The position numbers and the translations under genes are program-made. The notes under the pieces are model-generated. The model did no database searches, was not told the origin of the DNA, and worked only from the letters and a program-made list of their open reading frames with translations. From the NCBI RefSeq assembly GCF_035084215.1, contig NC_090352.1:31620001-31684000 (forward strand): DNA of 64,000 bases, read 5' to 3'. Positions 1 through 64,000 of this stretch are shown here, piece after piece. This DNA is from Heptranchias perlo (lineage: Eukaryota). The first letter of the stretch is position 1. Each line of letters starts with the position of its first letter.

Positions 1-222
1 TTAGACTGTGGAACTCGGTACCACAAGTAGTTGAGGCAAATCGCATAGATGAATTTAAGGGGAAGCTAGATAAACAGATGAAGGAGAAAGGAATAGATAG
101 AATATGCTGATACGGTTAGATAAAGTGGGGAGGGAGGAGGCTCATGTGGAGCATAAACACCAGCATAGACCTGTTGGGCCAAATGGCCTGTTTCTGTGCT
201 ATACATTCTATGTAATTCTATG
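1..222 (+). mobile_element. CR1-type LINE 3' end fragment
   Basis: Contains the tail motif TTGGGCCAAATGGCCTGTTTCTGTG followed by (ATTCTATG)-like terminal repeats, the same tail as the other CR1 copies in the window. Confidence 0.75.
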
Positions 223-1549
223 TAAACTACAGCACAAGCAGGTCAAGCATACAGCTATAAGTAATGTTTTACAAAGGATCGCTTGACAGAAGCCAGACTG
301 TTGGGTATTGTTAGAAATTGAAGGCAGAAGTACTTGGGAAGGATTTTCAACCCAAAATATTTACCAGGAGTCCAAGAATTTCTGGAACATTACTTGGCTG
401 CTGAGGCAAATAATAGGTTTGTGAAACTTGCCTATCAGAAGAGGTTTGTTTTTCTTGTTTAATCATAAACTTGCCCAACTATTTGATAGAGCAAAACATA
501 GTCAATGCAGCCAAAAATTCATTAATCTTGGTATCTTATTCTAATCCAGTTATTTTTAAGCTTTTCTCAGTGGTGGACATCCTGCAAATATTGACCCACT
601 TCTGCAGATCCCTCTGTCCTAAATTCCAGTTATGGGATTTTTACTGGTGTTTTGAGGATCTCATTTCATACTCTGTCCATTTTTCTGTGAAAGCTAAAAA
701 CCGCTGGCCTTGGTCATAAGATAGTTTGTGCACCGTTTTAATAAAAGCACTACTCTCTTCCTTGTTCAGACATCTTCAGCCTGCGCAGAGACCCCAAGTG
801 GCTGTACATGCATAATACACTCACTCCGAGTTTACAGATTCAGATCCAGGGACTGCAGATCTCTACCTATCTATTATATAGCAGGTGTCTCAGGCAATCA
901 ATTCATGCTGAGGTTAATTACAGGTTAATTGCTAAGAGTGAGAAAAGTTTGCAGATCAACCTGGACCTGGAAATTTCCTTGCACCTGGCAATCTGCAAAT
1001 TGACCCGTCCAACAGCAACAGCCTCACAGTTGATTTAGACCACTTCCACATGGCGAGTACCTGAACAATGATCTTATGGGGACAGGCCAGATTAACATCT
1101 AAACATCACAACAGCATCCAGATTGAAGATGCAGTCAGCAACATCATGGGAAATAAACTAGTCTACAGTCTACTCTTAATTTGAAGTCCTTTAATTCAAA
1201 TTATCTGATAATTCAAATGTGCCTGGCACTAATTTCCCATGTTCTATCATTTGTATGACTTAATTCAAATTATTGGATAACTCAAACTTTTTAAATGAAA
1301 AAAAATGATTTTATCAGGAATGGAGTTTTGTTGGCCTGCTGAGGTGTAAAAGATCGCCTTACTGTGGCATGTACTTCATTTATCTATGCCAGATCTTGTC
1401 TACCTCATAAACTTTGGGTTACCTATAAGTTTAGAGGAGCATTCTCAGGACCAGAAACAAGCAGCCACGTACAAAAGAGACAAGATAGCTGGGAACCAAA
1501 ATTCCAAAATCAAATTTTATTGTACAGCAATGTTCCTTTGTCTCCCCAG

Positions 1550-2188
1550 GTACTTTATAAACGTGTGCCTTGTGGTAAAGATGAAGTAAGTTTATTTCTA
1601 ACAGCCATACAGAACTCCTGGGTCCATGTTCGGCGAAAGAAACGGGATAGAGTGAGGCAACTTCGAGAGCTCCCCAGAGCCGCATCAGATGTACCGCTGT
1701 CCACTAAAGCAGATCAGACGTCTGAGAAGGAATGCAGTGCTAATATTGGTTCTGTCACGGCTGAGGAAGAGTCCGATATTAGCAACTCTGCAGAAAGCAA
1801 TGCTGGAACAGGGAAATTGACAGTCAGAACTGAAGAGGAGCTCCCAGCCAATGGGGGTAATAGTTCGTTGAATAAGCTGCATGTAGATGGAGAAAACAAT
1901 ATGGGAACTGAAGAAAAGTTGAGCCAGTGTGAAACCAGTTCTGCTGGCTGTAAAACTGATGATGTGATTGAGCAGGAAATAGCCAGTTCAACAGTGGCAA
2001 ATGAAGAAGGGGAGGATACTCCAAAAGGGAGCGGGGGCTGTTTTTTGTTCAAGTGCCTAATGAATGTGAAGAAGGATGGAAAGAACGCTCATGTAGAAAT
2101 GCACTGGGTTGAGGGACAGAATAGGGACTTAATGAACCAGCTGTCTACCTATCTGCGGAACCAGATTTTTAAACTGGTAGTTAGTTAA
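1550..2188 (+). CDS. METTL16: METTL16 (U6 snRNA/MAT2A m6A methyltransferase), last coding exon: vertebrate conserved region with Arg-rich segment, acidic linker and C-terminal VCR2
   Basis: A pyrimidine-rich acceptor, ttcctttgtctccccag|GTA, precedes a phase-0 exon. It encodes VPCGKDEVSLFLTAIQNSWVHVRRKKRDRVRQLRELPRA and LFKCLMNVKK...VEMHWVEGQNRDLMNQLSTYLRNQIFKLV, which match the vertebrate METTL16 C-terminus as I recall it. Stop TAA at 2186-2188. Adjacent to MNT, as in human. Confidence 0.95.
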   Translation, partial: VLYKRVPCGKDEVSLFLTAIQNSWVHVRRKKRDRVRQLRELPRAASDVPLSTKADQTSEKECSANIGSVTAEEESDISNSAESNAGTGKLTVRTEEELPANGGNSSLNKLHVDGENNMGTEEKLSQCETSSAGCKTDDVIEQEIASSTVANEEGEDTPKGSGGCFLFKCLMNVKKDGKNAHVEMHWVEGQNRDLMNQLSTYLRNQIFKLVVS

Positions 2189-2451
2189 AGGAATACTTTC
2201 GTATTGTCAACGCGCAAGCTTTATTTTCATTTTTTTGCCAGTTTTACACTGATAAATTCCCAGATTTCAAAATTATTTCATTTTTTTCTACTGGTTTTCA
2301 TACGGATTTTACAGAATCTTGAGACTTGCCTTCTGTGCACCTTTTCCAGCTGCACATGCAAATAGCATCTGGTGCAGTCTATTTCACCAGTCTCCCCTCC
2401 AGCTGTACCATCAAAATAATTAAAAAGAAAAGTTCATCTCCACTGGTGCTT

Positions 2452-2862
2452 AATCAATTGGATGCTGCAATGGGGGGAATTTTATGGTCATTCTGGATGG
2501 ATGAACTAAGATGGGCCGAATGGCCTTCCTCATCTGCAATTATCTTGTGATCTAATGACACTAAAGAAAGATGACCAAAAGCCGTGGTTTGGTGCTAATC
2601 CACCAGAAGATTCATTCGCAAAAGTTTGCTGATTCCAGTCAAGAAGTTACAACTGGACTTAGTGCCCCTGTGATGAGAGGAGGGTTGCAGTCAAAAAATG
2701 ACCAGATTTCCCAGTGACACCTACTGGAACAACTACTGCTTACATTTCTTTAGTGTCATTAGATCACAAGATAATTGCGGATGAGGAAGGCCATTCGGCC
2801 ATTCTTAGTTCATCCATCCAGAATTACCTTAAAATTCCCCCCATTGCAGCATCCAATTGATT
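2452..2862. repeat. ~118-bp inverted repeat (arms 2452-2569 and 2745-2862) in the presumed METTL16 3' UTR
   Basis: AATCAATTGGATGCTGCAATGGGGGGAATTTT...ATCTAATGACACTAAAGAAA is the near-exact reverse complement of TTTCTTTAGTGTCATTAGAT...CCCCCCATTGCAGCATCCAATTGATT. Confidence 0.9.
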
Positions 2863-3070
2863 CTTAAATGATTCCAGGGTTTTTGCCCCCACTATTCTAT
2901 CCAGTAGTCCATTCCATATGTTTTAACACTCTTCATGTGCAAAAACCTTCTAATATTGGTCTTAAATTTGCCTTTTATTATTTTGAACCCAAGTTTCCAG
3001 ATTTTCCATTTCCATGCAGTTTGCTATCTTATATACCCCTATAAGATCTCGTCTCGGATCCCTCCATGTG
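2760..3070 (-). mobile_element. Old CR1 LINE 3' fragment
   Basis: Reverse-strand tail (AGGCCATTCGGCCC) followed by degenerate CR1 3' ORF2 sequence. Confidence 0.6.
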
Positions 3071-3865
3071 CCCTCCTGTACAGAAAGATATCTTGAGGCA
3101 TTTTACAGAATGAAGGAAAAGAGTGGCTACCAAGCAGGAAGCAGAGGAGCGAGAAAGGGAGCAAGGAAAGGAGTTGTAGTGGAACCAAAGAGGAAGGTTT
3201 TTGCAAAGTGCTTGTGTGTGGGCATCTGGTTGAGGACAGGATTGGGCTTGGCGGTTGTGTCCTCCATGGAAAGAAGCACTCATTGTCTCGGCTCACATAC
3301 GAAGAATGGCCATTTGGATGGAGTACTGAAGAGCTGCTAGAATGCACGGTCCTTGACCCAAGCAAGGAGTGAGCACCTTCTAGGGAAAGTGGGAGAGATT
3401 TCTTTATAAAAATGTTTTGTTTTTAAAATGCTAGATTCCAGTTTTATTTCTAAATAAGTAAACTAGTTTATAAGTGGAAAAGTTATGCGGTGTTTTTTGT
3501 AACCCTGATTTCCCAAAGTGAATGTAATATTCACTCTCCCGTCTCTCACTTTTTAGCAGGGTTAATTTTTTTTAAAATGAGCAATTCCTGGGAATTTATT
3601 TGCAAACTAAAAATGCAGTATACTATCAAAACACCAGCTATTAAAGTGTTATCTGCATACTGTTAAATAAGATTTAAGGTATATTTAGTTTGTAAAATTG
3701 AACCTTTGTTCTGTCTTCATGAAATCGTGTTTGGCAAACTTTTTATTGAAAGGGGGGAGGAAAAGAGCCAGTAAAGCTATAAGCCATTGACTTCACATTG
3801 ATGTTAGGTGCTGGTGATTTTATTTACATGCAGTCTTGTGCTTTGAAGTGTTATGCCATTACATT

Positions 3866-4731
3866 CATAGAATCATAGAAAGTTATGGCACAGAAGGAGG
3901 CCATTCAGCCCGTCATGTCCACGTTGGCCAAAAAAGAGGTATCCAGCTTAATCCCACTTTCCAGCACTTGGACCGTAGCCCTGTAGCTTACGGCACTTCA
4001 AGTGCACATCCAAGTACTTTTTAAATGAGTTGAGGGTTTCTGCCTCCACCACCCTTTCAGGCAGTGAGTTCCACATCCCCACCATCCTCTGGGTGGAAAA
4101 AATTCGCCTCAGCTCCCGTCTAATCCTTCTACCAATTACTTTAAATCTATGCCCCCTGGTCACTGACCCCTCTGCTTAGGGAAATAGGTCCTTCCTATCC
4201 ACTCTATCTCGTCCCGTCACCATTTTATATACCTCAATTAAATCTCCCCTTAGCCTCCTTTGTTCCAAAGAAAATAACCCCAGCCTATCCAATCTTTTCT
4301 CATAGCTAAAATTCTCCAGCCCTGGCAACATCCTTGTAAATCTCCTCTGTACCCTCTCTAGTGCAATCACATCTTTCCTGTAATGTGGTGACCAGAACTG
4401 TACACAGTACTCAAGCTGTGGCCTAACCAATGTTTTATACAGTTCTAGCATAACCTCCCTGCTCTTATATTCTGTGCCTCGGCTAATAAAGGAAAGTATC
4501 CCGTATGCCTTTTTAACCACCTTATCTACCTATCATGCTACCTTCAGGGATCTGTGGACATGCATTCCAAGATCCCTCACTTCCTCTACAACTCAGTATC
4601 CCCCCATTTGTTGTGTACTCCCTTGCCTTGTTTGCCCTCCCCAAATGCATTACCTCACACTTCTGTGGATTGAATTCCATTTGCCACTTTTCTGCCCATC
4701 TGACCAGTCCATTGATATCTTCCTGCAGTCC
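3866..4731 (-). mobile_element. CR1 (HER1-like) LINE, 5'-truncated
   Basis: Translated fragments include LYKTLVRPQLEYCVQFWSP, RRLRGDLIEVYK and TRGHRFK. CATAGAAT terminal repeats at 3866. Confidence 0.95.
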
Positions 4732-6382
4732 TCGTAAAATAATTGTCAAATGATTTTTCATGAGGACACTGCCCCTTTTAAAACCAGGCGTAGGAATAAC
4801 AGGCATGAAGTTTCTGTGGTATTAGCCATTTAGCCCAGGATAAACCCACAATATAATCCGGCCATCTTCTTAAATTCACATATAATAGTACTACCAGCAT
4901 CTGTTTAGTTCTGTTTATATGATGTTCAGTCTGCTTGTATTCCTTGCTCATCCAGTGTTGCATTCTGGCAGCTTGCCCTACCCCAATATGTGTGTATTTT
5001 TTTAATAAGAGTGAGGGCAGCCTATAAATTGTACTGGTGGAGTTTTCAGGGATTCAAACTTAGCTGTCTCAAGTGGACAGATTTTCCTGCTTCTTATCTG
5101 AGTCACCAGATGCAGAGGAGTCAAGTTCTCCATCTTGAGGGAGAGAAAATAACTTACCTTAACAGCTAGCCAGTTGTGCAAAGCACATTGCCTGTTGGCT
5201 AGTCACAGAACAATATTAACGGCTTCTGGAGCAAAGTTAGTAGCTCACGCTGTCCAGCCCTCCTGGCTGATAGGAGGATAACAGTGTAAAGTGGGAAGGC
5301 AATTGAGATGTGTCTGTAAAGGGAGGGAATAAAAATATCCAACATCTTTGCAAATTAAAAAAAAAAACAATCTAACTGTTTTGTCTACTGTTTTATGCCC
5401 TCCCAACTGAAACAACTGGAGTGGTTCATCTGTGGCTTAGTAATTTGAGTATGTGTTTATATCTGATTCTACAGTGCAAAGTTTACATTAAGTCTGAAGG
5501 CACGCAGGTAAAATAGATGGTATTTCTAAGTGGGATTGGTTTGCAAATTTAACCTCCCATTCAGAGAATTTTCAAGGTGGCAACCAGTAATCCGTGGACA
5601 AAGAAAGCTTAAATGACCAGATAGAGAGAGAGGGTGGTTAACTTGGCTTTTACACTTGTTACAGCCCTTATTACAGCTAACTAAAAATATTAATATTAAA
5701 CTAATTATAACCACAAACATTTGGTGAGCAGTGAAATATAGCTCTTATTCCCATTCCTGAAAGAAGCCTTGACTCACAAGTGACAATTAATCAGATAAAA
5801 ATCGCACTTCACTCCCTCCACATTAGATGCTCTATACAGACGTTGAGAGGAAACTCTATTCACCCTTGTGATTTGAGAAATCCCTGGGGAGAGCACTGAT
5901 CGATTGGGATCATTGGTGAATTTTGGAATGTGGCCAAGCTGTGTTATATTGCGAGCAATGTGACTCACCCAAGCTTCAGTGAATCAAACAAAAGGAGAGT
6001 TAGACTTGCCTGAAGAATTTTTTAATGGTTAATGTTGTATTGCTCAATGACTAATGTCCTACATTCAGTTACTTCATTTAAAGTGTTTGAAATGGTATAT
6101 TTGCAGTAAAATAACATTGATTTTGGTGATTTTTTTTATTATACACAAATGTAACATGTTTAAACACACACACATCTGTAGGGGAAACTCATCATAATCA
6201 ATACCTAAAGGATTTTCTCTTCTGTAATCCCAGTGCAGTGTATTTTATGGAGTGTTGATCTGCAAAACACTGCCATAGATGCTGTACACATTTCCTCATC
6301 AGCAATATCTGAATTACTTATAAACAAGACTCCCATGGTCGATTGACAGTTTGGGGGAAGTGCCCGCTCCTAAATGTAGTGT

Positions 6383-6601
6383 CCATGATGTAGAGATGCC
6401 GGTGATGGACTGGGGTGGACAAATGTAAAGAGTCTCACAACACCAGGTTATAGTCCAACAGCTTTATTTGAAATCACACGCTTTCGGAGCTTTGCTGCTT
6501 CGTCAGGTGAGTGGCCTCACCTGACAAAGGAGCAAAGCTCCGAAAGCTTGTGATTTCAAATAAAGCTGTTTGACTATAACCTGGTGTTGTGAGACTCCTT
6601 A
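6383..6601. mobile_element. Short palindromic non-autonomous Penelope pLTR derivative with two inverted hammerhead motifs
   Basis: Inverted arms are centred on about 6513. A 12-bp TSD, TAAATGTAGTGT, lies at 6371-6382 and 6602-6613. The sequence matches the tail of the 37.9-39.2 kb element. Confidence 0.85.
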
Positions 6602-6924
6602 TAAATGTAGTGTGTTATTTCTAGGGCAATACAGAGATGCAGTAGAGTGCTTCAGTACTCCAAAGGTGTGGTGCTTGGTTCCTCATGGAGAGGTAAATAG
6701 GTGCGTGGGTCACCCGTGCCTGTTCCCACACACCTGACGACTAGATCTAGAACAGAATTTGCAAAGACCTTGGAGCCGACTGTGGTCAAGGAGATGGGAA
6801 GATGAGCGACCTGCTGCCAAACCTCCAGCAATTCCACTTTGTGTCAGACATTTAGAAGAAAAGTAAGACTAGCACATGAATTAATATTTATCCTGTGGGG
6901 AATTATCTGTCCTATTTTCTGAAG

Positions 6925-7230
6925 TTGCACATAGGCGCAAACAGCAATGAGATAAATGACCAGTTAATCTGATTCAGTGGTGTGGGTTAAAGGAGTAATG
7001 TTGCCCGGGATACAAGGAGAGCTCCTCTGCATTTCTTCAAGTAATGCCGTGGGACCTTTTGCGCCCACTTGAGCAGGAAGACGGATTCTTAGGTTAATGT
7101 CTCATTCAAAAGATGACACTTCAGTATAAAGTGTCAATCTAGATGACATGCTCATTTCCCTGGAGTGGAGCTTGAACCCATTAACTTCTGACTTAGAGCC
7201 ATGAATGTTGCCTCTGAGCCAAGCCTGACA
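6925..7230 (-). mobile_element. tRNA-derived DeuSINE/SacSINE1-like SINE, degenerate
   Basis: Similar to the reverse complement of the copy at 37340, including B-box CTTGAACCC and the Deu-like GGGACCTTTT segment. Confidence 0.65.
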
Positions 7231-9649
7231 CTTGGATGAAAAATGGATATTTGATACAAATTTGTTTGTTGTATGCACTTAGTCACAAACTGCTGCAGTG
7301 TCCAGAAAAATAACGCCCTAAAAAGGAACAATCTCCAATTGACCGTACCGTACGTTGATATAGAAAGGAGCCTGACAGAAGGGAGTGATTTAACTGCCTA
7401 TTTTGCTAAATAATTGTTTGATATATTTTGAATGTGGAAATCAAACAATACCTCATTTGACAAAATATTTTATCTTTAAATTCAGTTTAAATATTATAGC
7501 TCCACGGCAGCTGCTAATCTAAATGCTTTTGACACTTTGCTAAGTGCAGCACAGAGGGCAAAGGTGAATATAAATTGTCCCTTTAAAACACTTCGTAGGG
7601 ATGTTGCTGTTTCATGGATTCTGTGTTTAATGGGCTAGTTACAATTTCCTGTTCATAAAGTGCAGAATCTTTTTCTCTTCAATTATGATCTGTTAGTCTG
7701 GGAAGCAATTAACTTTCTGTTTGTGTACCAATCACGTCCAGTAAGTGTCACATTTACTTCCTGCAACATTTTCCCCCATCAACCTGGTTGTTAACACCCT
7801 TACTATAAGATAGCATGTTCTCTGACTCACCATGAGCAATGCCACAGGAGACCTGCTAATATATGTTTATGTACATTAATATGTAAGAACATTCTTGCAG
7901 CTAGCATGTATTTGTCACAAATGTCACACTTAGAATTTCTATAGATGCAAAACAATCATTTAAAAAAAAACGCAAGAAAACCAGTCGTTGAGCTGGAGTC
8001 TGAAATTTACAAGTTACAATTGCCCTCAGATTGACTTCAGTTTATACATAAATACAATTATCTGGGTTGCCTTTTCTGTGTAGTGCATTTAAAGGCACAG
8101 ACAAGGCTAGCAGTTAAACAGTACAACTGTGCTCGAGACTCCAGACTGCAGTTAAACAATGCCGCTGGTATCACTAAAGAAGTAGAACTGCATTGTTCAT
8201 AAACGCGTCTGAACTTGCTCGCTTGAGTTTTAATGTGGGTACCTTTCTACAGCAGTGTAGCATACCACAGCTGAGGCCTTCAGTCCTATTGTACTTCATG
8301 AAGTCAGTTTGTGAATATGGAGCACCACGGTTCAAACATATTTACATCGCAGTGATTTAGTGTGACAACTAATAACAAGCATATCTAAAACCTTTCACAA
8401 CAGTAATAATTAGCATTTGGTCTTTTAAAAAGCTTCAATTAGTATGCGATAAGACCATTGTAATATTGTGACATGCTGATGTGTAGAAAGCCTTTCGCAT
8501 TTTATTTTCTATTGTAATAAAAAAAAACAGTTGGAATTCTACAGTAAAGAACGTACAGTGAATGAATAGCTCTCGAGTAGAGAAAAAGCTTATTGTTGGA
8601 GCATTTGGAAACATTTCCTGGAAAGAGCACAGTATTTGATATAATTCATTGTTAAAGTTCTGCATTTTTCATTTTTTTTTGTGAAAGTTCCCTTGGAATT
8701 TTTCAGGGTTCTGAACTGGGAACAATGCCGGGGTGGGGAAACGTGGGTAAGAGAGACAAAATGTTAGCAGAAGTTGGGGAATAAAGTTATCTTGCACAGT
8801 TGAAAAGGGTTGTTTTCATTCTCAGTATCTTCTCTTTATTTATGTGTGTGTAAAAGGCAGAAATGTTATACTAGGACCACCTTAACAATCGGAATGCAGA
8901 GCAAGACCAGAAAGTGCAGGCGTTTCGGAAGCTAGAAGCAGCATTTGATGATCAAATCCAGGTAAAGTAAATGGAAAAGGGGTTTTTAACTCAAGAATGG
9001 AACACCAAAAAGGAGTGAAAAATCGAGGGGAAAGAGGTTTTTCAATGGAAACAGAAAATGTGGAGCCTTATAAAAATTGCATTATTGTGATAGTTTAAAC
9101 AGTAATTGTGTCACCTTTTTAAAAAAATAACGTTCCTGACATTTTCCCCAATTTTTTTAAACTAAAGGTAAATTGTGCAAATTGGCTGCCATGTTAACCT
9201 ACATAACTGAGTTACTACACTTCACGAGAAATTCATTGGCTGTAAAGCACTTTGTGTCATCCCGAGGATGTGAAAGATGCTATAGAAATGCAAGGTCTTC
9301 ATTTCATAACTATGTAATATGGGTGAAGGATGATAAGTCTCTGTAATAGGGATCAATTTCCTGCAGCTGTATCATAGCAAATGGAAAGATGCCCATTTGC
9401 AGCCATCATATACCCGAGCTCTGCCAGGATGCCGTTAACATTTGTTTCTTGTGCTCTACTGCTCTGTGCCAAGTTCCAGACTTGTGCTGTAACCACAAGA
9501 TACCCAGTGGGAATATCATTTGACAATGCACTCTGGACTGTCCTGTGCTTCCTAGCTCAATAGTGTATAGTCAGAGGCATAGAAGCCCAATGAGTTTTAG
9601 AATAGGGCCCAAAAAGAGAGCAGAAAATATATAAATGAGGCAAGGGAAA

Positions 9650-11357
9650 TTATATTGTATTCTTAATGAATACTTTGCGTCTATCGTCACAAAAGAGAGG
9701 GATGATGCAGACGTTGTAGTTGAGGAGGAGTGTGAAATATTGGATGGGATAAACTGAGTGAGAGAGGAAGTATTAAGAGGATTAGCATCTTTGAAAGCAG
9801 ATAAATCACCTGGGCCAAATTAAATGTATCCCAGGCTGCTAAAAGAAACAAGGGAGGAAATAGCGGAGGGTCTGACCGTCATTTTCCTATCCTCACTGGA
9901 TACAGGTGTGGTGCCGGAGGATTGGAGGACTGCTAACGTTGTTCAATTGTTTAAAAATGGAGCGAGGGATGGACCAAGTAATTACAGGCCAGTCAGTCTA
10001 ACCTCAGTGGTGGACAAATTATTGGATCAATTCTGAGGGACAGGATAAGCCGTCACTTAGAAAGGCACAGAGTAATCAAGGACAGTCAGCATATATTTGT
10101 TAAGGGAAGGTCGTCTCTGACTAACTTGATTGAATTTTTTGAGGAGGTAACAAGGAGGGTAGATGAGGAATAGTGCATTTGATGTAGTCTACGTGGATTT
10201 TAGCAAGGCTTTTGACAAGGTCCCATGTGGCAGACTGGTCAAAAAAAGTATAACCCCATGGGATCCAAGGGAGAGTGACAAGTTGGATCCAAAATTGGCT
10301 CAGTGGCAGGAAGCAAAGGGTAATGGTTGACTGGTGTTTTTGTGACTGGAAGGCTGTTTCCAGTGGGGTTCTGCAGGACTCATACTAGGTCCCTTGCTTT
10401 TTGTGATATATATTAATGATTTGGACTTAAATGTAGGGAGCATGATTAAGAAGTTTGCAGATGATACAAAACTTGGCCGTGTGGTTGATAATGAGGAGGA
10501 AAGCTGTAGACTGCAGGAAGATATCAGTGGACTGGTCAGATGGGCAGAAAAGTGGCAAATGGAGTTCAATCCACAGAAGTGTGAGGTAGTGCATTTGGGG
10601 AGGGCAAACAAGGCAAGGGAATACACAATAAATGGGAGGATACTGAGAGCTGTAGAGGATGTGAGGGAACCTTGGAGTGCATATCCACAGATCCCTGAAA
10701 GTACAGGACAGGTAGATAAGGTGGTTAAGAAGACATACGGGATACTTTCTTAGCTGAGGCATAGAAAATAAGAGCAGGGAGGTTTTGCTGGAACTGTATA
10801 AAACACAGGTTAGGCCACAGCTTGAGTACTGTGTACAGTTCTGGTCACCACATTACAGGAAGCACTAAAGAGAGTACAGGAGATTTATGAGGATGTTGCC
10901 AGGACTGGAGAATTTTAGCTGAGGAAAGAGTGAATAGGCTGGGGTTGTTCTCTTTGGAACAGAAGAGGCTGAGGGGTGATTTAATTGAGGTGTACAAAAT
11001 TATGAGGGGCCTAGATAGAGTGAATAGGGAGGACCTATTTCCCTTAGCAGAGAGGTCAATAACCAGGGGGCATAGATTTAAATTGATTGGTAGAAAGATT
11101 AGAGGGGAGCTGAGGAAAAAATGTTTCACCCAAAGGGTGGTGGGGGTCTGGAACTCACTGTCTGAAAGGGTGGTAGAGGCAGAAACCCTCAACTCATTTT
11201 TAAAAAGTACCTGGATGTACACCTGAAGTGCTGTAACCTACAAGGCTATGGACCAAGTGCTGGAAAGTGGGATTGGGCTGGGTGGCTCATTTTCGGTTGG
11301 TGCGGACACAATGGGCTGAATGGCCTCCTTCTGTGCCATAAATTTTCTATGATTCTA
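9650..11357 (+). mobile_element. CR1 (HER1-like) LINE ORF2 remnant, frameshifted
   Basis: Motifs VPEDWRTANV, NYRPVSLTSV, FADDTKL and LRGDLIEVYK; tail GGGCTGAATGGCCTCCTTCTGTG with TTCTATGA repeats. Confidence 0.95.
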
Positions 11358-11919
11358 CATTACCTTGGTTTCAAGGTGTCGATGTAAGAACGTACCTAGC
11401 CCTGTGATTCAATACTCCAGTATGTTCCATTTTGGGCCAAGACAGCCATATGAAATTAATTCAAGACCCTCTGCAGTGATGATAACCCTCATTGGCAATA
11501 GATAAACATTGGATTTATATTACAGAACTATTTTTAACTGCAGAGGTTCTGTAATAGACTTGACTGCAAGTGCAGTCTGCCCCATTTACATTGTGAGGGA
11601 GATTTCGCAGCACTTGCACAATACAGCCATTTTGAGAGTCGTGTATCAGCTAGGAGGAAATCCATGCAGGTGATGTGCAAACCATATCATTCCCCTAAAC
11701 CAGAAGGCTAAGCATACAGTTCATCCAAGGGAAGATAAGGTAAAGGTTGACATTACCTGAGGCACTGTTTACACTGCTGCTCTGGTACTCGTACTTCCTG
11801 AGGAGCCTGGGAAAATCTCCTCCTGAGATGAGTCTAGGCAGTTGTTCCAGAGGAAGGGCTGCTTACCTTACTTAAATCAGCAAAGTGAGGGCTATCATGA
11901 ACCAGTATTGTAAGGTAAT

Positions 11920-12103
11920 TTAAAACAGAAATAGACAGTTTCCTAGAAGTAAAGGGAATTAGGGGTTACGGGGAGCGGGCAGGAAATTGGACATGATTTT
12001 AGATTTGAGGTTAGGACCAGATCAGCCATGATCTTATTGAATGGCGGAGCAGGCTCGAGGGGCTGATTGGCCTGCTCCTGCTCCTATTTCTTATGTTCTT
12101 ATG
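11920..12103 (+). mobile_element. CR1-family 3' tail (different subfamily)
   Basis: ATCAGCCATGATCTTATTGAATGGCGGAGCAGGCTCGAGGGG...CCTGCTCCTATTTCTTATGTTCTTATG terminal repeat. Confidence 0.75.
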
Positions 12104-12189
12104 TAATTAATATAAGCTACTTTTAAAGAAACGTAATTGTGTTCTACGAAGAGGATACTCAACAGGAAGCTGGAATATGGAGCAGAGTT

Positions 12190-12875
12190 GCAGCAGTGTG
12201 CAGTTTTGGGCTCCATACTATAGGAAGGACTTTGATACAATAGAGAGAGTACAGTGCAGATTCACTAGGATACTGGCTGGTATGAGGAAGCACAAATAGG
12301 AAGAAAGACTTTGAAAAATTAGGGTTTTTTTCATTAGAACAGAAGAGATTAAGGGATGCTTTGAAAGAGATGTTTAAAATTATGACAGGATGGTACATAG
12401 TAGATAGAAACAGATTATTTCCAGTGATTGAGGGGTCCAGAACAAGGGGACATCGATTTAAGATTAAATGGAAGAGATTTAGGACAGGGAGTAGAAGAAA
12501 CATTTTTATATAGAGGGCGGTGCAGCTGTGAAGTAGAAACCATGTCAATGTTTAAGAATAGGTTAGATGGATGGTTGAAGTAAAGGGATACTGAAACAGA
12601 TCAGGCACAAGGGATTAATACTACTGCTCATTTAGAGGATAAACACCAACATGGACAGGTCGGGCTGAATGGCCTATTTAATAAATAAAAAATAAAGTGC
12701 TGGAGAAGCTCAGCAAGTGAGGCAGCATCTGTGGAGAAAGAAACAGAGTTAACATTTCAGGTCGAAGACCTTTTGTCAGACGTCCCCAGCATTTTGTTTT
12801 TATTTCAGATTTCCAGCATCTGCAGTATTTTGCTTTTGATTTTGAATGGCCTATTTCCTTGTTGTAATTCTATGC
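12190..12875 (+). mobile_element. Old CR1 3' fragment, interrupted by the insertion at 12680-12842
   Basis: GTGCAGTTTTGGGCTCCA, GAACAGAAGAGATTAAGGGA and AGGGGACATCGATTTAAG correspond to the CR1 C-terminal coding region. Confidence 0.75.
12680..12842. mobile_element. Short partly palindromic element with a decayed hammerhead motif, probably a PLE pLTR derivative
   Basis: 14-bp TSD TGAATGGCCTATTT at 12666-12679 and 12843-12856. The minus strand reads CTGACAA-A-AGGTC-TTC-GACCT-GAAA-TG-TT. Confidence 0.7.
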
Positions 12876-12966
12876 CTATACAGTGGTGATCAATTCCTGA
12901 TTTAAATAGGTATCGTGTCTGTTGCAAGTGTAAATGAGGTGTTAACTCAGCTCTCTTAGATGATTA

Positions 12967-15965
12967 TTGTAAACAATTTTACAACACCAAGTTATAGTCC
13001 AGCAATTTTATTTTAAATTCACAAGCTTTCGGAGGCTTCCTCCTTCGTCAGGTAAATGTTCAGGAGCTCCTTGAAGCCTACGCATTTATACATCACAGAA
13101 CAATACATGGTGTTTACAGACTGCCCCTGCAACTGCCCGTTGCCAAGGCAATCACCGTGTTCAGACAGAGAGGTGTCACCTGCAGAACCCCCGAATACAC
13201 ATTCAACAAAAAAACAAACAGGAAAAAAAAACAGAGAGAGGCAGAAACATCCGGAAGGCAGAGAAAGCCAGCAAATGACCCATTATATTAAAAACAGATA
13301 ACATTTGTTCGCTAGTGGGGTAACGTGTAGCGTGACATGAACCCAAGATCCCGGTTGAGGCCGTCCTCATGGGTGCGGAACTTGGCTATCAATTTCTGCT
13401 CGACGATTTTGCGTTGTCGTGTGTCTCGAAGGCCGCCTTGGAGTACGCTTACCCGAAGGTCGGTGGATGAATGTCCATGACTGCTGAAGTGTTCCCCGAC
13501 TGGGAGGGAACCCTCCTGTTTGGCGATTGTTGCGCAGTGTCCGTTCATCCGTTGTCGCAGCGTCTGCATGGTCTCGCCAATGTACCATGCTCTGGGGCAT
13601 CCTTTCCTGCAACGTATGAGGTAGACAACGTTGGCCGAGTCACAGGAGTATGAACCATGCACCTGGTGGGTGGTGTCCTCTCGTGTGATGGTGGTATCTG
13701 TGTCGATGATCTGGCATGTCTTGCAGAGGTTACCGTGGCAGGGTTGTGTGGTGTCGTGGACGCTGTTCTCTTGAAAGCTAGGTAATTTGCTGCGAACGAT
13801 GGTCTGTTTGAGGTTGGGTGGCTGTTTAAAGGCGAGTAGTGGAGGTGTGGGGATGGCCATAGCGAGGTGTTTGTCCTCATTGATGACATGTTGAAGGCTG
13901 CGGAGAACATGGCGTAGTTTCTCCGCTCCGGGGAAGTACTGGACGACAAAGGGTACTCTGTTGGTTGCGTCCCGTGTTGGTCTCCTGAGGAGGTCTATGC
14001 GATTTTTTGCTGTGGCCCGTCGGAACTGTCGATCGATGAGTCGAGCGTCATATCCCGTTCTTACTAGGGCGTCTTTCAGCGTCTGTAGGTGTCCATCGCG
14101 TTCCTCCTTGTCTGAGCAGACCCTGTGTATTCGCAGGGCCTGTCCATAGGGGATGGCCTCTTTGACCTGGTTAGGGTGGAAGCTGGAAAAGTGGAGCATC
14201 GTGAGGTTGTCCGTGGGCTTGCGGTAGAGTGAGGTGCTGAGGTGCCCGTCTTTGATGGAGATTCGTGTGTCCAAGAAAGAAACTGATTCTGAGGAGTAGT
14301 CCATGGTGAGCTTGATGGTGGGATGGAACTTGTTGATGCTATCGTGTAGTCTCTTTAGTGATTCCTTGCCGTGGGTCCATAGAAAGAAAATGTCGTCGAT
14401 GTATCTGGTGTATAGTGTTGGTTGGAGGTCTTGTGCAGTGAAGAAGTCCTGCTCGAACTTGTGCATGAAAATGTTGGCGTATTGGGGTGCGAATTTGGTC
14501 CCCATGGCTGTTCCGTGTGTTTGGGTAAAGAACTGGTTATCGAAGGTGAAGACATTGTGATCCAGGATGAAGCGGATGAGTTGTAGGATGGCTTCCGGAG
14601 ATTGGCTGTTGTTGGTGTTGAGTATTGATGCTGTCGCAGCGATGCCGTCATCGTGGGGGATACTGGTGTATAGTGCCGAGACGTCCATCGTGGTGAGAAG
14701 TGTTCCTGGTTCAACTGGTCCGTGGGTACTGAGTTTTTGTAGGAAGTCTGTAGTGTCGCGACAGAAGCTGGGGGTTCCCTGTACGATGGGTTTCAGGATG
14801 CCCTCGATGTATCCAGAGAGGTTCTCACACAGGGTTCCGTTGCCTGATACGATGGGACGTCCGGGTGTGTTGGCTTTGTGTATCTTTGGGAGGCAGTAGA
14901 AGTCTCCCACGCGGGGATCACGTGGGATGAGAGTGCATAGGATGCTTTGAAGGTCTGGATCGAAGGTCTTGATCAGTTTGTTGAGCTGGTGGGTGTGTTC
15001 TTTGGTCGGATCTGCGGGTAACCGTCTGTAGTGTTCCTGGTTGTCCAGTTGTCGGTATGCTTCTTTGCAATAGTCTGTTCTGTTCTGTATGACTATGGCT
15101 CCTCCTTTGTCCGCTGGTTTGATGACGATGTTGCGGTTGGTCTTGAGAGCGTTGATGGCGTTGCGTTGTGCTCGGGTGATATTCTGGACTGTCTTCTGAG
15201 TGCGGCTGATGAATCTGGCATTGACGCATTTCCTGACAGCTTGAGCATACATGTCCAGCTGAGGGCAGCGACCCTCCGGAGGAGTCCAGTTTGACTCTTT
15301 CCTCTTCGGTTGCTGTACCGCGGATCCCTCTGTCTGCTGTTCCGGATCGTCGATTGTCTCATTGGGTTCGCTGCTGAAATCTTGGGGTTTGTGGTAGAAT
15401 TCCCGGAGCCTCATTCTCCTGATGAATTCCTCTGTGTCCGCCGCGAGACTAGTGGGATCCATTTTGGTAGTGGGGCAGAAATTGAGCCCTCGGCTGAGAA
15501 CTTCGATTTCGTCTGCTTGAAGAGTGTGGTCGGATAAATTGACAATAGACTTCCCTGTGGTTGCAACCGTGGTACCAGGGGAAGCTTGGTCGTTGCTGGT
15601 GGTGATGCCGAGTTTCTCAAGCTTCCTGCTCTTGGTTTTCATGTAGGCAGCGTAGTTCCGTTGCCTCGTCTGTTTGGCGGTATAACGTAGCTGGTCTGCT
15701 ATGTCCTGAGTACAGGTTGAGAGTATGGACTCTATCTTGGTTTCGAGGTTGTGGCGTCTGCTGTAGAGTTGGTGTATGAGATGGTTGCGGAGTGTGCGAG
15801 AGGTACGGCGGCAGAGTCTCTCAGCGTAATCCGAGTTGTATGTGGACCTGAGTGGGTTCGTGATCTGGAGTCCTTTCGGGATCTTGTCTGCTTTCTTGCA
15901 GCTCTGTAAAAACTTGATGTCTGTGTCTAAATGCGCGATCTTCTTGGATATCCTTTCCACTGTGT
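12967..15965 (-). mobile_element. Penelope-like retroelement (Neptune-type), near full length, with 3' pLTR
   Basis: Single RT + GIY-YIG ORF followed by a ~340-bp 3' region with a hammerhead motif. A weak candidate TSD, TGATTA, lies at 12961-12966 and 15966-15971. Confidence 0.9.
13017..13057 (-). ncRNA. Minimal type I hammerhead ribozyme motif in the Penelope pLTR
   Basis: Minus strand reads AUUUAC-CUGACGA-A-GGAGG-AAG-CCUCC-GAAA-GC-UU-GUGAAU. Stem I has 6 bp (one G-U), stem II has 5 bp, the core is intact, and the palindrome AAGCUU replaces stem III. Confidence 0.75.
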
Positions 15966-15996
15966 TGATTAGGCTATCAACTGTTGATAGTGCCAT
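13312..15996 (-). CDS. Penelope-like RT + GIY-YIG endonuclease polyprotein, uninterrupted (894 aa from the first ATG)
   Basis: RT motifs IKPADKGG, YCLPKIHK, TMDVSALYTSIP, GTAMGTKFAPQYANIFM and RYIDDIF. A CxxxxCxxC linker (CHGNLCKTC) is typical of the Neptune clade. GIY-YIG segment NVVYLIRC...WYIGET...LRQRMNGH. The ORF-track start at 16014 is TTG; the first ATG is at 15996. Confidence 0.93.
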   Translation of the reverse strand: MALSTVDSLINTVERISKKIAHLDTDIKFLQSCKKADKIPKGLQITNPLRSTYNSDYAERLCRRTSRTLRNHLIHQLYSRRHNLETKIESILSTCTQDIADQLRYTAKQTRQRNYAAYMKTKSRKLEKLGITTSNDQASPGTTVATTGKSIVNLSDHTLQADEIEVLSRGLNFCPTTKMDPTSLAADTEEFIRRMRLREFYHKPQDFSSEPNETIDDPEQQTEGSAVQQPKRKESNWTPPEGRCPQLDMYAQAVRKCVNARFISRTQKTVQNITRAQRNAINALKTNRNIVIKPADKGGAIVIQNRTDYCKEAYRQLDNQEHYRRLPADPTKEHTHQLNKLIKTFDPDLQSILCTLIPRDPRVGDFYCLPKIHKANTPGRPIVSGNGTLCENLSGYIEGILKPIVQGTPSFCRDTTDFLQKLSTHGPVEPGTLLTTMDVSALYTSIPHDDGIAATASILNTNNSQSPEAILQLIRFILDHNVFTFDNQFFTQTHGTAMGTKFAPQYANIFMHKFEQDFFTAQDLQPTLYTRYIDDIFFLWTHGKESLKRLHDSINKFHPTIKLTMDYSSESVSFLDTRISIKDGHLSTSLYRKPTDNLTMLHFSSFHPNQVKEAIPYGQALRIHRVCSDKEERDGHLQTLKDALVRTGYDARLIDRQFRRATAKNRIDLLRRPTRDATNRVPFVVQYFPGAEKLRHVLRSLQHVINEDKHLAMAIPTPPLLAFKQPPNLKQTIVRSKLPSFQENSVHDTTQPCHGNLCKTCQIIDTDTTITREDTTHQVHGSYSCDSANVVYLIRCRKGCPRAWYIGETMQTLRQRMNGHCATIAKQEGSLPVGEHFSSHGHSSTDLRVSVLQGGLRDTRQRKIVEQKLIAKFRTHEDGLNRDLGFMSRYTLPH

Positions 15997-16834
15997 TAAC
16001 CTTGGGTGATTCAATTATGTAATTTTGTCACTTCAACTGTGTTAATTCAGTTGTTAACAATGTCAAGCTCAGTAATAGGGATCAATTTCTTGCTATATCA
16101 TAACAAGGGGAAAGGAGCCCAAAGGTGGCATTTTAGAGGAAGTAGTTTTGCAATATGTTTCCCGTGCTCTGGAACCACTGCACCTTCCCAGCAAACAACT
16201 GCAACTTTGTAATCTGATGAGTCACAATTTGAATTTCTGACCGCGGATCTCTCCTGTTAGTTGGGAAAGATATTTTGATGCCAGCAAAGGGAAAAGCTGA
16301 TTCTGCAGCCAGAAGAAATGGTGCCCAGTGCTGATGGTCGGAGCATTAATGTTTGCAGCAGCATTGCTGTTGTCTTTCAAAGTCATTCTCTGCTCCTTCA
16401 GGGCAGCAGTGCAGCCTCGTATACAGTGGCACTGCCAGACTCGAGAGTTGCCATCGGTGGCAGTGCTGAGTTGCACAGGTCCATACAGGACAGCCTTGGA
16501 GTAAACCACGTCATCATCATCCTCTTAATCTGTGTAAATTAATTTGCATGCTGCGCATGGATTACGAGACAGAGTCTTTGTGCATCTGGCACGGATAGGG
16601 CTTTGAACAGATCTAGTAACTGTACTTAATGGACAATAACTGCTTATATTTATATAGTGCTCCTCATATACAAAGAGAAGCATCAAAGCACTTTGCAGGA
16701 TGGAGAATACAAACAGGACACCGAGCAGAAGGGAAAAGGAGGATAATCGAAAGGCTGTGTGGGTCGGTAGGGGTTGGGCTGAAGGCACAATTAAACTGAA
16801 GGGTTTTTAGGGAGGCTTTTGAATGTAGGGAGGA

Positions 16835-17282
16835 ACTTACCAACCAGTGGAAATAGTTTTCCCCTCTTTACCTATTCAAAACCCCTCATCATTTTGACCA
16901 TCACTATCACATCTCCTCTTAACCACCTCTGTTCCAGTAAAAACAGCTGCAATTTCTCCAATCTCTCCCCATAACTAAAGCTTTTCATTCCTGGCATCGT
17001 CCTAATAAATCTGTATCCTGTCAATGGCCTTGACATGCTTCCTAAAGTAACGTGTCCAAAACTGGATCCAGTATACTAACTGCAGCCTAACAAATGATTT
17101 GTGTAATTTAACATTACCTCTGCTTTTGCATTCTGTGCCCTATTTATAAAACCAAGCATGGTTATGTCTTTTTCTATAGCTTTATCAACATCCCCCCACT
17201 TTTTAAAGATCTGTGTATCTGAACCCGTAGGTCTCACTGCTGTTCTACTCCTTTTAAAGATTTACCATTCAGTGCATATTTC
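16835..17282 (-). mobile_element. Old CR1 fragment
   Basis: Degenerate reverse complement of the CR1 ORF2 3' region (AAAACCCCTCATCATTTTGA, CCTCTGTTCCA). Confidence 0.65.
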
Positions 17283-18271
17283 AAGGGATCAAACCTGGAA
17301 CCATTTGGTATGCATAGCTTAGTACCACACCATAATGTATTTAACCACTGAATCATTGGGTGTGAATTGTGAAACTTAAAAAAATAGTCTAATGCTTTTC
17401 ACAGCACAGAGCCCCCTACTACAGTAACTGTGAATGTGGCCTTGGAATTACATTGTATTCCATCATTGTAAGTATTTTTCAACTAAAATCCTGGTTATAT
17501 ATTGAACAGAATAATATTCCCTACATCCTTTGAAATTAGACTTTATCAATATGCATGGCTGGGGGCATTTATTGTGTGTTGTAAGTGCAAGGACAATCTC
17601 CTTCTCCCAGGCTGTTGTACTATTTAAGCTTTGTCCATATCACCCATTGATCCACTTGGAGATCGTCTATCTCTTGTCCCCCTCCCCTAATTGATCAATG
17701 CAATCTCATTAGCCTTACACTGTGAAACCTCCCACACTCATCAATAGGGCTCTAATATCAGAAGCTATATCTCGGCCACTTAGTAGAATCACACTGGACT
17801 ATCCGTCATATACTGACTGTGTTTACCACACTGCATTAAGGCATTTTTACACTGGAGAAGTGTGGCTTACAGAAGACATGGGGATCTCTTTCTGTCAGCT
17901 GCACACCCTAAATATCAAGTTACCCAACTCATAGAGAACAGATGGTATCATAGACTTCACCAAAATATTGGTCCAAAAATCCACCAATGAATCATGTGCT
18001 TCTTGTTGTGCAAAGAATAGCTTCTTGCATTTTTATAGCATCTTTAACATAAATAAACCCAGTGCCAAGGCACTTCACAAGTAGAGGTAAATATACGAAA
18101 CAGAAACAAAAGAAGAAGATATTAGGGGTGAGTGAAAGTTTGGTCAAAAAGATGGGTTTTGTGAAAGTTAAAGGACGAACATGCATTTACAGAACTACCT
18201 TGTCCCAAGTGTTTCACATACAATTAAATACACTGGAGTGTGGTCACAGTTCTTTTGCACACCTGCTAAAT

Positions 18272-18760
18272 GCAACAATAACTTGCATTTATATGGAGCC
18301 TTTAATGTAGTAAAATGTCCCAAGGCGCTTCACAGGAATGATAATCAAACAAAATTTGACACTGAGTCACATAAGTTGATATTAGGACAGGTGACCAAAA
18401 ACTTGGTCAAAGAGGTAGGCTTTAAGGAGTGACTTAGGGAGGGAATTCCAGAGCTTAAGGCTTAGGCAGCTGAAGGCATAGCCGCCAATGGTGGAGCAAA
18501 GAAAATCGGGGATGCACAAGAGGCCAGAATTGGAGGAGCGCAGAGATCTCAGAGAGTTGTAGAGCTGGAGGAGGTTAGAGATAGGGAGGGGCGAGTCTAG
18601 TGAGGGATTTGAAAACAAGGATGAGAATTTTAAAATCTAGGCATTGCCGGACCGGTAGCTGAAAGAGGTCAACAAGCGCAGGGGTGATGGATGAATGGCA
18701 CTTGGGACGAGTTAGGATACGGGCGGCAGAGTATTGGATGAGCTCAAGTTTACGGAGGGT
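18272..18760 (-). mobile_element. L2 LINE 3' fragment
   Basis: Reverse complement of the L2 tail (ACTTGCATTTATAT...CTTTAATGTAG). It matches the + strand L2 at about 35250-35750. Confidence 0.75.
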
Positions 18761-19261
18761 GCCATACCTGCACTGCTCTGCAATTGGGTTTCTGTATCAC
18801 ATAGCAGAACATAATAACAATTTCAGGAAGGAGAAGACCTTTGGTCTATCTAGCCAAAGTATTCTCGGTACATTTCTAATAACCCTGATTCCCATTTGTT
18901 GACAAGAACCTGCCTAGTTCCTTCTTGAAACCCATTAACGCTTTTTGTTCCACCACCCATGCCAGAAAACACAGCTGGGCTACAGACAGTGGGCACCCAA
19001 TGGTATCTCGGGGCGAAAGAAATGCATAGAAGTAATGGAACTGAAAAGTAAGTATAAGAACGCATTTAGATGGGTTACTGAATGGCATGTTGGTATTGCA
19101 TACCGTTTGGGAACTCCAAGCAGGGATGGGTCAAAAGCACAAAAATTGGATACGAAATTTGGTAATGTTCTGTTGCATTTATGACCACTTTTATATTGGG
19201 ACTCAGGTATCCATAACAAGCCTCTGGAGTGGGGTCTGAACCCAGAATCTTCTGAGAGTGT

Positions 19262-19950
19262 GACCACTGCAGCCACAGTGCACTGGTGGTAGAGGGAGTA
19301 GATGCTGAATCCAGTGGCAGGGTGCCAATCAAACATATTGCTCTCAAGATATTAAGCTTGGTGAGTGGTAAGTATTCCATGAAACTCCTGACTTAAATCT
19401 TGTAGTCAATGGAGAGGCTTTGAGCAGTCAAGAGGTAAGTCTCTTGTCACAGAACATCCAGCCTCTGCCCTGTTTCTTGTAGTTACATTGTTGATAAAAG
19501 CTGGTCCAGATAAGCTTCTGTTGATGGTGAGGAACTCAGCGATGGTGATACTGGTTAGGGTCGGGAGTTGATCGGACCTTTTTTGGTTGGAGAGGGTCAT
19601 TGTCCAGCACTTGTGTGATACAAATGTTACTTGCCATTTGTCAGTCTAGGCCTATATGTTGTCCAGGTACTGCTGTAGGCTGGCATAGGCTGCTTCATTT
19701 TTAGAGGAGTTATGAATAGAGTTGAACACTTCATTCATCAGCGAACAGCCACATCCCTGATCTTATGATGGAGGGAAGATCATTGACGAAGCAGCTGAAA
19801 ATAGTTGGGTCGAGGACACTGTCCTGATGAACTCCTGCAACAATTTCCTGGGGCTGTGATCATTGGCCTTCAACTATCATGACCATCATTCTTGTGTCAG
19901 GTATGACTTCAGCCACTGGAGGGTTTTTCCCTTGATCTCCCATTGATCTC
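19262..19950 (-). mobile_element. Old fragment of the same LINE family as 25822-29399
   Basis: Reverse complement is similar to 28300-29030 (CAGGAGTTC..CAGGACAGTGTCCT, CAGCTGCTTC, GACAAATGGCAAGTAACATT). Confidence 0.75.
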
Positions 19951-20354
19951 TGTTTTGCTGAATTAACCACTCCTATTTCAGGTACAACAAGGGCCAGGTG
20001 CGGGTGAAAGCTCCCTCCACTCTGCCCAATAATGTATCCAAGCTTCAGAAAACGGATTCCTTCCCATGCCTTTATGCTGTTTTATAATGACAGAAGCGTC
20101 CTACCACATGTTGTGCAGTGTAATATTCTGCAGCTAAGGCAGTTCTGTGGTTTATCTGAGTTTGCGAAGTCTAAGATCTGAGGTAAATCCTGAGGTCAGT
20201 TAGAGATTACTTGTTAGTGAGGGAAGTTTTCAGATTGGAAGATGCTTGAGCATAACAACTGCAATTCTTTCTCTTTATTCAAAAAATACTTTGGACACTT
20301 TGAAGTGTGACTTCAGAAGTGTGACAGGTGCCTGGAAGACTATAGAGACACACA

Positions 20355-20482
20355 GGGTAATTATAACGTTTGGCGATAGTGTAATAACTTCAATGGAAAG
20401 GAAAATCGGGTGGAGTGTATAAAGGGTAGGCCAATCCGATATCGCTCATATCACACTATCGCCAAAAGTTAAAATTATTCCC
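20355..20482. mobile_element. MITE, PIF/Harbinger-type termini
   Basis: TIRs GGGTAATTATAACGTTTGGCGATAGTGT and ACACTATCGCCAAAAGTTAAAATTATTCCC; 3-bp flanking duplication ACA/ACA. Confidence 0.75.
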
Positions 20483-20512
20483 ACAGATGGATCCAGTCAA
20501 TTACACGAACAG

Positions 20513-20527
20513 CCAGGAGGTGGCGCT
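20513..20527 (+). promoter_or_regulatory. Candidate CTCF site
   Basis: CCAGGAGGTGGCGCT closely resembles the CTCF core CCASYAGRKGGCRS. Motif match only. Confidence 0.4.
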
Positions 20528-22342
20528 ATGAGTTCAAGTTTCAAACTTACAGAACACAAGTGTGGGGAGTTTTCAGTTAAATTGATACTGTCTGTTCAGA
20601 GAAATTTAACATGACAGCAACATACAAAAAAAAGGAGAATTGAGTAAATCCAGACAGTGATATTAACATACCCTATTTACACGAAAGAGCAGTTTCCAAA
20701 CACAAATGATACATCAGAAGTGCATCTATTGTCCATATGAGGTGACTTGGCCCGTAGTTTTCAGATGGAAAGAATCACTTCCCACTGGGGCTGCTCTTTT
20801 TGTAGAATCATAGAAATTTCAGCAGAAAAGAAGGGCACCAACCCACCCTGCCAGGGCCAGGTTTTGCTCACGTACAGTTGCTTCGAAGTGGACACCAGTG
20901 CAATTTAAATGTGGCAAATTCAGAATATGAGCAGATTCATCATATTATGGAACTTCTTTCACTGGAATGGGATTTATAGGGTATTAAAGATTTGCTATAT
21001 CTTTATACCTAGTGATAGAGAAGCTGAATAGACGAGTGTCATTTTTCATAATGGCAATATACTGAAGTGATTCAATGACAATGCTGGAGTAATGTGTTTA
21101 AATGCAGATTTCATCATCACTTCTGAGTGATTTGCAAACAACCAAAAAAAGGCTTGCCCAACACTTATAAAAGACTCAGTGCACCTATAATACGCACTGC
21201 AGTGTGGAACATTCCAGGCGGCCATCAGATTTTCCCAGGGGAGGAGAAAAAATAGTTGTGGGGAACTGATGGAACTATCCAGACAGGGCTGAGATGCTCC
21301 CCGTGTTCTAACAGCTTCCCGACACTTATTGTGTGGGCTCACATAATGAAGTATGAACACGTTTCTGAGTCAACACAACCAGATCCATTTGCACAGAGCT
21401 CAGTTTCAGATTAGATTCCCAACAGGATACAACACTAGTGTGTTAAAAACTCAAAACTTACAAATATCTACTTTAATAATAATACAAAGATTGAGTGAAA
21501 TAATAATCAGACTATGATCAATAGTTCCGTCACAATTCAATCCTAAGAAAGTCTAAATATTTTTCTTATCTATTTGTGGGATATGGCTGGTCGTTTTAAA
21601 TTTGGTTGCTGTTAACTTGTTACAAACATGTTCAGGGGAAATTTTAACTCACCCAGGTCGACAGGAAAGGAATGATGAGCAGTTAAAATGGAGCGGCTCC
21701 ATTTCTGATGATTCCCCACTTTAACGCTGCTGGTTCTGGTGGTGGATGAGGCTCGCTCTGGACTCCAAATGGAATGCAAATCGGGTTCCCCTAATGTACT
21801 TGGGACCCTGGTGGCATTTTTAACCCGCCCCGCCCCGTGAGGTAAAGCTGTCAGGAAGCCTGCGAGTCCCTCCGAGGTACCATGAGTTAATAAAAACTTA
21901 CCAGGAGGTGTGCTCCTTCAGGCCTCACAAGGCACGTCCAAGCCACTACTGCCCTGGGCTGCACCCCACACCCCAACTTGGTGCTGGCGAGCAGCCTCCT
22001 GATCTTAATTTCCAACCCCCCCACCCCTCCCAGTTTCTCCAGTCTTACCTCACAATGCAGATCTACAAGTTCAGCTAAGTCAGCACAGACCAGGGGTTGA
22101 AACTGAGTCCTTCTTGGGCTGCATGGCTGCGTACCACCACTGAGACAACAGGAGAGAGCTATATCTTTCTTAGTGCTTAAGAAGCTGAGAATTCAGAACT
22201 GATTCTTCCAAAACATCCTCTGGCATTTTAATTATTACACCTGAATGCCCAGTGATACTACCATTATGACACTGCCTTCAATGACATTACTCCAGACTCA
22301 CACCCACGAGCTGCATTAAAATGATCGAGTGGCAAATTGTTC

Positions 22343-22381
22343 TGGCCCCTTAGGGGTTCGAAGTGAACCCCTAAGGGGCCA
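22343..22381. repeat. Perfect 17-bp-stem hairpin
   Basis: TGGCCCCTTAGGGGTTC-gaagt-GAACCCCTAAGGGGCCA. Confidence 0.9.
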
Positions 22382-23809
22382 AAGTGAAGAAGGAGCAGTT
22401 GTAAGTTATAAATTGATGGCTGAATATATCTGAACAAGATCACACCAATGGAGCGGTACATCCCCATTCCCTCGGCAATATTTCTGTCTTTTGACACATG
22501 CAGCTGCAGTGGGCGAGGCTCAAAGTGAATGGAGCCCCTCCAGCTCTCATTAACTCACCACTCAGGGCTATGGGGAAAGAGCAGGGGAATGGGACTAAAT
22601 GGATAGCTCTTTCAAAGAGCCAGCACGATGGGCCGAATGGTCTCCTCCTGTGCTGTACCTTCTATGATACTATGAAAAAGATGGCTAGTGTGAATAATGG
22701 TAAAACTCACAATGTTGCAGTCAGGGTGATCTTCTGGAACTGGTGTTAAGACACTGGATTGGCGCAAAGTGGAGGGAGCTTTGCACTGTGCCTTGTCCAT
22801 ACTATACTTGATGTGGGAGTGTTTTTAATGCTGATACTGGAGCACCACAGTGTAAAAGTGCCCAGGGGTTACATTCTTGTCCTTGATGAGTCATTCCATG
22901 CATGACGAGGAATGTTCCAGCTCAGATCATTGGAACTCTACAGAATGGCAGCACACAGGTTTGAACCTGTGACACCCCTACTGTGAATTCCTAATTTCAC
23001 CCCGTGATAAGTGGAAGATGTCAAGTAGCGTGCAGGTCAGGCACTGGCACACAAACCCCAAACAAATAACGGTTAAAGTAAGAAAGAGTAATTCAAAGAA
23101 AGTGTAATGGTTATTTGGAGTTTCTAACTACTTTAGACCAGAGCCTTATTTGCGCAGAGATGGAGAGTGAAATGAAACCAATGGTTTATGATACATTTAA
23201 AGTCAGCGTAGCATTGAAGTTCTCCAAGCCGATTGGACGCAGTAGGAGAAACACAAGGATGGGAACCAGTCAGAGGAGGTGCATAAGGAGCATGTAGGGG
23301 AGCTCCAACAATACAAGTGCCATCTCCGAACCATAGAAACCAGAGAAAATCAGGTTCAACCTCTCATCTGAGTCTGCTGATCTCAACTGAGACAGTGATA
23401 GGAGTGTTACAACTAGCCACAGCACCCCTGTTTAGGGAAGGGAAAATTGGACAGGAGTCCTGCTCGTGATCAGCATCCAGCAATTCCTGCTGGAAGTTTA
23501 CTTACGCTGAAATTGGCTAAGAACAGAATAGGGCTGAGCTGAAATAACCTCCACAGTCAAATAGCCTGCCAGCACTCACTAAATGATAAACACTTGAGCA
23601 CATACTCCAATAAGGGAGTTAATGCCTTCGGCAGAAAGGGAGAGGCTGCAAGAAAAGCAGGAATAACAGTGGAGTAATACAGGAAATAACATCAGTAAAT
23701 AGGTTTCAAGTATTGGATAACACTAAAAGTATCACTTCACAGTACACCAAGAAAGTAAGATCAGAGAACATAAATGGAAATAAGTGAAAGTAAATCGAGA
23801 ATAGACAGA

Positions 23810-24182
23810 AAAAAAGAACTTCCATTTATAAAGCACCTCATCATTACCTCGAGACATCCCAAAGTGCTCTGCAACTACTGCATTACTTTTGAGTCCAACC
23901 AATGTTTTCTCGGCAAATGTGGCAGCCAATTTGGGCAAAAGAATGTCCCACAAACAGCAAACGAATGAATGTGCAAAAAATGTGTTTTTAATGGCATTGG
24001 TTGAGGGAGGTAGTTGGCAGGACACCTGGAGAACTCCCTTTCTCTTCTTCAAATAGTGGCATGAGATTTTTTACATGCACCTGAACGTGTAGACGGGGCC
24101 TCCATTTAACTCTTGACAATGGTAGCACCCCCTAAGTACTACACTAAAGTATCACCTTAGATTAGATGCTCAAGATAACTGG
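23810..24182 (-). mobile_element. DeuSINE/SacSINE1-like SINE, degenerate
   Basis: CATCCCAAAGTGCT, GCAGCCAATTTG and CAAACAGCAA match the reverse complement of the 37340 copy. Confidence 0.7.
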
Positions 24183-25239
24183 AAGAATCCTCTTTACTCA
24201 AAAAAATAATAAGTGTTTCAAAGTAATAGAGGCAAATCATTTGGGGTAATTCAACATAAAATTAGATGCCAAGATTGGAGGTAATGCACTAGAAGGCTGA
24301 ACTGTGATGGGCCAAATGGCCTTCACTCATCACTTTTTTTATGAGCAACCTCAAACTGCCTTTGTGAACCTCTTGGTGGTTGGTTAAAGAACAACTTTGG
24401 CAGATGCCTTGTAGCAGTTGGGCTACAGTGTTATGTGTGGAATGAGTGGACTTTGGGAAAGAAAGAAAAATGTGCAAATAACTTTTTGATTATTTTATTT
24501 TTAGTGTAGAGCTGCAGAATTGCAACCCAAATTTAATTCAGATCAGGATCCTCATTAATGCATTGCTTATGCAGTCCAGTTGGATGAACAACAGGTTGTT
24601 AGAACAGTCTACATTATAGCCAAATCCTCAAACCATGACTATAAATCGATACAGTGTGCTGAAGAAACCATTCCTGTCAGATTATCCTTCCCATATGGTT
24701 TCGGTGAGTGATTGCTCAGTGACGTGCTTAGATAATAATCTGGATCATTTGACAAAGTCCAGTGAGAGAGCGAAATCCAGAACTCACAGCAAATCATCAG
24801 ACACACAGAGCGACAGACGTTACCGTGTTTTTACAGTGCTCACCTGACCACATAACTCGTGGACAGTAGAGTCACAATCACAAGTGGGTTATGATGCTGG
24901 AGTTACCATTTGTAAAAAAAAAATATTGATGTACTCGTCCAGCATCTGTTGAACTGCTTTATCGTGACAATGCTGACAAGCAGAAGAGATTAGATTATTC
25001 TTAAGAACAACTTTCACTTTCATTAAATTGTCTAATATACAAATTGAACCATACGGAGTAGAAAGGTCACAGGCTCGATTCCTGATTTGTGATGTACGAG
25101 CTGATCTCAGCCAGGGCAGTGGAGTGAGCACTGCAGTTGGCTTAAGCATCCCTAAATTAGGGAAGGAGGAAGAAAAATCAGGCAGGCTTTCCATTTTTGA
25201 GTGTGATCTCTATGGATGTAGGCAGCATTGAAATGTGAG

Positions 25240-25821
25240 CATCGTATAGTGCAGGCAATGAATGTGAGAGTAGTACAGTGCGTCAATGGAATGCAAGTGG
25301 AGCGTAGTGCATCAATAGAAAGGGAGAGTAGCACAGTGCATCAATAGAAAGGGAGAGTAGCACAGTGCATCAATGGAATGTGAGAGTAGCACAGTGCATC
25401 AATGGAATGTGAGAGTAGCACAGTGCGTCAATGGAACGGGAGAGTAGCACAGTGCGTCAATGGAACGGGAGAGTAGCACAGTGCGTCAATGGAACGGGAG
25501 AGTAGCACAGTGCGTCAATGGAATGGGAGAGTAGCACAGTGCGTCAATGGGATGTGAGAGTAGCACAGTGCGTCAATGGAATGTGAGAGTAGCACAGTGC
25601 GTCAATGGAATGTGAGAGTAGCACAGTGCGTCAATGGAATGTGAGAGTAGCACAGTGCGTCAATGGAATGTGAGAGTAGCACAGTGCGTCAATGGAATGT
25701 GAGAGTAGCACAGTGCGTCAATGGAATGGGAGAGTAGCACAGTGCGTCAATGGAATGGGAGAGTAGCACAGTGCGTCAATGGAATGTGAGGGTAGTACAG
25801 TGCGTCAATGGAATGTGAAAG
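25240..25821. repeat. 29-bp minisatellite, left block (~20 units)
   Basis: Tandem units of GAGAGTAGCACAGTGCGTCAATGGAATGT. Confidence 0.97.
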
Positions 25822-28800
25822 TCATGAGTTCAAAACCTGCCACGGCAGCTGGGGAATTTAAATTCAATTAATTAAATAAAATCTGGAATTATAATACTAG
25901 TATCAGTAATGGTAGCCATGAAACTACCGGATTGTCGTAAAAACCCATCTGGTTCACGAATGTCCTTTAGGGAAGGAAACCTGCCTTCCTTACCTGGTCT
26001 GGCTTATATGTGACTCCAGACCCACAGCAATGTGGTTGATTCTTAATTGCCCTCTGAAATAGCCTAGCAAGCCACTCAGTTGTATAACCTCGCTAAAAAT
26101 AAGTCGTCATAAGAGTAAAACCGGATGGACGACCCGGCATCGGACCACGAGGCACCGGACACGACAAAGGCAAACCAAGCCCAGTCGACCCTGCAAAGTC
26201 CTCCTCACTAACATCTGGGGACTTGTGCCAAAATTGGGAGAGCTGTCCCACAGACTAGTCAAGCAACAGCCTGACATAGCCATACTCACAGAATCATACC
26301 TTTCAGCCAACGTCCCAGACTCTTCCATCACCATCCCTGGGTATGTCCTGTCCCACCGGCAGGACAGACCCACCAGAGGTGGCGGTACAGTGATATACAG
26401 TCAGGAGGGAGTGGCCCTGGGAGTCCTCAACATTGACTCTGGTCCCCATGAAATCTCATGGCATCAGGTCAAACATGGGCAAGGAAACCTCCTGCTGATT
26501 ACCACCTACCGTCCTCCCTCAGCTGATGAATCAGTCCTCCTCCATGTTGAACACTACTTGGAGGAAGCACTGAGGGTAGCAATGGCACAGAATGTACTCT
26601 GGGTGGGGGACTTCAATGTCCATCACCAAGAGTGGCTCGGTAGCACCACTACTGATCGAGCTGGCCGAGTCCTGAAGGACATAGCTGCCAGACTGGGCCT
26701 GCAGCAGGTGGTAAGCAAACCAACATGAGGGAAAAACTTACTTGACCTCATCCTCACCAATCTACCTGTCGCAAATGCATCTGTCCATGACAGTATTGGT
26801 AGGAGTGACCACCGCACAGTCCTCGTGAAGACGAAATCCCGTCTTCGCACTGAGGACACCATGTTGTGTGGCACTATCACCGTGCTAAATGTGACAGATT
26901 CAGAATGGACCGAGCAGCACAAAACTGGGCATCCATGAGGCGCTGTGGGTCATCAGCAGCAGCAGAATTGTATTCCAGCACAATCTGTAACCTCATGGCC
27001 CGGCATATTCCTCACTCTACCATTACCAGCAAGCCAGGGGATTAACCCTGGTTCAATGAGGAGTGTAGAAGAGCATGCCAGGAGCAGCACCAGGCGTACC
27101 TAAAAATGAGGTGCCAACCTGGTGAAGCTACAACTCAGGACTACATGCATGCTAAACAGCGGAAGCAACATGCTATAGACAGAGCTAAGCGATTTCACAA
27201 CCAACGGATCAGATAAAAGCTCTGCAGTCCTGCCACATCCAGTCGTGAATGGTGGTGGACAATTAAACAACTAACAGGAGGAGCAGGCTCTGTAAACATC
27301 CCCATTCTCAATGATGGCAGAGTCCAGCACGTGAGTGCAAAAGACAAGGCTGAAGCGTTTGCAACCATCTTCAGCCAAAAGTGCCGAGTGGATGATCCAT
27401 CTCGGCCCCCTCCCAATATCCTCACCATCATAGAAACCAGTCTTCAGCCAATTCGATTCACTCCACATGTTACTAAGGAGCTTTTTCCCTTCGTTGAGGG
27501 TTCTATAACAAGGGGACATAGATTCAAGGTAAAAGGCGGGAGGTTTAGAGGGGATTTGAGAAAGAACTTTTTCACCCAGAGGGTGGTTGGAGTCTGGAAC
27601 TCACTGCCTGAAAGGGTTGTGGAGGCAGGAACCCTCACAACATTCAAGAAGCATTTGGATGAGCACTTGAAATGCCATAGCATACAAGGCTACGGACCAA
27701 ATGCTGGAATATGGGATTAGAGTAGACAGGGCTTGATGGCCGGTGCGGACACGATGGGCCGAAGGGCCTCTATCCGTGCTGTATGACTCTATGACTCTAT
27801 GACTCTATATCAAGAAACGGCTGAGTGCACTGGATACAGCAAAGGCTTTGGGCCCCGACAACAGCCCGGCTGTAGTGCTGAAGACTTGTGCTCCAGAACT
27901 AGCTGCGCCTCTAGCCAAGCTGTTCCAGTACAGCTACAACACTGGCATCTACCCGACAATGTGGAAAATTGCCCAAGTGTGTCCTGTCCACAAAAAGCAG
28001 GACAAATCCAACCCAGCCAATTACCGCCCCATCAGCCTACTCTCAATCATCAGCAAAGTGATGGAAGGTGTCGTCGACAGTGCTATCAAGCGGCACTTAC
28101 TCACCAATAACCTGCTCACCGATGCTCAGTTTGGGTTCCACCAGGACCACTCGGCTCCAGACCTCATTACAGCCTTGGTCCAAACATGGACAAAAGAGCT
28201 GAATTCCAGAGGTGAGGTGAGAGTGACTGCCCTTGACATCAAGGCAGCATTTGACCGAGTGTGGCACCAAGGAGCCCTAGTAAAATTGAAGTCAATGGGA
28301 ATCAGGGGGAAAACTCTCCAGTGGCTGGAGTCATACCGAGCACAAAGGAAGATGATAGTGGTTGTTGGAGGCCAATCATCTCAGCCCCAGGACATCACTG
28401 CAGGAGTTCCTCAGGGCAGTGTCCTAGGCCCAACCATCTTCAGCTGCTTCATCAATGACCTTCCCTCCGTCAAAATGTCAATAATGGGGATGTTCGCTGA
28501 TGATTGCACAGTGTTCAGTTGCATTCGCAACCCCTCAGATAATGAAGCAGTCCATGCCCGCATGCAGCACAACCTGGACAACATCCAGGCTTGGGCTGAT
28601 AAGTGGCAAGTAACATTCATGCCAGAGAAGTGCCAGGCAATGACCATCTCCAACAAGAGAGAGTCTAACCACCTCCCCTTGACATTCAAGGGCAAAACCA
28701 TCGCCGAATCCCCCACCATCAACATTCTGGGGGTCACCATTGACCAGAAACTTAACTGGACTAGCCATATAAATACTGTGGCTACAAGAGCAGGTCAGAG

Positions 28801-29399
28801 TCTGGGTATTCTGTGGCGAGTGACTCACCTCCTGACTCCCCAAAGCCTTTCCACCATCTACAAGGCACAAGTCAGGACTGTGATGGAACACTCTCCACTT
28901 GCCTGGATGAGTGCAGCTCCAACAACAATCAAGAAGCTCGACACCATCCAGGACAAAGCAGCCCGCTTGATTGGCACCCAATCCGCCACCCTAAACATTC
29001 ACTCCCTTCACCACCGGTGCACTGTGGCTGCAGAGTGTACCATCCACAGGATGCACTGCAGCAATTCGCTAAGGCTTGTTTAACAGCACCTCCCAAACCC
29101 GCAACCTCTACCACCTAGAAGGACGAGGGCAGTGGGCACATGGGAACAACACCACCTGCACATTCCCCTCCAAGTCACACACCATCCTGACTATGAATTA
29201 TATCGTCGTTCCTTCATCGTCGCTGTGTCAAAATCCTGGAACTCCCTTCCTAACAGCACTGTTGGAGAACCTTCACCACATGGACTGCAGCGGTTCAAGA
29301 AGGCGGCTCACCACCACCTTCTCAAGTGCATTTAGAGATGGGCAATAAATGCTGGCCTCGCCAGCGACGCCCACAACCCATGAGCAAATATAAAAAAAA
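25822..29399 (+). mobile_element. Near-full-length non-LTR retrotransposon (APE endonuclease + RT, CR1/L2-group), disrupted, inserted into the minisatellite
   Basis: APE motifs LLTNIWGL, DIAILTES, DRPTRGGG and VGDFNVHH. RT motifs NYRPISLL, DIKAAFDRVWH, GVPQGSVLGP and FADDC. The 3' UTR has AATAAA and an A-rich end. Internal stops and frameshifts are present. Confidence 0.93.
27470..27806 (+). mobile_element. Young CR1 3' fragment nested inside the LINE
   Basis: ELFPFVEGSITRGHRFK...WNSLPERVV, then the CR1 tail and (ATGACTCT)n. The host LINE resumes at ATATCAAGAAACGG. Confidence 0.9.
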
Positions 29400-31935
29400 G
29401 AGTGGCACAGTGTGTCAATGGAATGTGAGAATAGCACAGTGTGTCAATGGAATGTGAGAGTAGCACAGTGTGTCAGTGGAATGTGAGAGTAGCACAGTGT
29501 GACAATGGAATGTAAGAGTAGCACAGTGTGTCAGTGGAATGTGAGAGTAGCACAGTGTGTCAGTGGAATGTGAGAGTAGCATAGTGTGTCAGTGGAATGT
29601 GAGAGTAGCACAGTGTGTCAGTGGAATGTGAGAGTAGCATAGTGTGTCAGTGGAATGTGAGATTAGCACAGTATGTCAGTGGAATGTGAGATTAGCACAG
29701 TGTGATAATGGATTGTGAGAGTAGCACAGTATGTCAGTGGAATGTGAGAGTAGCACAGTGTGTCAGTGGAATGTGAGAGTAGCACAGTGTGTCAGTGGAA
29801 TGTGAGAGTAGCATAGTGTGTCAGTGGAATGTGAGATTAGCACAGTATGTCAGTGGAATGTGAGAGTAGCACAGTGTGATAATGGATTGTGAGAGTAGCA
29901 CAGTGTGTCAGTGGAATGTGAGAGTAGCGCAGTGTGTCAGTGGAATATGAGAGTAGCGCAGTGTGTCAGTGGAATGTGAGAGTAGCGCAGTGCGTCAGTG
30001 GAATGTGAGAGTAGCACAGTGCGTCAATGGAATGTGAGAGTAGCGCAGTGTGTCAGTGGAATATGAGAGTAGCGCAGTGTGTCAGTGGAATATGAGAGTA
30101 GCGCAGTGCGTCAGTGGAATGTGAGAGTAGCGCAGTGCGTCAGTGGAATGTGAGAGTAGCGCAGTGCGTCAGTGGAATGTGAGAGTAGCACAGTGCGTCA
30201 ATGGAATATGAGAGTAGCGCAGTGCGTCAGTGGAATGTGAGAGTAGCGCAGTGCGTCAGTGGAATGTGAGAGTAGCACAGTGCGTCAATGGAATGTGAGA
30301 GTAGCACAGTGCGTCAATGGAATGTGAGAGTAGCACAGTGTGTCAGTGGAATGTGAGAGTAGCACAGTGTGTCAGTGGAATGTGAGAATAGCACAGTGTG
30401 TCAATGGAATGTGAGAGTAGCACAGTGTGTCAATGGAATGTGAGTGTAGCACAGTGTGTCAATGCATTGTGAACGTAGCACAGTGTGTCAAAGGAATGTG
30501 AGAGTAGCACAGTGCGTCAGTGGAATGTGAAAGTAGCACAGTGTGTCACTGGAATGTGAGAGTAGCACAGTGTGTCAATGGAGTGAGAGTAGCACAATGT
30601 GTCAATGAAGAGTGAGAATAGCACAGTCTGTCAGTGGAATGTGAGAGTAGCACAGTGTGGCAATGGATTGTGAGAATAGCACAGTGTGGCAATGGATTGT
30701 GAGAATAGCACAGAGCGTCAGTGCAATGTGAGAGTAGCACAGTGTGTCAATGCATTGTGAACGTAGCACAGTGTGTCAAAGGAATGTGAAAGTAGCACAG
30801 TGCGTCAGTGGAATGTGAAAGTAGCACAGTGTGTCAGTGGAATGTGAAAGTAGCACAGTGTGTCAGTGGATTGTGAGAGTAGCACAGTGTGTCAATGGAG
30901 TGAGAGTAGCACAATGTGTCAATGAAGAGTGAGAATAGCACAGTCTGTCAGTGGAATGTGAGAGTAGCACAGTGTCTCAATGGAATGTGAGAGTAGCACA
31001 GAGCGTCAGTGCAATGTGAGAGGAGCACAGTGTGTCAGTGGAATGTGAGAATAGCACAGTGCGTCAGTGCAATGTGAGAGGAGCACAGTGTGTCAGTGGA
31101 TTGTGAGAGTAGCACAGTGTGTCAATGGAGTGTGAGAGTAGCACAGTGTGTCAGTGGAATTTGGGAGTAGCACAATGTGTCACTGGAATGTGAGAGTAGC
31201 ACAGTGTGTCACTGGAATGTGAGAGTAGCACAGTGTGTTAACATAATGTGAGAGTAGCACAGTGTGTCACTGGAATGTGAGAGTAGCACAGTGTGTCAAT
31301 GCATTGTGAGAGTAGCGCAGTGTGTCAGTGGAATGTGAGAGTAGCACAGTGTGTCAATGGAATGTGAGAGTAGCACAGTGCGTCAATGGAATGTGAGAGT
31401 AGCACAGTGTGTCACTGGAATGTGAGAGTAGCACAGTGTGTTAACATAATGTGAGAGTAGCGCAGTGTGTCAGTGGAATGTGAGAATAGCACAGTGTGTC
31501 AATGGAATGTGAGAGTAGCGCAGTGTGTCAGTGGAATGTGAGAGTAGCGCAGTGTGTCAGTGGAATGTGAGAGTAGCGCAGTGTGTCAGTGGAATGTGAG
31601 AGTAGCACAGTGCATCAGCGGAATGTGAGAGTAGCACAGTGCGTCAGTGGAATGTGAGATTAGCACAGTGTATCATGAATTTGAGAGTAGCACAGTGTTT
31701 CAATGAATGTGAGAGTAGCACAGTGTGTCAGTGGAATGTGAGAGTAGCACAGTGCATCAGCAGAATGTGAGAGTAGCACAGTGCGTCAGTGGAATATGAG
31801 AGTAGCACAGTGTATCATGAATGTGAGAGTAGCACAGTGTGTCAATGAATGTGAAAGTAGCACAGAGTGTCAGTGGAATCTGAGAGTAGCACAGTCTGTC
31901 AATGGAATTTGAGAGTAGCACAGTGTGTCAGTGCA
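29400..31935. repeat. 29-bp minisatellite, right block (~87 units)
   Basis: Tandem units of GAGAGTAGCACAGTGTGTCAGTGGAATGT with variant units. Confidence 0.97.
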
Positions 31936-31994
31936 AAATGAGCTTCGCACAGTTCAGCAACAGGATGTCAGTATGGCACAGTGCAGTAATGTGG

Positions 31995-33602
31995 TATGTC
32001 AAAACAGGCCACTTCTCTTATCATCCAGAAAGGCAGGGTAACCACAGGCTTATTTTCTTCACTATGGACCACTGCCTTAAACCCTATGTCCTGCCCACTC
32101 TACCCTCGCCTCTAACAACAAATGCGAGGAGTTCATGGATTTCTTTGTCAACAAGATAGAGACCATCCTTTCAGCTCCCTCTGCCCCTAATCAGGATCCC
32201 CCGTCTCTCTCTAGTTGCTCTCCCATCTCTCCCCATGTCCTCTCCGCGTTCAACTCATCCACGAGATCTACCTTCTGCTCCCTCAACCCCGTTCCCACTA
32301 AACTGCTGACCAGCCAATTTCTCTTCCTGGCCCCAGGCCAGTTGATATTGTAAATAGTTCCCTGTCTTCAGGCACTGTTTCTCTCCCTTTAAAAACCACT
32401 ATCAACAACTCTCCCCCCTCAAAAGAAACCATCTGTGAGCCCTCTGTCCTTGCAAACTATCGCCCCATCTTGAACCTCTCTTTCACTCCAAAGTCCTCAA
32501 ATGCGTTGTTGCCTCCCAAAATGGTGTCCATCTTTTCCACAACTCTCTGTTTGAATCCCACCAAACAGGTTTCCACCCATTCCAGGACCTGAAACATCCC
32601 CAACTCAAAGTCACGAATGACATCCTCTGTGACTGCACCCATGATGCATTATCTTTTCTTGTCCGCCTCAACCCCTCTGCAGCCTTTGTCATAGTTGACT
32701 ACACAATCGTCCTCCAATGCCTCTCCTCCATTGTCCATCTCGACGGGACTGTCCTTGCTTGGTTCCATTATTATCTATCCAATCGTAGCCAGAATATTTT
32801 CAGCAATGGATTCTCTTCCACCCCTTCCACCCCACCCCTGTTGGGAGACCCCAAGGATCTCTCCTTGGCAACATCGTACACAGACATAGGATCAGCTTCC
32901 ACATGTGCGCTGATGAAACCCAGCTCTATACCTCCACCACCTCTATCAACACCTCCACTGCCTCTGTGCTGTCAGACTGTTTGTCCAACATTCAGTCTCG
33001 GATGGGCCGCAATTTCCTCCGGCTAAACTTTGAGAAAACTGAAATCATTGACTTCGGCCCCTGCCACCAACTCCAACCTCTTCCCCAGCCACTGTCTCAG
33101 GTTGAACCAAACTGTTCACAACTTGCTGCTCTATTCAACCCTGAGCTCAGCTTCTGACCCCATTTCACCTCCATAACATTATCCGCCTCCAACCCTACCT
33201 CAGCCCATCTACAACCCTCACCGATGCATTTGTCACTCCTGATCTGGCTATTCTAAAGCTGTCCTGACCGACCCCCGCAAACTTCACCTCATCCAAAACT
33301 CTACTGCCCCTATCCTCGGCCATTACTCCTCTTCTCGCTGATCTACATTGGCCCTCAGTCCCCCAAAGTTTAAAATTTCATCCTTGGTTTAAATCCCTCC
33401 AAGGCCCTGCCCTTCCCTATCTCTGTAAACTCTTCCACAACACAACCCCCATCCCCAAACTCTCTGTTCCTCTGACTCTGACTTCTTGTGTATCTCCCCT
33501 CCCTTTGCTCCACCGTTGGTGTTGTGTCTTTAGCTGCCTAATTCCTACATTCACTCCTGTGGGATGTTTTTCTACATTAAAGGTGCTATATAAATGCAAG
33601 TT
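31995..33602 (+). mobile_element. L2 LINE ORF2 remnant
   Basis: DFFVNKIETI, AACTATCGCCCCATCT (NYRPI) and ADETQLY motifs; L2 tail TTAAAGGTGCTATATAAATGCAAGTT. Confidence 0.85.
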
Positions 33603-33609
33603 CTTGAAA

Positions 33610-34500
33610 GTGTAATACATTGTACTAACGGAATGTGAGTGTAGGACAGTGAGGCTATGAAATGCCAGTGTACGGCAATATAGCTAGAATGAAATATTAG
33701 GCAGAGCAAGCAATAAAACTGAAGTATATGAAGGTGCAGCAATGGAATTGTATAAGATGGTACAGCAATACAATTTAAGTGTTGGTGCATCAGTGTAAAG
33801 TGAGTATAAGATAACAGAGGAAATGTAGAAGAATGCAGCAATGGAATGGAAATATTTGGTTGTACAGCAAAAGGTTAGTGTAATTGGACAGTGCAGCAAT
33901 GGAAATGGAAATGCAGGTCAGTGAAGCTATGAAATGCAAGTGTAAGAGAGTACAGCAATGGAATGGAATCTAGGGCAGAGGAACAACGGCATTGAAGTAT
34001 ACAAAGATGCAACAATGGAATGTGAGTGTAAGGCAATGCAGCAATGTGGTGGAAGTGTTAGTGTAGCTATGAAATGAAAGTGTGATATGTTGACAACAAA
34101 GTGTAATACAGTACAGCAACAGAATGGAAGTGTCGCACAGTGAGGAATGAAGTGAAAGTGTTAGGCAGTGTAGAAATTGAATGCAAGTATTCGACAGAGC
34201 AGCAGTGGGGCGTGGGTGTTGGACGGTATAGTAATGGAAAAGAAGTGTCGGGCAGCACAGTAATCGAACACAAGTGTAGGATTGTGCAATAATGGAACTG
34301 AAATGTCGGACAATGCAGCAATGGAACAAAAGTGTAGAACAGTGTAGCAATGGAATGGAAGTACAGGACAGTGCAACAGTGAAATGTAAATGTAGGAAAG
34401 TGCAGCTGTGGAATAAAAGTGTCGGACAATACAGCAAAGGAAAGGAATAGAATGGAAGTGCAGGGAAATCCAGTAATTGAATGGTGGCAGCAGAACAGTA
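33610..34500. repeat. Highly degenerate relative of the 29-bp minisatellite
   Basis: Recurring AATGGAATG(T/G)..GTGTAG.ACAGTG.AGC at roughly 29-bp spacing. Confidence 0.7.
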
Positions 34501-34734
34501 GGACATAAATTTGAGCACAGTCCTTGGCATGATTAGTTACTGACCTCAGTCGTGCCATCATCAGAAGACATTAAGTGGTGACTGAGCATTTCCCCAGAGT
34601 TAGCCAGGGAAAATCTGAGGAGACTTATCCGAGGCCTCGTAGCCCTGAGAGCCAAATACTTGATAGCGGATCACTGATGAGCCAGAGTTGGTGCCTGATG
34701 GGTTGGTGGTTAATGCATCTCCTGGTGCACTTAC

Positions 34735-35755
34735 ATATCCAGTCGTAGCCAGAGAACCACCTGAAATGGCTTCTCCATTCGCCCCCGCACAATTACCTCT
34801 GGAATCCCCCAAGGATCTATTCTTGGCCCCTTCCTATTTCTCATCTACATGCTGCCCCTCGGCGAAATCATCCAAAAACACATGTACACTGACGACACCC
34901 AGCTCTACCTCACCAGCACCTCCCTTGACCCTGTGTTTTCAGACTGCCTGTCCGACATTCAATCCTGGGTGAGCCACAATCTCCTCCAATTAAACATAGT
35001 CTTTGGCCCCCGATTCCAGTCCCTCCCTAGCCACTGCTTCAGGCTGAACCAGACCGTTCACAACCGCAGCATCCTATTTGATCCTGAGTTGAGCTTCCGA
35101 CCCCATATCCAAGGCTACCTATTTCCACCTCTGTAATATAACCAGTTTCCGCCTCTGCCTCAGCCCATCTGCTGCTGAAACCTTCATTCATGCTTCTGTT
35201 ACCTCCAGACTTGTCTATTCCAATACATATCTGGCCGGCCTCCCATCTTCCACCTTCCATAAACTTAATTTCATCCAAAACTCTGCTGCCCGTATCCTAA
35301 CTTGCACCAAGTCCCATTCACCCATCACCACCGTGCTCGCTGACCTATGCTGGCTCGCAATCCCCGAACGCCTCCATTTTAAAATTCTCATCCTCTTGTT
35401 CAAATTCCTCCATGGCCTCACGCCTCCCTATCGCTGTAACATCCTCCAGCTCTACATCCATCCTACAACCCTCCAAGAACTCAGCATTCCTCCAACTCTG
35501 GCCTTTTGTACATCCTCCACTTCCTTCACCCCACTATTGGCGGCCTTGAGCTCTGGAATTCTCTCCCTAAACATCGTTGCCTCTCCACCTCTCTACTCCT
35601 TTAAGACTCTCCTTAAAACCTACCTCTTTGACCAAGCTTTTGGTCACTCGTCACCTGTCTCTTTGGCTTGGTTTCAATTTTTGTCTGATTACGCTCATGT
35701 GAAGCACCTTGGGATGTTAAAAACGCTATATAAATGCAAGTTGTTGTTATTGTTG
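34735..35755 (+). mobile_element. L2 LINE 3' part
   Basis: GGAATCCCCCAAGGATCT (GIPQGS), YTDDTQLY and LADLCWL; tail AACGCTATATAAATGCAAGTTGTTGTT. Confidence 0.85.
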
Positions 35756-35756
35756 G

Positions 35757-36105
35757 TGTAGTACTGAACCTTGCAGACAAGGGAGATCCAGGTTTGATCC
35801 CTGATCCGTGATGGGTCAGTTGACCTCATTCAGGTTGGTGGTTAAGATGGTGCAATTGGCCTCAATGTCCCTCTGCTAGGGAAAAGACAAATCTGTACAT
35901 TCACTATTCTGTGAATCCTGTTGGAAAATGGTTTTGTGTAGATGTTGAATGAGAACAGAATCAGGCTCAGCTGTGATGCTGCTCATGGTCTGCTGACACT
36001 GACTGTCTGGACTCACACAATAAGAAAGGGCACTTAGGCAAGGTACTGGAGGATGACCTGTTCTCATGGAACTGAACCCCAGCAAGTGAGTAATTTTCAG
36101 AGCAG
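35757..36105 (+). mobile_element. Ancient tRNA-derived SINE (AmnSINE2-like). Related degenerate copies at ~3200-3395, 23340-23640, 25040-25230, 41225-41355, 45880-46095, 49460-50150, 54520-54710 and 61590-61740
   Basis: Shared blocks CCAGGTTTGATCCCTG, GAGTTAGCTGATCTCAGC, CAATTGGCCTCA and GGCTCAGCTGTGATGC. The family name is from recall and has not been verified by a search. Confidence 0.55.
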
Positions 36106-37339
36106 AGTGGGCAAAAATGAAAATTAAACTCATCTCTTTTATAGGTAGGTAGTATCCGCATCCTAAAATGTGTTAGACATCAATCGATGAACACTATGCA
36201 GGAACAAGTCAGTGTAATGTATGTTCTGCTTGTGAAGCCGACGCACTTCCCGTAAAAGTCCATATGCATCAAAGAATCTCATGCAGTCAGTGCAATGCAT
36301 TCATGCACATTGTTGAATCATTGGCTTACAAGTGCAGTAAGGGTTGAGTTGATTTATGCAGAGCACATACAGAGAGAACATTGTAAGGATTATGTAGATT
36401 TAACTTGCCTGTTCTTCCGTCAGTGCCATGACACTTTATGAGAGTTCAGGTAAAACCAGTTAAAGTCATTCTAACCCAGTTCCAGCTATGTTTTTATTGG
36501 TCTTACAAAGACCCTAGTATTGCAAAATGTCCGTCACTCATTAGTCAGTGGTAGCAGTGTTGTTTGAAGAGCTGTGTATCATAAAAACTGCCTAAGACCA
36601 ATATAATTGGGTTTACTTTTGAACAGCTTTATTAGCCACCGTGTTGTTTCTTTAAATATATATATATTATTGTGATGCAATGCGAAATGCATGAGGTGTA
36701 GTTTAGCTGCTTGGAGTCATGATGCTAAAATAAAAGTTTTGCTGATATGAGGGAAAAATCAGGTTAGTAAAACTGATATATTTTTTAAAATGTTTTACTT
36801 TTTTTCCATGGAAGAATTTTTCCGAGTAATTTCTCCCTTTTTCTGTAATTTTTCTCCCCTTTTTTCTTTGTTCATCTCATCTGACACACAGCCAAAAGAG
36901 TGGGCGCATAGTCTACTGGTCCCAATGGCCCTCTAACCAGCTGCTGGGCAGTAGCAGGGGCCACCCAGGTGTGACTCTCCTCTTTAACCTTCTGGTACTC
37001 CCTGCTGAGAGACACAGCTCAGATTCCCAATCCTGCTGAGTTCCCGTTATCAACTGTGGCACCATGAAGATCTGCCAGGCAGATGAGCATCTCCAAACAC
37101 AGAGGGATGTCAAGAGGAGAGCTGTTTCTGACACATTCCCTTGGTGTATTGTTCAAAGGTTCCATTCTGCTCTCAACTCAGGGTGGTGTCTGGCTTGGGG
37201 AGAAAAATAAGAAGGCAAGCACTCTAAAAGGCAGATACGTTGGTATATTGACTTAACTAATGCTGTTCTTTAGCTAGCAATGCACGAGAACAACCTGAGT
37301 TGACTTGTCTGTCGGTTTCTTCCTGTCTCCCTGGCTGTG

Positions 37340-37803
37340 GTCAGCCATGACTCAGTGGTAGCATTCTTACCTCTGAGTCAGAAGGTTGTGGGTTCAAGTC
37401 CCACTGCAGAGACTTGAGCACAAATTCTAGGCTGATACTTTTGGTGCAGTGGTGAGGGAGTGCTGCACTGTTGGAGGTATCTTTCAGATGAGATGTTAAA
37501 CCGAGGCCCCGCCTGTTCTCTCAGGTGGACGTAAAAGATCCCATGGCACTATTTGAAGAACAGGGGAGTCCTCCCTGGTGCCCTAGCCAATATTTATCTC
37601 TCAACCCACATCACTAATACAGATTGTCTGGTCATTTATTTCATTGCTTTTTGTGGGACCTTGCTGTACACAAATTGGCTGCCACATTTCTTACATTACA
37701 ACCGTGACTACACTTCAAAACTACTTCATTGGTTGTAAAGCACTTTGGGATGTCCTGACGTCGTGAAAAGCGCTAAATAAATGCAAGTCATGTTTCTTTT
37801 CTT
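37340..37803 (+). mobile_element. Full-length tRNA-derived DeuSINE (SacSINE1-like)
   Basis: A-box-like TGACTCAGTGG and B-box GGTTCAAGTCC; Deu-like GTAAAAGATCCCATGGCACT; L2-like tail AAATGCAAGT. Confidence 0.85.
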
Positions 37804-37890
37804 TGATTGGGAACTCATTTAGGAGACTAAGGCTGAAGTTGCAAGCAGCCCTTCTGCTGTTTTCACCTGCAGATCTACCTAAATGTGAAA

Positions 37891-37927
37891 TCACAAGCTT
37901 TCGGAGCTTTGCTTCTTCATCAGGTGA
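37891..37927 (-). ncRNA. Minimal hammerhead motif (left arm)
   Basis: UCAC-CUGAUGA-A-GAAGC-AAA-GCUCC-GAAA-GC-UU-GUGA; one stem-II mismatch. Confidence 0.6.
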
Positions 37928-39067
37928 GTGAAGGGTTACATAAAGGCACAGCATATATAGTCAGAGAACAATGCCTGGAGATTACAGATAATCTTTCTAA
38001 CTGCCCTTTATCACACCTCGGCAGAGAGATAATCACAGCAATCAAAGGAGTGAATGGTGTTCAGACAGGTTGGTCAGGGAAACATTACATCCAAGAATAC
38101 TGAATACACAAGGGGTCAAATCACAAAGACAGAGAGAGAGAGAGAGAGAGACCAGAAAGACAGAGAGAGAGAGAGAGAGAGAGATAGAATGACCAGTTGT
38201 ATTAAAAACAGATAACTTTTTTTCGCTGTATATGGAGAACAAACCAACTACGACTTGAGTCTGGATGACTCTACGTCAGGTGGGGTTACATGTAGCGTGA
38301 CATGAACCCATGATCCCAGTTGAGGCCGTCCTCATGGGTGCGGAACTTGGCTATCAATTTCTGCTCGACGATTTTGCGTTGTCGTGTGTCTCGAAGGCCG
38401 CCTTGGAGAACGCTTACCCAAAGATCGGAGGCTGAATGTCTTTGACTGCTGAAGTGTTCCCCGACTGGGTACATTGGCGAGACCATGCAGACACTGCTAC
38501 AATGGATGAACGGACACCGCACAACAATCGCCAGACAGGAGGGTTCCCTCCCAGTCGGGGAACACTTCAGCAGTCAAGGACATTCAGCCTCTGATCTTTG
38601 GGTAAGTGTTCTCCAAGGCGGCCTTCGAGACACACGACAACGCAAAATCGTCGAGCAGAAATTGATAGCCAAGTTCCGCACCCATGAGGACGGCCTCAAC
38701 CGGGATCTTGGGTTCATGTCACGCTACATGTAACCCCACCTGACGTAGAGTCATCCAGACTCAAGTCGTAGTTGGCTTGTTCTCCATACACAGCGAAAAA
38801 AAGTTATATGTTTTTAATACAACTGGTCATTCTCTCTCTCTGTCTTTCTGGTCTCTCTCTCTCTGTCTTTGTGATTTGACCCCTTGTGTACTCAGTATTC
38901 TTGGATGTAATGTTTCCCTGACCAACCTGTCTGAACACCATTCACTCCTTTGATTGCTGTGATTATCTCTCTGCCGAGGTGTGATAAAGGGCAGTTAGAA
39001 AGATTATCTGTAATCTCCAGGCATTGTTCTCTGACTATATATGCTGTGCCTTATTGTAACCCTTCAC

Positions 39068-39104
39068 TCACCTGACGAAGGAGCAAAACTCCGAAAGCTT
39101 GTGA
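39068..39104 (+). ncRNA. Minimal hammerhead motif (right arm)
   Basis: UCAC-CUGACGA-A-GGAG-CAAAA-CUCC-GAAA-GC-UU-GUGA. Confidence 0.65.
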
Positions 39105-39763
39105 TTTCAAATAAAGCTGTTGGACTATAACCTGGTGTTGTGCGACTCCTTACATTTGTCCACCCCAGTCCATCATCGGCATCTCCACATCATACCTAAA
39201 TGTGCTCACTTGGAGTTTAAGACATTAACTTTCTTTTTTCCCTCACCTATTTCTTCCCCTCCCGTCCTCTCCTGAAATCATTGACACCTTGCTGGGCCAC
39301 AGTTTTACAGCAGCCAGTTGCCCCCCTGCTACCTTCACCCATCTAGCCTTTTTCTAATTATGTTTGAGCCCAAACAGTGAGTATCAGGGGGCTAGTCCAC
39401 TGCACAGGCATCACAACTGAATCTGATCCTGTCCTCATCCAGCATCCAAATTCACAATCGGGAGTGGGAATCTTGGTTGATTTTCCCCTCCTTAACCCTG
39501 GGGCTCTTAGGCAAATTGTAGTGCTCCCATTGGAGCCTCAGGCTGAGATCAGCTGTGCTGTTTTATTTTACAAACAGCAATATTCTTCCTAAACAAGGGT
39601 GAAAAGCGTGATTGTGTTTTCTCTGCTTCAAAGAAGGTTACTTGCCTTTGTTTTGGGAAACCAGCTTTGCTAATTACGTTAATATGCTAATTGTAAGTGC
39701 TAGCTCCTGGGTTTTGCAAGTGTTAACAGAATGTGATTCTGCAAATTAGTCCCTGGCATTAAA

Positions 39764-39967
39764 ACAAAAAGGAAAAACTGCAAATACTGGAAATCTGAAA
39801 TAAAGCAATCAGTGCTGGAAATAACGTAGCAGGCCTGTCAGCATCTATAAAAAGAAAAGATAGGTTATGACATTTCGGGTGTTCTGCTGAAGAAAACACC
39901 ACTGACATAACCTGTCTTTTCACTTTACAGATACTACCTGATCTCCTGAGCATTTTTTGTTTTTATT
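39764..39967. mobile_element. Old palindromic element of the 12680-type family
   Basis: 12-bp TSD CCTGGCATTAAA at 39752-39763 and 39968-39979. Shares CTGGAAATCTGAAATAAA...GCAGCATCT blocks and has degenerate inverted arms. Another old copy lies near 50500-50660. Confidence 0.7.
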
Positions 39968-41999
39968 CCTGGCATTAAATTCAGAATTATTTATATTAAG
40001 TTTGCCATTGTGTAATAAGAGACATAAAATGTGTTTTTGTTTTGTGTCTTAATTGGTAGTTATGTGTGAAAGCAACCAGATGAGATGTTCCAAATCAACC
40101 TAATGTGTCATTGGTGTTAAGGGTGTAGCTTTGTACATCTAAGATGAAAAAGATTCATAACAGACAAAATATTGCATTATTGTAATTTAAGTTTTGTACA
40201 AGCTTTCTCTAGCTGAGCAATCAGATGAATATTTTTAGATACAATCATTGGAGTATAGATTCATGGACATTTTAAGATTTATTTAATTCACACATCAAAG
40301 GGAATTGGAGTATCGGTCTGATTTGTCTATTTTATTCCAAAAGATTGTTTTAACTGGTGGAGAAGGGTTTATGAGAGCTCTGATGAACTTTGTTTGAAAT
40401 CCGTGTTGCCTTGTACTCTTAGTAGTCTAATTCTCTGCATTTTACAGCTCCATCTGAGAATGTAAATAAATTTGATTAGTTATTTTAACCTGTCAGATCA
40501 CTATTCTGTGTGTAATATTTCCACCTACCTGGAGTGACTTTGAGAACGTCACACAAGACTGACTACATTAAAATCCAGTAGCAGTACCACAATTATCCTC
40601 AGGTCCATGCTCTCTGTGGGGGCAGAAAGCAAAAAGTTGCAGATTTCAAATCATAAAGGACATAGCCCACTTAGGGAAACTGTTATCAGGCATTGGGCAA
40701 GAAAATGATTCAAAAGAACCCAGAACTTCAGTAATATCAGCTTCTGACCTGCAGCCTGAAACTTACAAACATTTTCCAATCTGTAGGGTTCCCTCACCAA
40801 ATAACAATTAAACTCTGGTTCTCTTGAGGTTCGGTTTACTTAACAACAATTAGATTTTGTGGCCTTAGAGGGACATAGCTTCACCTTAGCAGCAGAATAA
40901 AACATTGAACATTACATGGTACTACATTTCCACCTTATAAAACTGCATCCAGCAGTGCGATGGCGGGAAACATGCCAGAGCCCGTGTATCTCGTTTGCAT
41001 ACATTTACTTTACAACTCACCCACAGATGGGCAGACACAGTTGCACCCCACCCCCTGGACCAGCCAGTGGAAAGCAGTGGGGATCCAGTGTAGTGCGTCT
41101 CCAAGTTGCTTTTCACTTCCACCAGCCCTAGATCCATTGAAAAAGCAGTGGGGAGAGCAGCCTAGGCTGACAAGTTTTGTTTAAAATAGATGTCAGAGGA
41201 GGAATACAGAGCATGAAGGACTCAAGATTTGATCCCTGATCTATGTTGAGTTAGCTGGGGCTATATTTGATCTTAGCACCCCCATGGTCGGGAGGGACAA
41301 AAATAGCCAGACTACCTGCTCCTGATCATCGTCCAGAGAACCCTGCTGGAAAGTATATAATAGAATCATAGAGCACAGAAATAGGCCATTCGGCCCATCG
41401 TGCCAGTGCTGGCTCTTTGAAAGAGATGTCCAATTAGTCCTACTACCCTGCAGGCATATTAAGGATGACTGTTTGAGTCATCTGCTGGCCATTCAACCCT
41501 ACCCTAAGCATGACCCAACACCTTCAGAATAAGCTGGTGGGGCATCATTGATAAATAAATAAACAGAACCAAGGGCAGCAGTGAATCATGGGGCTGAGAT
41601 TAAGTTTCAGTTGCATGATTTGATTTTAAAAAAGGGGATTGTTGTTTTGCAGAACTGTAATTGAGTCACTGTATAAAATTATTACTGTAAACATTTAATT
41701 CTGTGGTGGCTCACTTTCAGCTTTGGGAATTCTGGATTTTTTTCCAAAAGGAGCCAGATGTAATTCTGAATGTTTATTCCGGTCTTCCTGAGACCAAACA
41801 ATATTCGTCATAATCTGTGATTTTTGTCCAAAGCTAGAATTTTATTCGTCCTAAGAACTGGTAAAAGGGACTATATTTATTACTAAATATTTACTGATTT
41901 AACACAACTTTCGTGCCCCCATGCCTTTCAGCATTTAGATTGTGTTCTGTTACTCCTTTCTAAATCTCCTTCAGCACCCAAAGCGTTAAGGAAAATGTG

Positions 42000-44420
42000 C
42001 CTGCCGTTTGTGACGTCTAGTTGTCGAGGTTAAAACCACCCCTCTTCTCCCGTGCTCTCGCCTGTTGCAATAATGTGTTTACTGAAAATTCTGCCTCATT
42101 AATACATCGTGATCGTTGTCCACCAGCGCGCAGATAGTTAGGAACCGTACCGCAAGGAACTAGCTGAAACTTGAACATTATTCCACGAGTCGACCTGTAA
42201 TTGACCATGGCTAGAATCCAGAGCCAGATCCCACCCCTTTAAATATCACGCGTCGAGTTTGATCCAAGCTCCGCCTTCACCACGTTGTTCTTTTGCTGTT
42301 TTGTCAAACACGATTTTACACTCTTCCGCATCCTCTGCCTCCCAACACCACACCCTCCCGAGTCCGAAGCGCCACCATTTTGTACTTTTCTTACAAAAAT
42401 GCATGATCACGTTGCAATTTTTATGCACAGATAGCCCAAGAACGTCCCCTCTAACCCACACACAAACCTGTGGAGCATAGCGAGCACGTTGGGCTGCTGC
42501 GATTACCAGTCAAGTAACGTGTCCGTGTGTCTATGTTACAGACACACATATATTCAAAAGACCATTAACAATCACGAATCCTCTATAATAAGCGCCCTTA
42601 TATATAACAGTAACTCTAACCCTAAATTAATGGGATCGTCTCCGGAAATAACAGCTAAAAAGTTATTTTCAATAACCGCGGTCGTCGCTTAATTTTAATA
42701 AAACCTCCTACAGATTAACGCAGATGGGCGTCCATGTGAAAATACTACTGTTAAGCTGTTCTCCAGCGCGATTGGTGTGACTGTCGGGGCGGATCAAATG
42801 AGATGTAAATGAGCAGCACGGTTCCGTGCCGTGCTGGTTGTTTGGAAACACTGGTGAATTTCTGTCGAACACTCTGATTCAATTGGCTACATTGCAGCCT
42901 TCGGACTGTTACTTAACGTCGGATTGCTGGAACGCGGCGCTTCCGCAATGAGTTCGAACCCGATTCTATAAAAAAGAGCCGCCAGGAATTGAAGAGTTTT
43001 AAAACAACATTATTTTAAAACATCTCCCGTTTCGGTGTAAGATCTAGGACGTAGTTTGCGTCGGACTGCTAGTGGGCAGTATTACCGCTTGTTGTGATTA
43101 CTGGATTTTTGGGGCTGTATACTGCGCCATCTTGAGACTTCTTTTTTTTTCCCCTCTTCTCCCTCCCTCCCTCCCTCATCTGGAAGATTCCGGGGGTTTA
43201 AAGGATATTTCGTTCTCTCTTTGATCTGGTCTACTGGGCCTGTATAAGGCAACCAAATTAAAACGTAAACCCCCTCCTCTCTTTCTTGGCCGCCCGCCCC
43301 CCAACCGCAAAAAAAAAAGAAAAAAAAAATCGCCCAGTTTTTTTTTTAAGTGATTGATAGGATCGAGCATGAGTATCGAAACGCTGCTGGAAGCTGCGAG
43401 GTTTTTGGAATGGCAGGCGCAACAACAGAAAACACGTGGTAAGAGAGCGCATGGATGTAACATTTCTCTCTCTCTGACCAATGCGGATGCTTGTCTCTTT
43501 CTTGTTGTGCTGGCTCGGGTTCCAGAAAATCCGTGTAGCCTCTCATTTGTTACATGATCCTCTTTAGACTGTTACACTTTGGGTGTTACATTTTTATTGT
43601 TACATATGATGGTACTACGAATTGAAATAATGTTTTTGGCAGGAAAACAGAACCCGATCATTTTAATTGAGATTTTAAAAAAAATAGTCCTCTTATATGA
43701 AATGTCGCTTTTTCAGTAAAGCAGCGTAAACTAATTGGGAGAAATTACCAGTCGGCATCATTCTAGCAATCGGATGTAACTGACAGGAACATTTATTTTT
43801 CTTTAGTAGGGTATGTACAGTGGGAAACCCACACATTAGCAATAAAATTGACACGTGGAAATGTTCGGATGTTGGATAACACCGTCAGATCGAAGCTGTA
43901 CTGTACACCAAAAGCAGCCGATTCCACTTCATGTGTGAGGAATTTTTTTTTCCAGAGGCAGGGCGGAGGCAGACGTGCAAAAATACTGTAGTCTGTTTGC
44001 ATAATGACGCGTCGTGGCACATGGGGTGTCATATGATACTCAGTGGTTCCTTTTTTTGTTGCAATGTTCAACAGTCACGATTTTAATAAATCGGATATTC
44101 TCCGATTGTTGAATGCAACAAGGGACGAGAGGCACGGTGGAGGGAAATACATTGTACTGAAGGATGTCGCAGAGCCGGGCTACTGGTATCTCCCGAGCCC
44201 TATCTCCACGAGCTTTTGTTAATAATAGTAGCAGTGTATTTTGTTCGGGGTGACGTGTCTGACTCCTCCCCACTACCACGTGCGTCGGGGCGAGCCTGCC
44301 TCTTGTAAATTTCAGACCCACTTGTTACCCTTTTTAACCTGTCTAATGATATTTTGTATTATACATGTACATATCGTGGTACGATTTCTGTTGCAACTGT
44401 TCAGTTGTCGATTGATTGAG
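42000..44420 (+). promoter_or_regulatory. CpG-enriched MNT promoter and first-intron region
   Basis: CpG density is visibly higher than in the flanks. Motifs: inverted CCAAT (42771, 42882), GC box GGGGCGG (42786), TATAAAAA (42967), YY1-like CGCCATCTT (43125), and several E-boxes. Confidence 0.8.
43369..43438 (+). CDS. MNT: MNT (MAX network transcriptional repressor) coding exon 1, Sin3-interaction domain
   Basis: MSIETLLEAARFLEWQAQQQKTR is the MNT N-terminus with its SID. Phase-1 donor G|gtaaga. Confidence 0.96.
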
Positions 44421-46101
44421 CATCAAGCAGTCTACTCCCTTGATCTGATTTACAGCATGCAAATCCGCTTTTGATTTTCCTTTAAATTCCAGCTTGCTGT
44501 CACACAGTCATATTTCCTTGTGGACGTGGGCAGTGATGAGACAGTAAGTCTTATTAAATCCCCTTCCACCTATAATACGCCATGTGTAGTCTTGCTTTGT
44601 AACCACCAAACCATCCTCAACAAAAAAACCTTTTCGGTTAAATCAAATGATAGAAGAGTAACATAGCTTAACGCGTGTATAGTGCTTAAACGTAGAGTTT
44701 TTAAAGAATGCTGAAAAATCATTGATACAATGGGTTAAAACATTATTTTTTAAGGGGGAGAAATAAATACCCTCCATAGTGTTGTTTAACACTCATGGGC
44801 TAAGATTTTCTCTCTGCCCCAGGTGTGGTAAAACCACAAACCCCGTTTTTCTAAATAGGTTTATAATTTTGCTGCACCCCTAGGTCAGAGAGGATTCCCC
44901 CTTTCTGAGACACCAAATTCGGAAGTGAGTTTGGTAGTCTCACCGTGCTTTTTAATTGTAAGTGGCCTTCACTTTTGATACTCGTTTATACTGTTATTAA
45001 TTCTCTTTTTAAAAAAAAGTGGGTGTTGATGGCGTAACCGGAGGGAATGGCCAAGAGGGGTTATTAATCCCAGTGTGAGGGAGTTGCATTAATCTCAGTA
45101 GGTACACAGTCGTTAATCCAAGGCACTTTTTACATGATAGCAGATCAGCCAGAGCCACACCTGCAGGTCTCCCTCCCTCCGTCAGCTGCATTCGTGGGTG
45201 TAAACAAGCTGGAGTCAGGGAGCTGCCAACATCGTAGGCCCATCAAAAACCCTGGCCAGCAGAAGTGCTTTGGGGGGCTTAGGCTGCGGGTTTCAGTGAG
45301 ATCAAATATGAGAAGCCGGTCCTTTGAGTTTGTACTCGGGATTCTCCACGTGACACAGCGGAGTCCAACACACATACAGAGAAAGATTCCTGGTGTGTAG
45401 TGGGAAAGTCGGAGAGTGGGCTCATCGAAATCTCTCTCCTGAAACACAATCTTCGAGTACCTTTTAAAATTGAATACATGCACTTCCACTTTATCATTTT
45501 TAAACATTCTTTCCCAGGACGATGACATCTGTACATTGTCTTTTATTTTGTCTGCTGATTGTCAGAGGGATGCAAATGGTCAACGCCAGCTTGTTTCAAC
45601 TGGAGCAGATCCTTAGACCCACATTTTTGCTGGTGGGTTGTCTGTAGTGGGGGGGGGGGGGGTTCATTTATATTTGGGAGCAGACAGTGGGAGACCTGTG
45701 TGTCATGTTTGACTGCACTGCTCTGCTGCAAAAATACTTTGTGCTAATTCAGCTATTTCACCTTTTCAGGCTCTGTATTCCTTCACTTGCAGGTTAAAAA
45801 TAAATATTCAACCAAAAACGACTTGATAGGTATATTCCATACAGTGAGCAAAGCAGACTAGGTAGCGCCCTGATTTGGCTCTCTATGATCTCAGCTGAAT
45901 GGCTACAACTGGCTTTTGTCTTTCTGGAATAGGAAGAGGGGAAGAATCAACCTGGGCTTCCACCCCTGATTGCCCAGTCACCTCTGCTGGAAAGTGTGGA
46001 TGTTAGTTGGGAACAGGATGGGGCTTAGGTCTGATTTCCCTCTGCCCCCACAACCTTGATGAAACAGCCAGCAGAACTTGCATTCTAGGCTTGTGAATGA
46101 T

Positions 46102-46556
46102 AAGAACGAAAGAACTTGCATTTATATAACATTATACACGACCTCAGGACGTCCCAAAGTGCTTTACAGCCAATTAACTGCTTTTTGACGTGTAGTCACT
46201 GTTGTAATGTAGGAAACGCGGCAGCCAATTTACTCACAGCAAGCTCCCACAAACAGCACTGAGATAGATGACCAGATAATCTGTTTCTGTGATGTTGGTT
46301 GAGGGATAAATATTGGCCAGGACACCCCGGGTCTTCTTTGAAATAACGGTGTGGGATCTTTTGCTTCCACCTTAGAGGGCAGACAGAGCCTTGGTTCAAT
46401 GTCTCATCCAAAAGATGGAACCACTGACGGTGCAGAACTCTCTCAGTACTGCACTGGAGTGTCAGCCGAGATTTTGTGCTCAAGTCGCTGGAGTGCAGCT
46501 TGAGCCCATGACTTTCTGACTCCGAGGTGAGAGTGTACAACCGAGCCACAGCTGAC
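46102..46556 (-). mobile_element. Full-length DeuSINE (SacSINE1-like) in MNT intron 1
   Basis: Reverse complement of the 37340 copy from tail to tRNA head. Confidence 0.85.
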
Positions 46557-48474
46557 ACCTACTAGCTATTTGGGCACAATAGCCAAGGGTTTCCCTGGCA
46601 TTCACTGAACCTTAAGCCAGTCAGACTCACCACCTTAAGGAGAGAAAGAGTAAGGGAAGAAGATTTAGTTGTGGGGGGGGGATATAAAACTTTTTTAAAA
46701 ATGCTCATCAAGCTGAGGGATGTTAGTGCTGGGAATGGAACTCTTCACATTTTAAACATCCAATGTCAGCAGTAAAAACATCTTCTGGCTGTGTTACACC
46801 TGACCTGAAGAGAAAATGAAAAAACTTTGAAGTTGTAATGTTGAAGCACCCTTATACATGGGATAGTATCAGCAGAATAAAGAACATTCTCTGACACTGG
46901 ATGTATATACGACAGCATGGATATAAAGCACAAAATCCTGGAAAATACTACACTTGCCTCCTGTTGAGTGGATGGTGTCTTTGCCAGAAACAAAGTTACT
47001 CATTCACTTGCATGAAATGTTGCCAAACAAACTTATTAATTTGTTCTGTAAGAGTTCCAACTTGCAGTATTACCAGCATATTCTGGGAAGATCTGCTGTG
47101 CTCTTAGTTCCTGAGATACAGAGCACAGTCCAACCCTTGTGCAGCAATTGCTTGGGTCCATAAAGCTTAAATACTGATCAGTTTGACCAAGATCAGGATC
47201 ATAAAGTACCCTAAAGTTGCCAGTGCATGTGCTCCCATTGAGGAAAAAGAAGTGTGCCTATGAGGAGCAGGTGTTTAGCATGCTGTGTTTACAGAGTAGT
47301 AAAACACAGGTTTGTGTCCATAATTCTCAATGTCTAGTGTGTTGTCTGATGGAGGGAAGATGTAGAGGCGAGTGTGAAGCAGAAAAATGGGAAATTACCT
47401 CTTCTCTTTCCCCCCACTCCACACCCAAAGGCATTATTGTCTATCTCTTTGTGTCTGGTTACAAAGCAGCATTTGCAGGGCCTGTAGGAAGATGCCTTAC
47501 CTGAATGTGTTTTGTGCTGGGGAATCATGTGGCTTTGGGGAAGATTGGAGAAAATATCTTCCCTGACAAAAAAACCTGCAAGAATGTAATTTAAATAAAA
47601 CATCGTGCTTTAGCTATGTTCACTGCTGCTTGTAGACGGTTGAAAAGAAAAAAAATACAGGCTTGAGCCATTGATGTTTCTATGTCAAAATTGAATTTAA
47701 AAAAAAATGTGCTGTACATTATTCTTAATGTTGGACAAAGGAATTGTATCCTATGCATATAGTGTATATGATGTGATTTAAAATGTTCCTGCACTGCATG
47801 ATGTTCTGCAATTCAGTCCATAGCCTGCTCTCCATTCTAAAATGCTGTACAGTGCAGCAGTCTATTAATCTTTTACTTTTGAATGCAGGGCTATTGTTGT
47901 CAACACCCATGAAGAATAACCTGGAAATAGTAGCGTGGCTGGTTGTAATGGTGCTAGTCTTTGTGGTTGTACTTTCCAGTGTGTTATGACGAAAAATTGT
48001 ACAGGAAGAGTCCTAAAAGGGAGTAAAGGATTTTTCTTCCTGTATTTTCCCTAGCTAGAAATGTCAAGAGATCCATTTACTCGTTTAATTTTTTTGGTAA
48101 GGTGTAAAAGCCCTCTTTTCCCCTTTCCCTTTTTCTCCCTGCTCAGGATATACATCACTTGGAGTAAGAGCACGGCTGGGTGGAGACCTGCTTCTCATCA
48201 CTACTGTACTTCAGATGGTGTGCAACAGTGGTTTGGGGGTGACTCAGTGTCTCTCTCTGCTTTTTCCACCTCCATCCTGTGAGAGGAGGAGCTTCCTGGC
48301 CTCCACATAGCAACACAGCCAAGAATGGGAGCTCGGCTGATTGAATTTCATCCCCGTTCACTCTATACTGCCACACTTTTGGTAGCAGGGGAAAAAAAAG
48401 AGGTTTTAACGTCAGCACAAATGTGTACCACTTTGCTATCCCCTTATTGAATGACATTATACGATTCAATGATA

Positions 48475-48850
48475 ACTTTCAATTGTATAGCACCTTTAAT
48501 GTAGAAACGTATGCTTCACAAAGGCATGGGGAAAATGGATGCCGAGCACAAGGAGATATTAGGAGGAATAACCAAAAGCTTGATCAAAGAGGTGGATTTT
48601 AAGAAGGAAGAGGAACAGATGGTGTGACGAAGGGGTTTAGGGAGGGAATTTCAAAGCATGGGACCTAGGGGGCTGAAGGCACGGCCGCCAATGGTGGGGT
48701 GAAGAGGGGGATGGGGGGTGCTGTACAAGAGAGTCAGAGGAACAGAAATATCAGTGGGGGTTGGAGATCATAGGGCTGGAGGTTATTACAGAGATGCTGT
48801 GATTGTGGCTATGCAGAGATTTAGAGAGGGATGGAAGGATTCAAAATTCA
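48475..48850 (-). mobile_element. L2 3' fragment
   Basis: Similar to 18272-18760 (AGCACCTTTAATGTAG, GCTGAAGGCACGGCCGCCAATGGTGG). Confidence 0.65.
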
Positions 48851-49342
48851 TGTTTTCTATCAACGACTAGAAAAAAAAGTTTTTTTTCCCTAACTTCTAA
48901 TGACTGATATTATGAAGTAGAGTTAGAAATGATTGCAATAAAGAATAGATTTGTTCTTAAAGGGAGTTTAACTAGGAGCATGTTAATTAGTGGAAATTAT
49001 CTACTACCTCATATTCCTCATGGTGTCATTTTCTTAATTGTCTCATGACTGTTATACAAAGCTTATTGGAAGTGCAGCTTCGTGGAGTCTGGGAGATGGA
49101 CACTTGCTCAATGTACTCACATCTGGGTTGGGGTTCCTTGTAGAATGCAGTTGTTATCATTATTTGCCGTATAATTGGTTTGTTTACAGACTAATGGGAA
49201 ACATATTTTTTGTATCTTGGTCTGTGAGTAACCTTTACCCAAGAATTACTCAACAAAGCTAAGTCCACTAAAAAAGATGATAATGCTCCACTTTATGGCT
49301 CAGTTGGGATAGCTTTATGGCAACGTTTTTGTTTGGCGAAAC

Positions 49343-49430
49343 AACCAAGACCAGACTCGAACCTGTGATCGTCTGCTATCACCACAGTTAGCATTGAAGT
49401 CAGATGCCTTATCCGTTAGACCACGTGGCC
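49343..49430 (-). pseudogene. tRNA-Arg(TCG)-like pseudogene with an intron-like insert; anticodon now reads TCA
   Basis: GGCCACGTGGTCTAACGGATAAGGCATCTGACTTCAA-[insert]-CAGACGATCACAGGTTCGAGTCTGGTCTTGGTT. A and B boxes are present; acceptor, anticodon and T stems have mismatches. Confidence 0.6.
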
Positions 49431-52400
49431 AGCATGGCCTAATTGAGAAATGTAATATCCATTGTGGAACTGAGCCAACTGGATCAAGAACGTTCTAGGT
49501 TTGATTCTTCCTCTGTGCTGAGTTAGTTGATCTCAGCTGGAGTGCCAGTTGGTTGCGGTAAAATTAGCTCAGCACCAGGGAGGGGGAAGAATGAGCCAGG
49601 GATCCTGCTCCTGATTACCGTCTAGTGATGGAAAGAATGTGTGTGGTACGTAGAGAATTAGGGCTCAGCTGTGATGCCCTCCACAGTTGACTGTCTTGCT
49701 GGTGCTCACAGTCTATAATGGCCACTCGGGTGAAGCATTGGAGCATGCCTTGAGCCCAGGGAAACATATTTCACCACAGGTCAGTGCTCTCAGGAGGAAA
49801 GAATAATAAAAATTGATGACTTAGTGAGTAAATGCACCGCCCAGTGTTGTACTGAGCCATACAGGCCAAGATGGGTCCAAGTCTTTTTGATTCATCGCCT
49901 GTGCTGAGTTAGCTAGTCACGTCCGGGGGTAGGGGCTATATGGGTGCTACAATTAGTCTTGACTTCTCTGGGCTCAGAAATAAATGCTTATCCAGGATTC
50001 CTGATCCTTATTGCCACCACTTGGAAAGTCTGTGTGCCCGTGTGTGGACAGGACCAGGTGCATCCATGATGTGGACTTTGGTCGACTAACCTGCTGATAC
50101 AAATGTAAAAAACGGCTACTTGGGTGGGTATTGGAGGGCCGTGCCATGAGTGAGCGCCCTCCTACCATAATACATTGCCTCATATACTCTCACACCAAGG
50201 TCAGCGACAACATAGGTTCCACATATTTTTAACTGTACCATAATAAATGTATACAATTTAAAAATGCAGACAGTTATCTAGGCACCAGAGTGACCCATGG
50301 TCATGTGATAGTTAAAGTAAATCATTGCATCTCTCTGATAGTTAAAGTAAACCCCATTGCATTTCTAACCCTGTGTGTGGTTATAATTGGGTAATAAAAC
50401 AATTAAGACTAATCCAACTGAGAGATGGGGGCACAGTATGTTGGGATGCTATCCTTCACTATTCTTGTTCTGAATTCAACTCAGACTGTTAGAGTAAAAA
50501 GAAAACAGCTGTAAATCTGAAACAAAAACAGAAAATATTGAAAACACACAGTAGGTCAAGGTCCATTCGTAGAAAGAAAGACACTGTCCAAAACGTTAAC
50601 CTGTCTTTTCTCTTTACTGATGCTAACTGAACAGCTGTGTGTTTCTAGCATTTTTTGTTACTTTGGGATGAGTTTTATGACCTGGGGCGGGGCGGGGGGT
50701 TGCTGTAGGACTTTAAGTGGTCTCAACCGGTAGCCGTGGATACACAACAGAAAATTGTATACAGTTTGGCAATCTCTTGCCTCACTCAGAGAAATGTTGG
50801 AAATGTGGATGAATGGCTGGAGTGAGTATTGGAAAGATTCATTCCAGTGAAGGGGAAGGTCTCCTGGGACAGGAATTAAGGCCCACGATTGGTGCAGTGT
50901 AGAGAGAATTTTACTCGGAATTTACCCTGTGAACAAGAAGTGGCTGGTGCCAATACTACACAACAGAAGTGTGAAAGGGATTGCATTCCTCAGTAGTGGC
51001 GTCCCTCACCCCGATGGGTACAAAAATATAAATAGAATAATCCTATTACCGACACTTGGGTAAATACTATGTTCTTGTCTTACCTGCCTGAATTGACGGT
51101 ACATCAAATGTCAAAAGTGTGACTGAAGCGTGTAACTTATGTGAGTTAGTTGAGTAATTTTCTGATTATTTCCCTTTTCAGCAGCCTGTTGCTACATATT
51201 TTGTTTACACGATGAAGTTCTGTGAAATGTTGGCATTTCTGACATGAAAAAACAGAACCATTCCAGTTAGCTTTGTGTGGATAATCTCTTCAGAGGTAGA
51301 ATGGGACTGATGGCATCGAGTGCAGTGCTGGGTCTGTCTGAAGTACACGTTTATATTATGTAGTGCACAACCGTCGCATTTTGGAGACGTTTGAAAGACT
51401 CAAATGTATATAAAAAGAAGAAAGGCATTCATTTCATATTAGTTTCTTCTGACCCGGAACTGGGAATTTGCTAGCGCCTGCCAAATTAAAAACTTTCCTT
51501 ACTGACAGCAATTAACCTCTAAATGACCTCAGGATGTGCTACTTTCAGTAATTAAACTTTTGTGGCCTTAAAAGAGACAGGCCACAAAAGCCTTACCATT
51601 GCAGCAGAATAATACGGCTGCATATTGTGGCCCCACTATTCCCGACCAGAATGGAGATGATTGACAGGGGAATTACCCAATCACACCTGCTGTAAGGGAC
51701 TAGGATTGATATAACGCACATAATTTGTATGTAACTATCCTCCACTCACTGCTTTTTTGCTGGAGAAATAATCAGTTTGTATTATGTAACGATCCTCCAC
51801 TCACTGCATTTTGCTGGAGAAATCACCCTCCTTTTATCAGGAGAGGTTGCTGCAGTTTCAGTCATGAGTTCTGTTTGCTGTAGTTAGAAGAGACTCTTTT
51901 TAAATAGACTCTGTAGACTGTTTGCTGTAGTGTGCTGTTTAAACAGACTCTGTTGAGTAAATAGACTTTGTTGTGACTCCTGCTGTAAGTCCCGCCTCCA
52001 ATTCATTGGCTGACACAGTGCAATTCATTGGCTGACGCAGTAGTGTCAATACACTCTGCAATAATACATTGTTCATTCCATGGCATAATGCTCCAGTCAT
52101 TCTAAAGCATTGTATCTTCTGACTTGCTACGAGCAGTACCACAGGATATATTTGCAGCTTGTCTTTATTCAGCAGCTGGGATCGACTGAGTTTTGGGGCT
52201 ATATTAATGCTATCATTATATAAAATTCTGTAGTTCGACATTGCCCTTCCTCTCCCTCCAGTGCTGTCATCTCTACACAGCCTCTTTCAGCTGTAATTGA
52301 GCTGGTACAATAGTTGTCCCACTTCCTGGCTACCACCATGGTGGTGACAATGCAGCTAGTTTGATTTTGGCACCTTTATGTTGTGAATACAGCACCAACA

Positions 52401-53496
52401 AAATCCCATCAGTGGCAAATGTCCAAATCCAAATATCTAAATGTAACAGGAATACTACAGTCATGCTTATTGGTCAGTAGGTGCAGTTCCTTCAGCGCGT
52501 AATGAGCTGTCATAATTTTTCCTACCTAACCTACAAAAAGGATGGTCCACCACCTTGAAGTGCCTCACCTGTTGGCATTGACCAAGAACTGAAGAAACTT
52601 CCTCTTAAGGGGGCTTGGCAGATTGGAACATCCCACAGCATTGGGTCTTTTATCAAAACATTTGAGAGACCGCTGTGAAGGGCCAAGACCCATAGCACAG
52701 GGAACCCCAAAGATTGAGGAGCTGGAGAGAACATGAAGCAAACGATAGTCGTCATTCTGTGACGCCAATCCTGGGTTTTGAAAAAAATAGGAAGGGAAGA
52801 CTGAGAGCAGTAAACTAAATAAGAGTGAAAAGAAGAAAGAATCCCTACATTACAATAGTGACTACACTTCAATAGTACTTAATTGGCTGCAAAGTGCTTT
52901 GGGAGGTCCTGAAAGGCGCTGTATAAATGCAAGTTCTTTTATCTTCAGGAGAGTAAGCTCATGGGTTGCTACTATTGGAAATTTAGGGGACAAAATTAAA
53001 CTTATTTAATGCGGTGTGTGGATTGAATAGAAAAGGGGGAAGTTCTTGCTGTTGGATAAGTGTCAGAATAGCAGCCCAGCAATCACATGACAGCCACACA
53101 AACAATACAGCCACCAGATCTGAACCACACTGCCTTTCAGTTTCAGTCAGTTTACCTTCTTTACTAAGGAGAAAAACATATGACAACCCATGATAATGTA
53201 TTTTGTACCCAGTCATTTGGTTCCTTTGTTCTGGACTGAGAAGCCCGGTTTGAAAGGAAAAGTCTGTTTTATCACCAATTTTTTTTAAAGAAAGAACTAT
53301 TTTGTTGGCAGCAAAAACCTCAACCATGGCTTCCGTGCTCGTTCAGTGCTCAGTTTTTTTTAAAATTGAGAAACTCGGTGAGGAGCCAAATCTCAAAGTG
53401 CAGCACGCCATCAAAGTTATAAATATGAGTTAAATCAAGAAGTAGTGGTGATGTGACACTGAACTTGGGTTTTAAGAAACCAGCATGTTGTAGGAC

Positions 53497-53915
53497 AGAC
53501 ATTGCATTTATGTAGCAACTTATCACATCCTCCAGATATTGTAAAGGGCTTCACATCCAATTAATTGCTTTTGAAGTTTGATTACTGCTGTTGTTATGTA
53601 GGCAAACACGGCAGCCAATTTGCACATAGAAGGTCCCACAAGCTGCAAAGGAAACAAATGACGAGTTAGTCTGGTTTTTTTTGGGGGTGTGATTGAGGGA
53701 GGAATGTTGGCCAGGACACTGGGAGAACTCTGCTCCTCTTCAAATGTTACCATGGGATTTTTAACATCCGCCTGAACAGGCAGATGGGGCCTTAGTTTAA
53801 CCCTGCACCTCTGATGAAGCAGCACCTCCTCAGTACTGCAATGAAGTGTCAGCCTAGATTATGTGCTTAAGTCCAGCAGTGAAGGTTGAACCCATGACCA
53901 TCTGACTTGGAGGGG
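53497..53915 (-). mobile_element. DeuSINE (SacSINE1-like)
   Basis: Reverse complement similarity to the 37340 copy (GCAGCCAATTTGCAC, CCATGGGATTTTT, GTGTCAGCCTAGA, TTGAACCC). Confidence 0.75.
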
Positions 53916-55555
53916 ATGGGGTGTGTGGGGTGAGGGGGTGGGGGGTGCGGAGAGGGGAGGATAGGAATTAAGAAGCAGTTCCACCATTTTGAGATCCAGG
54001 GAAAGAATGAGTTAGAGTAGGAGACAACTCAATGAGTCTTTATTTCAAGGAGTTCTAATGCCTTTGTGAACTCAACTCTTCTTATCAAATATTCACTCTC
54101 CCTTTGAAAGCTGATAGCGGACAGATATCTCCAGATACAAACTGAGCTCAACTGAAGATACATTGATGTCAGAGTAGTTGTCTTATACCCAGGCCAATCC
54201 ACTTAAGAGCATACCTAATTAGAGCAAATGCGATTTGTCTATGAATTTTACCAATTAATTTCAATAGGACTAAATTAATATTAAGACCCAGAAGTTTTTT
54301 CTTTTTCCCCCTTGCATTTCCAATCTGAGTTTGAGGATATGATGGTAGAATTGACTGAATGACAGGTCAATTGCTGCCTAGTAGATTTTACTGCATGTGT
54401 TGGGAAGTTACTGTGTTACATTGTTTCTCTACACATGGTGTAGAAGCAATGTATCCCTTTGTATTGGTTACAGGAGGAAATGAACAGGTTTGTAACTCCC
54501 CGGATGGTCCAGTTAATAAATTCACTGTCCAAAAGTTTTTAGGTTGGCTCCCAGGTCTGTGCTGATTTAGCTGATCTACAGCCAATGTGGCAGTGGTTTG
54601 GGGGCAGTGGGGTTACAATTGGTCAGAGTATCTATAGGCTGGGGTGGGGGGGTGGGGGGGTGCGTGGGGATAAGTCAGCCAGAGTTCCTGTTCCTAATCA
54701 CTAGCCGGCCACTATAGAATAAAAAAGCAAGGAAGTAATATTGAATTTATTCAAGACCTAAGTTGGGCCATAGCTGGAGCATTGTGTACAGTCTCTAATT
54801 TTCCTCAGTGCCTCCCCCAATGTTGCAGCTGTGAGTACGAAGCTACAGGGGTGAATTGTGGCGCAGTGATTTTCCAACCGGTACTCAAACTGAACCTGGT
54901 ACAGACTGCACTCCATTCAACCCTAAAATCCATTCACACTGCAGCAACCAACACACACACACACACGTTGATCATCAGTGGAAGCCATTGCTGATTTTTC
55001 CTCTTCTCCAGGGTATTTTAGACACTACTGTCACCTTGGTTGAGGCCAGTCAACATATCACAAACTAAGGTTCAAACCCGGACCTTCCTGGATTGTATGG
55101 CTCATTAACATTCTGCCTTTACCAACTGAGCCATCAGGAGAGAATGAAGACAGGATGCAGCTTGCCTGTGAGCCCCTGTAGTTGAATAGCTTGCCAGTAC
55201 TCTGTCCATATGGCCACTTCTGGAGAGCAGCCGGCATTCACTGAACCGTGAGTCAGTGCTTTTCGTGGGGGGTGGGCTGGGCGGGGGTTTCAATTTGGAA
55301 TATTTTACAGCAATAATTCTTACCCTGCTCAATAGGCAAGTGCCCTAATGGCTGAAATAACTGATAAAGTTGTTCTTAAGGAATTTGGGGTTGAAATTCT
55401 GCTATGGATAATTTGCTAAAATGATGCACATAACTACTATGCACTTTTGAATGTTAATTCTGGCGATCAGGTAGACTATAAACATAGAAAGGGAGGAGGC
55501 AATCATTGTGTCACATTCAATAGGTCTAATTTCTCTGTGTACTTTTAACTTGCAG

Positions 55556-56066
55556 AAGAACACGAGAAAAGAGACAAGCTCCTTTTGGAAAGAGAACCAG
55601 AACGAAGAAAAGCAGACTTGGAAAGAGTCAACAATGTGCTTCACATAGAAGAGGTTAAACCTGAACTCCAAGCGGTTCCTGCACTTCCTGTCCTGAAACC
55701 TTTGCCTCCTCCCGCTGCTGCTACCACAGTTGTCGTGTCTCACGTGGTCAGTCCTTCCCTGGCTCCGTCCCCGCTTCTTCCCCAAATCGTACAGCGTCAC
55801 CAGCCGGTCCCGAGCCCCACCAACAGCATCAGGGAAGTTTCCCGGTCCCCGCCTGTGCTCCATCGATCTCCAATCTCTACGCTCGCTGACCCACAGCCTG
55901 GTCCACCGTTGGTGAGCAGCCCGCCCCTGCAGTTTGCAAGTTCAATGTTGGCAATCTCATCACATCCTGTCATCCAGCAGTCACCCCTGCCGCAGCAGCC
56001 AAGTGGCCTTAAGCCATGCCCCATGGATGATGGAAAGCCCCAGGATCAAAAGAGAAGGCCAGGAGG
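55556..56066 (+). CDS. MNT: MNT coding exon 2 (charged helix plus Pro-rich region, ending KRRPGG just before the bHLH-Zip)
   Basis: Acceptor ttttaacttgcag|AA completes the GAA codon from exon 1. Encodes EEHEKRDKLLLEREPE...PLPPP...DGKPQDQKRRPGG. Phase-2 donor GG|gtgtgt. The bHLH exons were not found in the window. Confidence 0.9.
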
Positions 56067-56404
56067 GTGTGTGTCAACAATACTAATTACTATTACTCTA
56101 ATTGTCTGTGGTAGCCCATCAGTTTTGAAATAATGATTTGGATTTCTAGCTGATCTTTATATTTAACCTTCACAGAACTTTAAATAATCATTGGCTTGCA
56201 AGCCATGAGATCTAAAAGTCTAAATGTGGGGAGGAGGGGAGAGTGATGAAAACTAGCAGCAGCGTTGAGAGTCTGTCAGGCTCTTTACAATTACCAATTT
56301 TGAGCAGTTTGAGAAATTTAATCAGATTGTCCTTTTTCAAGAATAGATGCAGTTTGTAAACCATCTGGATCTGCACTGTTTTAATTATCTACAGTAAATA
56401 TGTA

Positions 56405-57157
56405 GACCTGGATATTAACTCCGAGCCAGGAAGAGAGCTGGGGGCGGTGGGGAGGGGAGTGACTTTCAGCCGGGAAACCCGAAAGTAAGGGTCTCCCACA
56501 TGTCGTGGCGATTTTGACGGTCTTTAAAAATTTTCAACAGGTTTCGCGCCCGACAGCCAGCCAGATTGACCGGCTCGTTGCCTGTTGGGCGGGAAAGCAG
56601 CCGGGGAGAGTTCGGGGTTGGTTGGGGGAGGTCGGGGAAGAATCAGGGTCTTCAGGGTTTGGATGGGGGGGCAATTCTGTGGGTGGGTGGGTGGGGGAAG
56701 TCGAACATCGTAGGGGGTCGTTTGGGCGCATTGGACATCGAGGTGGGGAGGGGGCTGGCGGGGGTGGCCAGGTGTTTAAAAGGTAAGCTTAGTGAGCCAT
56801 GGGGAAGCCCTCCTGTGCCTCCTGGCCCACAAGCAGTGCAAAAAGGCACTTACCTTATTGATCCGGCCCATCTCGCCTCCTTTTACCTGCCGTGATTCCC
56901 ACGGTCCAGGAAATCCATGCTGGAGGCAGTAAATTAGGAAGTCTCTTAAATTCAATTTAGAATCAACTAACATCTCATAATCAGGTAAACGGGTCCAATA
57001 AGTACCCGCCCGCCTGCACTAATTATCGACTGCATGCATCCAAACGCGCCTCCTTTAAACCTGGAAGTGGCCGCGTTAGAGCCGGGTTGTGGTCACGCTG
57101 GGAATTTGTATTATTTTAACTTCCCACCCACCCTTTCTCGGGGTTAAAATTCTCCCC
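56405..57157. mobile_element. Degenerate GC-rich MITE-like element (PIF/Harbinger-type ends)
   Basis: Right end GTTAAAATTCTCCCC; left end GACCTGGATATTAAC is a weak match. A similar terminus, GGGGAAATTTTAAC, lies near 21635. Confidence 0.45.
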
Positions 57158-58449
57158 ATAGTTTCAAACATCCAATACTTGGAGGCACTTACTACTGAAT
57201 GTGTTTTTCTGTATTTGCTCTGGTGAAGGTAAGTCCTTGGATTGGTTTGAGTAAATTCTACAGAAGCACATTTTGAAAAGAAAATGCTACAAATCATAGT
57301 CGTGTCACTATTTATTGAAATGGGCGTGTGGAATTTTTAAACTGATGATTACGTTTCAAGTATGCACCAGCGACAAGGCACCTCAACCACAGCCACCGAT
57401 GCTGCAAGATTGCGACGGTGCCCGTGACTTTCCGATACGCGCTTGTGACGGTTGAGGTTCCTCGCTGTGGCACGTACATGGGAGATTTACGCTTCGGTGT
57501 TCGCTTCAACTGTGGAAAAACAAGCAGCAGTACAATTCTAGATACTGTCCCCCCCCAAACTTGGGTTGTTTCGAGAGGGAGGGAGGATTCTGAGCTGTAT
57601 AGCACTGGGGTTAAATGCTGGATAGCGGGAGGAACAATTCAGGTACACAGGAAGTGTATTATACATGTCACTTTTCTTCCTACACTGTGATGGTACCAAA
57701 TACGCCCAGTGACAGCACTGGAAGAGGACTTTTGGTATGGGGAATGCAAAGAAATCTTAGAGCTGTCGAGAACTAATACACTTCATATGGGAAAAGTCAA
57801 ATGAAATGCTCTACATATTAAATGTACTCTAGTCTTTGAGGTAAAGCTGGCACAGTGTTCCTTACCTGGTTTGAATGATGTATCCTGTCGGCTTAAAGTG
57901 TTGTCTGGAGATACACAGATAAAGTCGATTCATTTATTGAAGTCAGTCGTGTATTACCGCACAATTTTCTTTAATTAGAAAGGAATGCCAAAATAGCTAT
58001 TTATATTAAAGTTCATCAGTTATGTGAGGACGGTGGGGATTAAAGACTTGCTTTGTGGTCTCAGTCGCAATCACTGATTGACAGCTTTAAAGATAAATAG
58101 CTACAACACGCTTTAATACTGCATCATCATAAATAAAAATTAGAAGGTTTTAGAAAGTATTTAAAGATGAGCTGTTGTCCTCTAGATTGCCAAATAATAA
58201 TGTTGTAATACTGCATTGAACAGATGTATTTCATTATCGGTAAAATGTTGGAATTCTCAGTCTGCTTTAGATACAGAAAGTCTGGTTGTGTAATTGTTCA
58301 GTGTTTTCTGAGAGGTGACTCTCCTCGTGCTCTTTGTGACATGAAAGTTCCCAAAGCTTCCAAATTGGCATCTGCATGAAAATTAAAGGCCAGGCTATAA
58401 ATGGCATATCCAAAAAGTGTGGAGAATTCCACAATTAGATAGAGCTTGC

Positions 58450-60700
58450 ACGCACTCTTAAAGCCCATTCAAAAGTAAGCCTCTTGGTTGACTTTTGGAG
58501 AGTCCAACATTGAAGGCATTCAGTGATTTCATTATATTTGACTATGCCATAACAAAATGTTTTAAATATCCAGGAAAAAGAAACAAGGAAGGATTTAAAC
58601 TCTTGAACCATTCAGACCATCAACCACACATGAAGAACTGCTCAGCTTTCTGAATCCCTTTTTATGCCACTGGCAGAAGGAACACAACAGAGATTCTTTG
58701 GCACTTTTTGGGGCGATTTCTTCAAACCAGACTTTTCCAGTCTTCTGAACAGGATGAAGACCCTCCAAATGTTAAAGTATACACCAGCAATTTTTCAGTT
58801 GGGGCCATCTGTGCATTCTATAGGAGATGCTGAAATGCATTGATAAATCTCTAAGGAAGATACAAAAGCAAACAACGATCTGATGTTTTGGCCATGGTCA
58901 GTGGCTGTTTTCCACATCAATGAGGTGAATGTTTCTGCTCCCACAAAAGCACCTGGGAATCTCTCAATAAAATGGAGAGCTTATGAATTTTTGCCTGTTG
59001 GGCATTTGGCTTCTGTTAGTCCGTGGGAAGTCCGAGGTCCCTGTTCTAGTGGACTAGCCAAAGACCCAAAGGCCAACACATGCATAAGGTGGATTTGAAA
59101 TTCTTTCATAGTCAGTTGACATATTCTACTGGTTGTTCCTTAAAGGTTCATTACTGATATAGTATGTTCTTCAGCAGTAGGATGCCCAAAGCTGCATGTT
59201 GTCCATCAGTTAGAGATGCCCACCACTCTAGAAAACCGTTAACCTTAATTGTAAGCTTCAAAGCACTGCCCTGCAAATCCAAATAGATATCCTTTGATTG
59301 GATCACCAACTACTCCTTTCCCTTGTTTTATAAACTCTTGACAGAATGACTCCAAGAGTTTTCTACTTTAGACAGCAAATGGCTTTACATAATGCAGCAT
59401 TATGTTGAGCAACAGCTAGTCTATTGTTGGGAATATGGGTCCCAATTCTCAGCAGGGACCTTCTTGCAAGATATTGCTGCAGCTGTACAGCTCACAATCG
59501 GACTCCGTGACAGAACCTAAGTTTCAACGGGTTCGTTCACAGTCACCCATTCTTCACAAAACCAGAATCACTCCATTCATCTTTCAGAGGGATAAAGTTC
59601 TCGCTTCACCCAGTCTTCACTTTGTTGTTACAGCGTATAATGTTCTGATAAGCTAGATGGCCAAGCTGTAGGAACATCAGAGTCCTGTAAGTACTCTTCC
59701 CTCATTGGCTACCAGCATGTTGTGATTATGTGGCTCTAATTACGATTGGAACATTTTCTGTTGTAAAGTTTATATATTCTCCCCTTTTAGATAATCTGGC
59801 TATGCTATTGCATCAGCATGGCACAGCCAACGTGCCGGCCAGGCTTTTGCCAGTGCCACTATGAAAGTGAGGCGAAGCATGTGAGCTCTTCTGGTAGCTC
59901 CCTCCCTGTGGGGAAGCACTTGGCTCCAGTTGGTGCATCACTATGGTGGTACGGGGAGATTGTGTGAACCCATATTTCACCATTTAGTGATACATTGTGT
60001 CCAGTATGATGCTCTGCAGCAGGGACAGTTAGTTGCCAAAGCCAATACACTGGATAGTTTATGTAGTATTCAGTAAATACCTTTTTGTTTCAACGTGCCC
60101 AAGTAGCAGTGCATCATGTTGCTAGTCCCTTTGATTCTTAATAAGTTACGTTTCTCACTTGGCTAGGTTGTTGCACTACTTGAAGAAAGATTTGTTGATG
60201 ACTGTAAGCTGTAAACTACAACCAAGGCTGTGCACCGCACGCTGCTGGTAATGGCTAAATACTTCCAACAATATGATCCCAACGGTTTGAATCAGGACTG
60301 GAAGCTTTTCTTGAATTCTGGCAGCTTGTCAGCAAGAGATACTGGTCATTCTAAATTATGTCTTTTTGTTGGAAATGTTTCTGCAGCCTGATCTTGCATG
60401 TCTATTCAAACCATGCTGAAAGCAAGCCGACAATTCTGTTCACCATTGAGGTGAACAGAATCAAGAACTGAATCTTGTAAATATCTAACGTCTCCTACAG
60501 ATGAAGTCACTGAAGTCTCCAATTGTTCCAGTGCAAAAAGAGGCCCCATCGCTTCATTGACATCACTTAAAATCGCCAGATCAATTCAGGCTCAGCTTTA
60601 GTCTTTGACCTCTGAATTTCTACTGCGGGAATTCATCTCTGTTTACACTTATGGAGGAATTAAATAACTGAAACATCGGTTGACTTAGCTACAGTTTGCT
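58450..60700 (+). mobile_element. Possible highly decayed hAT (ZNF862-like) transposase fossil
   Basis: Collinear short peptide relics: LLVD (~58480), HVVHQLEM then HHSRK (~59195-59240), and SSAKRG...K...RLS (~60525-60600). There are many stops and no long ORF. Confidence 0.35.
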
Positions 60701-60904
60701 GGCTGGCTGATGAGCTGGACTGTTCTTGGAGCTTTATCAAGTTTGTGCTTCAGCTGGGAAGCCCCTCTTGTGAAATCGATCTGTTTCTCTTAAGTTATTG
60801 TTCTGACAGCCAGGCAATGTTCAGCAGTTAATGGAAATTCTGTGAATTAAGATAAAACAACAGGTGACACTGATGCCTTCACCTGATCATGTTCCTGTCT
60901 GTGT

Positions 60905-61030
60905 CACTTTTCTTTCCCTCTCTCTGTTTTTCTCTCTTTTGCTTGTTTCTTTTTCTCTCTCTTTCTTTCCCTCTCTCTCTTTTTCTTTCTCTCTCTCTCT
61001 CTCTCCTCTGACTCTTTTTTTTCTGTCTTC
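60905..61030. repeat. CT-rich low-complexity/microsatellite tract
   Basis: (CT)n and (T)n runs. Confidence 0.85.
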
Positions 61031-62503
61031 TTAACCCCTTCCCACCCCCCACCTTCTTCCTAAATAAAATTTGGGAGGAAAATTCTTTGTGTTCACAAAG
61101 AGTGTGTTTATGATTTTGCTATGAATTGCAAATCGATGAAATGTCTTTTCCCCTGCCCCCCAAAATATCAAAATTAACTTTTTCATCTTTTGTTTTTGAT
61201 GACTAAAAGCTCATCACCTCGACTTGGAGTATTTAATGGATTCTCCGTATCTTCCTTTTCACCTCCAGCCTAAAAATTCACGAGGAGCTCTAGGAGCAAA
61301 CTTGACACGTACTGCCCTCACAGATAGTTTACTTCAACACACCGCTAAACCACGGTAGCTTTTAACATCTACTCCTAATACGAATAGTTTATTGTTCCTG
61401 TCATTGGAAAGGGAGGGGTGGAGAAGAGATGTGATTATGTCAGCTGTAGATATTGTCATTGTTGATGTCTTTCTCTTGTTGCACGTCTTACGTTGTTACC
61501 TCCCTTTATAGTGTTCAGGATTATGCGGGAATTCAGATATGAACAAGCCCTTGTCAGCTTGTGAGGTGGAAGCTGCTTTAATAGCTGAGTGGGTAAATGG
61601 ACTGCCTATTTTGTTAGTGAGCAGTACGGGCGAGGAAGGTTCCAAGTTTGATCCGTAGCCTGTGCTGAGTTAGAAAATCCTCATTAGCCCCGGAGAAGGA
61701 AAATATCAACCAGGGTTTCTATGCCTGATTGCCGTTCAGTATCAGACTTGGTTATAATGCCACCCATGGTCAAATAATCTACTAACATCCACTGCCTGGG
61801 ATCATATAAAAAAATGATGACGGGGTGGGGGTGGGGGGTTGTTGGTGGATGCTGGTGCCAGTGAAACTGGACACCAGCATAAGTCACTGTCTTTAGGAGG
61901 GAAGGGTAAAATTGGGGAGACACACTGAGGTCATTCAGCTTTGAGAGCAATAGTCTTAAAACCACATTTAATTTGTTTTAGAGCTCAGAATGTTGATATT
62001 AGTATTTAAATTAATCGAGACAAGGTTTTCTGAATGAAAGTAAAATAACGTGATTTTTAAAAAAAATACTTCTCGAGTGACCTCGTACAGTATCCAAGCA
62101 CACATTTTTCAGTAGCAGTCATCAGATGACAATCAGGAGTCCGATCATTGTCTGACGTTTCTCCCCCCCCCCTCCCCCCCCTGCCCCGGCCCTAAGACTG
62201 GGGATTGAAACTGGGGTCTTCCTATTGTTTATGGTTCAGTGCCACGTCAGGCAGTGGATTTACAGGCTGGGCCAATAGGCGGTCCTGAGAGAGAGAGTTT
62301 TTAAATGTAAAGGAAGTAGCAAACTTACTGTCAGGCTAGGCTGTTGCAGGGAACAGGTAGGGGGCACAAGCCCGTTCATAGTCCAGAGCAGACCCTGCAG
62401 AGCACAGGAAGTGAATGAAGAAATTGAAAGAGTAAAAGATATTGTACATTGTCGCAGGGAAGGCACAGAGACCGTTTAACAGCCAGCGAGATACTTACTA
62501 GGT

Positions 62504-62634
62504 ATCAGCCATGGCTCAGTGCTAGCAGTCGCGCCATTGAGTCAAAAGGTTGTGGGTTCAAGTCCCGCTCCAGAGACTTGAGCACAAACTGTAGGCTGAT
62601 ACTCCAGTGCTGCACCATCGGAGGTGCCATCTTT
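62504..62634 (+). mobile_element. 5' head of a SacSINE1-like SINE
   Basis: TCAGCCATGGCTCAGT...GGTTCAAGTCCC...GGAGGTGCCATCTTT. Confidence 0.8.
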
Positions 62635-63958
62635 AGTCACTTGGACAAGTGTGAATTAATAAAGGAAAGCCAGGAATTAATAAAGGAAATTTGTTAAAGG
62701 CAAATCGTGTTTAACTAACTTGATTGAGTTTTTTGATGAGGTAACAGAGAAGGTTGATGAGGGCAATGCGGTTAATGTTGTGTTTATGGACTTTCAAAAG
62801 GCGTTTGATAAAGTACCACATAATAGGCTTGTCAGAAAAATTGAAGTCCATGGAATAAAAGGGGCAGTGACAGCATGAGTACGAAATTGGCTAAGTGACA
62901 GGAAACAGAGAGTAGTGGTGAATGGTTGTTTTTCGGACTGGAGGAAGGTATACAGCGGTGTTCCCCAGGGGTCATAACTAGGACCGCTGCTTTTTTTAAT
63001 CTATATTAATGACTTGGCCTTGGGGGTACAGGGCACAATTTCAAAATTTGCAGATGACACAAAACTTGGACATGTAGCAAACAGTGAGGAGGATAGTGAT
63101 AGATTTCAAGAGGACATAGAATGGGCAGACATATGGCAGATGAAATCTAACGTAGAGAAGTGTGAAGTGATACGTTTTGGCAGGAAGAACAGGGAGAGGC
63201 AATATAAACGAAATGGTACAATTCTAAAGGGGGTGCAGGAACAGAGAGACGTGGGGGTATATGTGCACAAATCTTTGAAGGTGACGAGACAGGTTGAGAA
63301 GGCGGTTAAAAAAGCATACAGGATCCTGGGCTTTATAAATAGAGGCACAGAGTACAAAAACAAGGAAGTTATGTTGAACCTTTATGAAACACTGGTTCGA
63401 CCACAACTGGAGTATTGTGTCCAATTCTGGGCACCGCAGTTTAGGAAGGATGTGATTGCCTTAGAGAGGGTGCAGAAAAGATTTATTAGAATGGTTTCAG
63501 GGATGAGGGACTTCAGTTACGTGGATAGACTGGAGAAGCTGGGGCTGTTCTCCCTAGGGAAGGTTGAGAGGAGATTTGATAGAAGTGTCCAAAATCATAA
63601 AGGGTTTAGATAAAGTAAATAAAGAGAAACTGTTCCCATTAGCGGAAGGGTCGAGAATCAGAGGACACAGATTTAAGGTGATCGGCAAAAGAACCAGAGG
63701 TGACATGAGAGAAAACTTTTTTACGCAGCGAGTAGTTATGATCTGGAATGCGCTGCCTGAATAGGTGGTGGAAGCAGATTCAATCATGGCTTTCAAAAAG
63801 GAATTGGCTAAATACTTGAAGGGAAAAAATTTGCAGGGCTATGAGGAAAGAACGGGGGAATGGGACTAACTGGATTGCTCTTACAAAGAGTCGGCACGGG
63901 CTTGATGGGCCGAATGGCCTCCTTCTGTGCTGTAACTGTTCCATGATTCTATGATACT
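62635..63958 (+). mobile_element. CR1 LINE, 5'-truncated
   Basis: DFQKAFDKVPH, FADDTKL and LVRPQLEYCVQFW motifs; tail GGGCCGAATGGCCTCCTTCTGTGC plus ATTCTATG repeats. Confidence 0.95.
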
Positions 63959-64000
63959 ATGTTATCTCACTGATTTGCACTCTGCCTGCAGTAGAGGGCT

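What the first reader, a model, noticed from the sequence alone, without database searches (positions are those of the whole stretch)
6474..39104. A covarying family of atypical minimal hammerhead ribozymes links an autonomous Penelope to its non-autonomous satellites
Seen: the same architecture (CUGANGA, an extra A, a 4-5-bp stem II, GAAA, a palindromic A-GC-U or A-(C/U)G-U, then U) occurs at 13017-13057(-), 37891-37927(-), 39068-39104(+), 6474-6510(-), 6517-6553(+) and 12748-12779(-). A relic occurs at 38740-38763(+), mirrored at about 38256-38279(-). Stem II has four different but pairing sequences: GGAGG/CCUCC, GGAGC/GCUCC, AGGUC/GACCU and GAGUC/GACUC. Stem I also changes while pairing (AUUUAC/GUGAAU versus UCAC/GUGA). 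Established: Penelope-like elements carry minimal type I hammerheads in their pLTRs, with a palindromic stem III thought to allow dimeric cleavage. Inference: this variant has an extra A before stem II, only a 2-nt helix-III loop and a UU cleavage site. It may be a poorly characterised chondrichthyan form that standard descriptors would miss, and it may mark many short palindromic repeats as ribozyme-bearing retroelements.
Basis: partly seen in the sequence, partly recalled or inferred. Interest (0 to 1): 0.8.

Follow-up and report, generated by a model that had tools for sequence, protein, structure and literature searches.

The report
Known minimal ribozymes in Penelope retrotransposons
These short motifs are real self-cleaving-RNA sequences at the ends of a very common jumping gene, but they match a type described in 2014, and the copies here are truncated insertions rather than a new kind of element.

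Summary
The motifs are real and far above chance (37,364 genome matches vs 21 control). They are not atypical. The extra A, absent helix-III loop, palindromic 15.2-16.2 pair and UU site all fit the published minimal hammerhead of Penelope-like elements (Cervera & de la Peña 2014); a turtle example ends in the same G-C-U-U. Only 2 of the 8 listed sites pass a strict descriptor. The sites mix three sources: family A (5 sites), an unrelated family B (1), and a dead B-like fragment carried by one family-A subfamily (2). The window's 'autonomous' copy lacks its 5' pLTR and natural start codon. The 'satellites' are single truncated/inverted insertions with 12-bp target duplications. Intact tandem elements and a true 404-bp retrozyme-like array exist elsewhere in the genome; that link is also in print. 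Only one base pair covaries well. Cleavage was not testable. This scan reached the same verdict on another genome (e1-7857333). More interesting, in passing: a second Penelope-like family forms near-identical 7.7-kb tandem arrays beside telomeric repeats.

The parts
12966..15964 (-). Family-A Penelope-like element, 5'-truncated: no 5' pLTR and the first ~11 codons missing; ends at the short 3' end without tail
   Evidence: 98.1% identical over 3017 nt to a full-length unit in L177, match starts at 15964; junction shown; no ribozyme upstream
13312..15964 (-). Open frame encoding RT plus CX4CxxC linker plus C-terminal GIY-YIG endonuclease; the in-frame ATG near 15995 lies in host flank
   Evidence: 900-aa stop-to-stop frame; RVT_1 E=2.2e-10; GIY-YIG E=1.1e-4, 22.8 bits vs cut-off 22.6; linker and DKG motif
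13085..13090 (-). TATA-like box of the pLTR, about 40 nt upstream of the ribozyme core (promoter role inferred)
   Evidence: sequence; TATA-to-tail pattern has 25,239 genome matches vs 0 control
13017..13057 (-). Intact family-A minimal hammerhead; predicted cut between 13023 and 13022
   Evidence: strict descriptor hit, stem I 6 bp, stem II 5 bp; fold
13007..13012 (-). AATAAA 10 nt downstream of the predicted cut (poly(A) signal inferred)
   Evidence: sequence
12680..12845 (-). Separate family-B insertion: 3' end plus inverted tail, 11-bp target duplication; contains the decayed hammerhead at 12748-12779
   Evidence: target duplication; family-B contexts in 30 loci; 3,405 intact matches
12748..12779 (-). 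Decayed family-B minimal hammerhead (G8->A, 15.2 C->U, 5' stem-I strand lost)
   Evidence: fails both descriptors
6383..6601 (.). One family-A insertion: pLTR 3' end with long tail on the minus strand plus an inverted truncated copy; 12-bp target duplication
   Evidence: self-alignment; target duplication; tail ends at the family's ATG
6474..6510 (-). Mutated family-A hammerhead (U16.1->G, stem-II mismatch)
6517..6553 (+). Mutated family-A hammerhead (G8->A)
37888..39193 (.). One family-A insertion (relic-bearing subfamily): 5'-truncated copy on plus, inverted copy on minus, 12-bp target duplication
   Evidence: 90% self-palindrome over 1265 nt; target duplication
38468..38739 (+). 3' end of the RT-endonuclease ORF inside the palindromic element (mirrored in part at 38279-38469 minus)
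   Evidence: 94% identity to 13315-13586 and to the full-length unit
38740..38763 (+). Dead family-B-like hammerhead just after the stop codon; start of a 79-nt captured cassette, shortened by 28 nt in this copy
   Evidence: 452 genome matches vs 0 control; present/absent alleles; alignment to a family-B 3' end scores 65.5 vs shuffled max 47.5 of 500
38256..38279 (-). Mirror copy of the relic in the inverted arm
37891..37927 (-). Family-A hammerhead of the inverted arm, core intact, one stem-II mismatch
   Evidence: relaxed descriptor
39068..39104 (+). Family-A hammerhead, core intact, 4-bp stem II; followed by AATAAA and the long tail
   Evidence: strict descriptor; sequence

Best explanation
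The motifs are the standard minimal type I hammerheads (min-HHR) in the pLTRs of endonuclease-containing Penelope-like retroelements. In an intact tandem element the pLTR reads TATA box, ribozyme, AATAAA, small hairpin, tail, then the ATG of the RT-GIY-YIG frame (shown as sequence). A transcript begun in one pLTR and ended in the next carries a ribozyme at each end (inferred). One ribozyme alone cannot form helix III. Two copies can pair through the AGCU palindrome into a 4-bp shared helix III, or the element's own protein can assist folding, giving slow, conditional cleavage after GAAAGCUU (inferred from published work on other PLEs; not shown here). The likely role is occasional processing or damping of precursor RNA, while uncut RNA serves as the reverse-transcription template. 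The eight window sites are passengers in truncated or inverted genomic insertions, decaying neutrally. Selection acted only on the source elements.
For: Published consensus matches feature by feature. Copy number is 37,364 vs 21 control. Three intact 902-aa frames lie head-to-tail at 3083-bp period with four ribozymes at G000:C1:188.73-188.74 Mb. Spacing there: TATA to core 40 nt, cut to AATAAA 10 nt, cut to ATG 92 nt. In 120 copies found without requiring the core, the 11 core positions differ in 16 of 1320 cells, whereas the free position N7 is G65/C50/T5 and the fifth stem-II pair switches among G-C, C-G, A-U and G-U. Copies keep the uncut ribozyme plus downstream sequence. Reading by eye, 0 of 30 loci carrying the ORF start begin exactly at the cut site. 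This agrees with the Anolis Poseidon result that uncut RNA is the main template and that cleavage needs the protein. Target duplications and 5' inversions are the known PLE insertion pattern.
Against: No cleavage or expression was shown. Covariation is thin: only pair 10.5-11.5 has many two-sided changes (23 of 70 rows), and 20 of 70 rows do not pair there. The two measures that count pairs or pair types were reached by 73 and 75 of 500 shuffles. The family is young (median end branch 0.013), so part of the core conservation is recent ancestry. The free dimer fold preferred swapped stem II (-27.3 kcal/mol). A 6-bp AAGCUU duplex that ties up A14 and U17 (-20.7) scored below my half-dimer model of the active form (-18.3); only half the dimer was modelled. 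Published min-HHRs cleave poorly in vitro, and 8 of 9 Xenopus retrozyme dimers showed no cleavage.
Confidence: 0.72

Rival explanations
1. Same identity, but the fold is kept for a non-catalytic job (binding of the element's protein, RNA folding or translation control) and cleavage in vivo is negligible.
For: Ribozyme mutants did not reduce insertion in vitro, and no RNA-seq reads began or ended at the cut in Anolis. Naiad PLEs thrive without canonical hammerheads. Genomic copies retain the uncut site.
Against: The positions conserved across subfamilies include the catalytic core while N7 varies. A related PLE ribozyme did cleave with protein and was rescued by the C3G/G8C double change.
Confidence: 0.18
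2. One reading: an atypical, lineage-specific hammerhead variant that defines non-autonomous satellites dependent on the adjacent autonomous element.
For: Rfam finds no hammerhead. A search for chondrichthyan + Penelope + ribozyme returned 0 papers, and shark + Penelope + hammerhead ribozyme returned 1 review in which 'shark' refers only to the motif's shape. A 404-bp array with 10 ribozymes exists at G000:C2:21.27 Mb.
Against: Every 'atypical' trait is in the 2014 consensus, including a turtle motif with the same extra A and G-C-U-U ending. The window copies are not tandem and have target duplications. The 13-kb copy is not autonomous. The retrozyme-PLE link is in print and that survey included one chondrichthyan.
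Confidence: 0.05
3. The motif is a neutral relic in this family: conserved only because copies are recent, with no selection on the fold.
For: Young family. Loop position L2 is as invariant as the core. Weak covariation outside one pair.
Against: The spacer between the TATA box and stem I differs widely among subfamilies while the core does not (listing). Stem-I changes are mostly wobble-compatible. The one ribozyme that did lose function in a source element, the relic, took four core changes. Families A, B and D share only core and fold.
Confidence: 0.05

Closest known systems
Minimal hammerheads (min-HHR) in pLTRs of metazoan Penelope-like elements (Cervera & de la Peña 2014, PMC4209133)
   Same: CUGANGA plus one extra H, stem II opened by G10.1-C11.1, GAAA, palindromic 15.2-16.2 with no loop, NUH site, short helix I, pLTR location, thousands of solo copies, pairs on opposite strands. 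The Chrysemys motif ends G-C-U-U after an extra A; the Petromyzon motif has the same UCAC/GUGA helix I.
   Different: Sequence family and host. No shark or Callorhinchus entry in the searchable supplementary file 2 (file 1 could not be searched). Exact-match count (37,364, excluding N7=G subfamilies) exceeds the 4,000-9,000 reported for coelacanth and Xenopus. Family B opens stem II with A-U, as does Latimeria(2) in the same figure.
Neptune/Nematis-type endonuclease-containing PLEs (Craig et al. 2021, PMC8557442)
   Same: Single RT plus C-terminal GIY-YIG frame with a CX2-5CxxC linker, partial tandems, inverted 5'-truncated copy, optional 30-40-nt tail.
   Different: No reference phylogeny was run, so Neptune versus Nematis was not settled.
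Poseidon_Ac (PAc) hammerhead of Anolis (PMC11167929)
   Same: PLE minimal ribozyme near the pLTR-ORF junction; two alternative 3' ends separated by a tail.
   Different: In PAc the start codon lies inside the ribozyme; here it is 92 nt downstream of the cut.
Non-LTR retrozymes (PMC7229834; bioRxiv 10.64898/2026.07.22.740005)
   Same: The 404-bp, 10-ribozyme array at G000:C2:21.27 Mb is a tandem, non-coding pLTR derivative.
   Different: The window's elements are single inverted insertions, not tandem arrays.

Membership tests
PLE minimal hammerhead (min-HHR) | Core CUGANGA ... GAAA ... NUH | tested here: met
   Intact at 13017(-), 39068(+) and 37891(-); broken in the other 5 of 8 sites; 16 of 1320 core cells differ in 120 unascertained copies
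PLE minimal hammerhead (min-HHR) | One unpaired nucleotide (H) between positions 9 and 10.1 | tested here: met
   A in 120 of 120 copies; published as conserved
PLE minimal hammerhead (min-HHR) | No monomeric helix III; palindromic 15.2-16.2 | tested here: met
   AGCU in family A, ACGU in families B and D
PLE minimal hammerhead (min-HHR) | G10.1-C11.1 closing pair and paired stem II | tested here: met
   Family A: G-C in 66 of 70 distinct rows. Family B uses A-U, an exception also seen in the published alignment
PLE minimal hammerhead (min-HHR) | Short helix I closing a type I topology | tested here: met
   4-6 bp; inner three pairs formed in 66-69 of 70 rows; outer two pairs often unpaired
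PLE minimal hammerhead (min-HHR) | Located in both pLTRs of a PLE | tested here: met
   Full-length tandem units in L177 and L179; the window copy has only the 3' one
PLE minimal hammerhead (min-HHR) | Self-cleavage as dimer or with protein help | not testable with these tools
   Needs a bench assay; no raw RNA reads were available
Endonuclease-containing PLE (Neptune/Nematis type) | RT plus C-terminal GIY-YIG in one frame, with CX2-5CxxC linker | tested here: met
   the GIY-YIG hit is marginal (22.8 vs 22.6 bits) and appears only when the C-terminal 162 aa are scanned alone
Endonuclease-containing PLE (Neptune/Nematis type) | Placement in the Neptune clade by RT phylogeny | not tested
   No reference PLE sequences were on hand
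Autonomous PLE copy (13-kb element) | 5' pLTR and natural start codon present | tested here: not met
   Match to the full-length unit starts at 15964, about 11 codons in; no upstream ribozyme
Non-LTR retrozyme / satellite (window elements) | Head-to-tail tandem units each with a ribozyme | tested here: not met
   No tandem array at these places; inverted single insertions with target duplications. Met only by L176 elsewhere in the genome
Rfam hammerhead families | Match to an Rfam hammerhead covariance model | tested here: not met
   0 of 8 matches at E<=10 are hammerheads

The most novel reading that the evidence does not exclude
The helix-III palindrome works as a family-specific pairing code (AGCU in family A, ACGU in B and D), so only like ribozymes activate each other. 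In addition, the B-type ribozyme captured just after the stop codon of one family-A subfamily was selectively silenced: four core changes with stem II left perfect, fixed before about 450 copies spread. That would be a natural experiment showing that these weak ribozymes do cut in vivo and that an extra cut in the 3' UTR harms transposition, which bears on the open question of what PLE hammerheads do. Support: homoduplex -4.9 and -4.1 vs heteroduplex -0.9 kcal/mol; relic fixed and forming one clade, 97/90 support, on a short branch among relic-free subfamilies. Against: no intact parent found (0 matches), the tree root is midpoint only, and four changes can be neutral decay.
Probability: 0.15. 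Interest if true: 0.5.

Novelty: new member of a known kind. Interest (0 to 1): 0.2.

Why it matters
As a discovery it matters little: the ribozyme type, its place in PLE pLTRs and its link to non-autonomous arrays are published. Its value is as test material. This genome holds tens of thousands of copies in datable subfamilies, intact tandem elements, a 404-bp ten-ribozyme array and a captured dead ribozyme. Together these would allow a clean test of whether PLE minimal hammerheads cut in vivo, which remains open.

Tried and rejected
Rfam scan: no hammerhead family among 8 matches. Intact parent of the relic: 0 matches. A first pattern with a 4-nt gap found only 13 copies because most copies have 5. 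A pattern for tail-to-ORF junctions built from the window's apparent start found 2 matches that were not ORF junctions; the true start was found. AT-type palindrome families: 1,361 matches vs 481 control; by eye the first 100 are chance hits and decayed ACGU copies, so no separate family is claimed. Sequencing runs: no RNA holder listed among 22 rows. Laying 4 of them (contigs only) showed no splice-like joint in the pLTR and cannot show RNA ends, so my idea of an intron between the cut and the ATG is untested. ORF-end tree of 43 of 62 sequences could not root the relic (74/75 support); the pLTR tree of 61 did better. My note gave the relic cassette as 83 nt; counting gives 79. No covariance model or R-scape run: dead copies are not independent events, so covariation was counted on 70 distinct rows instead. 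Lünse, Weinberg & Breaker on PLE hammerhead dimers was not held; I saw only its title and a review passage. Supplementary file 1 of PMC4209133 and the bioRxiv supplements, which may list chondrichthyan families, were not seen.
Full report
Observation. Hammerhead-like sequence is present at all eight places, but the copies are less uniform than reported. My descriptor, built from the published minimal-hammerhead consensus, found 2 strict hits in the window (13017-13057 minus, 39068-39104 plus) against a mean of 0.0 in 20 dinucleotide shuffles. It found 4 relaxed hits against a mean of 0.15, maximum 1. The copies at 6517 and 12748 have G8->A, 6474 has U16.1->G, 37891 has a stem-II mismatch, and the two relics have no GAAA. 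Rfam listed 8 matches at E<=10, none a hammerhead. In the window's own genome (3.25 Gb) a core-only pattern gave 37,364 matches against 21 for the reversed control. That pattern excludes subfamilies with G at N7, which made up 65 of 120 copies in a sample not selected on the core, so the true number is higher (inference).

The traits called atypical are the published norm. Cervera and de la Peña (PMC4209133; I read parts 1-2 of 4 of the text and part 2 of 3 of supplementary file 2) define a min-HHR without helix III or loop 3. They list the extra nucleotide between 9 and 10.1 and the palindromic 15.2-16.2 pair as conserved features, and report pairs on opposite strands 100-700 bp apart. Their consensus is CUGANGAH, stem II, GAAAN, palindrome, NUH. 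The turtle entry has an extra A and ends G-C-U-U, and the lamprey entry has the UCAC/GUGA helix I. The '2-nt loop' is therefore the 15.2-16.2 pair of a shared 4-bp helix formed between two copies, and UU is an ordinary NUH site.

What the window copies are. The frame at 13312-16014 (minus) encodes an RT (E=2.2e-10), a CX4CxxC linker and a marginal GIY-YIG hit, which is the layout of Neptune/Nematis-type PLEs (passages of PMC8557442). It is not an autonomous copy. It matches a full-length unit at 98.1% only from 15964 on, so the first ~11 codons and the 5' pLTR are missing, and the nearby ATG is host flank. The 38-39-kb palindrome contains the last 272 nt of the ORF region at 94% identity and is bounded by a 12-bp target duplication. 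The 6.4-kb palindrome also has a 12-bp duplication, and the family-B remnant at 12.7 kb an 11-bp one. Each is a single 5'-truncated insertion with an inverted 5' copy, the known PLE pattern, and none is a tandem satellite. True autonomous-looking tandems (three 902-aa frames, four ribozymes, 3083-bp period) and a true 404-bp ten-ribozyme array exist elsewhere in the genome.

Three sources, not one family. Five sites belong to family A. The 12748 site belongs to family B (3,405 intact matches vs 0 control), which has a different pLTR. RT fragments near family-B loci are only 27-49% identical to family A. Its UG is CpG-type decay of CG (inference). The relic is a 79-nt cassette just after the stop codon, seen with the GGAGC/GCUCC stem II in all but variant copies of the 23 relic rows and absent from the other 38 rows. 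It has 452 genome matches, nearly all with the same dead sequence, and aligns to a family-B 3' end (score 65.5; shuffled maximum 47.5 of 500). Relic carriers form one clade (97/90) on a short branch among relic-free subfamilies. I read this as capture of a B-like 3' end by one source element (about 80% likely; the root is midpoint only, and the ORF-end tree did not settle it). No intact parent was found.

Conservation and covariation. Of 167 distinct tail-anchored copies, 143 aligned without gaps and 120 were not selected on the core (64 locus clusters; the match allowed at most 5 substitutions, so heavily decayed copies drop out). In these the 11 core positions differ in 16 of 1320 cells, the extra A is invariant, and N7 is G65/C50/T5. 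On 70 distinct rows, 85.8% of cells pair (shuffled 82.1%, 0 of 500 as high; slid controls 26-47%). The signal rests on pair 10.5-11.5 (G-C 24, C-G 14, A-U 9, G-U 3, unpaired 20). Stem-I changes are mostly one-sided wobbles, and the measures that count pairs or pair types were reached by 73 and 75 of 500 shuffles. Because the rows are related and the family is young, this is support for a maintained fold, not proof.

How it most likely works. Shown as sequence: in the intact unit a TATA-like box lies 40 nt before the core, AATAAA 10 nt after the predicted cut, and the ATG 92 nt after it. The TATA-to-tail arrangement occurs 25,239 times. Inferred: transcription starts just before the ribozyme, so an RNA spanning two pLTRs has one at each end. 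The two can share a 4-bp AGCU helix III, or the element's protein may assist folding as shown for the Anolis element (PMC11167929, passages and section 3 part 2). Also inferred: the RNA that is reverse-transcribed is mostly uncut, since copies retain the site and the sequence beyond it, and by eye 0 of 30 loci with the ORF start begin at the cut. Cleavage is therefore probably slow and conditional. Against activity: nearest-neighbour folding preferred inactive dimers over my half-dimer model, published min-HHRs cut weakly, and 8 of 9 frog dimers did not cut. The window copies themselves are probably inert.

Novelty. This is a new member of a known kind. Searches for shark or chondrichthyan PLE ribozymes returned one irrelevant hit and none, so this family may be undescribed in the library searched. 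The taxon label is itself recalled and not tested here. Other papers seen as passages only: PMC6765202, PMC6155905, PMC7229834. The boldest reading left open is that the palindrome is a like-with-like pairing code and that the captured ribozyme was selectively silenced (15%). The most surprising thing met on the way lies outside the finding: a different PLE family in near-identical 7.7-kb arrays beside telomeric repeats.

Noticed in passing
G000:C4:141.42-141.86 Mb (L134-L137, L234), C1:198.12-198.29 Mb (L140, L141), C5:0.06-0.19 Mb (L138, L139, L236), also C6, C7, C9, C10 and C1:0.93-1.02 Mb: A second Penelope-like family (D) forms head-to-tail arrays of ~7.7-kb units, 95-100% identical between chromosomes. 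Most arrays lie within ~0.3 Mb of contig ends, two about 1 Mb in. Each unit has its own minimal hammerhead (7-bp stem I, ACGU), a 754-aa ORF1 (weak GDSL/SGNH hit, E=0.011, below cut-off), a 744-aa RT plus GIY-YIG ORF2 and degenerate CCCTAA-like repeats after ORF2. Units are interleaved with TTAGGG runs; on C1 the array joins more than 13 kb of TTAGGG, though that contig continues ~270 kb further. This looks like an endonuclease-containing PLE adding itself at telomeres. Three paper searches listed nothing on it; Repbase and subscription journals were not searched. It deserves its own follow-up.
   Followed up: partly
G000:C1:188733000-188745000 (L177, L178) and C1:4460000-4469999 (L179): Full-length family-A tandems: three intact 902-aa frames with four ribozymes at 3083-bp period in L177; two intact frames in L179. 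An exact 31-base word from the ORF start has 870 genome matches.
   Followed up: yes
G000:C2:21272900-21276600 (L176): 404-bp tandem array with 10 identical ribozymes; each unit is part of the pLTR plus the first ~130 nt of the ORF, a retrozyme-like derivative.
   Followed up: partly
window 12966-12981(-) and equivalents in other copies: A small hairpin at the short 3' end differs between subfamilies yet still appears to pair; it may be the reverse-transcription start stem-loop, by analogy with PAc.
   Followed up: no
window 37876-37887 and 6371-6382: Both family-A target duplications contain TAAATGT, whose reverse complement resembles the element's own short-end junction; possible target preference or priming microhomology.
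   Followed up: no
L177 position 3524, run X18 (organism G): Contigs of another organism show the relic cassette as a loose end at the same place, with a different 3' part (9 contigs, agreement 0.84), hinting that the capture predates the species split.
   Followed up: no
window 1343-2188(+): Last coding exon of a METTL16-like gene (PDB 6m1u, E=6.4e-43). The frame at 55549-56133(+) looks like an MNT exon by recall only (no Pfam hit).
   Followed up: partly
window 25248-25822, 29399-31933, 34098-34442: Three arrays of a 29-bp minisatellite; the first two flank a LINE-type element with AP-endonuclease and RT frames at 26063-29083.
   Followed up: no
window 49342-49430(-): tRNA-like stretch below Rfam's threshold (25.6 vs 29 bits), probably a SINE head or pseudogene.
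   Followed up: no
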